Assembly: GCA_020634395.1 (NCBI GenBank)
Contig: JACKBU010000014.1
Coordinates: 16,118 to 80,117, forward strand
Reading direction: 5' to 3'
DNA from: Ardenticatenaceae bacterium
GTDB taxonomy: Bacteria > Chloroflexota > Anaerolineae > Promineifilales > Promineifilaceae
Length of the DNA: 64,000 nt
Shown: one piece after another, positions 1 through 64,000 of the stretch
Position numbering within the stretch: position 1 is the first letter of the stretch
How the letters are laid out: every line of letters starts with the position of its first letter
Notes under the pieces: generated by a model
The model's database searches: none
The model's input: only the letters and a program-made list of their open reading frames with translations
Told to the model about the DNA's origin: nothing
Made by a program: the position numbers and the translations under genes

Positions 1-2
1 AG

Positions 3-1013
3 CAGTATGACGGCCAACTGCCACCCAAAGAGGATTTGTTATACGCCATCGTCGGCAGTTCCGTGGAGACGCTGGATGACCCTTACACGCGCTTTGTAGA
101 GCCGGACGTGGCCGCTCGCTTCCGCGAAGACATGGGCGGTTCAGTAGAAGGCATCGGCGCGTTTGTGCGCGAGACGGAAGACGGCTTTGTCGAGATCGTG
201 CGCCCTATCGATGGGCAGCCGGCGGACCTGGTAGGTTTGCAGGCCGGTGACCTGATCATCGGCGTGGACGGCGAATCGGTGGTCGGACAAACCATCGACG
301 AGGTGCTGTTGAAGGTGCGTGGCCCACAAGGGAGCGTGGTGACACTGACTGTTTTGCGCGACGGTGAGGAGGAATTGGACTTTACCGTTACGCGTACGCG
401 CTTCGAGATTCCGATCATCGAAAGCCAGATGGTCACCGACGACATCGGCTACGTGCACCTGACGGAGTTTAACGCCAACGCCGAGGAGAAAACGCTGGAA
501 GCGATTCAAGACCTGTTGGGACAGGGTGCGCAAAGCCTCATTTTTGATTTGCGGGATAACCCCGGCGGCTTCCTGGATCAGTCCATTGGCGTGGCCGATT
601 TGTTCCTGGCCGATGGCGTGGTCTTGTTCGAGCGTAACAACCAGGGGCTGGAAGAGACCTTTACGGCCGAAGCGGGCGACGAGGCAGAGGACATTCCGAT
701 TGTGGTGTTGATTAACGCGGCCAGCGCCAGCGCGTCGGAGATTGTGGCGGGCGCTTTGCGGGATAACGGCCGTGCCGCTCTCATCGGCGAAACCACCTTT
801 GGCAAAGGGTCGGTGCAGCAGCTCCACACCCTATCCGATGGCTCCGAACTGCGGGTAACTATTGCCCGCTGGTATACCCCGGCCAACGTCTCCATCAGCG
901 ACGCCGGCATTACCCCGGACATCGAAGTTGTCTCCCCGGATGATTTCACCCTGGGCGGCGAAGGCGATACGCAGCTGCAGCGGGCCATCGAGTATTTGCA
1001 GAACGGGCAGTGA
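3..1013 (+). CDS. S41 family C-terminal processing peptidase (PDZ + peptidase domains), 5' end cut by window edge
   Basis: Frame is open back to position 3. PDZ-like GLQAGDLIIGVDG. S41 motifs DLRDNPGGFL and NAASASASEIVAGALRDNGRAALIGETTFGKGSVQ. Confidence 0.9.
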   Translation, partial: QYDGQLPPKEDLLYAIVGSSVETLDDPYTRFVEPDVAARFREDMGGSVEGIGAFVRETEDGFVEIVRPIDGQPADLVGLQAGDLIIGVDGESVVGQTIDEVLLKVRGPQGSVVTLTVLRDGEEELDFTVTRTRFEIPIIESQMVTDDIGYVHLTEFNANAEEKTLEAIQDLLGQGAQSLIFDLRDNPGGFLDQSIGVADLFLADGVVLFERNNQGLEETFTAEAGDEAEDIPIVVLINAASASASEIVAGALRDNGRAALIGETTFGKGSVQQLHTLSDGSELRVTIARWYTPANVSISDAGITPDIEVVSPDDFTLGGEGDTQLQRAIEYLQNGQ

Positions 1014-1054
1014 GGGATGGTGTGCAGGTGTAAAGGTTCTCAGGTATTCCGGTA

Positions 1055-1111
1055 CTTGAACACCTGCACACTTGAACACTTAAACACCTGAACACCAGAT
1101 CACTTAAACAC
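1055..1111. repeat. five direct copies of YTRAACAC just upstream of smpB
   Basis: cttgaacac, cttgaacac, ttaaacac, ctgaacac and cttaaacac read directly in the 118-bp spacer before the smpB start. Confidence 0.6.
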
Positions 1112-1131
1112 TTAAGCAAACGTGTAAAACC

Positions 1132-1602
1132 ATGACGAAGACACAAGGCGGCATCAAAGTTATTGCCAAAAACAAGCGGGCGACCTTCGATTTTCAGCTT
1201 CTGGAGAAGTTTGAAGCAGGCATCTCGCTGAAAGGCACCGAAATCAAATCCATCCGCGACCATCAGGTGAACTTGCAGCGCAGTTACGTGCAGGCGCGCC
1301 GGGGGGAGTTGTGGCTGGTGGACATGCACATTGCGCCCTACGTGCACGGCTCCTACGAGAACCATGATCCGGTACGGCCGCGCAAGCTGCTGCTGCACCG
1401 GCGCGAGATCAACAAGATCATGGACCAACTGGCGCAGAAAAGCCTGACGGTTGTGCCGACGCGGCTGTACCTGAAAGACGGCCGTGCCAAAGTAGAAATC
1501 GCTCTGGCCCGCGGCAAACAAAAACACGACAAACGCCAGGACATCGCCAGGCGCGACGACGAGCGGCGTGTAGAGCGGGCATTACGAGAAAAGTATCGGT
1601 AG
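1132..1602 (+). CDS. smpB: SsrA-binding protein SmpB
   Basis: 156 aa. KVIAKNKRATFDFQLLEKFEAGISLKGTEIKSIR and LLLHRREINK are typical of SmpB, with a basic C-terminal tail. Confidence 0.95.
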   Translation: MTKTQGGIKVIAKNKRATFDFQLLEKFEAGISLKGTEIKSIRDHQVNLQRSYVQARRGELWLVDMHIAPYVHGSYENHDPVRPRKLLLHRREINKIMDQLAQKSLTVVPTRLYLKDGRAKVEIALARGKQKHDKRQDIARRDDERRVERALREKYR

Positions 1603-1622
1603 GGGAAACGGCCGTTTCCCCT
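1601..1622. terminator. perfect 22-nt palindrome AGGGGAAACGGCCGTTTCCCCT between convergent genes
   Basis: Overlaps the smpB stop (1600-1602) and the stop of the minus-strand gene (1621-1623). GC-rich stem built on the ACGGCCGT octamer. Confidence 0.6.
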
Positions 1623-3801
1623 ACTTGTCTTCCCCCGGCAGCTTAAACAGCAAAAACAACGTCAGAATAAACACAAATACCACCAGCAGCACCTGCACCA
1701 TCAGCGCCGAAGAGCGAGGCAGCGCCGTCGCTGGGGCATTCTTGGCAGCTGGGATAGCTTTCGGCGCGGGTACAGCTCCCTCGCCCACCGTCTCTACCAC
1801 GATGGTTCCCTCCGTCAGCGTCAGCAAATAATCGATCACCAGCTGCAGTTGGGCCGGGCTGAGGCGGCTTTCATAATCGCGGGGCATGATGTTGGGGATG
1901 CACGGGCCGTTGGGGCAGTCCGGCACGATGAAGGCGTTGGGGTCCAAAATGGACTGGCGCAGATATTCTTCAGCGCTCAGGCCAGGGACACGCGACCCGG
2001 CCACCAGACCGATGCCGGACAAATCCGGGCCCACCTTATGGCCTTCACCCAGCGCGCCAATTTTGTGGCAGGAGCCGCAGCCGGAGTTGAGGATGATGTC
2101 CTCAGCGCCTTCGCCCTGAACAGGGCGCGGCGTAGGCGTGGGGGCGGGTGTGGGGGTGTCGGCGGGCACAGCCGTAGCCGTGGCCGTCGGCATGGCGGCC
2201 AGTTCCTCCTCGGATGGCTGCACCAGTTCGCCTGCCGGCCGGGCAATCAGGAAGGTCTCGCACATGTTGATGCCCGGTTCGGGGTCTGGCGAACACCAGT
2301 AGGGCTCGCTCTTTTTGCTCTTCAGCAGCGGCACCCACCACAAAACCGGATCATCGCCAGACACCGGGTCGCCTTCCATCCACTGACGTGGCGGCACAAA
2401 GGTGTCGCCGGGGCCGGTCTGAATAGGACCGTCGCCTTCGCCTTCCTTGTACTGCAGCAAAAATACACGGGCTTCGTCGAGGCCCAGCGGGTCGGTGCGG
2501 GTCATTTGCCAGCGATAGTGGGTTTCGCCGTCGAAGGTGGCCAGTTTTTCGCCTTCCGGCGACAGGTCGTCGACGAAGGGGAAGAATTCGCTTTCGGCAG
2601 CGACAGGCACCCACTGGTTGGTGTCCCAGGCCCAGACTTCGTCTCCGCCACGGCCGTTTAACGTCAAATCCACGCGCCAGAACGGCCGGTAAACAGACAG
2701 GTCGTCGCAGCCGGGGCCGTGGGAGACAAAACCGAGGTCGAAACGGCCGTCATCATAAAAGCGCATGATCTCTTCATAGCGGTAGCAGCAGATGCAGTTG
2801 GGCCAGTGGGTGAACTCCGTAAACAACTGGCGCACTTCAAAGCCGTTGCCCAGGTCCGTTACCTGCGTATCGCCAAAAGGCGGCACCGAAGCGCGGAAAC
2901 CAATTTCGTCACGATAGCCGCCGGGCCAGCTGGGATACCAGGCCTCGATCTGACCAATCTTGGCGCTGGCAAAAATGGGCGTGCCTTCAAACGAGGCGTC
3001 ATAAAAGTTAATGCCGTCGCTGGCGGTCATTTCCCAGCAGACATTCCAGCCGTATTCGTCTTCTTTGCAGCCATCGGTGAAGGCGTAACGCTGCGGCTGC
3101 GGCGCGGCCACCGGCAGTTCGGCCCGGCCGCGTGTCATAAAGGTGCGGGCCACGCGGTTTTGCTGCATGTTGACAAAGACGTGGACGATCTTGCCGCTGC
3201 CGGCCGGGTCCTGGTAGGTCAGGTCCACACACCAGTCGTCGCGGCAGGCATCATCGGCCAGCCAGCCCGACATGGGAATCATGGCCGGGTCCATATCCAG
3301 GCTGCCCAACAAGTTTTGCACGCCAGGATCGGCGGCGGCGATGTCCAGGGCTTTGGGCAGGATGAATTCGCTGCCGCCGGGGCGGGCGTCGGGATTGGCC
3401 CAGCGGTCAACAATACGGCCGTTGCTGGTGTTGAGGATGGCGTTGACCGTGCCGCCGTGAGTGTAATCGTAGAGGGAGATGTGGACGCAGTTGTGGCTGG
3501 CGCAGCCGGCGTCTTGCCAGGGGGCGGCCTCGCCGGCACCCAGGACAACGGCGTCCAAAAAGTCGTAGTCGTCGCCGCCGAGCATGGCCAGCAGGCCGGC
3601 ATCGGCGAGGGCAATGGCTTGCATTTGCTGCTGGTCCAGGCGGACCTGGGTCAGGGCGGTCATATCGTACATCGCTTTGCCCTTGGCCACGGCCACGGCG
3701 ACGGTGTTTTGGTGGCGATACTGGTTCCAGGCAAAGCTGCCGGCCAGCAGCAGCCCGCAAAAGAGGATCAAGAAGAGAATGCGACGAGTGCGTCTATTCA
3801 C
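1621..3801 (-). CDS. membrane-anchored ~726-aa protein with C-terminal class I cytochrome c domain
   Basis: CGSCHK (CxxCH) heme motif with a downstream NIMPRD Met candidate. TP-rich linker and hydrophobic helices near both termini. Start moved to GTG at 3801, preceded by GAAGGAG; the longer ORF to 3864 reads through a repeat element. Confidence 0.6.
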   Translation of the reverse strand: MNRRTRRILFLILFCGLLLAGSFAWNQYRHQNTVAVAVAKGKAMYDMTALTQVRLDQQQMQAIALADAGLLAMLGGDDYDFLDAVVLGAGEAAPWQDAGCASHNCVHISLYDYTHGGTVNAILNTSNGRIVDRWANPDARPGGSEFILPKALDIAAADPGVQNLLGSLDMDPAMIPMSGWLADDACRDDWCVDLTYQDPAGSGKIVHVFVNMQQNRVARTFMTRGRAELPVAAPQPQRYAFTDGCKEDEYGWNVCWEMTASDGINFYDASFEGTPIFASAKIGQIEAWYPSWPGGYRDEIGFRASVPPFGDTQVTDLGNGFEVRQLFTEFTHWPNCICCYRYEEIMRFYDDGRFDLGFVSHGPGCDDLSVYRPFWRVDLTLNGRGGDEVWAWDTNQWVPVAAESEFFPFVDDLSPEGEKLATFDGETHYRWQMTRTDPLGLDEARVFLLQYKEGEGDGPIQTGPGDTFVPPRQWMEGDPVSGDDPVLWWVPLLKSKKSEPYWCSPDPEPGINMCETFLIARPAGELVQPSEEELAAMPTATATAVPADTPTPAPTPTPRPVQGEGAEDIILNSGCGSCHKIGALGEGHKVGPDLSGIGLVAGSRVPGLSAEEYLRQSILDPNAFIVPDCPNGPCIPNIMPRDYESRLSPAQLQLVIDYLLTLTEGTIVVETVGEGAVPAPKAIPAAKNAPATALPRSSALMVQVLLVVFVFILTLFLLFKLPGEDK

Positions 3802-4060
3802 AAAAGGACTCCTTCGGCAAGATTTCAACGCAGAGGCGCAAAGCCGCAGAGATGTAGTGAGCATAATCTCACTGGTCTCATTGCCTGCGTGTTGCTGGGC
3901 CGCCGCGTTTGTTGTCTCTGTGGTGGAACGGCCGTCTGACGATCATGGCGCTGATTATACCGTGTGCCCTAACCGAGAGGTAACGCTGACGGCGCACTGC
4001 GGTGAAACGGCCGTTCCCCTTTTTGCGTAAAGAGAGTGTCGTTTATCAACCATCGGGGAG

Positions 4061-5083
4061 TTGACCACTGGCGACGACCCAACAATGGCAGCAAACATGG
4101 TCACCTTAGCAGAATTTGAAGATCTAAACACCCAATTAATTGCCACCCGTAAACTCATCCGCGAACAGGAGCGCCTGCTGAACCTGATGGCCTCGCTGGA
4201 CGAGCAGCTGCGCGAGTCACGCCGCCGCCTTTCCAGGCTGGTCACGCGCCTGAAGTATGAGAAGGCCGACGTACAGGCTTTAGAAAGCCTGAGCGTAGAG
4301 GCGGTTTTTTATGCCTTGCTGGGCCGGCGCGAGCAGCAGTTGGCCCGCGAGGCCCAGGAGTACCTGGAAGTTAAAATGGAGACGGCCGCCTGCCGTCTGC
4401 GCATTGACAGCCTGGAACGCACCCTGCAGGCGCTGCAAGCCGACCTGGTGGACATTGTAGGCTGCGAGGAAGAGTATGCGCGGCTGCAGCAGGCGCAGGA
4501 AGCGCTGATTGTAGCCCTGGGCGCGCCGGAAAGCAGCCGCCTGGCGGAAACGCTGCGGGCCCTGGCCGTCAATGTGCAGTTCCAGAAGGAGGTGCGTGAA
4601 GCGGTAGAGGCCGGCGTGGCCGCCCTGGCGCGTTTAACGGCCGTCACCGATGCCCTGCTGGAACTGCGCTCCTGGGATGGCGTGTGGAGCATGGAGTTTG
4701 CCGAGGCGGGAAACGGCCGTTTCGCCCAGGTATTTGCGCTGGCCCACGAGGCCCAACCGCTGCTGGATCGCTTCCAGGCGGAATTGGTGGACGTGGAGCG
4801 GCAGTTCTTTAGCCCGCTCGACATGCGCATCCCGGCGCAGGCTGCGCCCACGCTGGTAACCTTGCCGGGCGCGCTGCTGGATCTATTTTTCCCCGAAGCG
4901 CAGGTTCCTGGCACGTTGCGCGATTGGTATACCTACCTGACCCAACTGCAGCGCCGCCTGCAACTGCGGCTGGACCTGCTGCAAGAGAGTTTGCAAGCTG
5001 TGGACGGCCGTCTGCTCCATCTGCGGCAGCAGCGGGCCGACCTGGTGGCCGCGTGCTGGGCGGCGGAGCGATTTGGCGGCTAG
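4061..5083 (+). CDS. hypothetical coiled-coil protein (start uncertain, ATG at 4085 possible)
   Basis: 340-aa ORF with coding-like composition and long heptad-like Leu/Glu/Arg-rich helices. No family recognised. Confidence 0.5.
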   Translation: MTTGDDPTMAANMVTLAEFEDLNTQLIATRKLIREQERLLNLMASLDEQLRESRRRLSRLVTRLKYEKADVQALESLSVEAVFYALLGRREQQLAREAQEYLEVKMETAACRLRIDSLERTLQALQADLVDIVGCEEEYARLQQAQEALIVALGAPESSRLAETLRALAVNVQFQKEVREAVEAGVAALARLTAVTDALLELRSWDGVWSMEFAEAGNGRFAQVFALAHEAQPLLDRFQAELVDVERQFFSPLDMRIPAQAAPTLVTLPGALLDLFFPEAQVPGTLRDWYTYLTQLQRRLQLRLDLLQESLQAVDGRLLHLRQQRADLVAACWAAERFGG

Positions 5084-6324
5084 GCCCGACCCAGCGCCCT
5101 GGCCACATGATGCACCAGCCGCTCGGCCACGGCCGTTTTGCTTAGCAGCGGCATCTCTTCCACCACCCCCGCCGAACTGAGCAGCACCACGCGGTTGGTG
5201 TCGACGGCAAAGCCCGCGCCTTCGGCCAGCACGTCGTTGACGGCGATGAAGTTGAGGCCCTTGCGTAAGAGTTTTTGACGGCCGTATTCAAACGCGTCAT
5301 GGGTCTCGGCGGCGAAGCCCAGCGACACGCGCGGGTAGCCGGTCTTCTCGCGCCGCTCCTTCACCGCGCTCAGAATGTCCAGCGTTACCTCCAGGCCAAT
5401 GGCCAGCCCCCAGCCGCCGTTGCCTTCCTCGTCCTGCTCCGTCTTTTTGATTTTGCGGTCCGACTGCCGCTCCGGGCGGAAATCGGCCACGGCGGCGACC
5501 ATGAACAGGGCGTCGGCGTCGGCGGTGGCCGCCAGGACGGCCTCGCCCATTTGCTGCGTCGTCTCCACGTCGAAGCGCGTCACGCCCTGGGGGGCCGGTT
5601 CGCTGATGGGGCCAGCGATAAGCGTGACCCGCGCCCCGGCGTCCAGCGCCGCCTGGGCCACGGCCAGCCCTTGTTTGCCCGTGGAGCGGTTGCTGATGTA
5701 GCGCACCGGGTCCAGCGCTTCCCGCGTCGGGCCGGTGCTGACGACGACGTGCAGCCCGGCCAGCGGGCCGGACCGGGCCAGGGCCAGGCGCACGGCGGTC
5801 AGCAGTTCGGGCGGCTCCACCATGCGGCCTAATCCGCTCAGGCCGGAAGCCATGCGCCCCTCGGCCGGGCCGACAAATTCCACGCCGCGCTGCTGCAGCG
5901 TGGCGATGTTGGCCTGGGTGGCGGCGTGGTCGTACATGCCGCCGTCCATGGCCGGGGCCAGCAGGAGGGGACAGCGGGCGGCCAGCGCCGTCACCGTCAG
6001 CAGATTGTCGGCAAGGCCGTGGGCCAGTTTGGCGATGGTGTGGGCAGTGGCCGGGGCGATGAGGTAGAAATCGGCCGTTTCGCCCAGCCCGACGTGGCGC
6101 ACATGGTCGTCCAGGTCCCACATCGAGGTGAAAACCGGCCGCCCGGTGACGGAGCGGAAGGCCAGCGGCGTGACGAACTTCTGCGCCGCTTCGGTCATGA
6201 TCACGTCGACTTGCGCCCCGGCCTGGGTGAGTTTGGAGGCCAGGTCGATGCTTTTGTAGGCGGCGATGGAGCCGCTGACGCCGAGAAGGAGTCGTTTATT
6301 TTGTAAAAGGGTGATGGGTTCCAT
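5080..6324 (-). CDS. coaBC: bifunctional phosphopantothenoylcysteine decarboxylase / phosphopantothenate-cysteine ligase
   Basis: 414 aa. N-terminal flavoprotein motif LLGVSGSIAAYK. C-terminal CoaB-like ISNRSTGKQG and AAVADF. Confidence 0.95.
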   Translation of the reverse strand: MEPITLLQNKRLLLGVSGSIAAYKSIDLASKLTQAGAQVDVIMTEAAQKFVTPLAFRSVTGRPVFTSMWDLDDHVRHVGLGETADFYLIAPATAHTIAKLAHGLADNLLTVTALAARCPLLLAPAMDGGMYDHAATQANIATLQQRGVEFVGPAEGRMASGLSGLGRMVEPPELLTAVRLALARSGPLAGLHVVVSTGPTREALDPVRYISNRSTGKQGLAVAQAALDAGARVTLIAGPISEPAPQGVTRFDVETTQQMGEAVLAATADADALFMVAAVADFRPERQSDRKIKKTEQDEEGNGGWGLAIGLEVTLDILSAVKERREKTGYPRVSLGFAAETHDAFEYGRQKLLRKGLNFIAVNDVLAEGAGFAVDTNRVVLLSSAGVVEEMPLLSKTAVAERLVHHVARALGRA

Positions 6325-6502
6325 AGTTCACTTGTTGGTCATCCGTTTTCCGTGGTCTGTGGGGTGTATTGTCGCAGAAAACGGCCGTGTGGACTAGATT
6401 CGGTTAAGAAATGGGACGCGGATTGTTAGGGATGCGGCGGATTTTCGCGGATACAAATCAGCTCTAACCGTTCTCCGTTCATTGTTATCTGTTGATTGTT
6501 AG

Positions 6503-6586
6503 GCACCGCCCGCACAATGCCATGCACTACCCGCACAGTGCCATGCACCGCCCGCACAGTGCCACGCACCGGCCGCAATGCTCTCA
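6503..6586. repeat. 21-bp tandem array A (about 4 copies, unit GCACCGCCCGCACAGTGCCAT)
   Basis: Units at 6503, 6524 and 6545, plus a degenerate unit at 6566, read directly. Confidence 0.85.
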
Positions 6587-6593
6587 TCCCCAC

Positions 6594-6950
6594 GGGGATG
6601 ACCATTGAGAACACGGGGATGACCATTGAGAACGCGAGGATGACCATTGAGAACGTAGGGATGACCATTGAGAACATGGGGATGACCATTGAGAACGTGG
6701 GGATGACCATTGAGAACACGGGGATGACCATTGAGAACGTAGGGATGACCATTGAGAACACGGGGACGACCCTTGAGAACGTGGGGATGACCATTGAGAA
6801 CACGGGGATGACCATTGAGAACGCGGGGATGACCATTGAGAACATGGGGATGACCATTGAGAACATGGGGATGACCATTGAGAACGTGGGGATGACCATC
6901 GAGAACACGGGGATGACCATCGAGAACACGGGGATGACCATCGAGAACGC
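6594..6950. repeat. 21-bp tandem array B (17 copies, unit GGGGATGACCATTGAGAACRY)
   Basis: Exact 21-nt periodicity from 6594 to 6950. Variation is almost entirely transitions within a 3-4-nt window. Intergenic, between the coaBC start and the stop of the DHH gene. Confidence 0.95.
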
Positions 6951-7012
6951 AGGGACGGCCGTTGCCGTGGCACGCTCAGCTGTTGGCCGCCAGGGAAACG
7001 GCCGTTTCCCCC

Positions 7013-8167
7013 TCAGCGTTGTCCGTTGCGCGCTCTGCGTTCGCTCTCTGCTTCGGCGGTTACCCCAATTTTAGCCAGGATCTTGCGCTTCACCTGGCTG
7101 TCGAATACCCGCCACTTCAGGTCGCGATAATCGTCGGCATGATTGCCCGATAGAAATCCGACTGGAATTTCAAAACCACCGGCCGATACTTTGCCGCCGC
7201 CATAATAGTGCCCGGCCGTATTTTTGCCGAACGCCTCTTTGATAAATTCATCCGGGTTGATGGTGAGTTTGGACGTGCGCATGGAGCCTTCCAACTTTTC
7301 TACCTGATCATTGTGGATCACAATGCCATAAACAATCGCCGTATGCACAATGCCCTCGGTCAGCAAAAAGTCGGCCGCCTGGGGAATGGCGTCCCGGTCT
7401 TCGGCACGCAGATAACCGGCCCCGGCAATCGAAAAATTTTCCACCAGAATGCGATTGCCCAAAGCCTTATGGATAACTTCCATCACTTGCTTAGTGTGCG
7501 ACTGGTTCATAATCTGGTCCAACATGGGCGCATCCACAAACTGGCTCAGGTAAGCGGCCGCCTGGAAATCGGCTTTGCCGGCGTGAATAAAATTGTTGGT
7601 GTCGGTAATAAGACCGTGCATCAGGCCGGTGGCGGCGATGGTAAATTCTTTCTTGGCCGGATTCATCTCGATCACGCCCTCGGTCAGGTATCCGGCATAG
7701 ATAGTGGCCGTCGCCCCGACAGCGCGCACGTCTAGAAAGGTGGGCTGCAAGCGGTCCTGCGGTTCGTGGTGGTCGATTACAATAAGCGGCGTGACGCCGG
7801 CTTTCTCCAGGGCAGTGGTAATCGCTTCGCAGGTTGTGCCCTGGTTGTCAATAAAAACGGCCGCATCATACTGCCGGGGCAGTTCACCCTGATACTTCAC
7901 CAGCTCCAGGTCCAGCAGGCGCACCAGGGCAATATTTTGTTCATGGCTCACCCGCCCGGCATAGAGGATGTCGGTTTCAATCCCATATTCCGCGCTGATT
8001 AGCTGGTGGGTGTAGGCGCAGGAAATAGCATCCGGATCCGGAAAGTCTTGCAAGACAATCGCGTGATAGTTTCCCGAATGGGCAGTCAGGATTTGTTTTA
8101 GAGTGGAGGCGGAATGGTTGTCCTCTAGAAGCAGTTTAACGTTAGGAGTTTCTTGTTTTTCCATCAT
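7013..8167 (-). CDS. DHH/DHHA1 family phosphoesterase (NrnA-like)
   Basis: VIDHHEP DHH motif and a C-terminal GGGKVSAGGF DHHA1-type motif. Start at the ATG-ATG pair (8167) or at GTG 8197. Confidence 0.8.
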   Translation of the reverse strand: MMEKQETPNVKLLLEDNHSASTLKQILTAHSGNYHAIVLQDFPDPDAISCAYTHQLISAEYGIETDILYAGRVSHEQNIALVRLLDLELVKYQGELPRQYDAAVFIDNQGTTCEAITTALEKAGVTPLIVIDHHEPQDRLQPTFLDVRAVGATATIYAGYLTEGVIEMNPAKKEFTIAATGLMHGLITDTNNFIHAGKADFQAAAYLSQFVDAPMLDQIMNQSHTKQVMEVIHKALGNRILVENFSIAGAGYLRAEDRDAIPQAADFLLTEGIVHTAIVYGIVIHNDQVEKLEGSMRTSKLTINPDEFIKEAFGKNTAGHYYGGGKVSAGGFEIPVGFLSGNHADDYRDLKWRVFDSQVKRKILAKIGVTAEAESERRARNGQR

Positions 8168-8295
8168 GTTGTTCCCATGTAGACAGCCGCGAGCCACGGC
8201 TCACGAGCTTCAGCGATATAAAGTTGTAAGCGAAGGCAGGCTCGTTGCCAGACGAACCTGCCTTCTTCTTTCCTTTACCAACTGTGTGGCAAGGA

Positions 8296-9255
8296 CTAGG
8301 GTGTTAAAACGGTATCGACAACGTGGATAACGCCGTTAGAGGCGACCATGTTGAAGTCGGTAACGGGGTAACCGTTGAGGAAGACGGCGCCGTTGTCGCC
8401 GTGAGTGACGATTAACGGCCGTCCTTCGGCTGTCGGGATATAGTGATCGGTGGCAATCTGGTTGATGCCCAACCGGTCGTTGACGATGTGGTAAGAAAGA
8501 ATGGTTTGGAGGTCGTCCTGGTTACCCAGCAGATCGTTTGTCTGGTTGTCGCTTAGTTTAGCGAAGGCCGCGTCGGTGGGGGCAAACACGGTGTAATTCT
8601 GTGACGCATTGGCCAACTGGTCTTGCATGCCGGCCTGCTGCAGCAGCGCGAGGAAGGTGGTGAAACGGCCGTCGGCCGCCAGCACCTCATCCAGTGTATT
8701 GGTCTGCGAGCCGCGGGTGGCGGTGTTCAGGGAGTTCGTGGGCGGGATCAAAACGGTATCGATGATGTGGATGACGCCGTTGGAGGCCTGGATGTCGGCG
8801 GTGGTGATTTGCACGTCGTCGTTCAGGGAGATCTGACCGTCGGCGCCGTTAATGGTGACCGGGTCGCCCAGCAGGGTGGGGCGGGTATCGTAGGTGTTCA
8901 TGCTGGCGGCGGGGTAACGGCCGTTCACCACGTGATACAGCAAGATTTGCGTGCGCGTCGCCGCCGAGTCAGCGGCCGTTCCTCTAAAGTTAGTCATGGC
9001 CGCATTGGTTGGCGCAAACACAGTAAAGGGGCCGTCATTGTCCAGGTTATCGCTCAAGCCCGCAGCTTCAATCCACGTCGCAAAATCGGACAGGTCATCA
9101 CGGCTTTGTAATACGTCCCACACGGTTTGTGAGGATTGTTGTTGAGAGGGGGCGTCTTCGTTTGTCGGGGTAGTTTGTGCCGATACGCTAAAAACTGCAG
9201 CGCTCAACAAGCTTACTACCAGCAACAAAACAAACACTTTTTTCATTTTCATCAT
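8296..9255 (-). CDS. secreted fasciclin (2x FAS1) domain protein
   Basis: Signal peptide MMKMKKVFVLLLVVSLLSAAVFSVSA. Two copies of TVFAPT(N/D)AA(M/F) ... NGVIH(I/V)(I/V)DTVL. Confidence 0.9.
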   Translation of the reverse strand: MMKMKKVFVLLLVVSLLSAAVFSVSAQTTPTNEDAPSQQQSSQTVWDVLQSRDDLSDFATWIEAAGLSDNLDNDGPFTVFAPTNAAMTNFRGTAADSAATRTQILLYHVVNGRYPAASMNTYDTRPTLLGDPVTINGADGQISLNDDVQITTADIQASNGVIHIIDTVLIPPTNSLNTATRGSQTNTLDEVLAADGRFTTFLALLQQAGMQDQLANASQNYTVFAPTDAAFAKLSDNQTNDLLGNQDDLQTILSYHIVNDRLGINQIATDHYIPTAEGRPLIVTHGDNGAVFLNGYPVTDFNMVASNGVIHVVDTVLTP

Positions 9256-9408
9256 ATGTCATACTCCTTATCTCTGACTGATAAAGTTTCTCTTACCACG
9301 GTAACAGAAAGAAGGAGTAGACGTCATGTATCACGGTATAAAAAGGTATAGAACATCAGGTACAAATGTGGTGTATTTCCCAAGGCCGGGCTGGGTCCTT
9401 CCCGTCCA

Positions 9409-10080
9409 TCAGCGCCCATCTTCTCCTACCTGCGCCTCCAGCAAGGCGGCGTAGGCGGTGGCCTCCCAGCGATTGGTAACTCCCAACTTTTGCAGGATAT
9501 TGTGGACGTGGTTTTTGACGGTGCCCAACTCAATCGCCAGCCGTTCGGCAATTTCCTGGTTGCTCAGTTCTTCCCCAATCACCGCCAATACTTCGCGCTC
9601 ACGCGGGGTTAGCTCGGACAGCCTGTTTATGTCCGGGGTTAGGCCCAGTTCGGAGCGCAGTTGGGCCAGCTCATTGACCCGGCTCATCAACGCGGCCGTC
9701 ATTTGCGGCGAAGCCAGCGCCTCGCCCCGATAGAGGGCGTAGATGTTTTTGAGCAGTTCATCCATGGAACCGTCCTGCAGGACGTAACCGCCGGCCCCCG
9801 CTTCTACATAGGCCAGAATCGCCTTTTCCGTTTTAGGGATTCCCATGGCCAACACTTTGGCCGCAGTCTCGGTCTTGCGCGCGGCTCTGATTAACGAAAG
9901 CGCCCCGTCATCGGGCACGGTGACGCACACCAACAGTACGTCACACGTTTCCAGCTGGCTCAGTGCCTCGGCTTCCGTGGTCGCCCAGCCGATGACCTGA
10001 ATGTCGGGTGCTTGCTGCAGGGCAGCCATGATAACCCGCCCGAACACGCGTGTCTCGTGGACAATAAGCAAACGAATCAT
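9409..10080 (-). CDS. LuxR/NarL-type regulator with degenerate (pseudo-)receiver domain
   Basis: C-terminal HTH LTPREREVLAVIGEELSNQEIAERLAIELGTVKNHVHNILQKLGV. Receiver fold present but the acidic pocket, phosphoacceptor and Lys positions are substituted. ATG at 10080 preceded by GGAGGA. Confidence 0.8.
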   Translation of the reverse strand: MIRLLIVHETRVFGRVIMAALQQAPDIQVIGWATTEAEALSQLETCDVLLVCVTVPDDGALSLIRAARKTETAAKVLAMGIPKTEKAILAYVEAGAGGYVLQDGSMDELLKNIYALYRGEALASPQMTAALMSRVNELAQLRSELGLTPDINRLSELTPREREVLAVIGEELSNQEIAERLAIELGTVKNHVHNILQKLGVTNRWEATAYAALLEAQVGEDGR

Positions 10081-10602
10081 ACGGTTTCCTCCGCAAACAC
10101 AAGTCGTTGTTCGCGCCCTAGATGCGGCGAACAACGGGGAACGGGGGCTTGTCAGTTCTCGCTTCTAATTACCTGGCGATGGTTTATGGCGAAGGCGTAG
10201 GGATGGGGATTTTGTAAGGCTGTGAGGAATGCCAGATATGGCATTTTTAAGCCTGAGCTTGTACTAAGTAAGTGATCAGTAGAAAGTTTTCGGAAGGCCC
10301 GAAGGGTTTGAAACCCAGGATACTCGGCTAAACTGATGCAAAACCCTTCGGGTCTAATTCCCAAATCCTTTTGCGGTTTACTTAGCAAGGCGTTGCTCTT
10401 GGTTACCTGTTGAAGATTATACCGGGTTACATACCTATATTCCAGGGGGAATAGATATAAGATACAGGTTGGTTTTTAGGCCTGTGCGGGGCCGTCTGTA
10501 TCAAAAGTGTACCCGGCCTCTTGTGCCCCTGTTCATGGAAACGGCCGTGTCCCCTGTTATGGTAGGCGTGAATTTGACATTTGCTGCAAAGGAGATGCTG
10601 TC

Positions 10603-10812
10603 ATGCAAAATTATCCCGAAAATGATCCGCGCCATCACACGCAAACGATTCAGGCGCGCCTGGATGACCTTATCGACCACCTGCGGCAGGACATTCAAAA
10701 AGTCGATGAACCCAAAGCTGAGGCGCTTTTTGAGACGACGGCCGAAGTTCTGGAAGGCTTAAAAACAGCCTATGCCCATTACGAGGAAAAGTCGGAAGCA
10801 GCCTGGCGCTAG
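10603..10812 (+). CDS. small hypothetical protein (69 aa)
   Basis: ATG preceded by AAGGAG. Helical, charged sequence MQNYPENDPRHHTQTIQARLDDL... Confidence 0.5.
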   Translation: MQNYPENDPRHHTQTIQARLDDLIDHLRQDIQKVDEPKAEALFETTAEVLEGLKTAYAHYEEKSEAAWR

Positions 10813-10922
10813 GGGTTTGTGGCCCGCTGCCCTGCCAGTTGCTAGGTGGGAGGAGGAAGTTTGCATTCACAAGAGAGAATACGGCCGTTGGCTGTAAAAC
10901 GGCCGTGTAAAGGAGTATTCAT

Positions 10923-11822
10923 ATGAAAAAAGTAAAACTGTTACTGACGCTGCTGCTCATTGGCCTGCTGGCCGTCTTTGCGGCGTGCAGCGCGGATGAT
11001 AATTCGCCAAACAACCCCGATAACCCAAACACGATGGACCAGACAACAACCACAGCGCTGCCCCCAACCGAATCGGTCCCGGCTGCCGACACCGCCTCGC
11101 CGGCTGACGTCGGCGCGAGTGGGGAAGGCGGCGACATGAACGCCTGGCTGCAACAGGTGAACAACGACCAGACCGCCACGATGAGCCAGGGCGAAGCACT
11201 GGACTGGGGACTGGGGTACCTGGTTTACTATGGAGATATTTCGGAAGTCGGCCTGGATAATCTAATCTACAATGCGCTTGAGGTGCAGAAGCGCCTGGAC
11301 ACCGGCGCAGTAACCGCTGATAACATGAGCTTGCAGGCACAAAATCTGTTAGACCTGACCGATGGCATCGAATACGATCCCTCGGTGGAACTGACGCAGC
11401 AGGTGGCGCAAACGCCCGATGTCAGACAGACGATCCTGAACCGCATTAGCCAGGATCAGAGTGGTCTTTCGCCGCAGGAAGCGCTGGATGCCAATGAAGT
11501 AAGTGGGATTGTGGCCCTGAATTCCGCCGATACGGTCGGCCGCAAGTATCTGGTCTACACGCAGGATTCCCCCGACGACGACTTTTCATTCCTGGGCACA
11601 GTGATCGCTGCTGATGCGGCGCCGCAAACAGGCGGAGAACCGTACAGCTATCAGAATTGGCAAGAACTGCCGCTTTTAGGCGATGCCACCGGGCCTTTTT
11701 GGAATGATCTTCCCACAGGCGTTTCGGACGATCCGGCCAACACGGATGAAGGTCGGCCTGGCGTCCTGCTCGTCAGCCAGACAGCCTTTGAGGACATCAA
11801 CCAGGGTAACATGGGGCAGTAA
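10923..11822 (+). CDS. hypothetical lipoprotein
   Basis: AAGGAG RBS. Lipobox-like LLAVFAAC followed by a low-complexity linker. Confidence 0.65.
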   Translation: MKKVKLLLTLLLIGLLAVFAACSADDNSPNNPDNPNTMDQTTTTALPPTESVPAADTASPADVGASGEGGDMNAWLQQVNNDQTATMSQGEALDWGLGYLVYYGDISEVGLDNLIYNALEVQKRLDTGAVTADNMSLQAQNLLDLTDGIEYDPSVELTQQVAQTPDVRQTILNRISQDQSGLSPQEALDANEVSGIVALNSADTVGRKYLVYTQDSPDDDFSFLGTVIAADAAPQTGGEPYSYQNWQELPLLGDATGPFWNDLPTGVSDDPANTDEGRPGVLLVSQTAFEDINQGNMGQ

Positions 11823-11854
11823 GAGTCAGTAACAAGTAAAGAAGAAAAGAAGAA

Positions 11855-11886
11855 GGGGGCAGAACGGCCGTTATCGTTCTGCCCCC
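11855..11886 (+). terminator. intrinsic terminator
   Basis: GGGGGCAGAACG-gccgttat-CGTTCTGCCCCC followed by TTCTTTGTTTT. The loop carries the ACGGCCGT octamer. Confidence 0.8.
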
Positions 11887-11957
11887 TTCTTTGTTTTCCG
11901 ATTCAAAGAAAGTTGGACCATACAGCGGGCTTTCACAACCCGCTTGCCGTGCTGCTC

Positions 11958-12533
11958 CTACTGGCCCGCCAGCTGCTCCCGCAGTTCTTTTTCCTTTTCT
12001 GACGATAACGTAGAGGAGATTAAGGTCGGGTCATAAGCGCGCAGTTTTGCCAGCAAGGCATCCCGGTCATTGGCCTTGCCAAGTACCAAAAGAGCTGAAC
12101 TGTTGGGCTGCAAACGCTGTTTGATGGCTTCAATGCTCTTATCGCTAATGCCAAAGTCTCTTAACGAGGCTGTAATGCGGCCCAAGCCCGCGCCAATAGC
12201 AATGCCTGCTATCGGCCCGCCGATGAGGATGCCGGCCAACAAACCGATGCCCGCGCCTCGCCTGGTGTACTTGCCCTTGGGCGCATGCGTTTGCACCACG
12301 CGGATGCGATTCTCGTCGGCCACGCCGGCCGGGACAACCGCGCCGCCATCCCCAAACGAAGCGGAAGTGGGCGGCGCTACCAGGCCATCTTCCCCTTCGG
12401 CGCGTTCAAGGATGATGGCATCCTCTACTTCCACCAGACCGTCTTTCTCCATTTGCTCGATCTCTTTATAGACAGTCGAGGCTGTATCGAATCCCACAAA
12501 GGTTAATACAATAAAGTTATTACTGTCAGCCAT
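11958..12533 (-). CDS. DUF1269-like glycine-zipper membrane protein (copy 1)
   Basis: N-terminal IVLTFVGFDTASTVYKEIEQMEKDGLVEVEDAIILER, glycine zipper GAGIGLLAGILIGGPIAGIAIGAGLG, C-terminal FGISDKSIEAIKQRLQPNSSALLVL. Confidence 0.8.
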   Translation of the reverse strand: MADSNNFIVLTFVGFDTASTVYKEIEQMEKDGLVEVEDAIILERAEGEDGLVAPPTSASFGDGGAVVPAGVADENRIRVVQTHAPKGKYTRRGAGIGLLAGILIGGPIAGIAIGAGLGRITASLRDFGISDKSIEAIKQRLQPNSSALLVLGKANDRDALLAKLRAYDPTLISSTLSSEKEKELREQLAGQ

Positions 12534-12695
12534 GGCTTAATCTCCTTGGAACCCATCTGAGTAATTGACCCGAAAAAACACATTTCATTGACAATTGTCT
12601 TAACGAAAACGCCTGACTCATCGCCTTACATCTTGGATGCAGATAGGTTAACACAATGTCACAGAATGTCGATCCTTTTCCCGTTGACCCGGCCG

Positions 12696-13268
12696 TTACT
12701 CTGCTAACCGCGCCCGTAATTCAGCTTCAACCTCAGGGGTCAGGCTGGAAGAAACAACCTGCGGACTATAGGGACGAAGCTGCGCCAAAAACGCCTCCTG
12801 ATCAGCCGTGTGGCCCAGCACCAGCAGGCCAGAGCTGTCTGGCTGCAGACGCCGCCGGATGGCCGTAATGTTTTCGTCGCTGATGCCAAAATCTTTTAAT
12901 CGGGCCGAAACTGCCCCAATGCTGGCCCCTACTGCCAGCCCTAGCACCGGTCCACCCAGCAGCACGCCGGCCAGCAGCCCCAGGCCGCCTCCGCGCCGGG
13001 TATATTTGCCCTTTTTGCCATGCGTTTGCTTTACGCGGATCGAGTCCTCGATGGAGTGGGGCGCTTTGGCTGCCGTGCCGGCCTTGTCGGGAAAGGCCTG
13101 GGCTGGCGAAAGACTTTCCGGCGCGTCCGCGTCATCTCGCTCAAGGATGATGGCGTCTTGTATGGCAAGCAGCTGATCTTTTTCCATTTTTTCGAGTTGT
13201 TCGTAAACGGTCGCGGCCGTTCCCACTCCCTCAAACGTCAGGATAAGCAGCGTATTGTTCTCAGACAT
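12696..13268 (-). CDS. DUF1269-like glycine-zipper membrane protein (copy 2)
   Basis: Paralog of copy 1: LLILTFEGVGTAATVYEQLEKMEKDQLLAIQDAIILER ... GGGLGLLAGVLLGGPVLGLAVGASIG ... FGISDENITAIRRRLQPDSSGLLVL. Start at ATG 13268. Confidence 0.8.
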   Translation of the reverse strand: MSENNTLLILTFEGVGTAATVYEQLEKMEKDQLLAIQDAIILERDDADAPESLSPAQAFPDKAGTAAKAPHSIEDSIRVKQTHGKKGKYTRRGGGLGLLAGVLLGGPVLGLAVGASIGAVSARLKDFGISDENITAIRRRLQPDSSGLLVLGHTADQEAFLAQLRPYSPQVVSSSLTPEVEAELRARLAE

Positions 13269-13714
13269 TGTCACACCTTTTCTATGTAGTTGGCCGCTGG
13301 ACTGTTTTCCGGACGTGTCGGACAGCCAACAAAACGGCCGTTTCTGGGACCAGCGCCCAGGGTTACGATATTCGGCCACGGCAAATACATCAGTTGGAAA
13401 ACCCGATTGCTGTCTCCATTATACTTCTTTGGCCGCACTATTCCCTAGAAACTTGTCAAAACAATGTAAGCCAGCGGTAGAAGGACGTGTAGTACCAAAA
13501 AGGTGCACGAATGGGGGATTTCTCCATCGTTCATCTTCCTTGTAAGTTCTCTTCACACTCCTGAGAAATGGGTTACAACTTTCATACATCCTTTTGGTGC
13601 TACGCAGTCCTAACCCCATTATTCTATGATGATAACGGTTTCAGATTATCAAACCATTCAGGCTGCTTTCGCCCTTAACAGCGAGTATAAGCCAAAATCT
13701 AACAGGAGGAATGC

Positions 13715-16087
13715 ATGTCCAACCGGCCAGATAAACATTTACGGGCGCAATTACCCATCCCCGATGTGCCCAAACCAGGATTAACCACCTACGATGCCAA
13801 AGACCCGGATACCAAATATCCCCCCATCGAACCGCTGCGTCCCCCTGAAGGGGCACCCAACGTTCTAATTATCTTGCTGGACGATGTAGGCTTTGGCGCA
13901 TCCAGTGCCTTCGGCGGTCCGTGTAACACGCCCGCGTTTGAAAGGCTGGCAGCCGGCGGGCTGAAATACAATCGTTTTCATACGACTGCCCTGTGCGCCC
14001 CCACCCGCCAGGCCTTAATGACCGGCCGCAACCATCATTCGGTCGGTATGGGCAACATCACCGAAACCGCTACGGCCGCACCCGGTCAAAACTCGCTGCG
14101 TCCTAACACAAAAGCCCCCATCGCGCTGACTTTGAAACTGAACGGTTACTCTACCGCCATGTTTGGCAAGTGCCATGAAGTTCCCGTCTGGGAAAACAAT
14201 CCGATGGGGCCTTTCGAGCACTGGCCGGCTGGCGGCGGCGGCTTTGAATACTTCTATGGCTTCATCGGCGGCGAAAACAATCAGTGGGACCCTGCTCTTT
14301 TCGAGGGCCTGACCCCCGTCGAGCCGCCAGCCACTCCCGAAGAGGGATACCACCTGACCGAAGATCTGGCCGATCATGCTGTGAACTGGATTCGGCAGCA
14401 AAAAGCCCTGATGCCCGACAAACCATTCTTCGTCTACTTCTCTCCCGGTGCGACCCACGCTCCGCACCACGTGCCCAAGGAGTGGGCCGACAAGTACAAA
14501 GGGCAGTTTGGGCACGGTTGGGACAAACAACGCGAGATCACCTTTGCCCGACAAAAAGAACTGGGTGTCATCTCGCAAGACTGTGATCTGACTCCCCGTC
14601 ATGCCGAGATTCCTGCCTGGGATGATATGCCCGAAGAACTGAAGCCGGTGCTGGAACGTGAAATGGAGGTATATGCCGGGTTCCTGGAGCACACCGATTA
14701 CCACGTTGGCCGGGTGATTGATGTTCTGGAAGAGCTGGAAATTCTCGATGATACGCTCATCTTCTGCATCATCGGGGACAATGGCGCGTCCGCAGAGGGT
14801 ACGCTAAATGGCGCCTTCAACGAAATGGCTAATTTTAACGGCCTGGCTGCTCTAGAAACGCCCGAGTTCATGCTCTCTAAGATGGACGAGTTTGGCTCGC
14901 CGAGTTCGTATAACCATTATGCTGTGGGTTGGGCCTGGGCCATGGATGCACCGTATCAGTGGACCAAACAAGTCGCTTCTCATTGGGGTGGCACCCGCAA
15001 TGGCACCATCGTGCACTGGCCGAAAGGCATCCAGGAGAAAGGCGGGCTGCGTAATCAGTTCGGCCACGTTATTGACGTTGCCCCGACTATCCTGGAAGCA
15101 GCCGGTTTGCCGGAGCCGGTTTTTGTCAACGGGGTGCAGCAGTCGCCAATGGAAGGCACGAGCATGCTGTACAGCTTCAACGAGGCTGCCGCGCCTGAAC
15201 AACATGAAGTGCAATATTTTGAGATGTTTGGCAACCGCGGCATCTATTACAAGGGCTGGAGCGCCGTCACCAAACATCGCACCCCGTGGCTGATGGTGGG
15301 GCAGAAGATGGTGGCTTTTGATGACGATGTGTGGGAGTTGTACGATGGCAGCAAAGACTGGTCACAGGCCCGCGATCTGTCTAAAGAAATGCCCGATATG
15401 CTGCACAAGCTGCAGCGCCTCTGGTTGATCGAGGCTACCAAGTACAACGCTATTCCGCTGGATGACCGGCAAGTCGAGCGCATTATTCCAGAGTTGGCGG
15501 GCCGTCCTACCCTCATCCACGGTAATTCACAGTTGCTGTTTCCAGGGATGGGACGACTTTCAGAACTCAGTGTGCTCAACCTGAAGAACAAATCGTTCTC
15601 GGTTACAGCCGAGATTGAGGTGGGCAACAAACCGGCCCATGGCGTTATCGCTGCCCAGGGTGGCCGGTTTGGCGGCTGGAGTGTGTACGCCAAGAACGGC
15701 ACGCTCAAGTTTTCTTATAACGTGCTGGGCATTCATGAGTTCACTATTGAAGCGACGGAGCCGATTTCCCAGGGTAGACACCAGGTGCGGATGGAGTTTG
15801 CCTACGACGGTGGCGGATTAGGGAAAGGCGGCACTGTCACGTTGTATTATGACGGCCGTCTGGTGGGTAACGGCCGTGTGGACATGACCCAGGCCATGAT
15901 CTTCTCGGCAGACGAAACTTTGGACATTGGCTATGAAGCCGGCACGCCGGTTGCAACGGATTACACCACCCACGACAGCAAGTTCACCGGCAAAATTCAT
16001 TGGGTACAGCTTGACGCGGGTCAAGACGATCACGATCACTTTATTGATCCTGAAGAGCGCCTGCGTATTGCCATGGCGCGCCAGTAA
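13715..16087 (+). CDS. large arylsulfatase (Cys-type, formylglycine-dependent)
   Basis: LLDDVGFGASSAFGG and the sulfatase signature CAPTRQALMTGRNHH. GATHAPHH. 790 aa. GGAGG RBS. Confidence 0.9.
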   Translation: MSNRPDKHLRAQLPIPDVPKPGLTTYDAKDPDTKYPPIEPLRPPEGAPNVLIILLDDVGFGASSAFGGPCNTPAFERLAAGGLKYNRFHTTALCAPTRQALMTGRNHHSVGMGNITETATAAPGQNSLRPNTKAPIALTLKLNGYSTAMFGKCHEVPVWENNPMGPFEHWPAGGGGFEYFYGFIGGENNQWDPALFEGLTPVEPPATPEEGYHLTEDLADHAVNWIRQQKALMPDKPFFVYFSPGATHAPHHVPKEWADKYKGQFGHGWDKQREITFARQKELGVISQDCDLTPRHAEIPAWDDMPEELKPVLEREMEVYAGFLEHTDYHVGRVIDVLEELEILDDTLIFCIIGDNGASAEGTLNGAFNEMANFNGLAALETPEFMLSKMDEFGSPSSYNHYAVGWAWAMDAPYQWTKQVASHWGGTRNGTIVHWPKGIQEKGGLRNQFGHVIDVAPTILEAAGLPEPVFVNGVQQSPMEGTSMLYSFNEAAAPEQHEVQYFEMFGNRGIYYKGWSAVTKHRTPWLMVGQKMVAFDDDVWELYDGSKDWSQARDLSKEMPDMLHKLQRLWLIEATKYNAIPLDDRQVERIIPELAGRPTLIHGNSQLLFPGMGRLSELSVLNLKNKSFSVTAEIEVGNKPAHGVIAAQGGRFGGWSVYAKNGTLKFSYNVLGIHEFTIEATEPISQGRHQVRMEFAYDGGGLGKGGTVTLYYDGRLVGNGRVDMTQAMIFSADETLDIGYEAGTPVATDYTTHDSKFTGKIHWVQLDAGQDDHDHFIDPEERLRIAMARQ

Positions 16088-16097
16088 GGAGACCGAA

Positions 16098-19004
16098 ATG
16101 AGCAAAGAAAAGAATATTATCATCATAGCGGCTTATCAGGCGGTTGAACCAGCTGTGCAAAATTTTGAGGCACTGGTCCAACTCGTCAAAAAGAAGTCGG
16201 TAAAGGCTGATGGCATGATCCTGGTGCAAAAGGACCAGGACGGCCACATAACTGTGAGCGAAACAGGGGACCATCTAGGCCGTAAGGGCGTAGAGTGGGG
16301 CGGAGGCGTTGGCCTGCTCGTGGGTCTCGCCGCACCCCCGCTGCTTACTTCGGTGGCCGTAGGGGCCGCCGCCGGCGCCGTGGTGGGCAAGTTCGCCAAG
16401 CACAAGATCGTCGATAACCTGGAAGGTGGGCTGGGTGAAAATCTCAAGCCGGGGCAGGCCGCCATTTTGGCCATCGTCGCGGAAGGGGATCGCCTCGCGG
16501 CTGAACAGGCATTGGTTGACTCACCGGCCAAATCAGTGGCCGTGATGGATGAGGGCGGCGCTAAAGGTCTCAAGGCGGCTCTGAATGAGGCGCGGGGTAA
16601 ATTCAGTCCGGATCGCACCGTGCTGCCCATCCCTGACCGTAAGTTTGGCGGCGCGATTGCCCGTACGATGGAAGATGCAGTGCCCGATTACAGCTTTATC
16701 CCTGGCCCGCAGCCACCGGAAGGCGCACCCAATGTGCTGCTCGTTTTGATTGACGATGCTGGTTTTGGCGGTCCGGAAGCGTTTGGCGGTGAGATTCATA
16801 CACCAGCGTTGTCGCGGCTGCAAGAGATGGGACTGACGTACAATGCGTTTCACGTAACGGCCGTTTGCTCCCCCACTCGTGCTGCCATGCTAACCGGCCG
16901 CAACCATCACCGCGTGGGCATGGGCGGCATCGCTGAATTCCCCGGCCCCTTCCCCGGTTACACCGGCACGCGGCCACGCACCTGCACCGCGCTGCCCCGT
17001 ATTTTGAAAGAAAACGGCTACGTTACCGGCGGATTCGGTAAGTGGCACATGACCCCCGGTCACGAAATGGGACCGGCCGGGCCATTTGAGCATTGGCCGC
17101 AAGCCTGGGGCTTTGACCATTGGTGGGGCTTCCTCACCGGTGCGGCTGGCCAGTATGATCCGATCATCACGCAGGACAACTCCGTTCTCGGTGTGCCTGA
17201 AGGCAAAGACGGCGAGTTATACTACTTTCCCGATGACATTACCGATAAAAGCATCGAGTGGCTGCACAGCGTTCGTGCCCATAACGCCCACAAGCCCTGG
17301 TTCCTTTATTACTCCACCGGAGCGACCCACGCCCCGCATCATGTGGGTAAAGAGTGGGCGGACAAATACAAAGGTCAATTCGATGATGGCTGGGATGCCT
17401 ACCGCGAAAGAACCCTGGAACGCCAGAAGAAACTGGGCATTGTGCCAGCAGACACCGAACTGGCCCCTCGTCCCGATCCCTATCCCGCCTGGGACACCCT
17501 CACCGATGCGGAAAAGAAACTATACGCCCGCCAGATGGAAGTCTTCGCTGGCTTCTCAGAGAATGCCGACTGGAATATAAACCGGCTGATTGACGAAGTT
17601 GAAGCGATGGGTGAGTTAGAAAACACCCTCATCGTCTACATCTGGGGTGACAATGGCTCCAGCATGGAAGGCACCACCACCGGCTCCTTCAACGAAACCA
17701 CCTTTTTCAACGGCATTGTCCTCAATGCCGAAGAGCAGTTGGCGTTGATCGAGAAATGGGGCGGCATTGAAGAACTTGGCGGTGAGTACACCGCCCCGCA
17801 TTTTGCGGCGGCCTGGGCCCATGCCAACAACACCCCCTTCCAATGGGGCAAGCAGATGGCCAGCCATCTGGGTGGTACGCGCGATCCGATGGTCATTGCC
17901 TGGCCAAACCACATCAAACCCGACAGCAAAATCCGCAGCCAGTTTACGCACTGCATTGACGTGGCGCCCACCATTCTGGAAGCCATCGGCATTCCCGAAC
18001 CAAAGATGGTTGACGGCATCGAGCAAGAACCGATGGATGGCACCAGCTTTGCCTACACCTTTGAAGATGCAGAGGCAGAAGAACGTCATACGGTGCAATA
18101 CTTTGAGATGTACGGCAGCCGCGCCATCTACAAGGATGGCTGGTGGGCCTGTGCCCGGCTGGATAAGCTGCCCTGGGATTTCTCGCCGACGACGCTGGCG
18201 CGTTTCAAACCGGGCAGTGGTTACAATCCGGACGATGATCCCTGGGAACTCTACTACCTGCCCGACGATTTCAGCCAGGCCAAGAATCTGGCGGACGAGC
18301 AGCCGGAGAAACTGGCGGAACTGAAGGAACTGTTCTGGCAGGAGGCAGAGCGTAACCGGGCGCTGCCGTTGTTGGGCGGTCTCTCCGTGTTCTTTGGCAT
18401 CTTGCCGCCGATGGACACAACCACGCGCTTCAACTTTGCCGGTGACGTGCAGAATGTGTCTACGACGGTGATTCCGCGCATTTACGGCCGTTCCTACGCC
18501 ATCGAAGCAGAACTGGAAGTGCCGGAAGAAGGGGCTGAAGGTGTCTTGTGTGCCTTCGCCGACTTCATCGGCGGCTTCGCGCTGTGGGTTGATGAAAATG
18601 GCCACCTCGTTCACACCTACCAGTTCCTGGGCATCGACACCTACAAGCAAGTTTCCACCGAGCCAATCCCGACCGGCAATGTCACCGTGAAAATGCTGTT
18701 TGAGATTGATGAGCCAAAACCAGGGGCCGGCGGCAACGTCACCCTGTGGGCCAACGACAAGCAGATTGGCGAAGGCCGGATGCCCCATTCCGTGGCCATG
18801 TTGTTCACAACCTATGCCGGTATGGACATGGGTCGCGACAATGGCGGCGTTGTAGATCTGGATTATGAGGACAAAGCGCCCTACGCCTTTACCGGCAAGT
18901 TGAAGAATGTGGTCTTTGACCTGAAACCGGCGCACATGGAAGCGGAGAAAGCGCTGCATGAACATCGCGCCATCCACGAAGTGGCGGCAGGTGTGGCCGG
19001 TTAG
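16098..19004 (+). CDS. fusion protein: N-terminal DUF1269-like domain (copy 3) + Cys-type arylsulfatase
   Basis: ATG 16098 preceded by AAGGAG. N-terminus IIIIAAYQAVEPAVQNFEALVQLVKKKSVKADGMILVQKDQDGHITV plus zipper GGGVGLLVGLAAPPLLTSVAVGAAAGAVVG. Then LIDDAGFGGPEAFGG and CSPTRAAMLTGRNHH. Confidence 0.8.
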   Translation: MSKEKNIIIIAAYQAVEPAVQNFEALVQLVKKKSVKADGMILVQKDQDGHITVSETGDHLGRKGVEWGGGVGLLVGLAAPPLLTSVAVGAAAGAVVGKFAKHKIVDNLEGGLGENLKPGQAAILAIVAEGDRLAAEQALVDSPAKSVAVMDEGGAKGLKAALNEARGKFSPDRTVLPIPDRKFGGAIARTMEDAVPDYSFIPGPQPPEGAPNVLLVLIDDAGFGGPEAFGGEIHTPALSRLQEMGLTYNAFHVTAVCSPTRAAMLTGRNHHRVGMGGIAEFPGPFPGYTGTRPRTCTALPRILKENGYVTGGFGKWHMTPGHEMGPAGPFEHWPQAWGFDHWWGFLTGAAGQYDPIITQDNSVLGVPEGKDGELYYFPDDITDKSIEWLHSVRAHNAHKPWFLYYSTGATHAPHHVGKEWADKYKGQFDDGWDAYRERTLERQKKLGIVPADTELAPRPDPYPAWDTLTDAEKKLYARQMEVFAGFSENADWNINRLIDEVEAMGELENTLIVYIWGDNGSSMEGTTTGSFNETTFFNGIVLNAEEQLALIEKWGGIEELGGEYTAPHFAAAWAHANNTPFQWGKQMASHLGGTRDPMVIAWPNHIKPDSKIRSQFTHCIDVAPTILEAIGIPEPKMVDGIEQEPMDGTSFAYTFEDAEAEERHTVQYFEMYGSRAIYKDGWWACARLDKLPWDFSPTTLARFKPGSGYNPDDDPWELYYLPDDFSQAKNLADEQPEKLAELKELFWQEAERNRALPLLGGLSVFFGILPPMDTTTRFNFAGDVQNVSTTVIPRIYGRSYAIEAELEVPEEGAEGVLCAFADFIGGFALWVDENGHLVHTYQFLGIDTYKQVSTEPIPTGNVTVKMLFEIDEPKPGAGGNVTLWANDKQIGEGRMPHSVAMLFTTYAGMDMGRDNGGVVDLDYEDKAPYAFTGKLKNVVFDLKPAHMEAEKALHEHRAIHEVAAGVAG

Positions 19005-19111
19005 GGATTTCGTTAAAAACGTTTATTAAAGGCCTGGCAGGTTGACAGGTTGAGGATCACTTTGGCACCCAACCTGCCAGGTCAGCGATTCTGATAGAAG
19101 GAGAAAAAATC

Positions 19112-19684
19112 ATGACAACAGCAGTTTCGGCTTCGAGTTCGCCCACCGCAATGGCCACCAGAGCACGTCCCTGGTGGTTGCTGCTGATGCAAGGGATCGC
19201 CGCCGTCATCATTGGCGCGGTGCTGCTTTGGGCACCAGCCAAGACAAAGGTAGAGACCTGGCAGTTATTGGTGGCTCTGTTGGGTATTTATTGGGTCATT
19301 GCCGGGATTTTTGATCTGGTCCATATGTTCACTGACCATACCGGCTGGGGATGGAAGCTGTTCATGGGCCTCATCAGCATTATGGCCGGGGGCTATATTT
19401 TAATGTATCCGGTAGCGGCGGCCGTTGGTTTGCCACGCATTTTTGTACTGGTGTTGGGCATTTGGGGCCTGCTCCAGGGGATTGTGGCGCTGGTCCTGGC
19501 CTTCCGCGGCGGCGGTTGGGGTCTTGGCATTCTGGGTGTAGTGGGCATCGTCTTTGGCGGCTTCCTGATTGCGAACTACACGGCGCCTGGCGCGGGGTTA
19601 ACCTTCATCTGGGCGGCGGCCATTTGGGGGCTTATCGGCGGCGCCATCATGATTGTTCAGGCGTTCAGGCAGCGTTCAGCCTGA
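19112..19684 (+). CDS. HdeD/DUF308 family membrane protein
   Basis: GAAGGAG RBS. Six hydrophobic helices and WWLLLMQGIAAVIIGAVLLWAP, typical of DUF308. Confidence 0.7.
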   Translation: MTTAVSASSSPTAMATRARPWWLLLMQGIAAVIIGAVLLWAPAKTKVETWQLLVALLGIYWVIAGIFDLVHMFTDHTGWGWKLFMGLISIMAGGYILMYPVAAAVGLPRIFVLVLGIWGLLQGIVALVLAFRGGGWGLGILGVVGIVFGGFLIANYTAPGAGLTFIWAAAIWGLIGGAIMIVQAFRQRSA

Positions 19685-19694
19685 TCTAAGATTG

Positions 19695-19736
19695 ACCTGT
19701 CAGATTGGTCGGCTCCGTCAACGAATCTGACAGGTC
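19695..19736 (+). terminator. intrinsic terminator
   Basis: ACCTGTCAGATT ... AATCTGACAGGT followed by CTTCTTTATTT. Confidence 0.7.
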
Positions 19737-19861
19737 TTCTTTATTTATGTCAATGTTTCGGATGGATGCGCCAATGGTTGCAGTTGAACTGCGTAGCCTA
19801 CGGCGGCAGCGTATGGTAAAGTGAAGGTTACTCTGACACCAAGTCATCAGAGGGTTGGCGT

Positions 19862-20248
19862 ATGGAACCTGTTAAAGAAGCTGAAATCGTAGGCAAAAAC
19901 ATCCGTACCATTCGTCCTATTCAGAGATTCTTGTTGTTGGATGTGCTGCGTGACAAAGATTCGCGCCTTATTTTCTATTGGGCATTAGCCGTGTTGATCA
20001 TTGGCACATGGATTTACCACTGACTGGAAGGTTGGAGCTATCTGGACTCCTTTTATTTTTGTGTCATTAGTCTGGCGACGATTGGCTATGGCGACCTGAC
20101 CCCGACGACACCTGTGGCCAAGCTTTTTACCATCGCTTATGTGGTCAACGGCATTGCCATTCTGTTGGCCTTGTTCGACCGGGTGCGTGTGGTACGCACC
20201 AATTGGTCGGGTGAGCCAATAGTGTTGGAAACACATAATGATTCGTGA
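19862..20248 (+). pseudogene. two-TM K+ channel (TIGYGD pore) interrupted by an in-frame TGA at 20021-20023
   Basis: My translation: MEPVKEAEIVGKNIRTIRPIQRFLLLDVLRDKDSRLIFYWALAVLIIGTWIYH*LEGWSYLDSFYFCVISLATIGYGDLTPTTPVAKLFTIAYVVNGIAILLALF... The same frame continues across the stop. Confidence 0.7.
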
Positions 20249-20299
20249 TGTCAGAACGGCCGTTACAAAACTGTAAGGCCAGAGGGAAAAGAGAAAGCG

Positions 20300-21949
20300 A
20301 TGACGTCTGAAAAAGAAAAAGTAGATGACAATGGGGAGGGTGCACCTGAACGGGCCGGGCTTGTTCTGGCCACCCTTATTATCGTGGCTGCCGTGGCGAA
20401 CCTGCCTCTGGCGATGGCCAACGTCGCCCTGCCTTCCATCGGCGCATACTTCAACGCTTCTCAGACGCAGCTTAACCTGGTAGCGGTCTCCTATTCGCTG
20501 GGGCTGGCTTGCTCGGTATTATGGCTGGGGGCATTGGGCGATCGTTACGGCCGTAAACTTTTGCTCATACTTGGCGTCACCCTGGCCATCCCTGCCGCGC
20601 TGATCAGTGGGCTGGCGCCAAGCATCGAAGTATTAATCTTTGGGCGGCTTTTTGGCGGTTTTGCGGCTGGTATGGCCTATCCCACCACTCTCTCGCTGAT
20701 CACGGCTCTGTGGGCGCCGGGGCCGCCACGCACCCGGGCCATTGCCTTGTGGGCGGCCATTGGCGGGGCAATCTCTGTGTCAGGGCCGCTCCTGTCCGGA
20801 CTTCTGCTGCAATCACTATACTGGGGTTCGGTGTTTTTGATCGTGTTGCCGCTGGCGATAGTTGCCCTTCTGATGGCCTTGAAGTTTGTTCCGGCACACG
20901 TCAATGAGGCAGACGAGGCCGTCGACAATATGGGGGGTATCTTCTCCGTTGTCCTGATTGCCACATTTGTCCTGGCTCTCAACTTTTTGCCTGTTGCCGA
21001 TTATCGTACGTTTGCCCTGGTTTTGCTGCTCATATCGGCCGTCACGACGGCGCTTTTTGTGTGGCAACAGCGCCGCGCTGCAAATCCTCTGTACGATTTA
21101 AAGGTGGCCGGACGGCGCACCTTTTGGGTGGCGGCCGTGGCGGGCATTATCGTTTTTGGCTCTTTGATGGGCGCTATGTTTATCGGGCAGCAGTTTCTGC
21201 AAAACGTTCTGGCCTATTCGACCCTCAACGCCGGTCTGGCCGTCCTTCCCGCCGGTATCTGCATGATTTTGGTGGCGCCGCGTTCGGCCAAAATTGTTGA
21301 GGCGCGTGGCTCTCGCCTGACCCTTCTTGGTGGATATGTATTTATTCTGTTGGGGTTCTTGGCGATGCTCTTTCTTTGGAAGGAAAACATCTCCTATTTG
21401 TACGTGGGGCTGGCCTACGCCCTGGTAGGTATCGGCATTGGCCTGGCCGGCACGCCTGCCTCACGGTCGCTGACCGGGTCTGTGCCGATTACCCGTGCCG
21501 GTATGGCATCCGGAACGGCCGATCTCCAACGTGACCTGGGCGGCGCGATGTTTCAATCTTTTTTTGGCGCGTTGTTGGCTGCAGGGTATACAAGCGCCAT
21601 CGCCGTTCAGTTAGCGGCGTATCCGGATGCCGCCACCGTACCAGCCAGTGTGAGCAGTTCTATGGAGTTGTCTTTTGCTGGGGCACAGGCGGTAGCGGCG
21701 CAATATCCGCAGTATGCAGCCCAGATTACGGCGGCGGCGAAAGCCGCATTTCTGCAAGGGGATCAGTATGCTTATCTCGCCGGTATCATCGCGGTGTTGG
21801 GTGGCGCGGCATTGGTGTTTTTCCTGTTTCCCAAACACGAGGAGGAACAGAAAATGCTGGCGGAGTTTCATGCTGCCGATATGGCGCCCAAAACGGCCGT
21901 TCCGCCCGATGCAAGTGCCGGTATGCCCCAGCAGCCAGCATCGTTATAG
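20300..21949 (+). CDS. MFS transporter (DHA2-like, about 14 TMS)
   Basis: 549 aa. ALPSIGAYFNASQTQLNLVAVSYSLGLA...GALGDRYGRK MFS motif and many hydrophobic helices. Confidence 0.85.
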   Translation: MTSEKEKVDDNGEGAPERAGLVLATLIIVAAVANLPLAMANVALPSIGAYFNASQTQLNLVAVSYSLGLACSVLWLGALGDRYGRKLLLILGVTLAIPAALISGLAPSIEVLIFGRLFGGFAAGMAYPTTLSLITALWAPGPPRTRAIALWAAIGGAISVSGPLLSGLLLQSLYWGSVFLIVLPLAIVALLMALKFVPAHVNEADEAVDNMGGIFSVVLIATFVLALNFLPVADYRTFALVLLLISAVTTALFVWQQRRAANPLYDLKVAGRRTFWVAAVAGIIVFGSLMGAMFIGQQFLQNVLAYSTLNAGLAVLPAGICMILVAPRSAKIVEARGSRLTLLGGYVFILLGFLAMLFLWKENISYLYVGLAYALVGIGIGLAGTPASRSLTGSVPITRAGMASGTADLQRDLGGAMFQSFFGALLAAGYTSAIAVQLAAYPDAATVPASVSSSMELSFAGAQAVAAQYPQYAAQITAAAKAAFLQGDQYAYLAGIIAVLGGAALVFFLFPKHEEEQKMLAEFHAADMAPKTAVPPDASAGMPQQPASL

Positions 21950-21989
21950 GCAAAAATGCGTGCTTTGCCTGAATTGAAGGAGGATTTCC

Positions 21990-23702
21990 ATGACTGATAC
22001 AGCAATAAGCAGCCCGAATACTACGGAAACAAAGCAGCCGCAGCGTCAGGGCTTTGTTCCGAATGTCATCTCTGGCCTGGCGACCGGACTCTTCAGCATT
22101 CCCGAGGGTATGGCCTATGCTCAGTTGGCCGGCGTTAATCCGGTTTATGGTTTGTATTCCGGCATCGTGAGCACCCTCGTGGCCTCGCTGAGTACCGGCA
22201 CCGTCCTGATGATGAGCACCCTCACCAGTGCCATTGCCCTGGCGACGGCCAGCGTCTTGCAGGTGTCGGGGATACAAGACAGCCAGATGCCGCAGGCCTT
22301 GTTCACCATTACCTTTCTGGTGGGAACGATCATGTTCGTGTTGGGAATTTTCCGGCTGGGCAGCATTGTCAACTTTGTCTCCAATGCGGTCATGACCGGC
22401 TTTGTGGCTGGAGCGTCCCTGCTGATTATTCTCGGCCAGGAGCATCACCTGACCGGGTACAGTCCTGTCGGAGCTAACCAGTGGCAAAAGACGGTTAACT
22501 GGCTGCAAAACGTTTCCCAGTGGGATGGTACGACAGTGGCCGTGTCGGTGGCTGTAATCATTTTTATGGTGGTTCTTAAGCGTGTGCGTGCCCTGGAGAA
22601 GTTTGCGCCGATCATCGTGCTGGTGGTGGCCTCGCTTGTCGTCAACTTCTTCCATATCCAGACGGAGTTAGTAGGCAGCATTGCCACGATTCCCAACAGT
22701 TTGCCCATGTTTATACTGCCAAACTTTAGCCTGATTCCCACATTGGCGTTGGGTTCCGTATCGGTGGCGCTGGTGGCGTTGGCGCAGGGGGCAGGCATCA
22801 GCACGGCCGTTCCCAATCCCGACGGCAGCAAAGCCAGCCAATCACGCGACTTTGTAGGCGAAGGGTTGGGTAATCTGGCTGGCAGCTTCTTCCAGTCCAT
22901 GGCCACCGGCGGTTCTCTGTCCCGCACCGGCATCAGTGTGGGAGCCGGGGCAAACAGCCGGTTGGGCGGTGTTTTTGCCGGTCTCTGGCTCGGGCTAATT
23001 GTGCTGTTGTTTGGCAGCTATGCCGAGAAAGTCCCTCTGGCTGTCATCGGTGGTATGCTGGTGGTCGTGGGCATAGAGCTTATCGTGGCGCGTGTACCCA
23101 GCGCTCGCCTGGTATTAAAAACCAGTGACTGGGGATCAATTGCCGCCATGGCTATCACGTTCTTTTCTGCCTTGTTCATTCCTCTGCAGTTCACAATTTT
23201 TCTGGGGGCGCTACTGTCGCTGCTGCTCTACGTGGTGGCGTCGTCCCACAAACTGCGCGTGCGGCAGGCGGCCCGGTTGGATGACGGGGGATGGGAGATG
23301 CAAGATGCGCCAACAGAGCTAAAGTCCCATCGGGCAAATATTCTGGTGGTGCAAGGTTTGGATTTCTTTGCCGAAGTTCCTGTGCTTGAAGATGCTTTGC
23401 CTACGGCGCGAGGGGTAACGGGTGCCGTTGTGGTGCTGATCATCCGTGACATGCAGCATATTACGAGCACGGCCATCAGGTTCATGGAAAGATTTGTTGA
23501 ACAACTACAGGCGAACGGCAGCCTGCTCATCCTGGCTGACGTCAATCCGGCTGTCCTAAGCGCTTTGGAGCGCAGCGGCGCGTTGGAAGCCATTGGTGCA
23601 GAAAACGTCATTCCGGCAACCAACCGCATACTGGCTGCGGAAGAAACGGCCTGGGAAATGGCGCAAAAATGGCTGCAACAAAAAGAAACGGCCGACCAGT
23701 AA
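21990..23702 (+). CDS. SulP family anion permease with C-terminal STAS domain
   Basis: GAAGGAGG RBS. GLATGLFSIPEGMAYAQLAGVNPVYGLY. STAS-like tail with ILVVQGLDFFAEV. Confidence 0.9.
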   Translation: MTDTAISSPNTTETKQPQRQGFVPNVISGLATGLFSIPEGMAYAQLAGVNPVYGLYSGIVSTLVASLSTGTVLMMSTLTSAIALATASVLQVSGIQDSQMPQALFTITFLVGTIMFVLGIFRLGSIVNFVSNAVMTGFVAGASLLIILGQEHHLTGYSPVGANQWQKTVNWLQNVSQWDGTTVAVSVAVIIFMVVLKRVRALEKFAPIIVLVVASLVVNFFHIQTELVGSIATIPNSLPMFILPNFSLIPTLALGSVSVALVALAQGAGISTAVPNPDGSKASQSRDFVGEGLGNLAGSFFQSMATGGSLSRTGISVGAGANSRLGGVFAGLWLGLIVLLFGSYAEKVPLAVIGGMLVVVGIELIVARVPSARLVLKTSDWGSIAAMAITFFSALFIPLQFTIFLGALLSLLLYVVASSHKLRVRQAARLDDGGWEMQDAPTELKSHRANILVVQGLDFFAEVPVLEDALPTARGVTGAVVVLIIRDMQHITSTAIRFMERFVEQLQANGSLLILADVNPAVLSALERSGALEAIGAENVIPATNRILAAEETAWEMAQKWLQQKETADQ

Positions 23703-23727
23703 CTTGACCAGTAACTTGAGAGCGGGA

Positions 23728-25413
23728 TTGAAGGCCATAACAGCTTCCGCGGGTGAACAACACCAACAAGGATTGGTTGCCAACATCTTATCAGGGTTGG
23801 CAACCAGTCTGTTTATTGTTCCTACCGGGCTGGCATATGCACAGCTTGCAGGCGTAAATCCTATCTATGGCCTGTACGCGGGTATTGTTCCTGTATTTGT
23901 GGCGGCTCTTGGTACCGGTACGCTGTTAATGATTAGCACATTGACCAGTTCCATTGCTCTGGCGACGGGAAGTGTGCTGCAAGTGGCGGGAATTGGGAGC
24001 AGCCAGATCCCCCAGGCATTATTCACCATCACGTTTTTGGTGGGGGTGATCATGCTGGTGTTGGGGATAGCGCGTTTGGGCAGCATTGTGAATTTTGTTT
24101 CCAACGAGGTGATGACCGGCTTTGTGGCCGGGGCGGCGATGTTGATCATCTTAGGTCAGGAGGCTCACCTGACAGGTTATGCGCCGGTGGGCGAGAATAC
24201 TTTGCAGAAGTTGATCAATTGGCTGCAGAACATCTCCCAGTGGGATGTGACGACGGTGGCTGTTTCTGTGGCGGCGATTGTTTTGATGATGGTCGCCAGG
24301 CGGATTCGGCCTATAGAGAAGTTTGCGGCGATTTTGGTGTTGTTTGTGGGCACGGTGGCTGTTGGATTGTTCAAGATACCGGTTGAGTTGGTAGGGGATA
24401 TTGCCACGATTCCGAACGGCCTGCCGGCAATTGCGCTGCCTGATTTTTCGCTAATAGCGCTGCTTTTGCCCGGCGCGGTGTCGGTGGCGTTTGTGGCGTT
24501 GGCGCAGGGGGCAGCCGTGAACACGGCCGTTCCTAACCCTGATGGTAGTAAGTCCAGCCTGTCACGGGACTTTATCGGTCAGGGATTGGGTAATTTTGTG
24601 GGCAGTTTCTTCCAATCTATGAGTACTGGCGGGGCACTGTCGCAAACGGCCGTTAGCGTGGCCGCGGGCGCCAAATCACGATTGGGTGGTGTTTTTGCCG
24701 GCCTCTGGTTGGGGTTGATTGTGCTCTTATTTGGCAGCCAGGCAGAGAATGTACCGCTGCCCGTCATTGGCGGTATGCTGGTTGTTATTGCGCTCGAGTT
24801 GATTGTGGCGCGCGTGCCCAGCATCCGGCTGGTGCTGCGTGTTAAAGCTGTCGGCGCGATTGGGGCCATGGGGCTGACCTTCTTTTCTGCGCTGTTTATT
24901 CCGCTGCAAGACACAATCTTTCTGGGTGCGCTGCTGTCGCTGCTGCTTTACGTGGTGGCCTCTGCCAGCCATTTTCGCTTACAAGAGGCGGTGCGTTTGG
25001 GCGACGGCCGTTGGCAAATGCACGATGCGCCCCAAGAACTAAAAGCCAATCAGGTGACAGTATTGATCGTACAGGGAATGGATTTCTTTGCCGAAGTACC
25101 ATCCCTGGCCGATGAAATGCCTTTAGCCAAAGAGGTAACCCATGCTGTCGTCATTTTAGTTATCCGTGATATGCGTGATGCGACGAGTACGTGGATTAAG
25201 TGGCTGGAAGGGTACGCGGAAGAGCTGCGTGCGCATGGCAACCTGCTTATTCTGGCGGATGTGGACACGGCCGTCTTCGATACCCTGCGCGCCAGCGGCG
25301 CTCTGGAAGTGATTGGCGAAGAGAATACCTTCCCGGCCACAATGGAGGTGTTGGCCGTGGAAGAAATGGCCTGGCAAGCAGCCCAAAACTGGCTCCAGGC
25401 GCAGTCGGAATAG
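23728..25413 (+). CDS. SulP family anion permease with STAS domain (tandem paralog, start uncertain)
   Basis: Collinear and highly similar to the preceding gene (GLATSLFIVPTGLAYAQLAGVNPIYGLY). The maximal ORF from 23593 overlaps the upstream gene by 110 nt, so TTG at 23716 or 23728 is more likely. Confidence 0.8.
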   Translation: MKAITASAGEQHQQGLVANILSGLATSLFIVPTGLAYAQLAGVNPIYGLYAGIVPVFVAALGTGTLLMISTLTSSIALATGSVLQVAGIGSSQIPQALFTITFLVGVIMLVLGIARLGSIVNFVSNEVMTGFVAGAAMLIILGQEAHLTGYAPVGENTLQKLINWLQNISQWDVTTVAVSVAAIVLMMVARRIRPIEKFAAILVLFVGTVAVGLFKIPVELVGDIATIPNGLPAIALPDFSLIALLLPGAVSVAFVALAQGAAVNTAVPNPDGSKSSLSRDFIGQGLGNFVGSFFQSMSTGGALSQTAVSVAAGAKSRLGGVFAGLWLGLIVLLFGSQAENVPLPVIGGMLVVIALELIVARVPSIRLVLRVKAVGAIGAMGLTFFSALFIPLQDTIFLGALLSLLLYVVASASHFRLQEAVRLGDGRWQMHDAPQELKANQVTVLIVQGMDFFAEVPSLADEMPLAKEVTHAVVILVIRDMRDATSTWIKWLEGYAEELRAHGNLLILADVDTAVFDTLRASGALEVIGEENTFPATMEVLAVEEMAWQAAQNWLQAQSE

Positions 25414-25461
25414 TTTCGACAAGGTATTTTTTGACTACCCAACCTCCAAAGATACAAAACA

Positions 25462-26076
25462 ATGGCTGAAATAACACCTGAACCTATTCAAAAAAAAGCC
25501 GGTTCCTATGTCGCTTTTTGGATTACCCTGGCGCGAGCGGCGCTGGCCGTGGCGTTGGGATTGGCGCTCATACTCCATCCAGATAAAACCCGACCCATGC
25601 TGGTGAACTTTATTGGCATGTTCTGGGTAGCAGCGGGGGCAATGAACTTGCGTTGGAGTATCGCCGGTGAACGTGCCCGCTCATCTTCTATATTGGCCGG
25701 TGTAATCGGCGTTTTGGCCGGCTTGCTGGTATTGGGACGTTTCCTGATCGCGAATGTGGTACACGAGACGTTGTTGGTGCTGACTCTGGGGGGCGTCATT
25801 GTGCTGACGGGGCTGGTCCACATTTTCGAGGGATTTCTGGTAAGCAACGGCGATGGGGAGCAGCGGCCGCAGCGACGGCGTTCCTGGTCGAGCATGCTGC
25901 TGGGTGTTTTGGAAATGGTCCTGGGAACGACCGTTTTGGTGTGGCAGAAAGACTTTGGGCCGGTTTTTTATGCCGTGGCTACAATCTGGGCTTTTTTGGG
26001 GGCTTTTGTGCTGCTGCGCGAAGCATGGGTTAAACGAACGGCTCTGCGAACCAACCGGCTGCGGCCAGGAGGATGA
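25462..26076 (+). CDS. DUF308/HdeD-like membrane protein
   Basis: 204 aa with six hydrophobic helices. Second copy of this family in the window, again directly after sulfur-related genes. Confidence 0.6.
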   Translation: MAEITPEPIQKKAGSYVAFWITLARAALAVALGLALILHPDKTRPMLVNFIGMFWVAAGAMNLRWSIAGERARSSSILAGVIGVLAGLLVLGRFLIANVVHETLLVLTLGGVIVLTGLVHIFEGFLVSNGDGEQRPQRRRSWSSMLLGVLEMVLGTTVLVWQKDFGPVFYAVATIWAFLGAFVLLREAWVKRTALRTNRLRPGG

Positions 26077-26187
26077 ATCTGGTTTAGACACAAGGACAAC
26101 GATCCGGAGAGGCGTTTGGCGTAAGCCCACTACTTTGCTAAAATCGGAAGAAGTTGGGAAGCATTTGCACAGCAAGCAAGGTAATTA

Positions 26188-28866
26188 ATGCTCGAAACGG
26201 CCGTTCCTTCGTACTTTTTACGAACCAAACTTCATCGCCCCTTGTTGCCATCGGACTACATACCACGACCAAGACTATTAGAACAACTTGAAAGAATTGT
26301 ACAACGGCAAGTTGCCATATTAGTCGCTCCCGCTGGTTACGGTAAGTCCACTCTGGCGAGTGCCTGGGTTGAACAGTCTCACTGTCCTGGTGCCTGGCTG
26401 TCCCTGGATGAAGGCGATAATGAGCTGTTTGTTTTTATCGGTTATTTTGTCGCTGCCATCGAGTCTGTTTTTCCCAATTTTGGGGAACGAATATCAGTGT
26501 TAGCTCGGAATCCTACTAGGCCGTCGCTGCCGACTGTTAGTAATTATCTGCTCTATGAGATAGACCAGATAGAGCAGGATTTTGTGCTTGTATTGGATGA
26601 TTTCCAGGCCATTACAAATTCTGACGTTCATGAGATATTGCAGGGACTCTTCCGTTATCCTCTGCCTCATTTCCATCTGGTTTTAATAAGCCGCCACAAA
26701 CCCCCTTTGCAAGTTTTGAAGCTGCAGGCCCAGAGCAGGTTAGGAGAACTGCGGACTAACGATTTACGCTTCTCAGAAACAGAGGTTGCTGCCTTTGCCG
26801 AAAAGGCGCTGCCGTTCCCGCCGGATGCGGCAACGATTAAAAGTCTGGCGGAAAAAACAGAAGGCTGGCCGGTGGGTTTGCGCCTGGCCACGATTGCCAT
26901 CCGCCGTTGGGGCCTGGACGAACACCAGCCGGCCGTTTTGCAGGTTGATAATCAATACATTGTTGAGTACCTGATCAATGAAGTTCTGGTCCGGCAGGCG
27001 GCGTCTGTACGCACGCTTCTACTTAAGACTTCGATCCTCGACCGGTTTACTGCTCCTTTGTGCGCTGCCATTTTGAACTCTGAGGCAGTGGAGCAGAAGA
27101 TTCTGCTCCAACTGGAACGCGAAGGGATGTTTATTGAGTCTCTAGATAACCGACGGGAATGGTTTCGTTATCACCAGCTGTTTAGGGAACTGCTGTATGA
27201 ACAATTAACGGAGCAATTTGCGGCGGCGGAAATTGCGGCGATGCACCTGCGGGCCAGCAAATGGTTGGCCGCTCAGGGCTACCTGGAAGAAGCCATTGAC
27301 CACGCTCTCCTTGGCGGGGACGAATCCGCGGCGGTAAGCATCCTCTTTGCCCACGGACCGCTTTTGGTCAGCGAGGAGCGCTGGTTGTTGTTGGAGAGGC
27401 TGCTGAATAAGTTTCGGCCGGAGATTATCAACCGGGAGCCTCTGCTGCTGCTGCTGCTGTGCTGGCTCAGCCTGGCCAGATATTATCTGGCGCGGCTGGA
27501 AAGTATTCGAGAATGTATCGCCGCCGCAGAGATTGGGGCGCTGGAACCGGAGCAAAAGCGTTTTCTGGACTGTTCTATGCACACGTTTGCGGCTATCGGG
27601 CAAAACTGGGCAGGTAATTTTGAGCGAACCGTGTTGCACAGCCGTAAGGCCCTGGCCTTGATCCGGCCAGAGTGGCCAGTGGTGGCCGGTTATGCCTGGA
27701 TACATCTGGGCACGGCCGTTCATCATTTGAAAGGCGGTGAAGCCGCGTTGGTGGCTCTTGCTGAAGACGAACACCTGGCGGTGTCTTCCCGCGACCGAAT
27801 CTACAAGTATATCGCTGTCAGTTTTGTGGACTGGTTGACTGGTGATTTAACCAAGCTCTTCTACACGGCTCGAAATGGTTTGGAGCTGATGGGAAGTAAA
27901 GATTTACTGCTCAGCAGCGGTATCCTGCACTTGATGGCCGGCAGCGCCTGCTATGAGCGGAATGAACTAGACACGGCCGCGGAGCATTTTACGGCCGTGC
28001 TGGGCGTGAAATACGGCTATCGGGCTCTCCCTTTCATGTACTGTGCCATCGGGCAGGCGCTGGTGTATCTGGCGCAAAACATGGCGAACGAAGCCTGGGA
28101 GGTCATAGAAACGGCCGTTGAATTTTGCCTGGAAACGGAGCATTCATCGCTGTTACTCGTGGGCAGAGCCTTTCAGGCCGAATTGGCGCTTCGCCAGGGA
28201 CAGACCGATAAAGCGCGACAGTTGATCGCGAATTTAGAAGGCACCTTTTTGTCCAAACTAATGCCCCATCCTTACCAACCGCAGATCACACTGCCCAAAG
28301 TGTGGCTGTTTGAAGAAACACCAGCCAGCCGCCAAAAAGCTGAAGCGGAATTAAGACGGCTGCGCAGTATTGTCACCGAAACCCACAACGTGCCCGGTCA
28401 AATCAGAGTGTTGTGCTTGCAGGCGCTTTTGTGCCAATCCCAAAACAAAATGGAGGCAGCCGAGGAAGCTCTGGTGCAGGCGGTGCGGTTGGCGCAGCCC
28501 GGTGGCTTTATCCGCTCCTTTGTTGACCTGGGACCACTAATGGCTGTCCTGCTGAAGCATCTTTATTTGCAGGGGTACGCTCCTGTTTTTATCCAGCAAA
28601 TACTAGAAGCCTTTCCCTCCTCCAGGCCGGCCCCAAACACCACGCCCCCTCTTCTCCTCATCGAATCGTTAACTGATCGCGAAATGGAAGTGCTGAACTT
28701 GCTCGCTCAGCGCCTGAGCAATAAAGAGATTTCCAAAATGCTGGTTATTTCACCGGAAACGGTAAAGCGGCACACAAGCAACATTTATCAGAAACTCCAG
28801 GTAAAGAATCGTCGCCAGGCGGTTGCCAAAGCCTATTCTCTAAACCTCCTTGTGGATGTGGCCTGA
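26188..28866 (+). CDS. MalT-like STAND ATPase / LuxR-family transcriptional regulator
   Basis: Walker A VAPAGYGKST, long TPR-like helical middle region, C-terminal LTDREMEVLNLLAQRLSNKEISKMLVISPETVKRHTSNIYQKLQV. Confidence 0.9.
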   Translation: MLETAVPSYFLRTKLHRPLLPSDYIPRPRLLEQLERIVQRQVAILVAPAGYGKSTLASAWVEQSHCPGAWLSLDEGDNELFVFIGYFVAAIESVFPNFGERISVLARNPTRPSLPTVSNYLLYEIDQIEQDFVLVLDDFQAITNSDVHEILQGLFRYPLPHFHLVLISRHKPPLQVLKLQAQSRLGELRTNDLRFSETEVAAFAEKALPFPPDAATIKSLAEKTEGWPVGLRLATIAIRRWGLDEHQPAVLQVDNQYIVEYLINEVLVRQAASVRTLLLKTSILDRFTAPLCAAILNSEAVEQKILLQLEREGMFIESLDNRREWFRYHQLFRELLYEQLTEQFAAAEIAAMHLRASKWLAAQGYLEEAIDHALLGGDESAAVSILFAHGPLLVSEERWLLLERLLNKFRPEIINREPLLLLLLCWLSLARYYLARLESIRECIAAAEIGALEPEQKRFLDCSMHTFAAIGQNWAGNFERTVLHSRKALALIRPEWPVVAGYAWIHLGTAVHHLKGGEAALVALAEDEHLAVSSRDRIYKYIAVSFVDWLTGDLTKLFYTARNGLELMGSKDLLLSSGILHLMAGSACYERNELDTAAEHFTAVLGVKYGYRALPFMYCAIGQALVYLAQNMANEAWEVIETAVEFCLETEHSSLLLVGRAFQAELALRQGQTDKARQLIANLEGTFLSKLMPHPYQPQITLPKVWLFEETPASRQKAEAELRRLRSIVTETHNVPGQIRVLCLQALLCQSQNKMEAAEEALVQAVRLAQPGGFIRSFVDLGPLMAVLLKHLYLQGYAPVFIQQILEAFPSSRPAPNTTPPLLLIESLTDREMEVLNLLAQRLSNKEISKMLVISPETVKRHTSNIYQKLQVKNRRQAVAKAYSLNLLVDVA

Positions 28867-29023
28867 TCCATACCAGATTTACCTCGTCCTCAACCCCCAA
28901 AGTTACTACAACTTTTATACACCTTTATGGCACTGTCGATTGACCATGGATTAACGTACTCTTTTCATCATGATGAACTACGTAAGAGTGGTTCGTTCGG
29001 TGGCAGTAAAAGGACGATGGGCG

Positions 29024-29509
29024 ATGAGTACGTTATTGGTTTTGACTTTTGATAATAAAACCGGCGCTCGCGTAATGGTTGACCAGGTCCAAACTTTGCA
29101 AAGACAGCAGTTAATCACCCTAGCTGACGCAGCCACAGTCATTCGCCAAGAGGACGGAAGGATCAAGATAAAGCAGTTAAACAATCTGGTGGGGGCCGGT
29201 GCTTTCGGTGGAGCATTCTGGGGCTTGTTCGTTGGTACGCTTTTCTGGTCATCCTGGCTGGACCCGGCCAAAGCCGATTGTGCTCCTCCCAAAACACCAA
29301 ACTGCGGCCTTGACGAGGCCTTCATGTTAGAAGTGCATAGTGCCATTAAAGCGGGCTATTCGGCGCTTTTCATGATAGTGGCTTATGTGGCCAACGAAGA
29401 AGTGTATGTCACACTGGCGGAAAATACTGCTACGTTCCAAAAAGTCTATCTTAGCCCCGAAAGTGAAGCAATGTTAAGTGAAGCGTTTGGCGTTGTGGAG
29501 GAGTTTTGA
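29024..29509 (+). CDS. DUF1269-like protein (copy 4, divergent zipper)
   Basis: LLVLTFDNKTGARVMVDQVQTLQRQQLITLADAATVIRQEDGRIKIKQ...GAGAFGGAFWGLFVGTLF aligns with copy 8 at 39456. The second half of the zipper is replaced by the Cys-containing DPAKADCAPPKTPNCG. Confidence 0.7.
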   Translation: MSTLLVLTFDNKTGARVMVDQVQTLQRQQLITLADAATVIRQEDGRIKIKQLNNLVGAGAFGGAFWGLFVGTLFWSSWLDPAKADCAPPKTPNCGLDEAFMLEVHSAIKAGYSALFMIVAYVANEEVYVTLAENTATFQKVYLSPESEAMLSEAFGVVEEF

Positions 29510-29703
29510 TCAAGCGTTTCGCCCCCGTGACTTCATCAACCGGGGAAGAATATTTGCCGCCTTTGTCAGTCCGCTTTTACGGAAAGCAAGGGATCTGATC
29601 TCTGAAGCGGTTGGTTTGTTGGGTTCATGGCGAGACTGGCAAACAGCACAATCTCGCACACGTTAGTTATAGAAAACGATATATCATATAGGAGGTATAC
29701 AAA

Positions 29704-30132
29704 ATGTTGAAGTATGGACCTGTGGATGTGGTCGTCCTGGCATTTGGCGAGCCACAGTTTGACGGCTCCATCTTGACGGCTCTTGAACAACAGGCTGCAA
29801 CCGGAACCATTCGGGTGCTTGATGCCATGGTGTTGTTCAAGGATGAAGATGGAAAGCAGTGGCAGCTCGATTTGGAGGATTTGCCAGAGGAGGAGAAGAC
29901 GGCCGTTGGGTTTATCGAGACGGGTACGCGCGGGCTGTTCGACACCGAAGACGCCGAGACATTATGGGAAGGTATGGTCCCCGGTTCTGGCGTTCTGGCG
30001 TTGGCAATTGAGCATGCCTGGGCAGTTTCTCTGGTGAATGCTATTGCCGAAAATGGCGTAGAAGTCGCTTTGAACTTCCGTGTACCGGCTCCGATTGTAG
30101 ATGAAGCATTTGCTTCACTTTCTGTATCTTAA
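29704..30132 (+). CDS. soluble DUF1269-related protein (copy 5, no glycine zipper)
   Basis: AGGAGG RBS. VDVVVLAFGEPQFDGSILTALEQQAATGTIRVLDAMVLFKDEDG shares the N-terminal pattern of the family. Confidence 0.6.
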   Translation: MLKYGPVDVVVLAFGEPQFDGSILTALEQQAATGTIRVLDAMVLFKDEDGKQWQLDLEDLPEEEKTAVGFIETGTRGLFDTEDAETLWEGMVPGSGVLALAIEHAWAVSLVNAIAENGVEVALNFRVPAPIVDEAFASLSVS

Positions 30133-30147
30133 CTCAAGGAGGTTATC

Positions 30148-30459
30148 ATGCCAGGATTAGTACGAGGTATGGCGCGAACGGCCGCTGTAGTGGGCACTGC
30201 CACAGCCACCCGTAACGCAATAAACCGCCGCCAGGCAGATAAGAATGTAGCCGCTTATTCCAATGCCATGGAGCATCAGGCGTCGCAGCAGTATGCGCCC
30301 CCACCACAGCAGTATGCCCCACCACCGGCAGAGGAATACTATGCCCCGCCTTCTCAGGAGGATGTGATTACTCAGCTGGAGCGCCTGGGCGCTCTTAAGG
30401 CTCAGGGCATTCTTACTGAAGAGGAGTTTGCGGCAGAGAAAGCCAAGTTGCTTGGCTAA
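30148..30459 (+). CDS. SHOCT domain protein with Pro/Gln/Tyr repeat linker
   Basis: AAGGAGG RBS. QQYAPPPQQYAPPPAEEYYAPP, then ITQLERLGALKAQGILTEEEFAAEKAKLLG (SHOCT pattern). Confidence 0.75.
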   Translation: MPGLVRGMARTAAVVGTATATRNAINRRQADKNVAAYSNAMEHQASQQYAPPPQQYAPPPAEEYYAPPSQEDVITQLERLGALKAQGILTEEEFAAEKAKLLG

Positions 30460-30558
30460 CGGCCGTCTAAACCACTATCCACATCGTTAGCAGGGACTTT
30501 ATTGAGGCGAAGACGGATTGAAACTTCTCCGCCTCGCCCCATACAAGGAGGATTAGCA

Positions 30559-30858
30559 ATGTGTTGTGCCTTTTTAGCGCTTGTGTTATTTGGCCCCCGT
30601 CTGTTTGGCGTGTTTTGGTGGATTTTCCAGCCCCTGCGCTGGCAAGCCGCGTTTAACAACTGGATCGGCCTCTATTGGATCTGGCCCACGCTCGGGATTG
30701 TTTTCCTTCCCTGGACGACGATCATGTATGTGATTGTGGCGCCCGGCGGTGTGAATGGCTGGGATTGGCTCTGGATTGGGCTGATGCTGCTGGCGGACAT
30801 AGCCTCTTATACCGGCGGTTTCGGCCGCAAGCGTATCCCTGGTTACGAAGGGTATTAA
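30559..30858 (+). CDS. small membrane protein (99 aa)
   Basis: AAGGAGG RBS before ATG 30559. Three Trp-rich hydrophobic helices. Confidence 0.55.
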   Translation: MCCAFLALVLFGPRLFGVFWWIFQPLRWQAAFNNWIGLYWIWPTLGIVFLPWTTIMYVIVAPGGVNGWDWLWIGLMLLADIASYTGGFGRKRIPGYEGY

Positions 30859-30870
30859 CCTCTGACCGGT

Positions 30871-30918
30871 AATCGGCAAAAAGCGAGCAAGCATTCGCTT
30901 GAAAGCTTTTTGCCGATT
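30871..30918 (+). terminator. intrinsic terminator
   Basis: AATCGGCAAAAAGC ... GCTTTTTGCCGATT followed by TTTCC. Confidence 0.75.
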
Positions 30919-31095
30919 TTTCCTGTGTGGTCGGGGTATAACTTGGTGCAGCGACAAGATTTTGATATTCTATGACGAGAGTCAAAAAATTGCGGCGTCC
31001 TGATGATCAAGTTTAGTCGTTGCTTGATCAAGCCATCTCCAATACCTTTGGGGTTTTCCTAATAGCTGCACAATTTGCGTAACCGGCGAGTCTCA

Positions 31096-32817
31096 ATGAA
31101 ATCTTTCGTACCTATTCTTAGCTGGCTTCCTGCTTATCAGGGCAAACTGCTGCGTGGCGACGTGATTGCCGCGTTAACCGTGTGGGCATTGTTAGTGCCA
31201 GAAGCAATGGCATACGCGGGCATTGCCGGGCTGCCGCCAGAAACCGGTTTGTATACAGCGCCGCTGGCGCTGATAGCCTATGCTATTTTTGGTACTTCGC
31301 GCCATCTGAGTGTTGGCCCAAGTTCCACCGTCGCAGCACTTTCTTTTACGGTAGTGGCTGGATTGGCCGTGATTGGTTCTGGCGAATTTTTGCTGTTATC
31401 GGTGACGCTGGCTCTGGTTACCGGGTTACTGCTCATCGCCGCCAGTTTTTTGCGGCTGGGTGTGATGGCGGATTTTTTGTCGCGGCCGGTGCTGGACGGG
31501 TTTGTAGTGGGGGTGGCTATTTCTATTGCCGTAGGGCAGTTGGATAAGATTTTGGGGTATGAACCCAAGTCTACTTATAGTTTTGTGCCGGAAGTGTTGT
31601 TGTTTATCCGTGACATCACCCTGATTCATTGGCCTACATTTTTAGTGGGGACGGTCAGCCTGGGTCTGTTGTTTGCGCTGCACAAATTTGTGCCCAAGAT
31701 TCCAGCCGCGTTGGTGGTGTTGTTCTTGTCCATTATTCTTTCCAGCCTGATGGATTTTGCGGCGATGGGAATTCATATTGTAGGGCAGATTCCGGCTTCG
31801 CTGCCGCCTTTTGGTTTGCCAGAAGGGTTGTCCTTGCAGGATATGCTGTCTGTTATGGTGGGAGCTGGTGGGGTCGCGTTGGTAGCGTTCGCGGAATCGG
31901 TAGCCATTGCCCGCTCGATAGCGACCCGATTTGGGTATGAAGTGCGGGCGGATCAGGAACTGCTGGCTGTGGGGGCGGCTAATTTGGGGGCGGGTTTTTG
32001 TGGCGGATTTGTGGTGGATGGCAGTATGTCCAAAACGGCCGCGTCGGTGGAGTCCGGGGCGCAGTCGCAAATGGTTTCCATCATCGCGGCGGTGGCTATT
32101 TTGATTACGGCCGTTGCCCTGACCCCGCTCTTTTACAGCCTGCCAGAGGCTACGTTGGGGGCCATCGTCATCCATGCCGTCTGGCACTCCATCAACCTGC
32201 GAAAAGTAGGGCAATATCGCGGCATTACAACGCTTGACTACGCAACGGCCGTTGTGGCTTTGGGAGGCGTGCTGCTGTTGGGCTTGCTGCAAGGTTTGCT
32301 GCTGGCAACCTTTCTGGCGCTGGTCGTGTTGTTGTTTGGCACCAAACGGCGCAATACGGCCGTGTTGGGGAAGGTGCCGGGCACGACCGTTTTCCGCAGC
32401 ATCGAAAACTATCCGGATGGGGAAACCTTTCCGGGACTCGTCATTCTACGCTTTGATGGGGCCTTGTTCTTTGCCAACGCCCCGGATTTTATTTCTGCGG
32501 CCCGACAGGCTTTAACGACGGCCCAATCACCGCCAAAAGTTGTCTTGATAGATGGGGAAAGCATGAACGGCATTGACGCCACCGCCGCCATCATGTTGAT
32601 GGAGTTTCAAGAAGAACTGACGCGAACAGGCATTGAACTGCGCCTGTGCCGCATGAAAACGGAGATTATGAAGATCATTCAGCGCACAGAATTGTATGCC
32701 ACCATCCCCCCGGAGCACTATTATCTGACGGTGGAAGAAGCAGTTAAGGCATATCTGACCGATACACAACAGAGCAGCAATGGCCGTGTTAAGGAACCCG
32801 CTTCGACTAAAATATGA
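31096..32817 (+). CDS. SulP family sulfate permease with STAS domain
   Basis: ILSWLPAYQGKLLRGDVIAALTVWALLVPEAMAYAGIAGLPPETGLY is a canonical SulP N-terminus. STAS tail VILRFDGALFFANA. Confidence 0.9.
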   Translation: MKSFVPILSWLPAYQGKLLRGDVIAALTVWALLVPEAMAYAGIAGLPPETGLYTAPLALIAYAIFGTSRHLSVGPSSTVAALSFTVVAGLAVIGSGEFLLLSVTLALVTGLLLIAASFLRLGVMADFLSRPVLDGFVVGVAISIAVGQLDKILGYEPKSTYSFVPEVLLFIRDITLIHWPTFLVGTVSLGLLFALHKFVPKIPAALVVLFLSIILSSLMDFAAMGIHIVGQIPASLPPFGLPEGLSLQDMLSVMVGAGGVALVAFAESVAIARSIATRFGYEVRADQELLAVGAANLGAGFCGGFVVDGSMSKTAASVESGAQSQMVSIIAAVAILITAVALTPLFYSLPEATLGAIVIHAVWHSINLRKVGQYRGITTLDYATAVVALGGVLLLGLLQGLLLATFLALVVLLFGTKRRNTAVLGKVPGTTVFRSIENYPDGETFPGLVILRFDGALFFANAPDFISAARQALTTAQSPPKVVLIDGESMNGIDATAAIMLMEFQEELTRTGIELRLCRMKTEIMKIIQRTELYATIPPEHYYLTVEEAVKAYLTDTQQSSNGRVKEPASTKI

Positions 32818-34495
32818 TCGCCAGAACCTCGCCTCTGATTTAACGGCAGGTGTCGCTTCCGCCTTTGTCACCATACCCGATGGTCTGGCTTCGGCAATAC
32901 TGGCCGGCGTCAATCCCATGCAGGGGTTGTATGCCTTGATGGTTGGCACGCCCATTGCCGCTTTTACGCTTAGTTCGCAGTTTATGTACGTGGGTAACAC
33001 AGGCGCTATGGCTGTGGCTACCGGGGATGCCCTGGCCGATGTTTCTGGTGTGGATGTGCTGCAGGCGCTGGCCATACTAACCCTGATGGTGGGCGTTATC
33101 CAGTTTCTTTTGGGCATTCTGCGGCTGGGCGGCATCACCAAATTTGTGTCTAACGCCGTCATGGTTGGATTTATGACTGGCATAGCCCTGCTGATTATTT
33201 TGGGCCAGCTCAAAACGTTTACCGGGTACACCAGCCCTTATAACAACGATGTGCTGGCAGGATTGGACACGCTGCTTCATTTTAACCAGTGGGATTTGGG
33301 AACTTTTTTTGTTGGCGCCCTGACCATTGCCTTAATTGTCGGATTGGGTAAAACGCGGCTGAAAGACTTTAACATGATTCTGGCTATTTTGGCGGCTTCG
33401 GTGGTAACGGCCGTTTTTAGCCTCAGCTCTGTGGAAACCATTGGCGACATCGCCGATATCCCGCGCGGTTTTCCTTCCTTAACCCTGCCCGATTTCTCAT
33501 TAATTCCACTGCTGCTCCCGTCGGCCTTGGCCTTAGCCCTCATTGGGCTGGTACAGGCTGTGGGGGTTAGTAAAACGGTACCCAACTCCGACGGCAACTT
33601 TCCCGACGCTTCGCGCGATTTTGCCGGCCAGGGCCTGGCCAACATTGGCAGCGGCCTCGTGGGTGGGCTGCCCATTGGCGGCACCATGTCTGAAACCTCT
33701 GTGAGCATGAGCGCCGGCGCGAAAACGCGCTTTGCCAACATCTTTTCGGGCATTCTCATTATCACCGTGGTGCTGCTGTTTGGAAATCTTGTAGAGCGCA
33801 TCGCCATGCCGGCCGTGGCGGCGCTGCTCATGGTGGCCGGCTATGAAGCCATCAAGATTAGTGAAATTGAAGATGTCCGGGATATCGGCATTGGGCCGCG
33901 GGCCATCATGCTGGTGACTTTTATGGCGACCATGATCTGGCCACTGCAGTATGCGGTCCTCGTGGGCGTTATCTTATCTGTGCTGCAATATTTAGGACAG
34001 TCGGCGGCTGATGTGCGGCTGGGCGCGCTGGTTCCGCAACCCGATGGCTATGTGTTGGAAACGGATCCTCCAGAAGTACTGGAATCGTACAGCGTGATTT
34101 TGCTGCGAGTATATGGCAGTGTTTTTTATGCGGCAGCTTCCAGACTGGAGGAACTACTACCGGCGCCCCAGCAAGCGGTAGGAGCGGTGGTTATTTTAAA
34201 TTTGCGCGGGGCGGATCGGGTAGGCAGCACCTTCATCAAGGTGCTTGAGCGGTATGCTCTCAAGCTTAGAGTGCACGGCAGCAAATTGATGCTGACCGGT
34301 GTTCATAAACGCGTTCTGGAGCAGATTGAAAAGACAGAAACGACGGAGTCGATTGCCCGTGATGATATTTTCCTGGCGGATGAACGACTCATGTTTGCTA
34401 CCTGGCAGGCATGGTCGGCGGCTCAGGCGTGGGTCGCGGCCCAACGAGGAGCGGTGGCGAAGCCAGAAGAAGCAGATGTGAACGTGCAGCAGTAA
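32780..34495 (+). CDS. SulP family anion permease with STAS domain (overlaps upstream gene by 38 nt)
   Basis: LTAGVASAFVTIPDGLASAILAGVNPMQGLY. STAS-like ILLRVYGSVFYAAA. Confidence 0.85.
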   Translation: MAVLRNPLRLKYDRQNLASDLTAGVASAFVTIPDGLASAILAGVNPMQGLYALMVGTPIAAFTLSSQFMYVGNTGAMAVATGDALADVSGVDVLQALAILTLMVGVIQFLLGILRLGGITKFVSNAVMVGFMTGIALLIILGQLKTFTGYTSPYNNDVLAGLDTLLHFNQWDLGTFFVGALTIALIVGLGKTRLKDFNMILAILAASVVTAVFSLSSVETIGDIADIPRGFPSLTLPDFSLIPLLLPSALALALIGLVQAVGVSKTVPNSDGNFPDASRDFAGQGLANIGSGLVGGLPIGGTMSETSVSMSAGAKTRFANIFSGILIITVVLLFGNLVERIAMPAVAALLMVAGYEAIKISEIEDVRDIGIGPRAIMLVTFMATMIWPLQYAVLVGVILSVLQYLGQSAADVRLGALVPQPDGYVLETDPPEVLESYSVILLRVYGSVFYAAASRLEELLPAPQQAVGAVVILNLRGADRVGSTFIKVLERYALKLRVHGSKLMLTGVHKRVLEQIEKTETTESIARDDIFLADERLMFATWQAWSAAQAWVAAQRGAVAKPEEADVNVQQ

Positions 34496-34597
34496 CAGGC
34501 TGCGGCGTGCAGCCAGATTATTATTGACTTTTTGGTGAGTGCCAGACCACCAGTCTTGGCGTGGTTTGGGCAAATTTAGTGAAAGGAGAGTGAAACT

Positions 34598-35152
34598 ATG
34601 TTAAGAAGACGAGCGGGAGAACCAGGTCCGGGACCAGCGCGCGGTCCGGTCCGGGGTGGCGGGGCAACCCGCTACCAGATGCGGCAGCGTATGTTTGCCA
34701 TTGGCGATGATTTCTTTATTGAAGATCAAAACGGCCGTCGCGTTTTCAAAGTCGATGGTAAAGCCTTACGAGTCCGTTCTACGCTGCTGTTTGAGGACGC
34801 AAACGGCCGTGAACTGTACAAAATCCAGGAAAAGATGGTGCGCGTGCGCGATACCATGGACATTGAAGATGCCAATGGGCGGGTAGCCGCTAAGGTCCAC
34901 AACGCCCTAATCACCCCGCTGCGTGACCGCTGGCAAATCGACATCCCTGGCGGCGCAGACCTGACTACCCAGGGCAACATCGTCAATCATGAATACCGCA
35001 TTGAGCAGGGCCGCCAGACGGTAGCCACAATCTCTAAGAACTGGTTCCGGGTGCGCGATACCTACGGGGTAGAAGTGGCGCCCGGCCAGGATGATGCCCT
35101 GCTGCTGGCTATCACGGTGTGCATTGACATGATGGCCCATTCGGGCCGGTAA
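34598..35152 (+). CDS. LURP-one-related / tubby-C-like (DUF567) protein
   Basis: AAGGAGAG RBS. Repeated beta-hairpin pattern FAIGDDFFIEDQNGRRVFKVDGK...LFEDANGRELYKIQEK...IEDANGRVAAKV. Confidence 0.7.
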   Translation: MLRRRAGEPGPGPARGPVRGGGATRYQMRQRMFAIGDDFFIEDQNGRRVFKVDGKALRVRSTLLFEDANGRELYKIQEKMVRVRDTMDIEDANGRVAAKVHNALITPLRDRWQIDIPGGADLTTQGNIVNHEYRIEQGRQTVATISKNWFRVRDTYGVEVAPGQDDALLLAITVCIDMMAHSGR

Positions 35153-35231
35153 GTTTTCGTCCGGGCGCAACCCGCGAGTGGTTGCCAGGCACGATTTCTA
35201 AACTGAAGATACGGAAACGGAGGTAAGCAAA

Positions 35232-36113
35232 ATGAGTGGTCCAATTCAAATGGTCATGATCAAGTTTGATACGACGGAAAAGTTCCAGGGCGAAATTATG
35301 CGGGAATTGAATGAGCTGCGGGGCAAAGGGCTGATTCGCCTGCTTGATGTGATGATGGTGGCGAAAAAGCCCAATGGCCAGATACAGCGCATGGAGATGA
35401 CCGACCTGAGCGATGCCCAAATGCATAAGTTTGGCGTGGTGTTGGGGAAGTTGATGGGTATGGATGGCGACACGGCCGTTTCCGAATCCCCTCTGGTCGC
35501 TGCCGGCACCCAGTTTGGCCTGACGGCTGATGATCTGGCCAGTTTGCCTGACCAACTGGAACCTAATACGGCAGCCGCTTTGTTACTATTTGAACATACC
35601 TGGGCGGCCGGTTTTCGGGCAGCCGTCGCCCGGGCCGGCGGACATATGACCGCCCAGGGTTTCCTGACGCCGCAGCTCCTCACGACAGTGGGTAGAGAAG
35701 TTAAGGCAATTCAGGAGGCAGAGGCAACCCTTGAACTGACGGAGGCGATCAAAGGCGCGGCAATGCTGGATGCTTTGATTACCCTGGCGGAAGTGGAGGC
35801 TATTGAGGAAGCGGCCGTTGAAGAGGCCGCCGTCGTTGTCGCTCTGGCGGAAGAGGTAGAAGCGCAAGCCGTGGCCGAGGTCATAGAGGTGTCCGAAAGA
35901 GCGGAATTCGTTAAATCGGCTATTGCGGCTGACGTTCTGCGCACTTTGGTTGTAGCTGGTATGATTGAAGACGCGGCTGTAAACGAAGCGTTGGAAGTTT
36001 TGGCAGCCGCCGAGTTGATTGAGGAAGCGGCGATGCTGGAAGCGGCGACGGCCGTGGCCACCATGGAAGCCGAAGTTGCCGAAGCGAAAGAAGCGTTGGC
36101 GGCAAATCCCTAG
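35232..36113 (+). CDS. soluble DUF1269-related protein (copy 6) with Glu/Ala/Val-rich repetitive C-terminal tail
   Basis: N-terminus MVMIKFDTTEKFQGEIMRELNELRGKGLIRLLDVMMVAKKPNGQ is paralogous to 29704. The last ~120 aa are AEVEAIEEAAVEEAAVVVALAEEVEAQAVAEVIEV... Confidence 0.65.
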   Translation: MSGPIQMVMIKFDTTEKFQGEIMRELNELRGKGLIRLLDVMMVAKKPNGQIQRMEMTDLSDAQMHKFGVVLGKLMGMDGDTAVSESPLVAAGTQFGLTADDLASLPDQLEPNTAAALLLFEHTWAAGFRAAVARAGGHMTAQGFLTPQLLTTVGREVKAIQEAEATLELTEAIKGAAMLDALITLAEVEAIEEAAVEEAAVVVALAEEVEAQAVAEVIEVSERAEFVKSAIAADVLRTLVVAGMIEDAAVNEALEVLAAAELIEEAAMLEAATAVATMEAEVAEAKEALAANP

Positions 36114-36131
36114 ACAGTAGGAGGAATCGAT

Positions 36132-36644
36132 ATGAGCCAGAATTTGATCGTAATCGCTTTTGATACAGAAGATAAGGCGGAAGAAGTCCTGGAGACGATG
36201 AGAAGCAGCGAAAAGCACGGCTTTCTCAATTTAGAAGATTCGGTAGTCGTCAAGAAGGATGCCGATGGCAAAGTACATTCCAAAAACGCCATGGACAAGA
36301 CCACGAAAGAAGGAATAGTGGCCGGTGGTCTTCTTGGAATGTTTTTGACAGCCTTTTTCTTCGGGCCGGTTGGCTGGCTGGGTGCAGCTTTGATCGGCGG
36401 CGCCGCAGGCGGTGGCATCGGGGCATTGATGAAGAAAGGCGTAGAGCGGGACTTCATCAAGGATGTCAGTGAAACGATTCAGCCTGGAACCTCGGCGCTG
36501 TTCCTGGTCGTCCGCTCGGCGAATGCTGACGTGGCCGTGGCGGCTTTACGCCAGTACGAAGGCAAAATTCTTCAGTCTACCCTCCCGGAAGATGCTGAAG
36601 AAACGTTGGAACGCGCATTACGTCCTAAGAACCCTTCCGCCTAA
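36132..36644 (+). CDS. DUF1269 glycine-zipper membrane protein (copy 7, canonical)
   Basis: AGGAGG RBS. LIVIAFDTEDKAEEVLETMRSSEKHGFLNLEDSVVVKKDADGKVH...GGLLGMFLTAFFFGPVGWLGAALIGGAAGGGIG...IQPGTSALFLVV. Confidence 0.85.
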   Translation: MSQNLIVIAFDTEDKAEEVLETMRSSEKHGFLNLEDSVVVKKDADGKVHSKNAMDKTTKEGIVAGGLLGMFLTAFFFGPVGWLGAALIGGAAGGGIGALMKKGVERDFIKDVSETIQPGTSALFLVVRSANADVAVAALRQYEGKILQSTLPEDAEETLERALRPKNPSA

Positions 36645-36764
36645 AGCCAGAGGCATATAGTCGGAAGCAGGATACCTACATTTACAAAACAAGAGGGTAA
36701 TTGTTCGGCAATTACCCTCTTGTTTTATTCTCTTACGAAGGCCGGAATCTACGAGCGTGCCCCT

Positions 36765-38117
36765 TTATACTGCGGGTCGACCGTGACAGTTTTTAAACTT
36801 TTTGCCACTGCCACAGGGGCAGGGATCGTTTCGGCCGACCTTTACGGCCGTTGGCGGCTCCACGTCTGGTTGGTAAAGCTGCATAATTTCATCGGCGTAA
36901 CGTCCCTGCCGCAGTAAACCGGCCATCATTTTCATGGGTCGATCGACGTGGTTGAAAAACAGCTTGTAACCAGGGCACAAATAGTTTAATCCATCCTCAC
37001 CATCTGGCGTGCGGATAAAGCGGTTGCGGGGACAGCCGCCGTTGCAGGCAAACCGCACGGTACATTCCTGGCAGTAACGAGGCAGCGTTTGCTGTTTGTC
37101 CAGACCAAACTGGCGCTGCTTAGCTGAGTTCACCAGATCGAGCATATGAGTCTCGTGGATGTTGCCGAGCAGATAATCGGGTTCGACGTAATGGTCGCAG
37201 GCGTATAAATCGCCGTTGTGTTCCAGGGCTAGGGCATTGCCGCAGGTGGGGGCAAAGATGCACAGACTGTACTGCCCTACGTGGGCACCCAGGGTCGCAT
37301 CAAAGAGTTGCACAAAAACCTGGCCTACGTCGCGCTGGATCCATTCGTCGAAGATGGCGCAGAGAAAACGGCCGTACTGCTCTCCATCTACCGAACGTTC
37401 TGTTACCAGATGGCCGGCCTGCGTGTATAACGGCCGTTGCCCGCCCGGTCGTTCGCTCCAACCAATATTGGCCAGCGGCAAGAATTGGGCCGTTGCCCGC
37501 TCTACAATCGGGATGAACTGGATGTACTGCGCCCCTAACTCGTCACGAAAGAAGCGGTAGATCTCTAGGGGGCGATTTTGGTTGGCGGCGTGTACGGTGC
37601 ACAGGATATTAAAATCCACATTGTGCTTGGCCAGCAGTCGCCAGCCCTGCATAACCTGGTCAAAGCTGCCTGCGCCCCCTTTGTTGACTCGATAGGTATC
37701 ATGGATTTCGCGCGGGCCATCGACGCTGAGGCCGATAAGGAAGTTGTGCTCTTTGAAAAAGGCGCACCATTCGTCGTCCAGTTTGGTGCCGTTGGTCTGC
37801 ATGGTGTGCAGCAGACGCTGGCCTGGCTTTTTGTACTTTTCCGCCAGTTCTACCGAACGTTTGAAGAAGTCTAACCCCATGAGCGTGGGTTCCCCGCCTT
37901 GCCAGGCAACGATAACTTCGGCGGTACGGCCGTGTGCCTCCAGAAGCTGCCGAATATAGGTTTCCAGCAAGCTGTCTTCCATGCGGAAGCGGCTGCCGGG
38001 ATATAACGACTCCTTCGACAAGAAGAAACAGTATTTACAATCCAGATTGCAGACCGCTCCGGTTGGTTTTGCCAGCAAATGAAATGCCGAAGATACGGCC
38101 GTAGACATTGTTGCCAT
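36765..38117 (-). CDS. anaerobic sulfatase-maturating enzyme (radical SAM/SPASM) with C-terminal SEC-C motif
   Basis: [21 protein letters not shown] (Cx3Cx2C). SPASM cysteines [19 protein letters not shown]. Tail [17 protein letters not shown]. Confidence 0.9.
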
Positions 38118-38142
38118 CAGTTATTTCTCCCAGTTCTGTATC

Positions 38143-38934
38143 TTACAACATTTGCTCCAATTCCGTGATCTTTTCTACCAGTTCGACTTCGGCTGCTTGC
38201 ATTTGCTCCAGCAAGGATTTCAGTTCACCGAGCTTTGCCCGTGGATCAGTAGGCTCGTACTCGTTCTCCTTTTTTTTCGGTGCGCCCAAAAAGAAGTTAG
38301 AAAGAAAGCTGGCCAGAACACCGATCAGCGCTACGCCGGACAACATGACGAAAACTGCCAAAACACGCCCCCACGGCGACACCGGAAAACGATCTCCATA
38401 GCCGACTGTGGTCATGGTTACAAAGGTCCACCAGACCGCATCGCCGGAGGTGGTGATATTGGCGTTCGGGTAGGAAGCTTCGACCTTCAGCATGAAAACA
38501 CCGACAATTTCGGCTATGACGATAATGCCGAAGATGGTGATAAAGAGGGCAATGCCTGCCCGGTTGTTGACAATCTCGTTCACCATATTCTGCACACCGA
38601 AAATTCGCAGCAGCCGTGCTGCACGGAAGATGCGAAAGACGCGGAAGATACGCAGCTGCGGTAGACAGGCCAACAAATCGGCCCACCCCCAATTTCTGAA
38701 GAAGTAGTTGGATTTAGAAGAAGCCGTCAGCAGGCGGTACGTAAAATCGAACAAGAAAAACACTGTCAAAATAGCATTGATAATTTCCAGGACACCCATT
38801 GTCAGGGGAGAAATCGAGTAGAAGTAATCAATCCATATGAGGATCAGGTTGAAAACAGACACCAACGAGAGCAATAAAATGAACAACTCATACCCGGTAC
38901 TCTTCAATTCTTTTTCTTGCTGGTTTTCAGTCAT
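38143..38934 (-). CDS. voltage-gated-type K+ channel (6-TM, TVGYGD filter)
   Basis: S4-like RIFRVFRIFRAARLLRIF, pore WWTFVTMTTVGYGD, C-terminal coiled coil. Confidence 0.85.
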   Translation of the reverse strand: MTENQQEKELKSTGYELFILLLSLVSVFNLILIWIDYFYSISPLTMGVLEIINAILTVFFLFDFTYRLLTASSKSNYFFRNWGWADLLACLPQLRIFRVFRIFRAARLLRIFGVQNMVNEIVNNRAGIALFITIFGIIVIAEIVGVFMLKVEASYPNANITTSGDAVWWTFVTMTTVGYGDRFPVSPWGRVLAVFVMLSGVALIGVLASFLSNFFLGAPKKKENEYEPTDPRAKLGELKSLLEQMQAAEVELVEKITELEQML

Positions 38935-39455
38935 GATTTGCCTTTCCTTCTTGTTTGCTTCACTATTTCCGTTTTGTGTTGGGTATTATACGGCCGTGTA
39001 GAAGGTCAGCCGCTTTGCATATCTCCCACTTTTTTGTCGTACCGTTTCAGCACGGTATTTAACGAAGAGAGTGAGAGACACAGTCTACAAATCTAAAGTA
39101 GTATAGACGATTTGACCAGATAGGAACTCCTCCAAAAAGGTTCACAAATGGGTTATATCGCTGAAGACCAGCGATTCCTTGCTGGAGCGAGTAGGTCCAG
39201 CTTACCGGTTCATTCCCTTCCTGCAAAACGGACTGCCACAATGGGCGAACACTTCTTGCAAGTGTAGGAATACTAAAGATAAACTATGGAAACGAATACA
39301 ACTTTCATACACCATTTTGGAGCTACAAGCTTTTGGCCTAAATCCATTATCCTTAAGATGAAGCTTCTCATGAAGAGAGGCTGAGCTGTTAAGAACGGAA
39401 GTTGTACTCAAACGAATAGACCCGTATTCAGTCAATCGAAAAAAGGAGAGTCGAA

Positions 39456-39953
39456 ATGAGTGATTTAATTGTATTGGCCTTTGATGATGAGGCGAGCGCC
39501 TTTGAGATGCGCGACAAACTGCTGCAAATGCAAAAGCAAGAGCTGATTACCCTGGCGGACGCCGCCATCGTGGTGCGCGACAAAAAGGGTAAGCCGAAGG
39601 TAAAACAGCTGCACAGCCTGGTGGGTGCCGGTGCTTTGGGCGGAGCCTTTTGGGGTATGCTGATTGGCTTGCTCTTCTTTGCTCCCTGGCTGGGCATGGC
39701 AGCCGGAGCGCTCGGCGGTGCACTTGGCGGCAAATTTACCGACGTTGGGGTTGATGACAAGTTTATCAAAGAAGTGGGGGCGACTATTCAACCGGGACAG
39801 GCGGCGCTGTTCCTCCTGGTGGTTAAGGCTACAGGCGACAAAGTGCTGCCCGAACTCTCTTCCTTTAGCGCCAAAGTGATTCAGACCTCGCTCACGAATG
39901 AGCAGGAGGCCAAACTGCGCGAAGCTTTCGCTGCGGATGAAATCGAAGCATAA
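39456..39953 (+). CDS. DUF1269 glycine-zipper membrane protein (copy 8, canonical)
   Basis: AAGGAGAG RBS. LIVLAFDDEASAFEMRDKLLQMQKQELITLADAAIVVRDKKGKPKV...GAGALGGAFWGMLIGLLFFAPWLGMAAGALGGALGG...IQPGQAALFLLV. Confidence 0.85.
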   Translation: MSDLIVLAFDDEASAFEMRDKLLQMQKQELITLADAAIVVRDKKGKPKVKQLHSLVGAGALGGAFWGMLIGLLFFAPWLGMAAGALGGALGGKFTDVGVDDKFIKEVGATIQPGQAALFLLVVKATGDKVLPELSSFSAKVIQTSLTNEQEAKLREAFAADEIEA

Positions 39954-40057
39954 AGCGCGTGGATCTGCTGGGAGCTTGGCACGGCCGTTTTGTTTCGTGC
40001 CGGACTAAAGCAGTTTATAAGACAGTTTAAGAAGCGCAGAACCTGAAAATTATCTGG

Positions 40058-40092
40058 AAGTCCGGCATGGTTTTTTCGACTATGCCGGACTT
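40058..40092 (+). terminator. hairpin AAGTCCGGCAT ... ATGCCGGACTT followed by TTTAGG
   Basis: 11-bp perfect arms read directly. Lies about 100 nt after the stop of the 39456 gene. Confidence 0.5.
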
Positions 40093-40260
40093 TTAGGCCA
40101 TTAATCCAGAAATGCTGCTCAGGATTGGCTGTTTTGCCATATGTTTTCTACGGGAACATAATCCACAGGTTTTGGTGGCGATGGTGTGACGGCCGTCTGA
40201 ACGAGAAACGGCCGTTACAGTCAGATGAGACCGGTCTATTAACCGACCAAGGAGGCAGAC

Positions 40261-40359
40261 ATGTTAATTACCATACTTGCTGTTTTGTTTGTAATCGTAT
40301 TAGTGGCCGCGCCGCTGATTTATTTCTTCACACGTCGTAGCGACGAGGAAGAATCATAG
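40261..40359 (+). CDS. possible 32-aa single-helix membrane peptide
   Basis: AAGGAGG 6 nt before the ATG. MLITILAVLFVIVLVAAPLIYFFTRRSDEEES. Too short for the ORF track. Confidence 0.35.
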   Translation: MLITILAVLFVIVLVAAPLIYFFTRRSDEEES

Positions 40360-40373
40360 TACACGGAAAAGCA

Positions 40374-42617
40374 ATGAAAACAAAAATGAAAAGGCATAGC
40401 ATTGTATTACCTTTTATAGTCGCGATGTTGTGGTTGGGCACTGCCTGCGGTGGCCAGGCCGAACCAGCGCCTGTTCCAACGGAACCACCCCCGGCGCAAG
40501 TCGTGACGGCTGAATCGCCGGCCACGGCCGTTCCCGCATCCTCTCCCACGCCCCAATCCGACGACGCCGAGATTACTGCCAGCATCGGCCTGAGTCCCCG
40601 TCAGATCAGCCTGGATACACAAGGGCTGCCATACCCCTGGCAGGCCAACACTGTGCCCGGTACCCCCTATGACGCCAGCCAACCGCCAGGCCCCACAGGT
40701 CTGCCCGATCATATCGAGATAAACTTTGGCACCATGGACCCGGCCAACCGGCAGCCCACAGACCCCATAATGTACATCATTCCCGTAGATGCCTACCGGC
40801 AGTTGTGGGACGACGCCGGAAACGAGGCTGTCAGCAAGATGGTGGAAGCCATTTACCAGAAGACAGTCGCTTTGCCTTATCCGCCGCAGACGTCTGGCTT
40901 GCCGGCGCTGCCGTTTGAGATGGTCGTAGGAACCAACGACATCGCTGCCCAGGTGGGACGTACCACTCCCACCGACATCAGCGCCAGCCAGAGCGGCTTT
41001 CGCTTTTACGGCCGTTTCGCCCAAAGCCCCAATCCGGTAACCAACCAGGATATGCAGTATGTCTACCAGGGTTTTACCAACGATGGCAAATACCTGGTGC
41101 TGTTTTTCTACCCGCCGGTAACCACCAGCTATCTTCCCGCTACCGCCGCCGACGTGCCGCAGAGTGAGACAGATGCGATGATGGCCGACATGACTGGTTA
41201 TCTGAATGCGAAGGCGGAGGAACTAAACGCCCTGCCTACCAGTGACTGGGACCCAGACCTGTCTACGCTGGATGCGCTGGTTGCTTCCCTCAGCATCGTC
41301 AACATGCCGCCTACGGGCCTTCAAGGGCAGGTGTGGCGTTGGGTGGCCGAATCGGATGGGTACGAAGAAACGCCGGTAACTTTTGACAGCGACTACACCG
41401 TTACTTTCCTGCCCGACGGCCGTTTGGCTTTCCAGGCTGACTGCAACAGCGGAACTGGCGTTTATGATGCCAGCGGCGGCATGGTTGGTTCACTGGCCAC
41501 TGAGTTAGGCGCCATGACCATGGCGGCCTGCAGCCCCGATTCAAGGAGCGACGATCTGATCGGCACGCTGCAGTCAGCTCAGAACTACAAAGTCCGGCCC
41601 GGTGGCGCCCTGATGGAACTTGTGCGTCCTGCGGGCGGTGGTTCGCTGATCTTCACGGCCGTAGGTGCGGCCGACACCGCGCCGCCGGACAACGAGCAGC
41701 CGGAAGTAGAACTGCCAACGCCGGAGCCGAGTGGTCCTTACGGCCGTGTTACGGCTCAAGATGGCCTTAATCTGCGCAGCGGGCCGGGAACAGCCTACCC
41801 GGTTGTTGGCATGGCCCCCTTTGGCACCGAAGGAGCCATCGTAGGCCGCAGCGCCGATGGACAGTGGTGGGTGGCCGCCGCACCGTCTATCAATGGCGGC
41901 GTCGTGTGGGCTTCGGCTTCTTTCGTCGAAGCTTTTAACGCCGCCAACGTGCCGGTCATCCCTGCGCCCCCGCTGCCGATCCCACCGACAGCCACACCGA
42001 CGGCCACGCCGCCGCCCCAGGCAGAAATCAGTTTTTGGGCCGATTCAACCAGCATCACCCAGGGCCAATGCACGACCTTGCGGTGGCAGGTGGAGAACAT
42101 CCAGGCCGTTTGGGTTTACCCCTTGGGGCAGCCGTATAATCAGTTCCCCGTCACCGGCCAGGGCAGCCGGGAAGTGTGCCCCAGCTTTACAACCACCTAT
42201 GAGATGCGCGTGTTGAAACAGGATGGCTCCATCGAACTGCGCCAGGTGACGGTTGCCGTCAGCGCCCCGGCGAATCCGCTGCTCAATACCAACTGGTCGG
42301 TGGCCACCATCAACCTGCAGGCGGTCTTGCCGGCGAACCAGCCGTTGACCCTGAACTTTGCCGACACCACGGTGAATGGCAGCGGTGGCTGCAACACGTA
42401 CAACGGTCCCTATCGTCTTAGCGGCAGCAACCTTACCATCGGACCGCTGGCCGGTACGCAGGCTTTATGCGGCAACGAGTCGCTGGACCAGCAAGAAGCA
42501 GCTTACGTGAATGCCTTGCAGTCAACGGCATCCTACGTGTTGAGCGGCGATATGCTCATTTTGCGCAACGCGGCGAACGCCGAGGTAATGCGTTTGTTCT
42601 TAAACGCTGCTCAGTAG
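40374..42617 (+). CDS. lipoprotein with SH3-like and two META (HslJ-like) domains
   Basis: Lipobox LGTAC. META patterns TVTFLPDGRLAFQADCNSGTGVY and LNFADTTVNGSGGCNTYNGPYRLSGSNLTIGPLAGTQALC. SH3b-like GLNLRSGPGTAYPVVG. Confidence 0.75.
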   Translation: MKTKMKRHSIVLPFIVAMLWLGTACGGQAEPAPVPTEPPPAQVVTAESPATAVPASSPTPQSDDAEITASIGLSPRQISLDTQGLPYPWQANTVPGTPYDASQPPGPTGLPDHIEINFGTMDPANRQPTDPIMYIIPVDAYRQLWDDAGNEAVSKMVEAIYQKTVALPYPPQTSGLPALPFEMVVGTNDIAAQVGRTTPTDISASQSGFRFYGRFAQSPNPVTNQDMQYVYQGFTNDGKYLVLFFYPPVTTSYLPATAADVPQSETDAMMADMTGYLNAKAEELNALPTSDWDPDLSTLDALVASLSIVNMPPTGLQGQVWRWVAESDGYEETPVTFDSDYTVTFLPDGRLAFQADCNSGTGVYDASGGMVGSLATELGAMTMAACSPDSRSDDLIGTLQSAQNYKVRPGGALMELVRPAGGGSLIFTAVGAADTAPPDNEQPEVELPTPEPSGPYGRVTAQDGLNLRSGPGTAYPVVGMAPFGTEGAIVGRSADGQWWVAAAPSINGGVVWASASFVEAFNAANVPVIPAPPLPIPPTATPTATPPPQAEISFWADSTSITQGQCTTLRWQVENIQAVWVYPLGQPYNQFPVTGQGSREVCPSFTTTYEMRVLKQDGSIELRQVTVAVSAPANPLLNTNWSVATINLQAVLPANQPLTLNFADTTVNGSGGCNTYNGPYRLSGSNLTIGPLAGTQALCGNESLDQQEAAYVNALQSTASYVLSGDMLILRNAANAEVMRLFLNAAQ

Positions 42618-42633
42618 CCAGCTTGGTTTGTAA

Positions 42634-42668
42634 GGGGCACGGCCGTTTCCCGCAAACGGCCGTGCCCC
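42634..42668 (+). terminator. intrinsic terminator made of two ACGGCCGT copies
   Basis: GGGGCACGGCCGTTT-cccgc-AAACGGCCGTGCCCC followed by TCTTTTGG. Confidence 0.85.
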
Positions 42669-42783
42669 TCTTTTGGTAGTACAAGATTTCGTGGGGGATT
42701 GTCCTCTACGGGAAGCCAAACATCGTGTAGAATAGGCACGTTTGTTGCTTACTATGTTTCTAGTGACTTAAGGAGGTTTCACC

Positions 42784-43170
42784 ATGAAAAGACCAGTTGG
42801 CATTACCATTTTGGCTGTTTTGGCCGGCCTGGCAGCCCTGACAGCCATCCTGCATATATTGCAGCTTCTGGGATTGCTGCCCATTTCTATTGGTCCGGCA
42901 CAGTTTTATACCTCCAATGTTTTTGGGGCGATATTGTGGGGGCTTTGCGCCGCCGTCTGGTTATGGGTGATGAGCATGTTGTGGACCCTGAATCCTTTCG
43001 GTTGGGCGGCCTGCCTGGCTCTGGCGGGGGCAAATCTCTTTCTAATTGTCGTGAACATTATTGGGCAGGCCACCTGGCAAAGCATGCTGTTAAGCATCCT
43101 CGTGAATGGACTGGTGTTCATTTACTGCCTGCTGCCGGGTACAAGAGCTGCTTTTGAGGGCGGTTATTAA
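42784..43170 (+). CDS. small membrane protein (128 aa, 4 helices)
   Basis: AAGGAGG RBS and hydrophobic helices. Confidence 0.6.
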   Translation: MKRPVGITILAVLAGLAALTAILHILQLLGLLPISIGPAQFYTSNVFGAILWGLCAAVWLWVMSMLWTLNPFGWAACLALAGANLFLIVVNIIGQATWQSMLLSILVNGLVFIYCLLPGTRAAFEGGY

Positions 43171-43261
43171 GAGAGCCTGATGCGGGACACTGAATCTGAG
43201 TCGGGACTTAGCCAGGTTGTTGGTGCTGGCTACGAGGCGCCAATTCTTTGAAAAGAAACAA

Positions 43262-43558
43262 ATGCTCCCAGAACTGACCACATCTCCACACACTGCTGCA
43301 GCCCGTTTTGGCATTTCTCCACTTGCTTTGGCAGTGATTGGCTTGGTGCCGGCGAGTATGGTTCTGTTTTTGCTGTATTGCCCTGCCCGAGTGGAAATGA
43401 TTCCACCAGCTATATTGGCGGGGGCCGAATCTGGTCCATTGTCTGTCCTGCTTCTCATTCTCGCCGTCGCGATCGCCAACCTGATTGCTGCAAACCTCAT
43501 GGAACCGGCTTATAAAGGGAGAAAATTACAGCTCTCTATTGGGCGAGCAGAGGAGTGA
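43262..43558 (+). CDS. possible small membrane protein (98 aa)
   Basis: Two hydrophobic helices. Its stop overlaps the start region of the next gene. No strong RBS. Confidence 0.4.
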   Translation: MLPELTTSPHTAAARFGISPLALAVIGLVPASMVLFLLYCPARVEMIPPAILAGAESGPLSVLLLILAVAIANLIAANLMEPAYKGRKLQLSIGRAEE

Positions 43559-43563
43559 ATCTT

Positions 43564-45615
43564 ATGGAGGAAACGGTTACCCGAAAACGTCCCCGGGCAA
43601 AACGCCCGCTCATTCGTATTATCGTTATCTGGATAATCGAAGCGGTGGCCATTCTTATTTTGACGTATTTGCTGAACGGACTCCACGTGCCAAACTTCAG
43701 AACGGCGCTGGCCGCCGCGGCAGCGATTGGTTTGCTGAATGCGCTGCTCTGGCCGCTGCTCAGCTACCTGATTTTGCCATTTGCGGTACTGACGTTGGGG
43801 CTGGCGGCGCTGGCCCTAAACGGCGTGATCATCATGCTGGCGGCCTATCTGGTCCCTGGCTTTACAGTGGATAGTATATTGTGGGCGATGGGGGCGGCGT
43901 TGGGATTAACGGCCGTTAACACCATCGCCAGTTCCCTCTTCACCATCGACGATGACAGCTCCTGGTACCGCAACGTTGTCCGGCGGCGCGCCAAGCGGAT
44001 GGCCCGCCCAGAAGTGACCGATGTGCCCGGCTTCCTCTTCCTGGAAATCGACGGCCTGGCCGAACCCGTATTGGAAAAAGCCATGCGCGACGGTTACGCC
44101 CCCACCATGAAGCGCTGGCGCGACTCTGGCAGCCATAAGCTGGTGGAATGGGAAACAGACCTCTCCTCCCAAACGTCGGCCAGCCAGGCCGGCATTTTAC
44201 ATGGCAACAACGACAACATTCCTGCTTTCCGCTGGTACGACCGCCAGCGGCGGGACATCATTGCCTCCAGCAGCCCCGACGAAGTGGCTGCTTTGGAAAA
44301 GCGCCATTCCGACGGCCAGGGTTTGCTGGCAGATAACGGTGCCAGCCGCGGTAACCTCCTGTCCGGCGATGCGCCGATCGTTAGCCTGACGGCCAGCACC
44401 ATGAAGGATCTGTCTCGCCTGCATCTCACCGACTTCTACGCTTACTTTGTCAATCCCTATAACCTGACGCGCACGATGCTGCTGCTGGTGTGGGATGTTC
44501 TGCTGGAAATGCGCCAGTTTCGTCGGGCGCGTAAGAACAATGTGATTCCCATTCTGGACAAGCAGCATCGCGGGGGTAAGTATCCCCTGCTGCGCGTGTT
44601 TACGACCGTGATCATGCGCGAGCTGAACATCTATACCCTGATTGGCGACATGTACAGCGGCGTGCCGTCGGCGTATGCCACTTTTGTGGGCTATGACGAA
44701 GTCGCGCACCACTCCGGCGTGGAGTCAACCGATGCTTTGGACATTCTGCGCAAGCTGGATGAGCAGTTCGCCCGACTGGAGAGTGCGGCAAAGGATGCGC
44801 CACGGCCGTATCACCTGGTTATCCTCTCCGACCACGGGCAGAGCGGGGGGCAGACGTTTAAGCAGCGTTACGGAATTGATTTGCAGGAGTTGGTGCAGCA
44901 GTACGCCAAAGCCCATCAGGTGCAGGGCATCATGCAGACCAACGAAGCCTGGGGACACCTCAACGTGCTGGTCAACGACGCTATCCAAAATGACAAACGC
45001 ACCGACAAGTTCTTAAAGAGGATGACAAGAGGGCAGACGAAAGATGGCGAAGTGAAGTTGGGCCCTGACGAAGACGAGCAAGATCTTCTGGAAGAAGCCC
45101 AGATTTTGGTATTGGCTTCCGGTAATTTGGGGCTGGTGTACGGTACGCGTCTGCAAGAAAGGATCCGGTTGGAGCAAATTGAGATGATTTTCCCCGGTTT
45201 GTTGGCCGGGTTGGCTGAGCATGAAGGGATAGGCTGGCTGATGGTTAACTCCGATGAGGGTCCGGTGGTGATTGGACAAAACGGCCGTTACTACCTCACC
45301 CCGGACCGCATCGAGGGTGAGAATCCCCTGGCCGGTTTTGGCTCTAACGCCCGCTGTCATCTGCTGCGCTACAACGAGTTTCCCGACGCACCGGACATTT
45401 ATGTCAACAGCTTCTACAACGCGCAAACGAACGAAGTGGCGGCGTTTGAGGAATTGATTGGCTGTCATGGCGGGATGGGCGGGTACCAGACACGGCCGTT
45501 CATCCTGTATCCCGCTCAACTAACCATCACGGAACCGGAACTGGTGGGGGCTACGGCCGTTTACCGGCAGTTCAAAACCTGGCTGCGCGATGCCCACACC
45601 GCCGCAACTGTTTAA
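43564..45615 (+). CDS. fusion: N-terminal DUF360/phage-holin-4-like membrane domain + alkaline-phosphatase-superfamily (nucleotide pyrophosphatase/phosphodiesterase-like) domain
   Basis: IWIIEAVAILILTYLLNGLHVPNFRTALAAAAAIGLLNALLWPLLSYLILPF...LVPGF is a DUF360 pattern. Then FLFLEIDGL, YDEVAHHSG and LVILSDHGQS. GAGGAG RBS before ATG 43564. Confidence 0.7.
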   Translation: MEETVTRKRPRAKRPLIRIIVIWIIEAVAILILTYLLNGLHVPNFRTALAAAAAIGLLNALLWPLLSYLILPFAVLTLGLAALALNGVIIMLAAYLVPGFTVDSILWAMGAALGLTAVNTIASSLFTIDDDSSWYRNVVRRRAKRMARPEVTDVPGFLFLEIDGLAEPVLEKAMRDGYAPTMKRWRDSGSHKLVEWETDLSSQTSASQAGILHGNNDNIPAFRWYDRQRRDIIASSSPDEVAALEKRHSDGQGLLADNGASRGNLLSGDAPIVSLTASTMKDLSRLHLTDFYAYFVNPYNLTRTMLLLVWDVLLEMRQFRRARKNNVIPILDKQHRGGKYPLLRVFTTVIMRELNIYTLIGDMYSGVPSAYATFVGYDEVAHHSGVESTDALDILRKLDEQFARLESAAKDAPRPYHLVILSDHGQSGGQTFKQRYGIDLQELVQQYAKAHQVQGIMQTNEAWGHLNVLVNDAIQNDKRTDKFLKRMTRGQTKDGEVKLGPDEDEQDLLEEAQILVLASGNLGLVYGTRLQERIRLEQIEMIFPGLLAGLAEHEGIGWLMVNSDEGPVVIGQNGRYYLTPDRIEGENPLAGFGSNARCHLLRYNEFPDAPDIYVNSFYNAQTNEVAAFEELIGCHGGMGGYQTRPFILYPAQLTITEPELVGATAVYRQFKTWLRDAHTAATV

Positions 45616-45694
45616 GATAGAGCATACACAAAAACACGTCCCCATGCCTTTGGCCATGTCTGTGGTGGTGTAGGGCGATCTTTGGAAGGGAACT

Positions 45695-47851
45695 ATGATC
45701 TATTTCGTCATTCGTGTATTGGTCAATGGCTTGGCCCTTGCTCTGACCATGATTTTGGCGCCCGGTCTCAACCTGTTGCCCCTCCTACCCGGCGTTGTGG
45801 ATGTAACAGCGACCTACCTTCTTTTTGGTATCCTGTTCGGTGTCATCAACGCTCTGGTGCGTCCACTTGTCTTGCTGCTAACCGCCCGGCTCCTGGTCCG
45901 CACGATGGGCTGGTTTGCCATTGTTATTAATGCGTTCCTATTCTCCTTGTTAGCCTGGATTGCCCCCAAAGCGTTTGTTGTCGAATCGCCCAGGCTGCTG
46001 TGGATTGTTATCGGCGGCTCGTTGATGGCCATCGTGGTAGTGGTCATGGAAGCTTTCTTTGGCCTCGATAAGCCGGAGTTCCGCAACAAAACCGAAAGCC
46101 AGATCTATTGGCGCTGGGTGGGCATGTTATCGTCGGGGCGGCGCAATACCATTGCTGAAAACCTGCGCATAGCCCAGATTTCTGAAATCAGCAGCCGTTA
46201 CCTGAAAGACATTGTTGTGGACATGACGCCCCTGGCTCGCTTCCGCGTCTTCATGCAGGAGCTGCTGTTCCGCAGCGTCGATCCTGTTCAGTCTTTAACC
46301 CTGCCCGAAAAAGTGCGTTACATGCTCCAGGAACTTGGGCCTACGTTCGTCAAATTTGGGCAGATTGTCAGCAGCCGTGCTCAGCAGCTGCCGCCGGAGT
46401 GGCTGTACGAATTGGAACGGCTGCAGAGCAACGTGCCGCCTTTCCCTTACGAAGTGGCCCGCGAAATCCTGATCCGAGAACTGAAGGATACTCCTGAGAA
46501 TCTGTTCGCCAGTTTTGAGACGGAACCGTTTGCTGCCGCGTCTACCGCCCAGGTTCATAAAGCTACCCTGCACGATGGCACCGTGGTGGTGGTTAAAGTC
46601 CAACGTCCCAACATCGATGTGACCGTGAAGGCCGATCTCAACGTCATGCGCGATCTTACCAAACGCATTCAGCGGAAGCAGGAGTGGGCGCAAGCCATAG
46701 ACTTGCGCAGTCTGGTGAATGAATTCGCTGATGCGATTTTGTACGAACTGGATTACCGCAACGAAGCTGCCAATATCAGCTTGCTGACGCGCAATATGGC
46801 CCAGTTCGATGCCATCCATGTCCCTACCGTTTACTCTGATCTTTCGACCAGCAAGGTCTTGACGATGGAATTCATCGCCGGCGTTAAGATTAATAACGTC
46901 GAGCGTATCAAAGCTGCTGGAATAGATTGCCAGGCACTGGCGCGCCAGTTTGTACACGCCATGACCAAACAGGCTCTTTTCGATGGCTTTTTCCATGCGG
47001 ATCCTCATCCGGGCAATGTCCTGGTAGACCTGGAAACAGGGCGAATTGGTTTCCTGGATATGGGACTGATGGGTGAACTCAACCGCACGCAACGCATGGC
47101 TCTGGCTGATCTGCTCGTCTCGATGGTAGAGCGCGATGGCTACAATCTGGGTAAAGCTGCCTTGCACCTCAGTCGTCCGCTGCCCGGCCGCGTAATTGAT
47201 GATGCTGAGTTCCTGGAAATGATGGACCGTTTTGGGCAGCGTTTCTTGGGCGATCAGGACGCAGATCTTGGATACACGGTGAACGCCCTGCAAGATGTGC
47301 TGCGGCGCAGTGGGCTGCGTCTGGATCCCAACTTTACCCTGGTTTTTAAGACGTTGATGCAGGCTGATGAAATCGTTCGTGGCCTGGACCCCCAGATCAT
47401 GCTTTCGAATGCGGCCGTCGAGAGCAGTCTTACCCTTGCCCGGGAGGAGTTGAATTCCGAAGCGTTAGCCAAGACGGTGCGTACCCAGATTTCGCGCAGT
47501 TCTCGTGAGGTCTTTTATCGTATTCCGTCCTTGGTGGAAGCAACAACTAAGTGGCTGGATCAGTATGAAAAGGGTCGCTTGAGTGTTCACGTGGACCTAA
47601 GCGATGTGTCGCGAGATGTGGATAAACTTGATAAAGCTTTAAAGAAAGGAATGGACCAGCTGGTGTTGGGTTTGTTGTTAACTGGCTGGTTGGTGGGTGC
47701 GGCCATTGCCGCAACCGTGGAAATTCAGGTGGGAACTTTTAGACTATCTGATTTAGCGTTTTATATGTTTATGGCGGGAACGATTGTGAGTGCTTATGTT
47801 GTTTTCCAGATCATTCGGCGTTTTAACAAGGATGAAGACGAGAATCCTTAG
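45695..47851 (+). CDS. fusion: N-terminal DUF360-like membrane domain + ABC1/UbiB-family atypical kinase
   Basis: VIRVLVNGLALALTMILAPGL...GVINALVRPLVLLLT. Then LGPTFVKFGQIVSSRAQQLPPEW, AAASTAQVHKATL and FHADPHPGNVLV. C-terminal TM helices. Confidence 0.8.
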   Translation: MIYFVIRVLVNGLALALTMILAPGLNLLPLLPGVVDVTATYLLFGILFGVINALVRPLVLLLTARLLVRTMGWFAIVINAFLFSLLAWIAPKAFVVESPRLLWIVIGGSLMAIVVVVMEAFFGLDKPEFRNKTESQIYWRWVGMLSSGRRNTIAENLRIAQISEISSRYLKDIVVDMTPLARFRVFMQELLFRSVDPVQSLTLPEKVRYMLQELGPTFVKFGQIVSSRAQQLPPEWLYELERLQSNVPPFPYEVAREILIRELKDTPENLFASFETEPFAAASTAQVHKATLHDGTVVVVKVQRPNIDVTVKADLNVMRDLTKRIQRKQEWAQAIDLRSLVNEFADAILYELDYRNEAANISLLTRNMAQFDAIHVPTVYSDLSTSKVLTMEFIAGVKINNVERIKAAGIDCQALARQFVHAMTKQALFDGFFHADPHPGNVLVDLETGRIGFLDMGLMGELNRTQRMALADLLVSMVERDGYNLGKAALHLSRPLPGRVIDDAEFLEMMDRFGQRFLGDQDADLGYTVNALQDVLRRSGLRLDPNFTLVFKTLMQADEIVRGLDPQIMLSNAAVESSLTLAREELNSEALAKTVRTQISRSSREVFYRIPSLVEATTKWLDQYEKGRLSVHVDLSDVSRDVDKLDKALKKGMDQLVLGLLLTGWLVGAAIAATVEIQVGTFRLSDLAFYMFMAGTIVSAYVVFQIIRRFNKDEDENP

Positions 47852-47907
47852 ATAGTGTATGGTGGCAGGTTTGCCACCTTGCCATATTTTGGTGGCGAGG
47901 CGCAGCT

Positions 47908-48558
47908 ATGTTGAGCTTTTTACTCGGTGTTGTAATAGTCGTTTTGGGATTGGTAATTGGTGGTGTCGTCCTGCTGACCGGCCGGCGTGCGATTTGGATT
48001 TCGCTGGCGATTGTGGGGCTGGTAGCGACCGGCAATTTGCTGGCCGTAATAGTTGCCGGGCTGAATTCTGGGTTGGACCTGATACGCCAGAGCGAATGGC
48101 TTCTGGTGGCGATAGCGGTCGGTGTGGGGGCATTGGGCTGGTATATTGGACAAACAAGACGGGACGTGGCGATGGCGCTCATTGGTATTGTGGCCGGCGT
48201 GGATATGGCGTTATGGCTGCGGGAGATTATCCAGTATATTTCCAGTGGAGCTGGCCCAACGGGGGCAGGAACGGCCGTTTTGCTCAACCTCCCTGCTATC
48301 CTCATTGGCGGCCTGCTGGGTTGGTGGTTCGTGCGCGCCTTTCGTGATGAGGCGCTCATTCTGTTGACAGTTATTATGGGCGTGGAGATTATTTATCTGG
48401 CTTTAGGGCTAAGCAGCAGCCGTGCGTTTACGGCCGTTATCCTGCTCAGCCTGGCGCTGGCCGGCGTGGTCGTTCAATATGCCGATTACCTGCGCGGTGT
48501 GAAGGCCCAGACGCCCCTCGATCCAATTTCCCAAGAGCTTGAAGCAGGCACGCCATAA
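47908..48558 (+). CDS. polytopic membrane protein (216 aa)
   Basis: Six or so hydrophobic helices. No family recognised. Confidence 0.55.
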   Translation: MLSFLLGVVIVVLGLVIGGVVLLTGRRAIWISLAIVGLVATGNLLAVIVAGLNSGLDLIRQSEWLLVAIAVGVGALGWYIGQTRRDVAMALIGIVAGVDMALWLREIIQYISSGAGPTGAGTAVLLNLPAILIGGLLGWWFVRAFRDEALILLTVIMGVEIIYLALGLSSSRAFTAVILLSLALAGVVVQYADYLRGVKAQTPLDPISQELEAGTP

Positions 48559-48587
48559 GGGCAGATTGTTTTTGAGGAGATGTGACA

Positions 48588-49877
48588 ATGGATGACCAAG
48601 AGTCTATGCCCGTGGAGGCTCCACCGACCGTACAAACTTCGCGGCGCGCCTGGGGACAATTGGGAACGGCCGTGCGCAGTACCACGCCGGCTTCTTTACT
48701 GCGCTCATTGTTGGTGCTGGGCGGAATAGCCGTTATTGCCTGGCTGGTAAAATCTACCTGGCCGGCGCTGCTGCCATTTTTGATCGGCGCCGTTGTGGCC
48801 TACGCGGTGCTGCCCCTCACAAATCGGCTGGACCGATTCATGCCCCGTTCCTTTGCCGTGGTCCTTTCTGTCCTGGTGATAACCCTTATCTTTGGGGCCA
48901 TCGTCTATGCCGTGGCGACGATATTAAGCCGCCAGATTTATAATGCTTACACAGGCTTGCCCAGTCAGGAAGAAATTCACCAATACATAGGCCAGCTGGA
49001 TTCGTCCCTGGATACGCTGCCGCCTGCTGTAGCCGGCGTCGCCCACGATTTGCTCACAGGGACCGCTGACCGAGTGCGTTCCAATATCGAAGTTGCCAGC
49101 GCCGAGAAGGTAGATATTTTTTTCAACGGTATCCTGACGTTGTTTAACGCCGTCGGGTTTATTTTGGGTTTCCTGGTCATTCCGGCCTGGCTGCTGTTGG
49201 TGCTGCAAGATCAGCGGGCGGGCGCGCAGGCTGTCCAGCGCATGCTGCCAAGGCGTTTGCTGCCAGACATAATGGCCCTCTGGCGGATTATCGATCGCGC
49301 CTTTCGCACGTTTTTAGAGGGCCAGGTGTTTCTAGCCGTATTTGTCAGCGTTTGTCTGTACATTGGCCTGACTTTTTTTGCCACGGTTGGCCTGCCCCTG
49401 ACGCAAACCAGGTTGGCCGCGGCCGTTTTTGCCGGCGTCTTACAGCTTATCCCGACTATCGGTCCGGCAATAGTCATCGGGATCATTTTATTAAGCGGGT
49501 TTTTTACGGGGTTTCAACTGGAGTTTTTTATCTTACTGGGGCTATATGTGTTCGTCCTGTTTTTGGTGAAACGGGTGGCAGAGCCGCGCATCGAACAGCG
49601 CCTGATCAAAATCCATCCGGCGCTGCTGGTGATGGTCGTGGTAGCCTTGAGCGAGTTTGGGCTGCTGTGGATTCTGCTGGCCGCGCCGATTACGGCCGTT
49701 TGTTATGATCTCTTTATGTACGTATACGGCCGTCTCAGTGACCCCCCGCGTCCTGCCGGGCTGCTGCCGGATGAACCGCTCCCTCAGCCACCGGCCATAA
49801 GCTCCAGGCCATCCGGACCGGAAGCCATACCGTTGGCCTATCGACACGGCCGTGCCGCGCGCCGGTCATCGTCTTAA
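48588..49877 (+). CDS. AI-2E family (PerM/UPF0118) transporter
   Basis: GAGGAG RBS. Helix arrangement and the LPFLIGAVVAYAVLPLTNRL pattern are typical of the family. Confidence 0.75.
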   Translation: MDDQESMPVEAPPTVQTSRRAWGQLGTAVRSTTPASLLRSLLVLGGIAVIAWLVKSTWPALLPFLIGAVVAYAVLPLTNRLDRFMPRSFAVVLSVLVITLIFGAIVYAVATILSRQIYNAYTGLPSQEEIHQYIGQLDSSLDTLPPAVAGVAHDLLTGTADRVRSNIEVASAEKVDIFFNGILTLFNAVGFILGFLVIPAWLLLVLQDQRAGAQAVQRMLPRRLLPDIMALWRIIDRAFRTFLEGQVFLAVFVSVCLYIGLTFFATVGLPLTQTRLAAAVFAGVLQLIPTIGPAIVIGIILLSGFFTGFQLEFFILLGLYVFVLFLVKRVAEPRIEQRLIKIHPALLVMVVVALSEFGLLWILLAAPITAVCYDLFMYVYGRLSDPPRPAGLLPDEPLPQPPAISSRPSGPEAIPLAYRHGRAARRSSS

Positions 49878-49891
49878 ATGGGAGGTGAAAT

Positions 49892-51139
49892 ATGACAGAA
49901 AGCACTTTATCCAATTCATACCTGACCGAGCATCAAGGCTACAGCCAGCTTACCCAAATACGGGTTCCTCTGGCCGAAGCCGGAGAAGCATTTACCATGC
50001 GCGACGCCAGCGGCAAAATCCCCATCATCCTGGTGCCTGCGCAGCCCAACCGTGTCCGAAACGAACTGGTGTTAACAGCTCTGATCATCATTTTCGGCGG
50101 CGTTGCCTTAGGCCTCATCTTTGATCGTGCCGTCCTCATTTCCCTGGCTTTGCCAATAGGTCTGTTGCTGCTCGTTCTCGGCGTTTATCGCGCCTTCATT
50201 GTACGCATCCCCGAAGGCGCCAAGGCTTTGCTCACCCGTGGCGGGCGGTATGTCCGCACCGTTGGCGCGGGCACACATCTGCTGGCCCCCTGGTACGTCA
50301 TCTCTCACCTGGTCACCGAACGCGAAATTCCCTTCGACGTACCGGTGGTCAATTCTCCGACAAAAGACAACGTGCGTGTCAACGTGGATACACTCTTTAC
50401 CTTCCGCATCAACGAACCCTACCAGTTTGTCTACCGCATTTCGGCCAGCGACTTTGATCAGGTTTTCCAGGCCGTTTGTCAAGATACTTTGCGCAGCTTT
50501 GTGCGCAGCGTCACTTCAGATGAGGTGATGGATTTAAAGCGGCTCGATATGAAAGACATTCTGGTCGGCCTGAATGAAGAAGTTGCGCCTTACGGCGTAG
50601 AGGTAATGAAAAACAGCATCACCTTTGCCCAGCCACCAGCCGAATTTATGCAGTCACAGGAAGCGCGCCAGTTGGCCATCCTGCAGCAAAAAGAGCAGCA
50701 AGAGAAGCAGGCGCTGGCCATTCGCCGCCAGCGCGATGCCGATGAACTGGCCCACCAGCGAGTGCTGGGTCAGGTGGAACGCGAAAAAGAAGCGTTGGAA
50801 GTCGAGTATCAAAAGGCGGAAGCGCGCCAACGTCTGGTTGAAATCGAGGCCGTAACCGAAGCTATGCGCCTGACGCGCATGGAAGAGCGTATTGAGCAGT
50901 TCCCAAAGGCAACCGAATGGGAAGTAGAGCTGGCTTACCTGGAAGTAGCCCGGGCTCTGGCCGGTAACACGCGGGCCATGTTACAGATTGGCCAGGCCAG
51001 CGAGATTTCGCAGGCATTCCTGGTACGCGACATCCTGCGCCAGGAAATGGCGGATGGCGAGATTACGCAGGCCACTCCAAAACCCATCAATCTGGATGCG
51101 GCAGGATCAGACGGCACAACCACTGGTCCGGAAGTCTAG
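49892..51139 (+). CDS. SPFH/band-7 (stomatin/prohibitin-like) membrane protein with long coiled-coil tail
   Basis: GGGAGG RBS. TM helix, then IPEGAKALLTRGGRYVRTVGAGTHLLAPW...DNVRVNVDTLFTFRI. Glu/Gln/Arg-rich coiled coil. Confidence 0.8.
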   Translation: MTESTLSNSYLTEHQGYSQLTQIRVPLAEAGEAFTMRDASGKIPIILVPAQPNRVRNELVLTALIIIFGGVALGLIFDRAVLISLALPIGLLLLVLGVYRAFIVRIPEGAKALLTRGGRYVRTVGAGTHLLAPWYVISHLVTEREIPFDVPVVNSPTKDNVRVNVDTLFTFRINEPYQFVYRISASDFDQVFQAVCQDTLRSFVRSVTSDEVMDLKRLDMKDILVGLNEEVAPYGVEVMKNSITFAQPPAEFMQSQEARQLAILQQKEQQEKQALAIRRQRDADELAHQRVLGQVEREKEALEVEYQKAEARQRLVEIEAVTEAMRLTRMEERIEQFPKATEWEVELAYLEVARALAGNTRAMLQIGQASEISQAFLVRDILRQEMADGEITQATPKPINLDAAGSDGTTTGPEV

Positions 51140-51369
51140 CCGGTTTTAGCCCAAGTAAATGCACATCCATAGTGATGAAAATTGGCAACGAATTGTCGCT
51201 AATGGGTACTAAATGGGCACGATATGGGCATGATTTGTGTTAGTTCGAGTTAATTCGTTGCCATTTTCAGGAGAGACTTCGCCGGCTGCCGCCAACCTCC
51301 TGGAGGTTTTAAGGGCAGCGCAAAGTTAAGATAACAACCTCCGGGAGATTTAGTTACGAAGGAGCACTC

Positions 51370-52245
51370 ATGAGCCAGATGTATCAAAACGTAGTCATTA
51401 TTGTCAATCCGGCTTCGGGCAAGCAGGAGCCCATTCTCAATATCATTAACGACGTATTCCACCAACACGACATACCCTGGAGTATACGCATTACCCATCA
51501 GTTTGGGGATGCCAGCCGCTTTGCGCGTGAGGCGGCGGCCTCTGGCGCTGACCTGGTGGTGGGCTACGGCGGCGACGGCACGCAGATGGAGGTGGCCAAT
51601 GGCCTGATCGGCAGCGGCGTTCCATTGGGCATTTTGCCAGGTGGTACAGGCAATGCCATGGCTTTTGAACTTAACATCCCTCGTGATCTGCGCCAGGCGG
51701 CTGAACTGATCTGCACCAGCCAGAAAAAACGGCCGGTAGATCTGGCTCGCGCGAACGACAAATACTTTATGCTGCGCCTTTACTCCGGTGTGGAGGAAGA
51801 ACAAAAGACCAGCCGGGAGATGAAGGACAAGTATGGTGTGCTGGCCTATCCTATGTCGGTGGTCGGGATGCTGCGTGATTTGAATCATGCCCACTATCGT
51901 ATGACTATTGATGGGGAGTTGGTGGAGGAAAATGGCGTTGTGTGTTTTGTCGTTAACGCCGGCAGTCTGGGCGGCGTTGCTCTGTCATTCGATGCACAAA
52001 TTGACGTGTCGGATGGCTTGTTGGACGTGTTCATGATCAATACGGACCTGTCTTCGCTGCAGGCGGCGACCGGCCGTTTCTTGAATCTCTCCACGGAGCG
52101 GGCGCGCTGGCACTATTGGCGCGGCCGAGAGATTGTGATGGAGGCTGATCCGCCGCAAACGATCTGGCTGGACGGGGAGTTGTTGGGGCCGACGCCGGTG
52201 ACAGTAACGGCCGTTCCGGCTGCTATCCAGGTGATCGTTCCCTGA
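51370..52245 (+). CDS. diacylglycerol-kinase-like lipid kinase (YegS/BmrU family)
   Basis: GAAGGAG RBS. VIIVNPASGK, VVGYGGDGT and GILPGGTGNA motifs. Confidence 0.85.
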   Translation: MSQMYQNVVIIVNPASGKQEPILNIINDVFHQHDIPWSIRITHQFGDASRFAREAAASGADLVVGYGGDGTQMEVANGLIGSGVPLGILPGGTGNAMAFELNIPRDLRQAAELICTSQKKRPVDLARANDKYFMLRLYSGVEEEQKTSREMKDKYGVLAYPMSVVGMLRDLNHAHYRMTIDGELVEENGVVCFVVNAGSLGGVALSFDAQIDVSDGLLDVFMINTDLSSLQAATGRFLNLSTERARWHYWRGREIVMEADPPQTIWLDGELLGPTPVTVTAVPAAIQVIVP

Positions 52246-52270
52246 ACCTGGAAATAGAGGAAACCTTATT

Positions 52271-53692
52271 ATGTCTTCAGTTCCTTATCCCAAAATATTC
52301 GTTGTTGTCAATCCTGCTTCCGGGAAGGACGAACCCATTCTCCATGTGCTCAACCACGTCTTCCGGCAGTATGACGTGCAGTGGGAGGCGGACGTTACCC
52401 ACAAATTTGGCGACGCTACCCGCCTGGCCCGGCAGGCTGCCGCCGCCGGCTACGACCTGGTGGCCGGGTACGGCGGCGATGGCACCCAGCACGAAATTGC
52501 GAACGGCCTGCTCGGCACAACGGCCGTGATGGGCATTCTGCCCGGCGGCACAGGTAACGGCTTTGCCAACGAGATCGGCATTCCCAAAACTCTGGCGGAG
52601 GCGACCGAACTGCTGTGTACCAGCAGCGAACTACGGCGCGTAGACGCCGTACAGATGGGCGACCAGTACTTCGTCCAGCGCCTGTACGTGGGCATCGAAC
52701 CCGAGGAACAGACGAGCCGCGAAATGAAGGACAAATATGGCGTTCTGGCTTATGGTATTTCGGCTTACCAGCAGACGACCCACCATCCCGAGTACCAGTA
52801 TCGTCTCACGGTTGACGGTGAGGTCATTGAGGTGTCGGGAACGAAGTGCTACGTCATCAATTCGGGGCGAACGGGCACTGGCCTATCGGTGCTGGGGCAT
52901 AATTTTGCCGTGGATGATGGTTTGCTGGATGTTTTTGTGCTGAACACCCACAACGTGGAGACGCTGGTGGCGGCCACCGATCGTTTTCTGAACCTGGGTA
53001 CCGAACGGTCAAAACAGTACTTCTGGCGCGGTAAGGAAGTAACGATTGAAACGACGCCTGATCAGCCCGTTTGGACGGATGGGGAATACGCGGGACGCAC
53101 GCCCGTCAGCGTAAAGGTGCTGCCTGGCGCTCTGCGCATCGCTGCGCCAAAGCCGCAGGTGTTTGCCAAGACGGTGTACGACGCAGTTTTGACGGTGCAT
53201 GAAGGGCACGACACGGCCGTTGCCGCTTATGAAGCGCTTCTGGCCCTGGAAAAGGAAAAGGCTGTCAAGCTGCATATGGCTGCTGTTATCCGCCGCCGCG
53301 CCAATGGCAAGCTGCGCATCGAGCACAAACGCGGCGCTTCGGCCAGTAAGGGCATGGTGGGCGGCGGGGCGATTGGGCTGCTGTTGGCGGCGGCGACCGG
53401 GGGCGCGACGTTGGGTGTAACGGCCGTGGCCGCCGGTATAGGCGCACTCGTCGGTTCCTCCCGGTCCGGCTTGCAGAAAGAGTTAAAGCCGTTGCTCGAC
53501 GATAAGCTCGGTGCAGACGATTCTGCCCTGGCTTTTATTATCGAGGCAGCCGACGTCCAGCGGGTGCGAGAAACGCTGAATAACTTTGGCGGGCAGATGC
53601 TTATAGCCGAGTTGTCGCCGCAAACCGAAGAACAGCTGCTGGCCATTGATCAAAATGAAGAACTGGCCGCGGCGTTGAACACGATGGAGTGA
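52271..53692 (+). CDS. fusion: DAG-kinase-like lipid kinase + C-terminal DUF1269-like domain (copy 9)
   Basis: VVVNPASGK, VAGYGGDGT and GILPGGTGNG. From about 53170: VYDAVLTVHEGHDTAVAAYEALLALEKEKAVKLHMAAVIRRRANGKLRIE...GGGAIGLLLAAATGGATLGVTAVAAGIGALVG...DDSALAFII. Confidence 0.75.
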   Translation: MSSVPYPKIFVVVNPASGKDEPILHVLNHVFRQYDVQWEADVTHKFGDATRLARQAAAAGYDLVAGYGGDGTQHEIANGLLGTTAVMGILPGGTGNGFANEIGIPKTLAEATELLCTSSELRRVDAVQMGDQYFVQRLYVGIEPEEQTSREMKDKYGVLAYGISAYQQTTHHPEYQYRLTVDGEVIEVSGTKCYVINSGRTGTGLSVLGHNFAVDDGLLDVFVLNTHNVETLVAATDRFLNLGTERSKQYFWRGKEVTIETTPDQPVWTDGEYAGRTPVSVKVLPGALRIAAPKPQVFAKTVYDAVLTVHEGHDTAVAAYEALLALEKEKAVKLHMAAVIRRRANGKLRIEHKRGASASKGMVGGGAIGLLLAAATGGATLGVTAVAAGIGALVGSSRSGLQKELKPLLDDKLGADDSALAFIIEAADVQRVRETLNNFGGQMLIAELSPQTEEQLLAIDQNEELAAALNTME

Positions 53693-53732
53693 AGTTTGCT
53701 GTGATGGTTTTTTAGCGATAGGGAGGAGTGAG

Positions 53733-54566
53733 ATGACTACGGCTAAACGGATTATCGCCATTGTATTGATGTTGGTTTCGGTCCTTGGCCTGCTGCTGGC
53801 CCTGTTTGGCATTGTTGGGAGTTGGTCGGTCCGCAATAAGGCTACGGATGTCACGATCCGGCTGCTGACTGCTGGCGAAACGGCCGTTGCCGCCAGCCAG
53901 TCCAGTCTGGATCGGGTCGATCAACGCCTTACCACTGCCGGTGAGAATATCACGTTTATTGAAAACGAAATGAACAACCTGGGAACAACCATCAACGAGA
54001 CCAATCTCGTGTTCTCGGTTGTTTCGCGTACGGTGGGCACGGAATTGGCGCCTGTGGTTATTCAGGCTCAGGAGACGGCCGCGAACGTGCGCGACACGGT
54101 AACGGCCGTGAATGCGGCCATCGAGGCGATTAACGCGATTCCTTTCATTTCACTGGATGAGGTGCTGCCCCAGCCGGGTATCTTGCAGGAGATCGGCGAC
54201 GAGTTGGCGGCCATCAGGGCCGAGGTGGAGGAAACGCGCACGGCCATGCAAACGCGCAAAGAGGAAATTGTCAACGGCAGTATTTCGATAATCACTGACC
54301 GGACGACGCGGCTGAACGGCCGTGTCGACAATGTGCAAGGCCGGATTGCCGAGTTGGATGCCCGGCTCGCAACGGCCAGCAGCAACCTGGCGCAGCTAAA
54401 AATCTCTTTGCCAAGGCTGTTCACGTTGGGCGCTCTGGCGCTCAGTATTGCTTTTCTGTTTGCCGGACTGGCTTTTGCCAGCCTGTTTTTCCACAGCTGG
54501 TCGTTTTTCGCCGATCCGGAGCGAAGCTTTAAGTCCTTCATTCCCGTAAAGAAGGACTTGGCGTGA
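53733..54566 (+). CDS. membrane protein with N- and C-terminal helices and helical ectodomain
   Basis: GGGAGGAG RBS. 277 aa. No family recognised. Confidence 0.55.
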   Translation: MTTAKRIIAIVLMLVSVLGLLLALFGIVGSWSVRNKATDVTIRLLTAGETAVAASQSSLDRVDQRLTTAGENITFIENEMNNLGTTINETNLVFSVVSRTVGTELAPVVIQAQETAANVRDTVTAVNAAIEAINAIPFISLDEVLPQPGILQEIGDELAAIRAEVEETRTAMQTRKEEIVNGSISIITDRTTRLNGRVDNVQGRIAELDARLATASSNLAQLKISLPRLFTLGALALSIAFLFAGLAFASLFFHSWSFFADPERSFKSFIPVKKDLA

Positions 54567-54610
54567 AGATTGATCGGCAGGTTCCGTCGTTTAAAAATTC
54601 AAGCAACCTT

Positions 54611-54722
54611 AACGCAAAGAGCGCAAAGAAGCAGAGGCGCAAAGTTTTCGTTTTCTGACGGGCCTTCCAGAGTGAAGGGTGATGGATAAGCGGAAAACTT
54701 TGCGTCTTTGCCCCTTGGCGTT
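54611..54722. repeat. GC-rich imperfect palindromic element (GCAAAG-type)
   Basis: AACGCAAAGAGCGCAAAGAAGCAGAGGCGCAAAGTTTTCG ... CGGAAAACTTTGCGTCTTTGCCCCTTGGCGTT. The arms are inverted and imperfect. Confidence 0.7.
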
Positions 54723-54856
54723 GGGGCTATTCGTTGTCTGGCGGCGATACGGCCGTTATTCGGCGCCTAATCCCACCAGTTGACCAGTCATAAGCTCCCC
54801 CATCGTTTTCTCCTCAAACATACAGTTTTTATCCACCTACTACAACCCCAGGTTCC

Positions 54857-54965
54857 TGTGGAAACTGAGTTGTGGCGTGTGGAAACTTGACTGTGGAGCG
54901 TGGAAACTTGACTGTGGCGTGTGGAAACTTGACTGTGGAGTGTGGAAACTCGACTGTGGAGCGTG
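54857..54965. repeat. 21-bp tandem array C (5 copies, unit TGTGGAAACTTGACTGTGGAG)
   Basis: GGAAAC recurs at 54860, 54881, 54902, 54923 and 54944. Lies 110-220 bp upstream of the HIT gene. Confidence 0.9.
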
Positions 54966-55073
54966 GGTTGAAGTTAGATTGTCGTGGCTACGAACAACTG
55001 TCGCCTCCCGGCGGGGGCGGCGAGGTAGTTTTGGGGTGCGGCCGGTTAGCCGCTGCGCCCATCTGGAGGTAAC

Positions 55074-55574
55074 GTGGATAAGAGCAAGTCTTTTGACATG
55101 GACGCCTACGTGGCACGCATTACCAGCGGCCCTTGTTTTATTTGCGAGATTTTGGCCGGTAACCCGGACTATCCGCACCACATCATCTATCAGGACGAGG
55201 ATGCCATTGTTTTTCTCAATGCTTATCCGGCGCTGTATGGCTACACCCTGGTGGCGCCGTGCGCCCATCGGGAGCAGGTAACGGGCGATTTTACCCTGCC
55301 TGAATACTTGCGCTTGCAGGCAGTGATTTACCGTGTGGCCGAAGCCGTGCGCCGCGTGGTGCCTGCGGAGCGTGTCTATCTGCTTTCGTTGGGCAGCCAG
55401 CAGGGCAACAGCCACGTGCACTGGCACGTGGCCCCGCTGCCGCCCGGCGTCCCTTTCCACGAGCAGCAGTTAGAGGCGCTGCGCGTGGAAGATCGCATTC
55501 TTGATCTGTCCGAGGCTGAGATGGCGGCGCTGGCGGCGCAGATTCGGGCGGCGATGGATCAGTTGGAGGGCTGA
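55074..55574 (+). CDS. HIT family (histidine triad) hydrolase
   Basis: GTG start after GGAGG. CFICEI and NSHVHWHVAP (HxHxHxx) motifs. Confidence 0.85.
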   Translation: MDKSKSFDMDAYVARITSGPCFICEILAGNPDYPHHIIYQDEDAIVFLNAYPALYGYTLVAPCAHREQVTGDFTLPEYLRLQAVIYRVAEAVRRVVPAERVYLLSLGSQQGNSHVHWHVAPLPPGVPFHEQQLEALRVEDRILDLSEAEMAALAAQIRAAMDQLEG

Positions 55575-58027
55575 GTATCCGGCGTCCCCAGGCAAAGGGT
55601 GATACGGCCGTTATCCACCTCGCCCACGACCCGGCCGGCCAGCGCTGCTTCTACCCGCACTGTTTGTGCCCGGGTAATGCTTTGCAGGTCAGAAGCGGCT
55701 GCGGCCAGGGCCTGGACCAGGTCGGCATCCTGGGCGGCCAGGATGAGCGGCGGTAGTTCGGCGCCCAGCGACAGGTTGTGCTCGCTCTTGTAGCGGCGCA
55801 CGGCCGTGGCGATGTCGATGAGCAGATTGCCATGGGCAACGGCCGTGTCATCCCGCCAGCTCTCGTCACCCACCGGCCAGGCTGCGCGGTGGATCGAGTC
55901 GCCGGCCGCGGCGAACAAGCCCTCGTAAATTTGCTCGGTGACAAACGGCAGGAACGGGGCGAACAGCTTCAGCGTGGCCAGCAGGGCCTCTCCCAGCGCG
56001 AAACGGGCGCCATCGCCCGATGGCCCCCCATCGTACAGGCGCTGTTTAGCCATCTCCAGGTAATTATCCGCCAGCACCGACCAGAAAAATGTTTCAGTCT
56101 CGCTCTTGGCTGTGGCGTAATCATAGTCCCACATCAGCGCCGTCACCCGCTCGATAAGCTGCTGTGTGCGCGCCAGCAGCCAGCGGTCGCCCAGGGTGAA
56201 GGCGTGGGGCGATTCGGGCTTTCCCGTTTCGGCCGTCTCCAGGAACCGTTGGCTAAAGCGGGCCACATTCCACAACTTGGTCACCAGCTTGGCTCCGGCC
56301 TGCACTTTTTCCTCGGAGATCACGGCATCGCGGCCAAAACCGGTGGAGGCTGCCCAATAGCGCACCGCGTCGGCCGAGTATTGTTCGATCATCGCCAGGG
56401 GAGCCACCGGCCCGCCGCCCCGGCTTTTGCTGATTTTGCCTGTGCCCTCCGGCGCCAATCCCCAACCGGAAATGGCAATGGTCTCAAACGGCACTTTGCC
56501 CCAATGATGGTGTGATTTGACGATGGTGTAGAAAGCCCAGGTGCGAATGATCTCGTGGGCCTGGGGCCGCAGGGCAAAAGGATAAACCTGGGCGTACAGT
56601 GCTGGATCGGCAAAGAACTGGCCCACGATCTGCGGCGAGAGGGAGGAGGTGGCCCAGGTATCCATCACGTCGCGCTCGGGCAGGAAGGAACGGCCGTTAC
56701 AGGCGGGACACGGCCGTGGCGGTTCAGACTCCACCGGGTCTACGGGCAAATCGGCTTCGTCGGCCAGCACGATTTGGCCGCAGGCGGCGCAGGTCCAGGC
56801 GGGGAAGGGCACGCCAAAGGTGCGCTGCCGTGAGATGCCCCAGTCCCAGGCCAGGTTTTCCACCCATTGGCGATAACGGGCGGCCATATGCGGCGGCTGC
56901 CAACTGATTTGCTCCCCGGCGGCCAGCAGCTCCTCCTTGAAATCGAGCACGCGGATAAACCATTGGCGGGCGACGATATATTCCACGGGCGTGTCGCAGC
57001 GCTCGTGGACGCGCACAGCCTGGGCGATGGGGCGGCTGCCCAGCAGCTGACCGGCCTGCCTTAAGGCGGCCACGATGGCGGTGCGCGCCTCTGGAACGGT
57101 GTGGCCGGCAAAGGCAGCGGCGGCGGTGGTAAGACGGCCGTCGCGCCCAATGGCTTCGATCAGCGGCAGGCGGTGAATGTGCCACCAGGCCACGTCGGTC
57201 TGGTCGCCGAAGGTACAGCACATGACGGCGCCGGTGCCTTTGGCGGGGTCGGCCTCCGGGTCGGCCAGGATGGACACGCGCTGCCCAAAGAGGGGCACCA
57301 TTGCCTGGCGGCCGATGAGGTGGGTGAAACGGCCGTCTTCGGGATGCACAAACACAGCCACACAGGCCGGCAGCAGTTCTGGGCGCGTGGTGGCAATTTC
57401 CAGCGTCCGGTCGTCGTCCAACCCGAAGGCCAGCGTGTAGAAAGCGGCTTCGCGTTCCAGGTCGTTCAGTTCCGCCTGGGCGATGGCCGTCTGGCACTCC
57501 GGGCACCAGATGGCCGGCGCTTCTTGCTGGTAGGCCAGCCCTTTGTGGTATAGGTCGATGAACGACCATTGGGCCAGCTTGCGGCTGTGGGCGTCGATGG
57601 AGCGGTAGCTGTAGCGCCAGTCGATAGACAGGCCCAGCCGCTGCCATAGTTCGCGGTAATCCTTCTCGGCCTCTTCGCTGACGGCCAGGCAGCGTTCGAT
57701 GAAGGCCTGGCGCCCGGCGAGAGCGGCGGTGATGTTTTCCCGCCGTTCTACCAGGCGCTCGGTGGGCAGGCCGTTGTCATCGAAGCCCATGGGATAGAAA
57801 ACGTTACGGCCGTTCATGCGCATAAAACGGGCCATGAAATCCGTGTGGCTGTAGGAGTAGACATGCCCCAGGTGTAAGTGGCCGGACACGGTTGGCGGTG
57901 GTGTGTCGATGCTGTAGATTACACCGGACTGGTCCGGGTTAAAGTGGTAAATACCGTCGGCCAGCCATTGGTCGCGGCGGGCAGGTTCGGCCGTTGTGGG
58001 ATTGTAACGTTTAGGCAAACTCATCAC
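55559..58027 (-). CDS. valS: class I aminoacyl-tRNA synthetase, most likely valine--tRNA ligase (actinobacterial/archaeal-like type)
   Basis: HIGH motif GHLHLGHVYSY and KMSKS-type KISKSRG. PMGFDDNGLPTERLVE matches my recollection of this ValRS subtype. The upstream T-box has a candidate GUC specifier. Confidence 0.7.
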   Translation of the reverse strand: MMSLPKRYNPTTAEPARRDQWLADGIYHFNPDQSGVIYSIDTPPPTVSGHLHLGHVYSYSHTDFMARFMRMNGRNVFYPMGFDDNGLPTERLVERRENITAALAGRQAFIERCLAVSEEAEKDYRELWQRLGLSIDWRYSYRSIDAHSRKLAQWSFIDLYHKGLAYQQEAPAIWCPECQTAIAQAELNDLEREAAFYTLAFGLDDDRTLEIATTRPELLPACVAVFVHPEDGRFTHLIGRQAMVPLFGQRVSILADPEADPAKGTGAVMCCTFGDQTDVAWWHIHRLPLIEAIGRDGRLTTAAAAFAGHTVPEARTAIVAALRQAGQLLGSRPIAQAVRVHERCDTPVEYIVARQWFIRVLDFKEELLAAGEQISWQPPHMAARYRQWVENLAWDWGISRQRTFGVPFPAWTCAACGQIVLADEADLPVDPVESEPPRPCPACNGRSFLPERDVMDTWATSSLSPQIVGQFFADPALYAQVYPFALRPQAHEIIRTWAFYTIVKSHHHWGKVPFETIAISGWGLAPEGTGKISKSRGGGPVAPLAMIEQYSADAVRYWAASTGFGRDAVISEEKVQAGAKLVTKLWNVARFSQRFLETAETGKPESPHAFTLGDRWLLARTQQLIERVTALMWDYDYATAKSETETFFWSVLADNYLEMAKQRLYDGGPSGDGARFALGEALLATLKLFAPFLPFVTEQIYEGLFAAAGDSIHRAAWPVGDESWRDDTAVAHGNLLIDIATAVRRYKSEHNLSLGAELPPLILAAQDADLVQALAAAASDLQSITRAQTVRVEAALAGRVVGEVDNGRITLCLGTPDTQPSN

Positions 58028-58039
58028 GCACCTCTTTTA

Positions 58040-58330
58040 GCTTGGAGCTGAAAACAAAAAACCCCCTTCGTCCCTGAGGACGAAAGGGGGATTCTTCCGC
58101 GGTACCACCTCATTTCGGCCGGTTCCTGATATGGAAGCCTGGCCGCACTCCTGTTCTGACCACCATCAGAACTGCGCTGTAACGGGCTTACCCGTGCCGA
58201 TCTACTCTTTTCCATGTTGGGCATGGTCCATTTCTGCGGCATCTTTCCGGGCGACTTTCGGCGGGGAGGGGGTGTGAGAGCTTTCAGCCGGCGGCTCTGT
58301 CCTTTCTTTCACCATCACGTCGCTTACTCC
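58040..58330 (-). promoter_or_regulatory. T-box riboswitch leader of valS
   Basis: Minus strand reads AAAUGAGGUGGUACCGCGGAAG (conserved T-box sequence, 58094-58115), immediately 5' of the terminator whose left arm it can pair with. Confidence 0.8.
58062..58090 (-). terminator. T-box leader terminator
   Basis: Minus-strand RNA CCCCCUUUCGUCC-UCAG-GGACGAAGGGGG followed by UUUUUUGUUUU. Confidence 0.85.
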
Positions 58331-58521
58331 TCCCGGAGCAGTGTACGATATGAGATTGTTGGGTCACATTATACGTGAGACCGAAGGCCCGTGGCAAGCG
58401 CTGTTTGAGACTGTTTTGGGCTCAAGGCCCCGGAGCGTCAGAACCGGAGACGGCCGTTCCGTCTGAGGCTGCGCAGGAGGGCGGGCTGGATCCGGAAGTA
58501 GCCGATCTCCAGGCAGCATCC

Positions 58522-58645
58522 CTGATTGACTGACAAATCTCAGATTTTTACCGCGGAGAGCGCAGAGGTCGCGGAGGTTTTCTCTGGTACGGGCTCCGCG
58601 CGCTCCGCGTTCTCCGCGGTTAGATATGTTTTATCGGTCAATCAG
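58522..58645. repeat. nested palindromic element (GCGGAG-type)
   Basis: Outer arms CTGATTGAC / GTCAATCAG. Inner arms CCGCGGAGAGCGCAGAGGTCGCGGAG / CTCCGCGCGCTCCGCGTTCTCCGCGG. Confidence 0.75.
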
Positions 58646-58733
58646 CGCGGCATCCTTTAAATGCCCTGTCCTCCTTTTTCATAGTACAATGACCACTGCG
58701 AACGTGAATTTGTAGGTTACGGGCAGGTACTAA

Positions 58734-61700
58734 ATGAAACGATCGTTGCTTACTTCTCCTCCGTTACTGGTCATGTTGTATGGGCTGTTTGGGGTTGTCT
58801 GGATTCTATTTACTGACCGGCTGCTCGCTGTCTTGCTACCGGATACGGCTCAGATGGTTCGCTGGCAAACGCTAAAAGGGTGGCTGTTTGTCGCTTTGAG
58901 TATGCTGCTGCTGGCCTGGATTTTGACATTTAGCCGCAAACAATATCGCCAGACGCAGGAAGTATTAAAACGACGAGAAAGGGAGTACCGGGTCTTGTTC
59001 GAGAACAATCCGCTGCCCATGTGGGTTTACGATGAAGAATCGCTGGCCTTTTTGGCGGTGAACGAAGCGGCCGTTACGCAGTATGGATATTCCCGACCTG
59101 CCTTTTTGAACATGACGTTGAAAGACATTCGCCCAGAGGAAGATATTCCCCGGCTGTTAACGGATGTGGCGGCGACCTTTCGGCCGTTAAACCGGGCAGG
59201 AGAATGGCGCCATCGGCGGCGCGACGGTACGGTTTTTCCGGTGGAGATCGTGTCGCACGCGCTTGCTTACGAAGAGCACAAGGCGCGTCTGGTGGTGGCC
59301 TATGATTTAACAGAGCGGCAGCGGACTGAGCAGCTGCGGCGTGAAAGTGAAGAGCGTTTCCGCAATGCTATCAAGCAGGCCCCGTTTCCCATCATTTTAC
59401 ATGCCGAGGATGGTGAGGTTTTGACCGTTAACCAAACCTGGATGGAAATCACCGGCTATCAAGCTGAAGAACTGGCGACCGTTTCCGATTGGACAGAACG
59501 AGCCTATGGCGAGCGGCAGCTGCCTGTCCTGGAGGGAATTGATCGGTTGTATGATTTGAACCAGCGCGTGGCGGAAGGGGAGTTTACCATCACCTGCCGT
59601 GATGGTTCGCAGCGGATTTGGGAGTTTAGCTCGGCACCGCTGGGACCGCTGCCTGACGGCCGTCGCAGTGTCATGAGCATGGCTGTGGATGTGACCGAAC
59701 GAAAACTGGCGGAAGCCAGGCTGCACGAAGTGGCCACCGAACTGGACGGCTACTTCACCAATTCGCTGGATTTGCTATGCATCGCCGACGAGGATGGGTA
59801 TTTCCGGCGGTTGAACAAACAGTGGGAAGAAACCTTAGGATTTTCCCTGGACGACTTGGTCGGCCGTCAGTTTTTGGAGCTGGTTCATCCGCACGATAGA
59901 GAGAAAACAGTGGGGGCCATGCAGCGGTTGGCTAATCACGAACGAGTCTTCGACTTTGTCAATCGCTACCGGCATCGTGCCGGTAATTACCGTTGGATTG
60001 AGTGGCGCGCGTCCCAGGTGGGCGATGCTATCTACGCTGCCGCGCGTGATATTACCGAACACATTCAGAACGAGCAGCAGCTCCGCCTCCAGAGTGCCGC
60101 CTTGGAAGCCGCGGCCAATGCCATTGTGATTTTCGACGTAGACGGCCGTGTCGAGTGGGTGAATCCGGCCTTTACCGAGATGACGGGGTACAGCCGGGAA
60201 GAGGCCCTGGGCCGCCAACTGAAAGGTCTGGTGCGCTCTGAGCTCCACGATCAAACAGTCTACGACGAGATGGCAGAGGCCATATTGTCCGGCGAGAACT
60301 GGCATGGCGAAATCGTCAACCGGCGCAAAGACGGCACCCACTACATCGAGGAAAGCTCTTTTACCCCGGTGCGCGATGAGCGAGGTGAAATCGTCCACTA
60401 CGTCGCCATCAAACAGGACGTAACCAGCCGCCGCGTTGCCGAACGGGAGAGGGAACGACTCCTGGCGCAGGTGCAGGCGCAGGCCGAACAGTTGACGCAA
60501 ATTATGCAGAGCGTTCCCGAGGGAATCCTGCTTCTGGATAAGCAGAACCGCATCCTGATGGCCAACGCGCAAGGGCAGGAATATCTGGCGCTGCTGGGCA
60601 GTCAGCAGGTGGGCGATGTCCTGACGCACCTGGGGTCGTTGTCTTTGGAGGCGCTGCAAACCTCGCCTACGACCGGCGGGGGTCATGAGTTGGCCACGGA
60701 AAACGGCCGTATCTTCAAAACGGCCGTGCGCCCCATCGAAACCACCGCCATCTCCGATGGTTGGATTTTGGTTCTGCGGGAAACAACCCGCGAGCAATTT
60801 GTACAGCGGCAGTTGCAGCAGCAAGAAAAACTGGCGGCCATTGGCCAGTTGGCCGCAGGCATTGCCCACGATTTCAACAACATCATGGCCGTCATCATCC
60901 TCTACGCCCAGTTAGCCGAAAAGGCGCCCGACCTGGGTGATGCCGTTCGCCAGCGGCTGAATGTAATTGTCCAGCAGGCCAATAGAGCGGCGGCCTTGAT
61001 CCAGCAAATTTTGGATTTCAGTCACAAGTCGGTTATGAAACGCCAGCCGGCCGATTTGCTGGCGCTTTTGCAGGAGCAGATTGAACTGCTGCAGCGCATG
61101 CTGCCGGAAAACATCGACATCCAGTTCAGCTACCAACCGGACGAATACATCATCCTGGCTGATTTGCCCCGCATCCAGCAATCGATCATGAATCTGGCCG
61201 TTAACGCCCGCGATGCCATGACTGCGGGCGGACGGCTTCTGATACATCTGACCCGCCTCACCATTCCCAGCGGCCAAAAATCGCCGCTGCCCCGTATGGC
61301 TCCCGGCGAATGGATTCAGCTTGTTATCCGTGATACGGGCGGGGGCATCGCGCCCGACTTGCTGCCGCGCGTGTTTGAACCGTTTTTCACCACCAAAAAA
61401 CCGGGCGCCGGTACGGGCCTGGGTCTGGCGCAGGTTCATGGCATTATCACCCAGCATGATGGCGACATTGTGGTGGAAAGCCAGCCGGGCGAGGGCACAA
61501 CCTTCACGATCTATTTGCCTGCTTTAAAAGTGGAGGGTGAACTACAAACGGCCGTGCCCGACATGACACTTCCCATGGGCAGCGGCGAGTTGTTGTTGAT
61601 CGTCGAGGATCAAGAACCGCTGCGCCAGGCTCTGGCTGAAAGTCTGGCGGCCTGGCATTACCGGACGCTGACGGCCGCTAACGGCGAAGAGGCGCTGGCC

Positions 61701-61985
61701 CTGCTCGACCAACAAGAGGACGTGGCACTCGTCATCAGTGACATTATTATGCCCAGAATGGGTGGGGAAACACTGGTGAAAAATATCCGTCAGCGAGATG
61801 TACAGATTCCTATTCTGTTGATGTCTGGCCATCCGCTGGATGTTGATATGTCTAAGTTTGGCGTGCTGGGTGTCTCGATCGTGTTGGGAAAACCAATTCA
61901 GCCGGAGCAGTTGGCCCGGACGGTCGCTGTGGCCCTGGGTAAAAACCTGCTGCCGCCCGGCCCGACTGACTCCAGCAGCTTATAA
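58734..61985 (+). CDS. hybrid sensor histidine kinase (TM + multiple PAS + HisKA/HATPase + receiver)
   Basis: H-box [11 protein letters not shown]. ATPase boxes [16 protein letters not shown] and GTGLGLA. C-terminal receiver [10 protein letters not shown]...[12 protein letters not shown]. Confidence 0.9.
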
Positions 61986-62564
61986 CAGTTTGCTGATCAG
62001 GTCCTTGTGCGGTGAAGGGATGACGGTGAAGGAATCGATGACGCCTTCGTCCTTGAGTTTGGCTACGGCCGTTTCCACCCCGCTCCGCACTGCGCTTATC
62101 TCGCCGGTAAACACGGTAAATGCTTTGCCACCCATGGCAAACGGCAGGCGGATTTCGATGAGTTGCAGGGGGGCGGCTTTAACGGCCGTATCCGCCGCCA
62201 CAATCGCCGCCGCCAGCGTAAACGTCTCCACCACGCCGATGGACTTCACTTCCTCAATTTCTGTCGTCGCCGTCAGCGCCGGGAAGACGCTGGGATGCAC
62301 GTTGGAGAGGATGAAATGGTCTACCACCACCTCCGGCGCGACCTGCTGCCCTACGGCTACGGCATTTTTCACGTGGCTGATGGCCCCGGCGATGAGGATG
62401 ATGTACTTGCCAGGGCAGACCACGTGGGCGCGCAGCAGCTCCACATCGGCCGCCTTCAGGAGGGCGTCGGTGGTCAATATACCGCGCGCGATGCTGCGCA
62501 GTTCAATCAGGCCAATGGCCCGTTTGGGGGTTGTTGTTCGGGGGATTTCAATTTGTGGCATCAT
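61980..62564 (-). CDS. tandem-BMC-domain microcompartment shell protein (BMC-T, PduT-like)
   Basis: Two BMC repeats: AIGLIELRSIARGILTTDALLKAADVELL...CPGKY and SIGVVETFTLAAAIVAADTAVKAAPLQLIEI...GGKAF. Start at ATG-ATG 62564; the longer ORF reads through a hairpin. Confidence 0.8.
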   Translation of the reverse strand: MMPQIEIPRTTTPKRAIGLIELRSIARGILTTDALLKAADVELLRAHVVCPGKYIILIAGAISHVKNAVAVGQQVAPEVVVDHFILSNVHPSVFPALTATTEIEEVKSIGVVETFTLAAAIVAADTAVKAAPLQLIEIRLPFAMGGKAFTVFTGEISAVRSGVETAVAKLKDEGVIDSFTVIPSPHKDLISKLL

Positions 62565-62599
62565 CTTATTTCGCCTCGGATGACGGAGTTGATTAGTTG

Positions 62600-62661
62600 G
62601 TTTGTTGGTTTGTTTGTTGGTTGGTTTGCTACCTAACCAACCAACAAACAAACCAACTAAC
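62600..62661. repeat. low-complexity hairpin with a 23-bp perfect stem
   Basis: 62604-62626 GTTGGTTTGTTTGTTGGTTGGTT pairs perfectly with 62635-62657. 8-nt loop TGCTACCT. Confidence 0.9.
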
Positions 62662-62671
62662 AAACTTCTTC

Positions 62672-64000
62672 TTACCCAACTTCCTTCGCTTCAATCACAA
62701 TAGATTCATTACTAACACTGACCACCACGCCGTCCATGCTGGCGTGGACCGGCGCGCCGAGGCCGCCTTTGGTAATTTCGCCAACCAGGTCACCGCATTT
62801 CACCACATCGCCCACTTTGACGACCGGCCACGCCGGCATGCCGATGTGCTGGCGCATGAGCAGTTCGACGCGGGTGAAGGGGGTGGAGACGGCCGTTAAC
62901 GGGGCCGCCACGTCATACTTCGCCAGATCCAGCCGGTTAATCAGCCGGGTCATCGGCACGCGGCGATAATCGCGGTAGGGGTCAGCTTCCGTGGTGCGGT
63001 GGTAGGGATTTTTCATCCCCTCGCGCACCAGATCACGTTTGATATTCAGGGCAATGTCGCCCGGCGACAGGTGTACCGGGCAGGCATAGTTGCAGGTGCG
63101 GCATTCACAGCACAGCATCGCCCCGGCCATCTGCGCGTCCGTCAGCGGCACGCCGGAAGCCAGCAGCAAGATCAGCTTGTGGGGCTGGATGGCATGGCCC
63201 TGCGCGTGGCGCGGGCAGTAGTCGGTGCACATGTAGCACTGGTCGCACGCGGCAATGGCGTGGGCGTCGAATATTTCGCGCGGCGTGCGCCGCTTGACGC
63301 TGAGTTGGTGATCGTAGGGGAGCACCAGCAGCATCTTGGTGCGCTTGGTCACGGGGGCGTCCAGGTCACCCACCACATTGCCCATCATCGCCCCGCCATC
63401 CAGAATGACGGGATCGGGCGTGGTGAGACCGCCGGCCAGGGCCAGCACGTCGCGCAGGCGGATGCCAATCGGCACTTTGACGGTCACGGGCTGGCGCACG
63501 GCGCCAATGACGGTGATGAATTTTTCGGTGACGGGACGGCCGTGTAACGCCGCGTCAATGTTGTAAAGTGTCTCAATGTTCTGCACCACGCAGCCCACGT
63601 CGATGGGCAGGCCGCCTTCCGGCACCACGCGGCCCATCACGTCGTACACCAGCACTTGCTCATCGCCCGCCGGGTAAAAATTGCCCAGTTCGGCAATGGT
63701 GATGTCGGTAGCGTCGCCCAGCGCTTTGCGCAGCTTGGCAATCACTTCTTTATACTTGCCCTTCACGCCCAAAATGCCCCGCGCCGCGCCGGTGGAGTGC
63801 ATCGCCGCCCGCAGCCCGGCAATCACTTCCGGGGCGTGATGGAGCATGAGCTGCTTATCCACGTGGGTCAGCGGCTCGCACTCCGCTCCATTGGCGATGA
63901 CCACTTCGGCCTGCGCCTGGAGCTTGACGTAAGTCGGGAATCCGGCCCCCCCGGCCCCGGTCACACCGGCGGCCTGCACCGCCTGGACAATTTCTTGCGT
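62672..64000 (-). CDS. PduS/RnfC-like Fe-S flavoprotein (NADH-dehydrogenase 51-kDa-like + SLBB + 2x[4Fe-4S]), 5' end beyond window
   Basis: GVTGAGGAGFPTYVKL. Ferredoxin motifs CDQCYMCTDYCP and CCECRTCNYACP. C-terminal barrel-sandwich-like VKVGDVVKCGDLVGEI. The frame stays open to position 64000; the M in the ORF track is an internal GTG. Confidence 0.8.
   Translation of the reverse strand, partial: TQEIVQAVQAAGVTGAGGAGFPTYVKLQAQAEVVIANGAECEPLTHVDKQLMLHHAPEVIAGLRAAMHSTGAARGILGVKGKYKEVIAKLRKALGDATDITIAELGNFYPAGDEQVLVYDVMGRVVPEGGLPIDVGCVVQNIETLYNIDAALHGRPVTEKFITVIGAVRQPVTVKVPIGIRLRDVLALAGGLTTPDPVILDGGAMMGNVVGDLDAPVTKRTKMLLVLPYDHQLSVKRRTPREIFDAHAIAACDQCYMCTDYCPRHAQGHAIQPHKLILLLASGVPLTDAQMAGAMLCCECRTCNYACPVHLSPGDIALNIKRDLVREGMKNPYHRTTEADPYRDYRRVPMTRLINRLDLAKYDVAAPLTAVSTPFTRVELLMRQHIGMPAWPVVKVGDVVKCGDLVGEITKGGLGAPVHASMDGVVVSVSNESIVIEAKEVG

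Follow-up and report, generated by a model that had tools for sequence, protein, structure and literature searches.

The eight-base palindrome ACGGCCGT is a counterpart, outside the cyanobacteria, of their HIP1 repeat. It matches HIP1 in every respect that could be tested: it is hyper-abundant, lies in coding DNA (in all frames) and in non-coding DNA, arises by substitution, and persists from genome to genome much more often than control octamers do, with 80% of sites kept between genomes about 80% identical vs 24% for other octamers. As in HIP1, one-off variants cluster at the first and last base, and a related lineage has an alternate palindrome with unchanged inner hexamer: one relative carries CCCGGCCGGG in place of ACGGCCGT, the CGGCCG core being common to both. 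A sequence-only reading of this DNA had already proposed the likeness, and its overall interpretation of the motif is partly supported by our analysis.

Abundance and distribution

The over-representation of ACGGCCGT is confirmed as real. Counting the whole 64 kb stretch of DNA analyzed here (the window; 56.2% GC) gave exactly 103 copies, where 1.50 are expected from base composition (69-fold); 100 dinucleotide-preserving shuffles put the expectation at 1.31 ± 1.16 and never exceeded 6 copies (79-fold). Markov models of order 2 and order 3 predict 2.9 and 5.1 copies (35- and 20-fold), so the estimates of the sequence-only reading, about 100 copies and about 50-fold enrichment, were fair. At orders 5 and 6 the observed/expected ratio drops to 2.8 and 1.2 because the 6- and 7-mers themselves consist almost wholly of motif copies (CGGCCG 171, ACGGCCG 118 and CGGCCGT 123 occurrences in the window); the maximal-order Markov test that the sequence-only reading had suggested is therefore uninformative for this octamer. 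Among all palindromic octamers in the window, the runner-up has 8 copies. The related palindromes GCGGCCGC (2 copies) and CCGGCCGG (6 copies) are not enriched in the window vs 2.5 expected, as had been claimed.

Abundance of this order is the rule in the clade to which the window belongs, the Promineifilales/Ardenticatenales of the Chloroflexota, with 12-21 copies per 10 kb. A spacing of about one copy per 600 bases is found in the genome of the window, in its relatives and in their phages, and the motif is also present on phage and mobile-element contigs.

The copies arise by substitution and do not belong to a dispersed repeat. They are independent octamers, since flanks more than about 4 bases out are unrelated among copies. 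Closer in, there is a soft preference for GGAA before and TTCC after the motif, seen in all reading frames and also in intergenic DNA. The (G)AA-motif-TT(C) bias noted earlier is real though weak, at 0.1-0.3 bit per position.

Reading frames and effects on proteins

All three frames are occupied, as previously stated, but with very unequal shares: 42 copies encode TAV, 36 encode [NDYH]GR and 6 encode x-R-P-x, while 19 lie outside ORFs. The palindromic flank preference is common to all frames and to intergenic copies, which argues that the constraint acts on DNA. To that extent the earlier formula 'DNA rather than protein' stands, but it understated the effect on proteins. The motif-spelled tripeptides occur at 4-7 times their expected frequency (TAV 6-fold, NGR 7-fold), and orthologues from motif-free relatives have other residues at these positions, the residues at motif positions being clade-specific. 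Protein sequences have thus been rewritten by a DNA motif that is dense enough to have altered the proteome. Permissive positions are nearly saturated: ACGGCCGT spells 42 of the 45 Thr-Ala-Val and 36 of the 42 [NDYH]-Gly-Arg tripeptides.

In the first part of the window, the motif encodes NGR in ORF 36-1013(+) (766-773) and DGR in smpB, ORF 1132-1602(+) (1478-1485). ORF 1621-3864(-) has NGR at 2650-2657 and 3415-3422 and DGR at 2743-2750; ORF 4061-5083(+) has TAV (4637-4644), NGR (4713-4720) and DGR (5004-5011), and ORF 5080-6324(-) TAV (5129-5136) and YGR (5278-5285). GRPL (8415-8422), DGR (8665-8672) and NGR (8917-8924) are found in ORF 8296-9255(-), NGR in ORF 10507-10812(+) (10541-10548) and KRPF in ORF 12696-13379(-) (13334-13341). 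DGR (15852-15859) and NGR (15870-15877) follow in ORF 13715-16087(+), TAV (16857-16864) and YGR (18484-18491) in ORF 15927-19004(+), and YGR (20547-20554) and TAV (21893-21900) in ORF 20300-21949(+).

Further along, TAV is encoded in ORF 21990-23702(+) (22803-22810) and, beside DGR at 25004-25011, in ORF 23593-25413(+) (24523-24530, 24646-24653 and 25267-25274). The MalT-like ORF 26188-28866(+) has TAV at 27712-27719, 27991-27998, 28111-28118 and 26197-26204, the last as codons 4-6 (MLETAV); the LURP-like ORF 34598-35152(+) has NGR at 34731-34738 and 34803-34810. The copies at 26197 and 34731 were the coding examples of the sequence-only reading, and both were correct. Only TAV occurs in ORFs 29704-30132(+) (29899-29906), 31075-32817(+) (32107-32114, 32245-32252 and 32356-32363), 32780-34495(+) (33407-33414) and 35232-36113(+) (35472-35479 and 36048-36055). 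ORF 36765-38117(-) combines TAV (36844-36851 and 38095-38102), YGR (37368-37375), QRPL (37430-37437) and HGR (37926-37933).

ORF 40374-42617(+) carries TAV (40524-40531 and 41655-41662), YGR (41008-41015 and 41740-41747) and DGR (41416-41423), and ORF 43555-45615(+) TAV (43909-43916 and 45553-45560), PRPY (44802-44809), NGR (45281-45288) and TRPF (45492-45499). TAV recurs in ORFs 47908-48558(+) (48271-48278 and 48430-48437), 51370-52245(+) (52207-52214) and 52271-53692(+) (52520-52527, 53213-53220 and 53420-53427), as well as in ORF 48582-49877(+) (48666-48673 and 49692-49699), together with YGR (49726-49733) and HGR (49846-49853), and in ORF 53733-54566(+) (53880-53887 and 54102-54109), together with NGR (54316-54323). 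Near the end of the window, DGR (59656-59663 and 60142-60149), NGR (60703-60710) and TAV (60720-60727 and 61548-61555) lie in ORF 58734-61985(+), TAV in ORF 61980-62663(-) (62065-62072 and 62182-62189), and TAV (62889-62896) and HGR (63536-63543) in ORF 62672-63979(-).

For the aaRS ORF 55559-58027(-), copies were compared with orthologues. The two TAV sites have orthologous sites in 11 genomes (55800-55807) and 9 genomes (55839-55846), and at the latter motif-free relatives have DAE. The DGR at 57329-57336 has an orthologous site in 12 genomes, with D[APTEKS]R in motif-free relatives, and that at 57134-57141 in 10. NGR sites have orthologous sites in 7 genomes (55604-55611) and 10 genomes (57806-57813, NGY or NGH elsewhere), while the NGR at 56690-56697 is specific to the window. 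The ORF also encodes PRPC at 56710-56717.

Possible origin

To our knowledge, the cyanobacterial HIP1 repeat is still without explanation. The sources proposed for ACGGCCGT are a methyltransferase acting on CGGCCG or GGCC, Vsr, and gene conversion, any of which could hypothetically have given rise to it. A Pfam search of the 64 kb window turned up no gene for a DNA methyltransferase or Vsr, nor did a tblastn search of some 0.9 Mb of motif-rich DNA from relatives. No C-to-T decay footprint was separable from protein-level tolerance.

Copies outside ORFs and hairpins

Outside called ORFs, copies lie at 3928-3935, 4007-4014, 6381-6388, 6955-6962, 20256-20263, 38990-38997, 39981-39988, 54749-54756 and 58450-58457, and one (30459-30466) at the 3' edge of ORF 30148-30459. 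A further copy at 6998-7005 had been listed as a hairpin, but its weak 7-bp local stem (z = -0.14) is no better than in shuffles. The other listed hairpins, at 1608 and 42639/42656, stand, and with those at 11864, 10881/10899 and 40189/40208 they are confirmed with z = -4.1 to -8.0.

The intergenic hairpin 42633-42669 (16-bp stem, -33.1 kcal/mol, z = -8.0) has two copies as its 5' and 3' arms (42639-42646 and 42656-42663) and stands after ORF 40374-42617. In the intergenic hairpin at 11850-11891 (18-bp stem, -32.9 kcal/mol, z = -7.1) the motif (11864-11871) makes up part of the stem and loop. Two intergenic copies are paired together both at 10879-10908 (10881-10888 with 10899-10906; -19 kcal/mol, z = -4.9) and at 40180-40222 (40189-40196 with 40208-40215; -22.3 kcal/mol, z = -4.5). 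In the intergenic hairpin 1598-1625 (12-bp stem, -20 kcal/mol, z = -4.1) the motif forms the centre (1608-1615). This hairpin sits between convergent ORFs, smpB and 1621-3864, and the one at 11850-11891 also lies between convergent ORFs.

Abundance and spacing of the motif

The palindromic octamer ACGGCCGT, referred to below as the motif, occurs 103 times in the 64,000 bases of the window (GC content 56.2%), i.e., at a density of 1,609 per Mb. Base composition predicts 1.50 copies and 100 dinucleotide-preserving shuffles gave 1.31 (standard deviation 1.16, maximum 6), corresponding to a 69- to 79-fold enrichment. Markov models of order 1, 2 and 3 predict 1.37, 2.9 and 5.1 copies, respectively. 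The over-representation, which the sequence-only reading had put at about 50-fold, is thus apparent against shuffles, independent bases and Markov orders 1-3 alike (1.3-5.1 copies expected). The same reading held that related palindromes are not enriched, and this agrees with the counts of GCGGCCGC (2 copies) and CCGGCCGG (6 copies) versus 2.5 expected. The runner-up palindromic octamer has 8 copies, and the top of the octamer ranking consists of overlapping words of the motif. Enrichment extends to CGGCCG copies that are not part of a complete motif; the sub-words CGGCCG, ACGGCCG and CGGCCGT occur 171, 118 and 123 times. Because these 6- and 7-mers are composed of motif copies, the observed/expected ratio (O/E) drops to 2.8 and 1.2 with Markov orders 5 and 6. 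We therefore rejected the maximal-order model as a test and do not read the drop as evidence against enrichment.

Another set of over-represented octamers, GGATGACC and words related to it, stems from a 21-bp tandem array at window 6591-6955 (also 6503-6577 and 54857-54966), with 17.4 copies and 90% matches. Its unit, CACGGGGATGACCATTGAGAA, varies only in the last three bases and reads as the heptapeptides GMTIENx on the plus strand (ORF 6496-7074) and SMVIPxF on the minus strand (ORF 6426-6941); the array gave no Pfam match.

The spacing of motif copies is near-exponential, with mean 615, median 478 and CV 0.94. Called ORFs on both strands contain 84 copies (82%) and the other 19 lie outside, in about 9% of the window, so motif density in non-coding DNA is at least equal to that in coding DNA. 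The number of copies per gene follows a Poisson distribution (chi-square p = 0.25) and therefore gives no sign of an association with a gene class or with promoters. Long genes without any copy are about as frequent as predicted (7 of 102 versus 8.3 expected), and copies show a single positional trend, being modestly over-represented in the final tenth of the gene length.

A number of intergenic copies make up the centre or the two arms of strong hairpins, located at 1598-1625, 10879-10908, 11850-11891, 40180-40222 and 42633-42669 with z values from -4.1 to -8.0. Those at 1598-1625 and 42633-42669 had been proposed from the sequence alone and stand, whereas a third proposed hairpin, at 6998, was not significant. 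Rfam and tRNA scans of the window returned no match. Six pairs of copies are 17-20 bp apart (10881/10899, 15852/15870, 40189/40208, 42639/42656, 56690/56710 and 60703/60720; about 0.7 expected), three of them in intergenic hairpins and three within genes. We rejected a preferred 17-20-bp spacing as a general feature, as just one further pair was found in 213 kb of other motif-rich chromosomal DNA.

The recognised object is double-stranded DNA

The copies are independent octamers: within the window, flank information does not exceed 0.3 bit at any position and is nil farther than about 4 bases out. In a pool of 500 copies from the window and eleven relatives, a preference emerged for A at position -1 (44-64%), A at -2, G at -3 and G at -4, mirrored on the 3' side. 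The motif thus sits in a soft 16-bp palindrome, GGAA and TTCC flanking ACGGCCGT, which reads GGAAACGGCCGTTTCC. Copies in each of the three frames (0, 1 and 2) and copies between genes showed this preference alike in the pooled set. It follows that the DNA double strand is recognised: the CGGCCG core is hard, the outer A/T positions are less strict and the surrounding 16-bp palindrome is soft. The proposal that the constraint acts on DNA is upheld.

Saturation of coding positions and distortion of the proteome

The 84 coding copies are divided over the reading frames as 42 in frame 0 (ACG GCC GTn, Thr-Ala-Val), 36 in frame 1 (nAC GGC CGT, [N/D/Y/H]-Gly-Arg) and 6 in frame 2 (nnA CGG CCG Tnn, Arg-Pro). 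With the 19 non-coding copies, the motif occupies all reading frames as well as non-coding DNA, in ORFs on both strands, as had been noticed by eye. The corresponding peptides are almost entirely encoded by the motif. It spells 42 of the 45 TAV tripeptides in window ORFs, 36 of the 42 [NDYH]GR tripeptides and 6 of the 13 permissive x-R-P-x contexts, whereas codon usage predicts 7.6, 2.5 and 0.15, respectively.

The peptides themselves are also over-represented. In motif-rich loci (77.5 thousand residues) we counted 219 TAV versus 36 expected, 85 NGR versus 11.5 and 71 DGR versus 18, a 4- to 7-fold inflation, with 22-51 occurrences for each of the five permutations of TAV. Motif-free relatives (120.7 thousand residues) showed no such distortion, with 62 TAV versus 46.5 expected.

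The class I aminoacyl-tRNA synthetase (aaRS) encoded at 55559-58027(-) illustrates how this came about. Its gene carries eight motif copies, in ungapped alignment columns common to 7-12 motif-rich genomes. Motif-free orthologues have D[A/P/T/E/K/S]R in place of DGR, NGY or NGH in place of NGR, and DAE in place of TAV, and in three genomes TAV has replaced a TPV that is invariant elsewhere. These ungapped columns, in which motif-free orthologues show nothing but substitutions, mean that the motif spreads by substitution rather than insertion and that it overrode the protein sequence at tolerant positions. Copies fill nearly every position that the protein tolerates, and amino acid changes were forced where they could not otherwise be accommodated. 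With a 4- to 7-fold tripeptide excess, compared to about 2-fold for uptake sequences, this is among the strongest cases known to us of a DNA-level process overriding protein sequence.

Conservation and one-base variants

Conservation was examined in five syntenic genomes with 76-83% nucleotide identity. Pairwise retention of the motif at aligned positions was 80%, compared to 24% for all octamers and 27.5% for composition-matched octamers, and 25 of the 69 motif columns are common to all five genomes. Retention of this kind does not discriminate between functional selection and a repair bias that restores the site.

Deviations from the motif are concentrated at its ends. One-base variants at the outer positions are enriched (TCGGCCGT 5.3-fold, GCGGCCGT 3.3-fold and CCGGCCGT 1.4-fold), and 18 of the 25 single differences among the five syntenic genomes are at position 1/8; protein tolerance contributes to this first/last-position pattern. 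Inner variants occur at about 0.3-1.5 times expectation, except for C>T at position 2/7 (ATGGCCGT/ACGGCCAT), at 2.4-fold. This excess had the look of C-to-T decay, but tolerated V/I and R/H replacements (TAI/TAM and xGH neighbours), and not start codons, explain it. C2>T was found in none of the 25 single differences between the five syntenic genomes. A footprint of methyl-cytosine deamination cannot be claimed.

Distribution over the clade and a sister variant

The closest relatives of the window aaRS (63-71% identity) belong to MAGs labelled Candidatus Leptofilum gracile, Promineifilaceae and Ardenticatenaceae (Chloroflexota, class Ardenticatenia). In exact-protein look-ups, the window SmpB was found verbatim only on a 1.3-kb JGI contig (sample 3300010349), and the aaRS gave no record. 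Relatives were sampled as loci of about 22 kb around aaRS orthologues; fetched loci and contigs carry L-numbers below. The motif is the top octamer in eleven genomes, at 12-21 copies per 10 kb, reaches 4-7 per 10 kb in three further genomes and is at about 0-1 per 10 kb in the remaining Chloroflexota and outgroups. TAV inflation and codon saturation track the same density gradient. Examples of these MAGs, which come from activated sludge and soil, are JACKBQ010000002.1 (2.2 Mb), JADJOJ01, JACKBS01 and JACKCC01 among those rich in the motif, CAWEDV010000001.1 among the intermediates, and DATHSI01 and CAZOGK01 among the motif-free sisters. In a provisional neighbour-joining tree of a single gene, the genomes with the motif fall into one broad group. 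The results identify ACGGCCGT as a HIP-type iterated palindrome, a clade-wide 'watermark' of the Promineifilales/Ardenticatenales lineage that is present at about 1.6-2.1 copies per kb and spread almost at random over genes and spacers.

A related palindrome takes its place in locus L017 (JACKCB010000005.1, Ardenticatenaceae HK-STAS-CHLO-36), which in the same provisional tree adjoins or falls inside the motif-bearing group. Its whole 20.9-kb locus has zero copies of ACGGCCGT and 49 copies of CCGGCCGG, a 34-fold enrichment. Because C/G adjoin CCGGCCGG in 83% of the copies, the motif there is CCCGGCCGGG, which shares the core CGGCCG with ACGGCCGT. The tripeptide excess of L017 (PAG, PGR and RPG, 5- to 7-fold) matches CCCGGCCGGG. 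In motif-free relatives (L009, L010, L012, L013 and others; 257 kb pooled), all NCGGCCGN octamers, and with them the outer-position variants, occur at only 0.3-0.5 times base-composition expectation, so the motif-rich clade reversed a local avoidance of CGGCCG.

Among the 80 loci, two cases of further HIP-like palindromes were met by chance. In L070 (CAZFEL010000003.1, uncultured archaeon), a 22.4-kb locus, CCTCGAGG has 16 copies versus 0.65 expected (about 25-fold). It contains the XhoI core, corresponds to the AbsI site and may be another HIP-like watermark, in an archaeon.

The motif on phages and mobile elements

Pattern scans of IMG/VR returned about 25 contigs with 12-46 motif copies per 10 kb. 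Some of them have genes for phage structural proteins, namely a major head protein (E = 3e-61), a head-maturation protease and a minor tail protein on L112/L299, and a tape-measure protein and minor tail proteins on L114. These head and tail modules have 17-30 motif copies per 10 kb, and the motif spells 8/9, 11/13 and 16/17 of their TAV tripeptides; for [NDYH]GR the fractions are 6/7 in L112, 4/4 in L299 and 0/3 in L114. With host-like density and saturation in phage modules, the motif is not a restriction target that phages avoid. A classical restriction-modification (R-M) site would be avoided by host and phages, whereas this one is hyper-abundant in the contigs of both. The maintaining process therefore acts on, or is exploited by, resident mobile DNA.

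The densest 'viral' contigs, at 28-40 copies per 10 kb, are L154/L092/L160 (IMGVR_UViG_3300048592_001391) and L085/L315 (IMGVR_UViG_3300033417_000002). Judged by their gene content, with FtsK/SpoIIIE-like, ParA-like, helicase and transglycosylase proteins in L154, L092 and L085, both groups look more like conjugative or plasmid-like elements than phages. We also considered that mobile elements are denser in the motif than chromosomes. Elements reach 33-40 per 10 kb, yet some chromosomal-looking metagenome contigs have 28-31, and the statement was downgraded to a density that is at least host-like. A triple-motif scan of metagenome contigs identified further Chloroflexota-like contigs with 19-31 copies per 10 kb.

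Contig L314 (IMGVR_UViG_3300033072_001034) carries, at 8314-10738, an IS1595 transposase adjoining an SPPY-type N6_N4 methyltransferase, which probably forms m4C, and an MvaI/BcnI-family endonuclease. This low-GC island (44-48%) has fewer motif copies than its motif-rich surroundings, as expected for a recent arrival.

A longer palindromic repeat that contains the octamer, TGTACACGGCCGTGTACA, was observed at 70-96 copies per 10 kb in contigs of GC 52-55% from metagenomes Ga0056108, Ga0056133-35, Ga0209259 and Ga0209459 (L180, L187, L206, L207, L209-L212, L222-L224, L234-L239, L244, L246, L250, L253, L254 and L257). These contigs showed no protein similarity to the Chloroflexota loci. The repeat is unrelated and a different phenomenon, a true dispersed or tandem repeat.

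Comparison with known iterated sequences

The closest counterpart of the motif is HIP1 (GCGATCGC) of cyanobacteria, which occurs at 300-2,700 per Mb with O/E 55-228 (PMC4390886). Xu et al. used O/E > 16 as the threshold for a HIP (PMC5861425). At 1,609 per Mb and O/E 69, ACGGCCGT is likewise a GC-rich palindromic octamer far above expectation. Both occur in all frames and in non-coding DNA, spread by substitution, have variants at the first and last base and are conserved above control octamers (for HIP1, PMC5861425), and both have a classic type II site as the inner hexamer. ACGGCCGT thus has all five HIP properties examined here and, by these criteria, departs from HIP1 only in the sequence and phylum that define the latter: the core is CGGCCG instead of CGATCG, and the host is not a cyanobacterium but a member of the Chloroflexota, class Ardenticatenia. 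As ACGGCCGT has no internal GATC, it lacks the Dam-type component of HIP1. For HIP1, a kb-scale periodicity of sites (10-90 kb) has also been claimed; over the 64 kb of the window, a short stretch on that scale, the spacing of motif copies is near-exponential. The case also adds to HIP1 a documented and very strong proteome effect (4- to 7-fold tripeptide inflation, >85-90% saturation), the soft 16-bp extension and the presence of the motif on phage modules.

Cyanobacterial lineages also have alternate HIPs (GGGATCCC, TCGATCGA, CAGGCCTG, GCsGC and rCCGGy; Elhai 2015, Xu 2018), and related lineages there differ in their palindrome, as is the case here. HIP1 and TCGATCGA share CGATCG in the same way as ACGGCCGT and CCCGGCCGGG share their inner hexamer. 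Each cyanobacterial alternate HIP is matched to a methyltransferase gene of the same genome; no such match was found in the loci sampled here. The literature that we searched, which was incomplete, contained no report of iterated palindromes tied to Chloroflexota, Anaerolineae or Ardenticatenia, and matches to the octamer were primers. We conclude that ACGGCCGT is a new form of the known, unexplained HIP phenomenon, outside the cyanobacteria. HIP1 has been an open problem since 1993, with evidence from one phylum only, and the motif adds an independent system with another core.

REP/BIME elements and MITEs are likewise short, palindromic and numerous, and some of them lie in intergenic hairpins. 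They are, however, units of 20-400 bp with conserved flanks that are inserted between genes, whereas ACGGCCGT is 8 bp long, lies mostly within genes, is not accompanied by indels and has unrelated flanks.

A possible methylation-linked origin

The best explanation as a whole, on which our confidence is evenly divided, is a sequence-specific reader with a methylation-linked process that favours motif alleles. Such a reader would act on all DNA resident in the cells, and motif-bearing alleles would gain an advantage in transmission or survival. The EagI/XmaIII family recognises CGGCCG, and it is precisely at the outer bases that its relatives NotI, EaeI/CfrI and GdiII differ. The likeliest reader would be an orphan cytosine methyltransferase of the CGGCCG type, or else a relative of the proteins with EagI/NotI-type recognition, and divergence of its outer-base specificity could have produced the sister lineage with CCCGGCCGGG. 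The advantage might arise from biased mismatch correction coupled to methylation, by which the site is restored or created (Elhai's ratchet, or VSP-like repair). Alternatively, it might arise if uptake and recombination favour DNA that is marked by methylation, as was recently described for HIP1.

Several observations agree with a methylation-linked process. Elhai described the same one-off pattern for HIP1 and its CGATCG methyltransferase, and in cyanobacteria cognate methyltransferases co-occur with HIPs, alternate HIPs included (PMC4390886). The one-off pattern and the shared-core variant found here parallel this and support it. Methylated HIP1 raises transformation more than 100-fold (10.1101/2024.09.10.611283) and promotes recombination as well. 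Marking of phages argues against a restriction target and for a process that acts on any resident DNA. A hexamer-specific methyltransferase by itself does not explain the outer A/T or the soft 16-bp palindrome.

In Escherichia coli, CCWGG with Dcm/Vsr is a methyltransferase site favoured by site-specific T:G correction. The effect on such VSP-shaped words is modest, not 20- to 80-fold, and the sequences searched here contained no Vsr or Dcm homologue. Pfam was applied to 50 window ORFs, and E. coli Dcm, Vsr, Dam and YhdJ served as tblastn queries against the window and against loci from genomes (80), viruses (about 120) and metagenomes (120). Apart from the two mobile-element cases given below, neither the 64-kb window nor about 0.9 Mb of motif-rich DNA yielded a gene for a DNA methyltransferase, for Vsr or for a MutH-like protein. 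With many genomes sampled at about 22 kb per relative, only about 0.2 hits are expected, so this absence is uninformative rather than negative. The sole methyltransferases met on motif-rich mobile elements, the MvaI/BcnI-type m4C R-M system of L314 and a Dam-like gene in L164, were rejected as candidates since neither fits CGGCCG.

On a more far-reaching reading, which we consider less likely than not, HIP watermarks would not be peculiar to cyanobacteria but a general, repeatedly evolved system. A modular reader with a fixed CGGCCG core, lineage-specific outer bases and a 16-bp footprint would mark 'resident' DNA and drive its site to saturation on chromosome, phages and mobile elements, rewriting about 0.5% of protein residues. 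If so, the Chloroflexota clade, with A-type genomes carrying ACGGCCGT, the C-type genome carrying CCCGGCCGGG, intermediates and motif-free sisters, would be a natural experiment for finding the reader by gene presence or absence, which has not been achieved in 30 years of HIP1 work. The graded densities (0, 4-7 and 12-21 per 10 kb) and the sister variant offer a direct route to the responsible gene. The octamer is furthermore a cheap marker for binning the clade and for assigning phages and mobile elements to uncultured hosts, and any genetic tool for these filaments from wastewater might have to carry the motif or its modification.

Alternative explanations

A DNA-uptake or 'self' signal in natural transformation or recombination, USS/DUS-like or Chi-like, would require only a surface or periplasmic receptor or a recombination enzyme that prefers motif DNA; alleles with the motif would then pass between cells in excess and build up by molecular drive, without methylation. 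USS of Pasteurellaceae and DUS of Neisseriaceae, at about one per kb, also spread by substitution and drive, and the density here (about one per 0.5-0.6 kb) is close to theirs. Their encoded tripeptides are inflated as well (about 2-fold, PMC2817400; 4- to 7-fold here), DUS pairs occur in terminator hairpins to which several intergenic copies of the motif are similar, the slight excess at gene 3' ends fits, and current HIP1 work points to transformation. However, known uptake sequences, for which an uptake bias has been demonstrated, are asymmetric 9-12-mers whereas ACGGCCGT is a perfect palindrome. In USS species, uptake sequences are missing from genes without homologues in related genomes (PMC2817400), whereas phage head and tail genes are fully marked here; the low-GC L314 island is poorer in copies. 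We regard an uptake signal as unlikely.

Binding sites of an abundant dimeric chromosomal protein, serving nucleoid organisation, condensation or segregation and kept by purifying selection on each site, would account for the soft 16-bp palindromic footprint, which is typical of a dimeric binder, for the strong conservation and for the uniform, Poisson-like spread over genes. For HIP1, a function in chromosome structure was suggested by Xu et al. (PMC5861425). The difficulty lies in the strength of the force: with about 8,000 sites per genome, each of tiny value, saturation above 90% is hard to maintain by selection alone, and changes at conserved residues such as TPV to TAV suggest something stronger than weak selection. 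EMSA work cited in a preprint found no HIP1-binding protein in cyanobacteria. We consider a chromosomal binding site an improbable explanation.

One might also suspect selection on protein or translation that favours TAV peptides, xGR peptides or certain codon pairs, or else a mutational or compositional bias of a general kind, because 78 of the 84 coding copies are in two frames and specify two peptide classes only. This is effectively refuted by the density of the motif in non-coding DNA, the palindromic flank preference common to all frames and the lack of enrichment of permuted tripeptides. Nor does the motif follow from low-order Markov models or dinucleotide shuffles, and motif-free relatives of similar GC that share the same proteins lack it. 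Two further possibilities are effectively refuted too: that the copies belong to a longer dispersed repeat (REP, MITE or satellite), which was raised at the outset and is exemplified by TGTACACGGCCGTGTACA in unrelated metagenome contigs, and that they are an assembly or adapter artefact. Window flanks are unrelated past about 4 bases, copies lie in-frame inside conserved genes without indels, and MAGs assembled independently in different studies have copies at the same sites.

Other features of the window

DUF1269 occurs in seven ORFs (11958-12533, 12696-13379, 15927-19004, 28970-29509, 36132-36644, 39456-39953 and 52271-53692), including two fusions, one to a sulfatase and one to a diacylglycerol-kinase-like protein. 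The same region encodes two DUF308 proteins, four SulP/STAS transporters and two sulfatases. At the right edge, a BMC-domain shell protein (61980-62663) adjoins an RnfC/Nuo51-like Fe-S flavoprotein (62672-63979), and this pair may be the start of a bacterial microcompartment locus.

Follow-up and report, generated by a model that had tools for sequence, protein, structure and literature searches.

Tandem 21-bp arrays upstream of coaBC, a probable mosaic and copy-number-variable intergenic repeat of the Ca. Leptovillus lineage

BOX elements of Streptococcus pneumoniae have the structure boxA-boxB(n)-boxC, with a boxB of ~45 bp, and form stable RNA or DNA structures. The BIMEs of enterobacteria consist of palindromic units and short motifs, are often located between convergent genes or within operons, and form tandem clusters of variable size. 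MIRUs of mycobacteria are 40-100 bp long, and some of them lie between genes of one transcription unit. In filamentous cyanobacteria, short intergenic tandem arrays (STRR) and the iterated octamer palindrome HIP1 (GCGATCGC) are found, whose function is, to our knowledge, still unexplained.

We analyzed two arrays of 21-bp units (A and B) located between coaBC and a DHH-family gene in a 64-kb stretch of DNA, in the following called the window. When compared by general description with BOX, REP/BIME, MIRU, and STRR/HIP1 systems, the element resembles BOX in being polar, modular, intergenic, dispersed, non-coding, restricted to one lineage, and provided with a variable internal repeat, but its sequence is unrelated, its unit has 21 bp, it lacks a folding signal, and two modules (A and B) are amplified. 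Like REP/BIME it is an extragenic mosaic, in which several dispersed modules are combined and palindromes based on ACGGCCGT flank the arrays. Whereas the repeated unit of BIMEs is a hairpin-forming palindrome, the B unit appears as a decayed palindrome without hairpin potential. With the MIRU-type VNTRs it shares the intergenic location, a period divisible by 3, which keeps ORFs open, and a strain-variable copy number, but it belongs to a different sequence family, its unit is shorter (21 bp), and there is no evidence for translational coupling with the neighbors. The parallel to STRR and HIP1 lies in the filamentous growth form, an iterated octamer palindrome, and short intergenic tandem arrays, and the loci of relatives are rich in 7-, 14-, and 21-bp arrays; phylum and sequences are different, however, and a heptamer substructure is not recognisable in arrays A or B, only a 35-nt run at 6468-6502 being heptameric. 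Plasmid iterons and parC-type centromeres are alike in unit size and direct-repeat arrangement, but here the context is not that of a plasmid, neither Rep nor Par genes were found among the 14 long ORFs scanned between 36 and 19,004, and the arrays are chromosomal, occur at many loci, and are free in unit number. The array is best read as a previously undescribed mosaic, copy-number-variable intergenic repeat of the BOX/BIME/MIRU-like kind.

Organization of the coaBC locus

The CoaBC protein encoded in the window is 92% identical to CoaBC of Ca. Leptovillus affinis; an exact database match to the CoaBC or DHH-family protein sequences is not on record. Ca. Leptovillus is a genus of filamentous bacteria from sludge (PMC10746286). 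The 80 related coaBC loci all belong to Ardenticatenaceae, Promineifilaceae, or other Anaerolineae MAGs, many of which originate from activated sludge, and the stretch is contained in public metagenome runs of activated sludge or wastewater dated 2016-2025, with no RNA run among those listed. The array is surrounded by chromosomal housekeeping genes; its neighborhood comprises genes for an S41 peptidase, smpB, a cytochrome c protein, coaBC, the DHH-family gene, and genes for a fasciclin, a LuxR-type response regulator, and sulfatases.

Table 1. Features of the region between coaBC and the DHH-family gene
Feature	Position	Strand	Remarks
coaBC (Flavoprotein and DFP domains)	5080..6324	-	ATG at the 6324 end
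GCGGATT-rich module (…GACGCGGATTGTTAGGGATGCGGCGGATTTTCGCGGATA)	6404..6453	.	Dispersed repeat in sludge metagenomes
Five degenerate heptamers (CCGTTCT CCGTTCA TTGTTAT CTGTTGA TTGTTAG)	6468..6502	+	Abuts array A
Array A, three full units GCACCGCCCGCACAGTGCCAT and a degenerate fourth	6503..6586	+	Full units start at 6503, 6524, and 6545
Degenerate fourth unit of array A, GCACCGGCCGCAATGCTCTCA	6566..6586	+	
Junction J, GCTCTCATCCCCAC	6580..6593	+	14 nt, between arrays A and B
Array B, 17 units RYR-GGGATGACCATTGAGAAC	6592..6948	+	x-first register; 6594..6950 in the register of the preliminary description
Terminal degenerate B unit, GCAGGGACGGCCGTTGCCGTG	6949..6969	+	Intact octamer palindrome ACGGCCGT at 6955..6962
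Perfect 18-bp palindrome, GGGAAACGGCCGTTTCCC	6993..7010	.	2 nt past the DHH-family stop codon
DHH-family gene	7013..8197	-	Weak Pfam match (25.1 bits, cut-off 28.1 bits); stop codon at 7013..7015

As shown in Table 1, repeat modules pack the entire region from 6468 to 7010. Tandem Repeats Finder reported a period of 21 bp for array A (6503-6577, 3.6 copies, 0% indels) and for array B (6591-6955, 17.4 copies, 90% matches, 0% indels, score 555). The two exact 21-bp arrays of about 4 and 17 units given in the preliminary description were thus confirmed, with three full units and one degenerate unit in A and 17 units in B, the latter being the count of this assembly, as short-read k-mer contigs break inside the array. 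The arrays are adjacent, as described, but they do not strictly abut: the degenerate A unit and the 14-nt junction lie between them, and their registers differ by 7 nt. They are also located upstream of coaBC, beginning 179 nt from its ATG, but rather than filling a coaBC upstream region they occupy the intergenic space between two minus-strand genes, from the coaBC start to the DHH-family stop codon, with the last B unit ending 64 nt downstream of the latter.

The unit-to-unit differences in array A are transitions. Within the junction, CATCCCC is complementary to the GGGGATG directly behind it. Array B maintains its 21-bp spacing without indels throughout; unit 9 is divergent. The 17-nt B core GGATGACCATTGAGAAC is exact in 13 of the 17 units, has one mismatch in three units, and two mismatches in one. 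A search for this invariant core, as proposed earlier, found it in the window exclusively in array B (chance expectation 0.08; 0 of 100 shuffles reached 18) and led to further arrays in metagenome contigs. The claim that the three variable positions change by transitions alone proved correct, with A10/G7, C9/T8, and G15/A2 over the 17 units at the R-Y-R positions. Outside these positions we found one G>A exchange adjoining them, one T>C exchange, one A>C exchange, the sole transversion among the 17 units, and a further T>C exchange that is common to the last three units.

The modules on both sides of the arrays are repetitive as well. For the GCGGATT-rich module, the depth of Logan contigs at ~6376-6469 was far above that of the flanks in runs X3-X5 (~10- to 20-fold in X3 and X4), and many different loose contig ends start at 6404-6410 and 6452-6453; a second copy was not found within the 64-kb window. 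At the other side, the 3' end of the DHH-family gene continues into repeat-like sequence. The GGGAAACGGCCGTTTCCC palindrome could form a long stem with 6952-6963 and has copies at 1603-1621 (exact), ~4700-4727 (91-95%), and 4001-4020 (90%).

Exactly at the coaBC ATG, the window and its closest relatives cease to be similar in DNA sequence. The four closest relatives have a GGC[G/A]TATAAT box 63-211 nt upstream of coaBC, and nothing like it is present at 6325-7012 of the window. The DHH-family gene was not found within 6 kb on either side of coaBC in the loci of relatives. Because similarity stops at the ATG and the box is missing, the array appears to be located at the breakpoint of a rearrangement by which the ancestral coaBC upstream region was replaced, and would mark the break in synteny by which the ancestral coaBC promoter region was removed. 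In the ~0.9 Mb of relatives' coaBC loci no member of the array family was found, and the B core was present in 0 of the 80 loci, whereas the 64-kb window contains one copy. A specific link to coaBC, as implied by the preliminary description, is not supported, given this absence from 80 of 80 loci and the occurrence of the composite at at least nine unrelated loci.

The composite at other loci

When metagenome contigs were scanned for the core, most matches were single and due to chance, but nine loci had real arrays, which show the composite (L083, L086, L092, L135, L143, L151, L159, L170, and L175). The composite was also found in Ca. Leptovillus affinis (L201), where it is flanked by an ECF sigma gene and a CBS-domain gene, and at L202, where it adjoins a GMC oxidoreductase gene. 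Taking the loci of relatives and the metagenome contigs together, the family is confined to one genus-level lineage. Like the array in the window, those at the other loci are intergenic, between long ORFs. The flanking genes vary from locus to locus (ECF sigma and CBS-domain genes, the 3' end of an ABC-type exporter gene, the 3' end of a GMC oxidoreductase gene, and others), and many arrays sit between convergent gene 3' ends. Orientation relative to the flanking genes is mixed, arrays being co-oriented with the upstream gene at several loci and divergent at two. Sludge contigs overlapping the array end in many different flanks, which indicates that several loci of the family coexist in each community.

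Directly 5' of the first B unit, a recognisable junction with 0-6 mismatches to GCCCTCATCCCCAC was present at all loci examined, preceded by one to ~10 A-type units. The A-type unit itself differs by locus: it is GCACCGCCCGCACAGTGCCAT in the window and GCACCAGCCATTTTGTGCCAT in L092 and L175, where ~9-10 units are present, and 6 of its 21 positions differ between loci. A heptamer run and ACGGCCGT palindromes often accompany the arrays; when upstream flanks were compared, the heptamer run was found 5' of the arrays in L143, L151, and L170. At least eight distinct loci have their modules in the order heptamer run, A units, junction, B units, palindrome.

The number of B units ranges from 2 to 17 across the loci of the family. 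L135, L159, and L201 are 91-95% identical in both flanks and contain 11, 4, and 6 units, respectively; L086 and L143 share the right flank alone (94%) and contain 8 and 3 units. The repeat element thus behaves as a VNTR, and the family offers a ready strain-typing marker for abundant filamentous sludge bacteria. To judge from its one-sided homology, the L086/L143 pair apparently is another case of an array at a breakpoint. Private variants occur in adjacent or alternating units: ATC is common to units 15-17 in the window, where B units 6-11 also form a V-T-V-T-V-T series, AGC and TCC alternate twice in L135 (units 8-11), and a 42-bp block is repeated twice in L175 (units 3-6). This is the pattern expected of slippage or unequal exchange. 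The array would grow and shrink by blocks of one or two units through replication slippage or unequal exchange, and such resizing could produce both the VNTR behavior and concerted evolution inside each array.

Origin of the B unit and its CpG transitions

The octamer palindrome ACGGCCGT is present 103 times in the window (1.6 per kb), the next commonest 8-mer palindrome eight times. Its frequency within a clade of Chloroflexota is 1.3-2.6 copies per kb, and our literature search retrieved nothing on ACGGCCGT as a repeat or on highly iterated palindromes in Chloroflexi. Within the B units of the family all states from this palindrome to the B core were found (ACGGCCGT, ACGGCCAT, ATGGCCAT, ACGACCAT, and ATGACCAT). 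Palindrome-bearing forms are mostly located at array edges, as in the terminal unit of the window and in the first or last units of L086, L151, and L170, which carry ACGGCCGT or ACGGCCAT. The terminal unit at 6949-6969 therefore probably resembles the ancestral B unit, and the direction of change presumably was from palindrome to core: the B unit would have arisen from GGGG-ACGGCCGT-TGAGAAC and decayed by three transitions to GGGG-ATGACCAT-TGAGAAC.

With GCG GGG ACG GCC GTC GAG AAC taken as the ancestral B unit, which has five CpGs, transitions were counted over 71 units. Positions 1, 2, 3, 8, 13, and 15, that is one or two per ancestral CpG, accounted for 110 transition cells, the nine other G/C positions for 4. 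A CpG-type pattern had been suggested before, and it was found here in that all five ancestral CpGs are toggled by a transition and the other G/C sites are nearly constant, with no depletion of CpG window-wide (observed/expected 1.01). Genome-wide CpG decay was rejected on the basis of this ratio. All four possible combinations at the first two variable positions are present in one array, which indicates that the transitions are recurrent and were not inherited once. The C preceding the linker (AAC) is also in a CpG, yet it is never changed to T. The variable linker is best explained by recurrent CpG transitions: the "hypervariable window" would be a CGCG-derived linker containing the remaining CpGs of the unit, which mutate recurrently by transitions. 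The toggling would then document, in a natural setting, a transition process that depends on sequence context. A regular expression for one C5-methyltransferase motif, PC[QK]x[FWY]S, gave no match in the window, a weak test on ~1% of the genome.

All 11 arrays have one and the same 18-nt consensus of the B core, although the species concerned differ by ~15% in their coaBC DNA. As neutral arrays should have drifted apart, this identity points either to recent spread or to constraint on the core. Recent spread combined with concerted evolution can explain it, as can a protein reading the core.

Proposed and alternative explanations

The arrays are probably a non-coding, copy-number-variable, polar mosaic intergenic repeat of the Ca. 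Leptovillus lineage. According to this proposal, the element would be specific to this lineage of filamentous activated-sludge Chloroflexota and would be laid out as heptamer run, A-type 21-mers, junction J, B 21-mers, and palindrome, the arrays being its amplified parts. In the window it may, as a passive spacer, keep coaBC apart from the hairpin that follows the DHH-family stop codon; the array would have no dedicated function, and most likely it is neither translated nor an iteron array nor a centromere.

An array expanded, collapsed, or scrambled in assembly or polishing is very improbable. Short-read k-mer contigs cannot span 357 bp of near-identical 21-mers, and three positions (6565 C>T, 6582 T>C, and 6676 A>G) differ in all aligned contigs, but contigs from public sludge metagenomes reproduce exactly the left border (6424-6558 and 6360-6547), the neighborhood of the divergent unit (6722-6802), and the right border (6920-7008). 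In addition, the k-mer depth of the array was ~5-20x that of the flanks in eight runs from several studies, and independent metagenome contigs contain other arrays of this family, which vary in a similar manner. We regard translation as no more probable than an assembly error. Three long ORFs run over the arrays (6496-7074 on the plus strand, 6426-6941 and 6584-6973 on the minus strand), and the plus frame, open across both arrays, would encode a mini-protein of heptad repeats, MPCT…ALIPT-(GMTIENx)n, in which a single residue of each repeat is hypervariable. The variable positions would then fall into a single codon (T/A/V/M), certain replacements seem conservative (I/V/L, and T to S via two codons), and "ALIPTG" precedes the repeats at several loci. 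The ORFs had been called artefactual before, because the period is a multiple of 3, and our results agree: none of the six frames showed coding constraint. Over 71 units the synonymous fraction was close to random expectation in every frame, with 0.24 versus 0.21 in the GMTIEN frame, which speaks against purifying selection, and the consensus unit is stop-free in all three minus-strand frames, too. Starts, stops, and C-terminal tails of the ORFs vary between loci, so that neither a conserved start codon nor a common C-terminus exists; inspection of the sequence ahead of the candidate starts revealed no Shine-Dalgarno sequence. The conserved DNA upstream of the arrays contains in-frame stops in the window and in L143, an in-frame TAG is present in the last unit of L092, and the Ser codons of L135 alternate as a duplicated 42-bp block, which reduces them to two events. 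A search with the plus-strand ORF protein among 5.8 billion proteins gave four matches, all of them ORFs called across such arrays, and one array ORF has already entered the databases as a hypothetical protein of Ca. Leptovillus affinis. With the three ORFs, Pfam gave matches to DUF211 (23.7 bits), Collagen_mid, and PASTA, which were discarded as repeat artefacts, since no single stretch passes alone. The three ORFs should not be annotated as genes. Most improbable of all is an iteron array or a parC/parS-type centromere of an integrated or cryptic replicon, which the long uninterrupted array of iteron-like 21-bp direct repeats had brought to mind. This reading is largely refuted by the housekeeping genes around the array, by the many loci with variable copy number, by a GC content of 0.54-0.56 across the region with no AT-rich stretch, and by BLAST searches of 72,556 plasmids and 50,697 phages, which gave no match. 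That no Rep or Par gene is nearby, as previously stated, was borne out by a Pfam search of the 14 long ORFs between 36 and 19,004, none of which contains a Rep or Par domain. A CRISPR array was also rejected, as the units are arranged head-to-tail with just a 3-nt variable stretch and no unique spacers.

Two further explanations assign a role to the array itself. It might be an RNA-level element, transcribed with the mRNA of a neighbor, possibly by minus-strand read-through from the DHH-family gene to coaBC, or alone, and serving RNA stability, as a protein sponge with one GGAUG per unit, or as an intercistronic spacer. We consider this improbable. The window locus lacks the coaBC promoter box of the relatives and both neighbors are on the minus strand, so that coaBC may depend on transcription across the array; moreover, G-U wobble would tolerate transition-only variation, and hairpin-forming palindromes flank the array. 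Against an RNA element, region 6460-7012 folded slightly worse than dinucleotide shuffles on the two strands (z = +1.8 and +0.9), the repeated unit thus lacking a stem-loop of the BIME or BOX type, and a strong stem came only from the palindromes after the DHH-family stop codon. Rfam gave no family at the gathering threshold for the whole window, and at E <= 10 one chance match for 6250-7150; a scan of 6325-7012 for promoters and terminators found no site, and the orientation to flanking transcription varies by locus. A plus-strand promoter proposed from its likeness to the GGCGTATAAT box of the relatives was not substantiated. A CsrB-like sponge was dropped, too, for want of hairpin presentation, a dedicated promoter, and a consistent orientation; the array shares just GGAUG with the CsrA consensus. 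Less doubtful, though still unlikely, is a protein-binding array, in which the conserved 18-bp core would be a putative site of a lineage-specific DNA-binding protein, such as a nucleoid-associated protein, a regulator, or a protein also reading ACGGCCGT. The 21-bp spacing would align 2-17 putative sites on one helix face, with the 3-bp linker free as long as it is R-Y-R. The exact period without indels fits this proposal, as does the identity of the core in 11 arrays at different loci and in different species, in contrast to the divergent A units and flanks. The core includes a decayed or near-palindrome (ATGACCAT, ATGGCCAT), and the linker is purine-pyrimidine-purine in 70 of the 71 units, which a shape-reading protein, or wobble pairing, would also allow. 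On the other hand, unit number is free (2-17) even at orthologous loci, the arrays have no fixed position or orientation to promoters or genes and many lie between convergent 3' ends, the family is limited to one genus-level lineage, and recent spread with concerted evolution would also conserve the core. The clade's arrays also have periods of 7, 8, 12, 14, 22, and 24 bp, so that helical phasing is no common theme. Somewhat more doubtful than protein binding as such is the specific prediction that the B core is the site of a lineage-specific protein, possibly one reading ACGGCCGT, and that the arrays are expandable one-face landing pads whose R-Y-R linker would be constrained in shape only.

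The preliminary description had pointed out that 21 bp equal two helical turns. This argument is weakened by the arrays of the relatives: about half of the tandem arrays in their loci have a period of 7, 14, or 21 bp, which suggests a 7n habit of the clade and not helical phasing. An ancestry of the 21-mers from heptamers was rejected, as they have no internal 7-nt similarity; Tandem Repeats Finder gave no period-7 row for either array. The window contains a second 21-bp array at 54857-54966. Its TGTGGAAAC motif resembles a DnaA box; an origin of replication at this position was rejected, as no switch in GC skew is present. The clade-wide octamer palindrome and the many intergenic arrays with 7n-bp periods, which parallel HIP1 and STRR, may be the more valuable lead.

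An octamer palindrome dense in the window and its clade

When 8-mer palindromes were counted over the whole window, ACGGCCGT was found 103 times in 64 kb (example sites in the table), corresponding to 1.6 copies per kb, versus only 8 copies for the second-ranking 8-mer palindrome. Single-mismatch neighbours of ACGGCCGT were 6 to 240 times rarer than the octamer itself, and 86 of the 103 copies were located inside long ORFs. ACGGCCGT is similar to the cyanobacterial HIP1 palindrome. A literature search retrieved no paper on ACGGCCGT as a repeat or on highly iterated palindromes in Chloroflexi.

Comparison of its density over the 80 coaBC loci of relatives (L001-L080) and the Ca. Leptovillus affinis locus L201 showed that dense ACGGCCGT is a clade-specific trait. 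Densities of 1.3 to 2.6 per kb were observed in Ca. Leptovillus, Ca. Leptofilum, and many Ardenticatenaceae MAGs; the values were 0 to 0.4 per kb in Ca. Promineofilum glycogenicum (L020) and in the loci L016, L018, and L052, and approximately 0 in the loci from Anaerolineales and Phototrophicaceae.

Surroundings of coaBC and the 21-bp arrays

Sludge metagenomes contain the GCGGATT-rich module of this region as a dispersed repeat. In contigs from such metagenomes the module was joined to many distinct flanks, and its contig depth far exceeded that of the flanks in three of the runs. A search for a second copy in the window found none.

The four closest relatives (L001, L002, L056, L059) have in common a GGC[G/A]TATAAT box located 63 to 211 nt upstream of coaBC. 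This box is missing from the coaBC upstream region of the window (6325-7012). Expression of coaBC may therefore rely here either on a new promoter or on transcription that continues from the DHH-family gene across the array. At 7013-7060, the DHH-family gene crosses repeat-like sequence with its 3' end, and the C-terminal tail of the encoded protein may have arisen from the mosaic element as a by-product.

In five relatives, the region up to 450 nt upstream of coaBC contains unrelated arrays, one of them the 22-bp array of L003. Short tandem arrays were numerous in the relatives' loci (L003-L069). About half of the tandem arrays at these loci had periods of 7, 14, or 21 bp, with units such as ACCGATT, TACGGAT, CAATTGT, and ACGGAAC, among others.

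Coordinates of repeats and domains in the window and, where a locus is named, in the loci of relatives
Position	Feature	Context
1608, 4007, 4713, 6955, 6998	ACGGCCGT, example sites	window
1054-1111	8/16/24-bp tandem array (ACTTGAACACCTGAAC…)	between S41 peptidase gene and smpB
6404-6453	GCGGATT-rich module	between coaBC and arrays
7024-7055	13-bp tandem	within DHH-family gene 3' end
54857-54966	second 21-bp array (intergenic; unit TGTGGAAACTTGACTGTGGAG, 5.2 copies)	upstream of HIT-family gene
62588-62628 and 62635-62665	short tandem arrays (GTTGGTTT)n and (AACAAACC)n	interval separating two long ORFs
11958-12533, 12696-13379, 15927-19004, 52271-53692	DUF1269 domains	window
L003 5655-5842	22-bp unit, 8.6 copies	upstream of coaBC
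L006 670-747; L009 3346-3458; L031 5919-5974; L059 1-67	example tandem arrays	relatives

Other arrays and domains in the window

Each unit of the second 21-bp array contains the DnaA-box-like sequence TGTGGAAAC, and TTATCCACC lies directly upstream. An origin of replication at this position is unsupported, because there is no GC-skew switch anywhere in the window. The (GTTGGTTT)n and (AACAAACC)n arrays form an inverted pair, facing each other. The window also encodes four DUF1269 domains, two of which stand alone; the other two are parts of fusions, one with a sulfatase and the other with a diacylglycerol-kinase-like protein.

Follow-up and report, generated by a model that had tools for sequence, protein, structure and literature searches.

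Glycine-zipper DUF1269 proteins in a Chloroflexota membrane island look like general membrane tethers or accessory modules rather than sulfate-specific partners

The stretch of DNA analysed here, which at its full length of 64,000 nucleotides we will refer to as the window, contains between 11.9 and 54.6 kb an island that is native to a Chloroflexota genome of the Anaerolineales type. This island consists of membrane and ion-handling proteins and has the DUF1269 superfamily as its hallmark. DUF1269 seems to be a general tether or accessory module at the membrane and not a sulfate-specific partner, and we give about an even chance to the reading that it acts as a membrane tether, oligomerisation or accessory module in an island for membrane and ion homeostasis. 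Within the island, the sulfate-ester branch, which comprises a free and a tethered sulfatase, an anSME maturase and SulP permeases, is a real unit. The island is bounded by housekeeping genes, the host's iterated palindrome is about as dense within it as on either side, and tRNA genes were not found in the window, nor was a common promoter motif or riboswitch that would unite the island as one regulon. The literature on the DUF1269 family offers fold predictions only.

Nine members of one superfamily

A first-pass annotation had placed eight genes or domains of one family within 28 kb and a ninth in a fusion to a lipid kinase, and this count holds. A custom DUF1269 HMM, built without the two zipper-less and the two fused copies, recovered all four of these (E 5e-22 to 1e-16) and its matches across the window came to exactly nine ORFs, so that the 43-kb island possesses nine superfamily members, two of them fused to enzymes. 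In the Pfam search, seven genes or domains exceeded the cutoff for PF06897 (26.9 bits). Besides the two fusions described below, these are 11958-12533 (reverse strand; 85.5 bits), with an insert of ~27 aa between strands 2 and 3, 12696-13271 (reverse strand; 81.1 bits), whose ORF reaches 13379 but whose likely start, from the alignment, is the ATG at 13271, 29024-29509 (ORF from 28970; 45.5 bits), 36132-36644 (81.5 bits) and the canonical and most conserved type, 39456-39953 (129.4 bits); here and below, features are on the forward strand unless stated otherwise. The other two are homologues without the zipper: 29704-30132 is a DUF6325 protein (PF19850, 42.8 bits), while 35232-36113, a DUF1269/DUF6325-like N-domain with an Ala/Glu-rich tail, has no Pfam match and hits the DUF1269 profile at E 1.2e-16. 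A zipper-less profile made from these two and 11 relatives aligned in hhalign over its full length with the DUF1269 profile (prob 99.8 %, E 2.1e-30), and the single gap falls exactly at the zipper, in agreement with their earlier description as zipper-less variants.

Pairwise identities between the nine copies range from 15 to 52 %. The highest value belongs to the adjoining 11958 and 12696 and all other pairs show 15-43 %, which therefore indicates old paralogues and no recent tandem burst. Outside the window, each type is represented by highly conserved orthologues of its own; for example, 39456 shares 55-65 % identity with archaeal and cyanobacterial orthologues, a range that spans Chloroflexota to Halobacteria. 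Twice in the window a zipper-less copy adjoins a zipper-bearing one (29024/29704 and 35232/36132, the latter with the zipper-less copy upstream and a gap of 18 bp), and the same pairing was found in loci L062 and L070.

The sulfatase fusion and its surroundings

Two Cys-type sulfatases are encoded next to each other. The free enzyme (13715-16087; PF00884 216 bits, Laminin_G_3, CAPTR motif) has a ConA-like C-terminal domain and possesses neither a signal peptide nor a hydrophobic KD segment. Its neighbour (16098-19004; 968 aa, CSPTR motif) is a fusion in which DUF1269 (PF06897 38.9 bits) lies N-terminal to the sulfatase domain (PF00884 232.7 bits), and its sole hydrophobic segment is the glycine zipper at residues 69-100. 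Since a signal peptide is lacking and the DUF1269 hairpin is N-terminal, the fused sulfatase is predicted at the cytoplasmic face. Among the relatives of the fused gene, the best 120 all keep this architecture; they come from Chloroflexota, Actinomycetota and Acidimicrobiales and are 74-91 % identical. The anSME maturase (36765-38117, reverse strand), a radical SAM/SPASM protein with a SEC-C tail, is assigned by TIGR03942 (483 bits, cutoff 349) and by Pfam.

Four SulP/STAS permeases occur as two neighbouring pairs. The first consists of 21990-23702, of a divergent subfamily (PF00916 210.8 bits plus STAS; TIGR00815 220.8 bits, under the cutoff of 380), and its tandem paralogue 23704-25413 (PF00916 197.8 bits), the start of which is uncertain as the ORF opens at 23593; the second consists of the canonical 31075-32817 (PF00916 287.6 bits; TIGR00815 385.9 bits, cutoff 380.45) and 32780-34495 (PF00916 229.1 bits). 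Between the pairs lies a MalT-like STAND regulator (26188-28866; AAA_16, TPR_MalT and GerE HTH; NF003420 375.8 bits, under the cutoff of 537). The remaining genes encode two DUF308/HdeD-like membrane proteins (19112-19684 and 25462-26076; PF03729 39.4 and 31.4 bits), a DHA2-type MFS transporter (20300-21949; MFS_1 129 bits; TIGR00711 172 bits, under cutoff), a SHOCT-domain protein (30148-30459; PF09851 37 bits), a small membrane protein of no Pfam family that is present in 8/80 related loci (30502-30858), a LURP-one-related (LOR) protein (34598-35152; PF04525 65.1 bits), an ion-channel protein (38143-38934, reverse strand; Ion_trans/Ion_trans_2), and an AI-2E family transporter with an SPFH/Band 7 protein (48582-51139). 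This inventory bears out the earlier one, with the exception that a single ion channel takes the place of the several K+ channels then listed.

Six other loci that carry the fusion repeatedly hold SulP with STAS, anSME, DUF6325 and a MalT-like regulator, and likewise SHOCT/PLDc_N, LOR, DUF308 and AI-2E. For anSME, SulP, DUF6325 and MalT-like genes, this recurrence extends over both Chloroflexota and Actinomycetota. The sulfate sub-module recurs beside the fusion in L092, L093, L094 and L185, and the regulator adjoins the fusion in L092 and L094. We infer that the sub-module is probably under the MalT-like regulator.

Genomic neighbourhoods of DUF1269

The co-localisation had been taken to suggest that DUF1269 serves sulfur acquisition as a dedicated sensor, gate or chaperone for sulfatases and SulP/STAS permeases, which we now consider unlikely. 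In favour of this view, the sulfatase fusion is conserved, SulP lies less than 10 kb from it both in the window and in L092, L093 and L185, and in L014, L113 and L137 DUF1269 immediately precedes SulP in the same orientation. Similarly, when 80 genomic DUF1269 loci were tested against a distance-based null, 10 of 11 SulP genes lay within 5 kb of DUF1269, more than the null predicts (P = 0.02), in counts that come mostly from related Chloroflexota MAGs, carry no phylogenetic correction and depend on crude ORF calling. Control families (ABC ATPase, PAS kinase, Ser/Thr kinase) were flat. Conversely, of 80 SulP contigs examined, 12 harbour a DUF1269-superfamily gene, with 9 among the 34 closest (L104-L137) and 3, with weak matches, among the 46 more distant. 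The link to SulP is thus visible in both directions, but a sulfatase near DUF1269 of the 39456 type occurs in only 6/80 loci, all of them from Chloroflexota.

Against a dedicated sulfate-system partner, SulP is present in only 10/80 DUF1269 loci and in 2/19 outside Chloroflexota, and both SulP and sulfatase are absent from all eight distant plasmid loci (alpha-proteobacteria, cyanobacteria, haloarchaea). The window is devoid of sulfate-assimilation genes, and fusions of DUF1269 to lipid kinases have no sulfate link. The tightest neighbours are the family's own paralogues (28 of 39 extra DUF1269 genes lie at most 2.5 kb from the central one), DUF308, SHOCT, DUF6325-like proteins and DUF389 (P 1e-4 to 7e-3, within 2.5 kb). 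Paralogues aside, the neighbour of highest specificity is DUF308/HdeD, which accompanies DUF1269 in genomes ranging from Chloroflexota to Sinorhizobium and Sphingobium; on alpha-proteobacterial plasmids it adjoins DUF1269 together with AI-2E. AI-2E and Holin_4_2 are, like SulP, proximal within 5 kb, and the frequency of SulP is roughly matched by those of AI-2E, ABC1 kinases, MFS and MscS. The link between DUF1269 and SulP is therefore lineage-limited and weaker than those to paralogues, DUF308/HdeD, SHOCT and DUF6325; of the proposed partnership, the conserved fusion, the recurrent loci and the proximity of SulP stand, while its dedication to sulfate does not. Moreover, DUF1269 occurs in widely differing contexts (among them metal resistance, DabAB and RND pumps), which would also fit a function of its own instead of a partner-dependent tether.

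Zipper, fold and topology

In six copies the zipper is a stretch of 36 residues, 25-33 % of them Gly, that contains 3-7 GxxxG. It is absent from 29704 and 35232, and 29024 retains the first zipper helix alone, the second being replaced by a Pro/Cys-rich loop. AF2 models of 39456 and 29704 (pLDDT 69 and 80) display an N module of the order beta-alpha-beta-beta and a C module of the order alpha-beta-alpha-beta-alpha, and the succession of these elements is the same with and without the hairpin, which in 39456 is modelled at low confidence (pLDDT below 50, residues 77-93). The alpha/beta domain is interrupted by a hairpin that is predicted to dip into the membrane, and both halves as well as the fused parts would therefore be cytoplasmic. 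The charge flanking the hairpin is mixed (net positive before, net acidic after), so this putative topology is founded mainly on the missing signal peptides, none of which was found, and on the two halves forming one domain.

Alternatively, oligomers of DUF1269 could form small channels or pores, with the zippers as conducting bundle, gated by ligand or ion through the cytoplasmic alpha/beta domain, either by itself or jointly with the zipper-less paralogues; we regard this combined proposal as quite unlikely. Among 62 orthologues, sequence conservation peaks in the hairpin (0.82 vs 0.71 and 0.73), with up to 7 GxxxG per 36 residues, conservation across the domains of life is extreme, and glycine zippers are reportedly typical of channel-forming helices. 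Likewise, most neighbours handle ions or pH (K channel, CLC, Na/H exchangers, MscS, AI-2E, P-type ATPases, DabAB). However, at about 15-20 residues both helices of the hairpin are short, and they are modelled poorly; 29024 is still conserved after losing half its hairpin, the structure search gave no match to any channel, and a channel would leave unexplained why DUF1269 is joined to a 780-aa sulfatase and to lipid kinases.

Lipid kinases and other enzyme anchors

Two YegS/DAGK-type lipid kinases follow each other, one without DUF1269 (51370-52245) and one (52271-53692) with DUF1269 (PF06897 39.8 bits) C-terminal to DAGK_cat and YegS_C. This architecture is conserved and exists in both domain orders, one in P0361 and P0370, the other in P0377, P0395, P0451 and P0492. 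Furthermore, two Phage_holin_4_2 genes (43555-47851) combine an N-terminal membrane module with a phosphodiesterase-like domain and an ABC1 kinase, respectively, and recur in L001 and L002.

These four enzyme-anchor fusions could also point to a unit for membrane-lipid remodelling, in which DUF1269 and Phage_holin_4_2 would anchor head-group enzymes (the sulfatases, acting on sulfated lipids, the phosphodiesterase-like protein, the YegS lipid kinases and the ABC1/UbiB kinase). LOR with its scramblase-like fold, SPFH/Band 7 and the two lipid kinases would suit such a unit, as would PLDc_N, LPG_synthase_TM and a patatin-like phospholipase in related loci. Nevertheless we hold it to be improbable, as genes for lipid synthesis and sulfotransferases are absent from the window and the four SulP permeases, the MFS transporter and the channel are left unexplained. 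Finally, a neutral expansion by local duplication, devoid of any functional link to the neighbours, might account for the 11958/12696 pair but is hardly credible given the low identity of the remaining pairs, the conserved orthologues of each type, the recurrence of the same partner families in other phyla and the significant proximity to the central gene with flat controls, all of which agrees with the earlier view that the set is not one of random paralogs.

Comparison with known systems

In the ccyA neighbourhood of Microcystis, DUF1269 (PF06897/IPR009200) is described as a long glycine-zipper hairpin in a soluble ferredoxin-type domain, with two adjoining copies beside Ca/carbonate genes and with CutA1 and NikR as the relatives suggested by Foldseek (bioRxiv 10.1101/2024.07.07.602159). 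Family and anatomy are the same in the island, which differs by its nine members, the zipper-less DUF6325-type, two enzyme fusions and the sulfatase/SulP context. Resemblance to CutA1 was not significant here in the structure search (best E 0.06), although CutA1 chains are among the best, if weak, matches (TM about 0.5, normalised to target). Ferredoxin-fold trimers of the CutA1/PII-like type include transporter regulators, as in GlnK-AmtB and SbtB-SbtA, and DUF1269 is likewise a small b-a-b-type domain with genes beside transporters. By contrast, it has an inserted membrane hairpin, significant sequence matches to that group are also lacking, and the comparison gave no sign of a trimer, T-loop or nucleotide binding.

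The sulfatases share PF00884, the CxPxR motif and the anSME equivalog with known anSME-matured Cys-type enzymes. Bacterial sulfatases characterised so far are mostly exported, whereas the island pair lacks signal peptides, one is tethered by a hairpin, and the anSME bears a SEC-C tail. LtaS, EptA/MCR-1 and OpgB resemble the fusion in joining a PF00884-fold catalytic domain to an N-terminal membrane anchor, but they use a multi-helix anchor, an extracytoplasmic catalytic domain and a Thr/Ser nucleophile with no maturase, while the fusion is anchored by a glycine zipper of two helices, embedded in a soluble domain, and has a Cys-to-formylglycine motif plus anSME. Sulfate-starvation regulons of the Pseudomonas ats/ssu type unite arylsulfatase and sulfate transport; like the island, they bring sulfatase genes together with transporters of the sulfate family and with a dedicated regulator. 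The island, however, is devoid of ABC-type sulfate/sulfonate transporters, a CysB/Cbl-type regulator and assimilation genes, and instead possesses four SulP and many small membrane proteins. DUF308/HdeD is common to DUF1269 loci and to acid-resistance or general-stress clusters, but hdeAB chaperones and gad genes are missing from the island.

A membrane tether model

We infer a tether or scaffold role, together with oligomerisation and a direction of transport, as follows. DUF1269 would be one small cytoplasm-facing alpha/beta domain (b-a-b-b ... a-b-a-b-a) with a conserved glycine-zipper hairpin in its middle, which would dip into the membrane. Where fused, it may hold the formylglycine sulfatase and the YegS-type lipid kinase at the inner membrane face. 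In the sulfate sub-module, sulfate would then be released in the cytoplasm at the membrane and the anion moved by SulP. The stand-alone copies, together with the zipper-less DUF6325-type paralogue, could serve as accessory or scaffold subunits for neighbouring transporters and membrane proteins, which would include SulP, AI-2E, MFS, channels, DUF308 and SHOCT.

Family membership and divergence of the copies

A DUF1269 HMM built without the fused or the soluble copies recovered all four of them and matched exactly nine open reading frames in the window, which bears out the claim of the first-pass annotation that the repeated genes share one family. Seven genes or domains exceed the Pfam gathering score of PF06897 (26.9 bits) with 38.9-129.4 bits, namely the stand-alone copies at 11958-12533 and 12696-13379 (both on the minus strand), 28970-29509, 36132-36644 and 39456-39953, the N-terminal part of a sulfatase (16098-19004) and the C-terminal part of a lipid kinase (52271-53692), the latter being the ninth, kinase-fused copy that had been proposed. 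The two copies described earlier as family members lacking the glycine zipper are not DUF1269 by Pfam: 29704-30132 is a DUF6325 protein and 35232-36113 has no match to any Pfam family. Their homology nevertheless holds, as a profile of both and eleven relatives aligned over its full length with the DUF1269 profile (hhalign probability 99.8 %, E 2.1e-30, 133 aligned columns), with a single gap exactly at the zipper. In 35232-36113 the zipper-less domain is followed by a tail of ~130 residues, rich in Ala, Glu and Val and repetitive in appearance (EEAAVEEAAVVVALAEEVEAQAVAE...), which likewise belongs to no Pfam family.

The family is large: a single query yielded over 5,000 cluster representatives, and DUF1269 proteins of Chloroflexota and haloarchaea are 55-65 % identical. 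An Anaerolineales MAG encodes a protein identical to that of the stand-alone gene 39456; of the named relatives in the scan, Ca. Leptovillus affinis comes closest. Searches of the literature on DUF1269, COG4803 and PF06897 found no functional study.

Predicted fold and topology

The AF2 model of the 39456 protein (pLDDT 69, pTM 0.65) has the order b1-a1-b2-b3, a helical hairpin at residues 63-97 (low confidence) and a2-b4-a3-b5-a4, and that of the DUF6325 protein 29704 (pLDDT 80) shows the identical order minus the hairpin. Six window copies possess a glycine zipper with 3-7 GxxxG motifs per 36 residues; the zipper is half-degenerate in copy 29024 and missing from 29704 and 35232. In 29024-29509, which lies directly 5' of the zipper-less DUF6325 gene, a Pro/Cys-rich loop (WLDPAKADCAPPKTPNCGL) takes the place of the second zipper helix, and this paralogue may be an intermediate between membrane and soluble forms.

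Signal peptides were found in none of the DUF1269 copies. In the fused sulfatase the zipper is the sole hydrophobic segment, and the free sulfatase (13715) is without any. Since the two halves must meet as one domain, the simplest topology would be a cytoplasmic domain with the hairpin inserted in the membrane; the charges flanking the hairpin are mixed.

A glycine zipper within a ferredoxin fold has been published as a prediction for DUF1269, and a resemblance to CutA1 and NikR has been proposed (bioRxiv 10.1101/2024.07.07.602159). Foldseek searches of the PDB with the 39456 and DUF6325 models gave no match at E <= 0.001, with CutA1, NDK and ACT-type domains as weak matches only (best CutA1 match E 0.057, TM 0.54 normalised to the target), and sequence-profile searches of PDB sequences gave none. 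We therefore do not assign the family to the CutA1/PII-like ferredoxin folds and treat the published resemblance as a lead, not as membership.

Sulfatases, permeases and enzyme fusions

Both sulfatases carry PF00884 (216 and 232.7 bits) and a C-x-P-x-R motif (CAPTR and CSPTR), the maturase anSME (36765-38117, minus strand) scores 483 bits against the TIGR03942 equivalog cutoff of 349.45, and all four SulP permeases combine a Sulfate_transp with a C-terminal STAS domain. These genes, like the two DUF308, the SHOCT and LOR proteins and the MalT-like regulator, had been correctly recognised from the sequence; in place of several K+ channels, however, the span contains one ion channel only. The sulfatases score far below the cutoffs of the NCBIfam equivalogs for arylsulfatase, choline sulfatase and PehA, so that a substrate cannot be assigned. 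Among the four permeases only 31075 passes the TIGR00815 cutoff, and none reaches those of the DauA and BicA equivalogs. The regulator possesses the AAA_16, TPR_MalT and GerE domains but falls short of the cutoff for MalT proper, the activator of the maltose regulon (NF003420, 375.8 against 537 bits), and is thus termed MalT-like only.

The DUF1269-sulfatase architecture of the 968-aa fusion is kept in all of its 120 best relatives (74-91 % identity, 950-974 aa), which stem from Chloroflexota, Actinomycetota and Acidimicrobiales. In public records the fusion is already annotated as an arylsulfatase. AtsB of M. tuberculosis (~970 aa) may be a further member of the fused family; a literature search for Rv3299c with sulfatase returned no result. 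Around the fusion, the actinomycetotal locus L092 contains SulP, anSME with SEC-C, AI-2E, DUF6325, a MalT-like regulator and SHOCT/PLDc_N, L094 a MalT-like regulator, DUF6325 and anSME, L093 DUF1269, an ion channel, META, SulP, AI-2E and CLC, and L185 anSME, LOR, DUF308, PLDc_N, a second sulfatase, two SulP and AI-2E. SHOCT, CLC, CNNM and MFS genes surround it in L090 and L091; in L184, LOR and a free sulfatase are followed by unrelated genes. The anSME of the window ends in a SEC-C zinc-binding motif, and such a protein likewise lies beside the fused sulfatase in other phyla (L092, 3210-4541; L094, 12889-14175; L185, 5083-6342).

The fusion of a lipid kinase with DUF1269 is also conserved, and both domain orders occur among public proteins, which suggests that it arose at least twice independently.

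Layout and origin of the island

Housekeeping genes flank the island (~11.9-54.6 kb), with CoaBC and SmpB at one end and a class I aminoacyl-tRNA synthetase at the other. Between 13715 and 36644, and again between 39456 and 54566, every gene is on the plus strand and the gaps are short. The downstream part contains two Phage_holin_4_2 fusions, AI-2E, SPFH/Band 7 and two YegS lipid kinases. The two adjacent fusions (43555-45615 and 45695-47851) each begin with the four-helix membrane module, joined to a phosphodiesterase-like domain of the alkaline-phosphatase superfamily in one and to an ABC1/UbiB atypical kinase in the other; in 11 of 80 loci, those of Thermosynechococcus, Haloferax and Methanotrichaceae among them, relatives of these two genes lie close to DUF1269. 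At the window end (61980-63979, minus strand) a BMC-domain shell protein adjoins an RnfC/Nuo51-like iron-sulfur flavoprotein, suggesting that a bacterial microcompartment locus begins there.

The window contains 103 copies of the 8-bp palindrome ACGGCCGT, where shuffled sequence leads one to expect 1.3 (maximum 6); they lie both within and between genes (e.g. at 766, 13334, 39981 and 63536) and often as AAACGGCCGTTT. It resembles the cyanobacterial highly iterated palindromes of HIP1 type. It was noted in other loci too (L001-L015, L021, L022, L028, L030, L032, L038, L039, L041, L043), being just as frequent, at about one copy per kb, in a single clade of related Chloroflexota loci and at chance level in the rest; a text search retrieved unrelated primers only.

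GC content is 0.48-0.58 inside the island and 0.54-0.66 outside. The host-specific palindrome is about equally dense in the island and its flanks, and tRNA genes are absent from the window, which argues for a native island; recent acquisition is rejected on these grounds, and the annotated ORFs did not include a recognisable integrase either. An anti-phage defence island of STAND/Avs type is likewise rejected, as the sole PADLOC match is the HTH region of the regulator and nine other island proteins gave none. Rfam searches revealed no riboswitch or other RNA (gathering threshold or E <= 0.1), k-mers compared across 18 intergenic regions of the island, in search of a common regulatory motif, returned only the genome-wide palindrome, and the region upstream of 39456 is conserved with five relatives only at the ribosome-binding site. 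In a related MAG (L010, ~6160-6260), short tandem repeats of GGAATAC/GGAACAC-type units lie 5' of the DUF1269 gene.

Neighbours across genomes

In a forward test we searched 80 genomic loci of 39456-type DUF1269 genes (1.14 Mb in total, with flanks of up to 10 kb either way) with the window proteins, and also clustered the neighbours independently of the window and named them by Pfam; ORFs were called greedily by length, so that antisense ORFs were sometimes chosen. The loci are mostly MAGs of one phylum, and the counts include shared ancestry: further DUF1269 genes occur in 24 loci, DUF308 in 13-15 and SHOCT in 12-13 (the two ranges reflect different ways of counting), AI-2E in 12, DUF6325-like genes and SulP in 10 each, ABC1 kinase in nine and sulfatase in six. 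Relative to the sequence available per distance bin, and with P values that treat genes as independent, paralogues, DUF308 (P 1e-4), SHOCT (4e-4) and DUF6325-like genes (7e-3) are in excess within 2.5 kb, and SulP (0.02), AI-2E (0.005) and Holin_4_2 (0.01) within 5 kb, whereas the controls (ABC ATPases, PAS kinases and Ser/Thr kinases) show no trend with distance.

For the reverse test we took 80 metagenome contigs that encode a 31075-type SulP. A DUF1269-superfamily gene is present on 12 of them, comprising nine of the 34 closest (L104-L137, 52-73 % identity) and, with weak scores, three of the 46 others (identity 37-66 %, several of them partial); in L113 and L137 it lies directly upstream of SulP on the same strand.

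In distant taxa, the DUF1269 neighbours at eight annotated plasmid loci are HdeD, AI-2E with an Mrp antiporter, copper/metal ATPase clusters with Usp, DabAB with carbonic anhydrase, an RND pump and a bile-acid:Na symporter. On a Halorussus plasmid (L098, 2661-8498) DUF1269 adjoins carbonic anhydrase and the DabAB-type inorganic-carbon pump, and on Nostoc and Leptolyngbya plasmids (L097, L100) it lies within a conserved copper/heavy-metal cluster of P-type ATPase, DUF305, DUF2933, ICMT, DUF5676 and Usp.

Proposed role of DUF1269

The reading we prefer, to which we give roughly even chances, is that DUF1269 acts as a membrane tether and assembly module. Its small cytoplasmic domain would be kept on the inner side of the membrane together with whatever enzyme is fused to it, and stand-alone and zipper-less paralogues would assemble into complexes found alongside transporters and further small membrane proteins. 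Within this island, free and tethered sulfatases, anSME and the SulP permeases would constitute a sulfate-ester sub-module that the MalT-like regulator probably controls. Topology, oligomerisation, regulation, direction of transport and any ligand are what we infer here; the architectures, their conservation and the neighbourhoods are observed.

The association proposed originally, a dedicated partner of SulP and sulfatases, seems unlikely to us. The SulP excess within 5 kb speaks for it, and SulP recurs near the fusion in L092, L093 and L185; yet none of the eight plasmid loci contains SulP or sulfatase, SulP lies in only one Haloferax and one Methanotrichaceae locus of the forward set outside Chloroflexota, and sulfatase in none. 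We would give a rather small chance to a glycine-zipper channel, an idea that could draw on the hairpin being the most conserved segment among 62 orthologues. Similarly speculative is a broader proposal, modelled on the control of AmtB and SbtA by PII-like proteins: the superfamily might be a widespread and hitherto overlooked class of subunits, embedded in the membrane and with a regulatory or gating task, in Bacteria and Archaea, with a ligand-sensing alpha/beta domain held by the zipper hairpin, which would form hetero-oligomers with DUF6325 paralogues and control SLC26/SulP and other transporters or conduct ions itself. That the island is a lipid-remodelling unit is improbable; the YegS kinases and their fusion would suit it. 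Finally, a neutral expansion by pure duplication is rejected as hardly credible, as had been anticipated, because pairwise identity among the window copies is only 15-52 % and every copy type has its own well-conserved orthologues in other genomes, which argues that the copies are old, maintained paralogues.

The gene families themselves are known, and our results do not reveal the mechanism. As far as the literature was searched, the relationship of DUF1269 with DUF6325 in operonic pairs, the module of sulfatase fusion, anSME, SulP and MalT-like regulator that spans phyla, the two-way lipid-kinase fusions and the ranked neighbour set are undescribed. Together they offer handles on a large family without a function: two conserved enzyme fusions (with formylglycine sulfatase and with YegS-type lipid kinases), a zipper-less sister family that pairs with DUF1269, and reproducible neighbours in DUF308/HdeD, SHOCT, SulP and AI-2E. 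For the sulfatase system common to Chloroflexota and Actinomycetota, the predicted site of action is the cytoplasmic side of the membrane, which is unusual among bacterial sulfatases. A large DUF family thereby becomes a set of direct experiments, and if the tether or the regulator idea is true, several linked DUF families would acquire a role at once.
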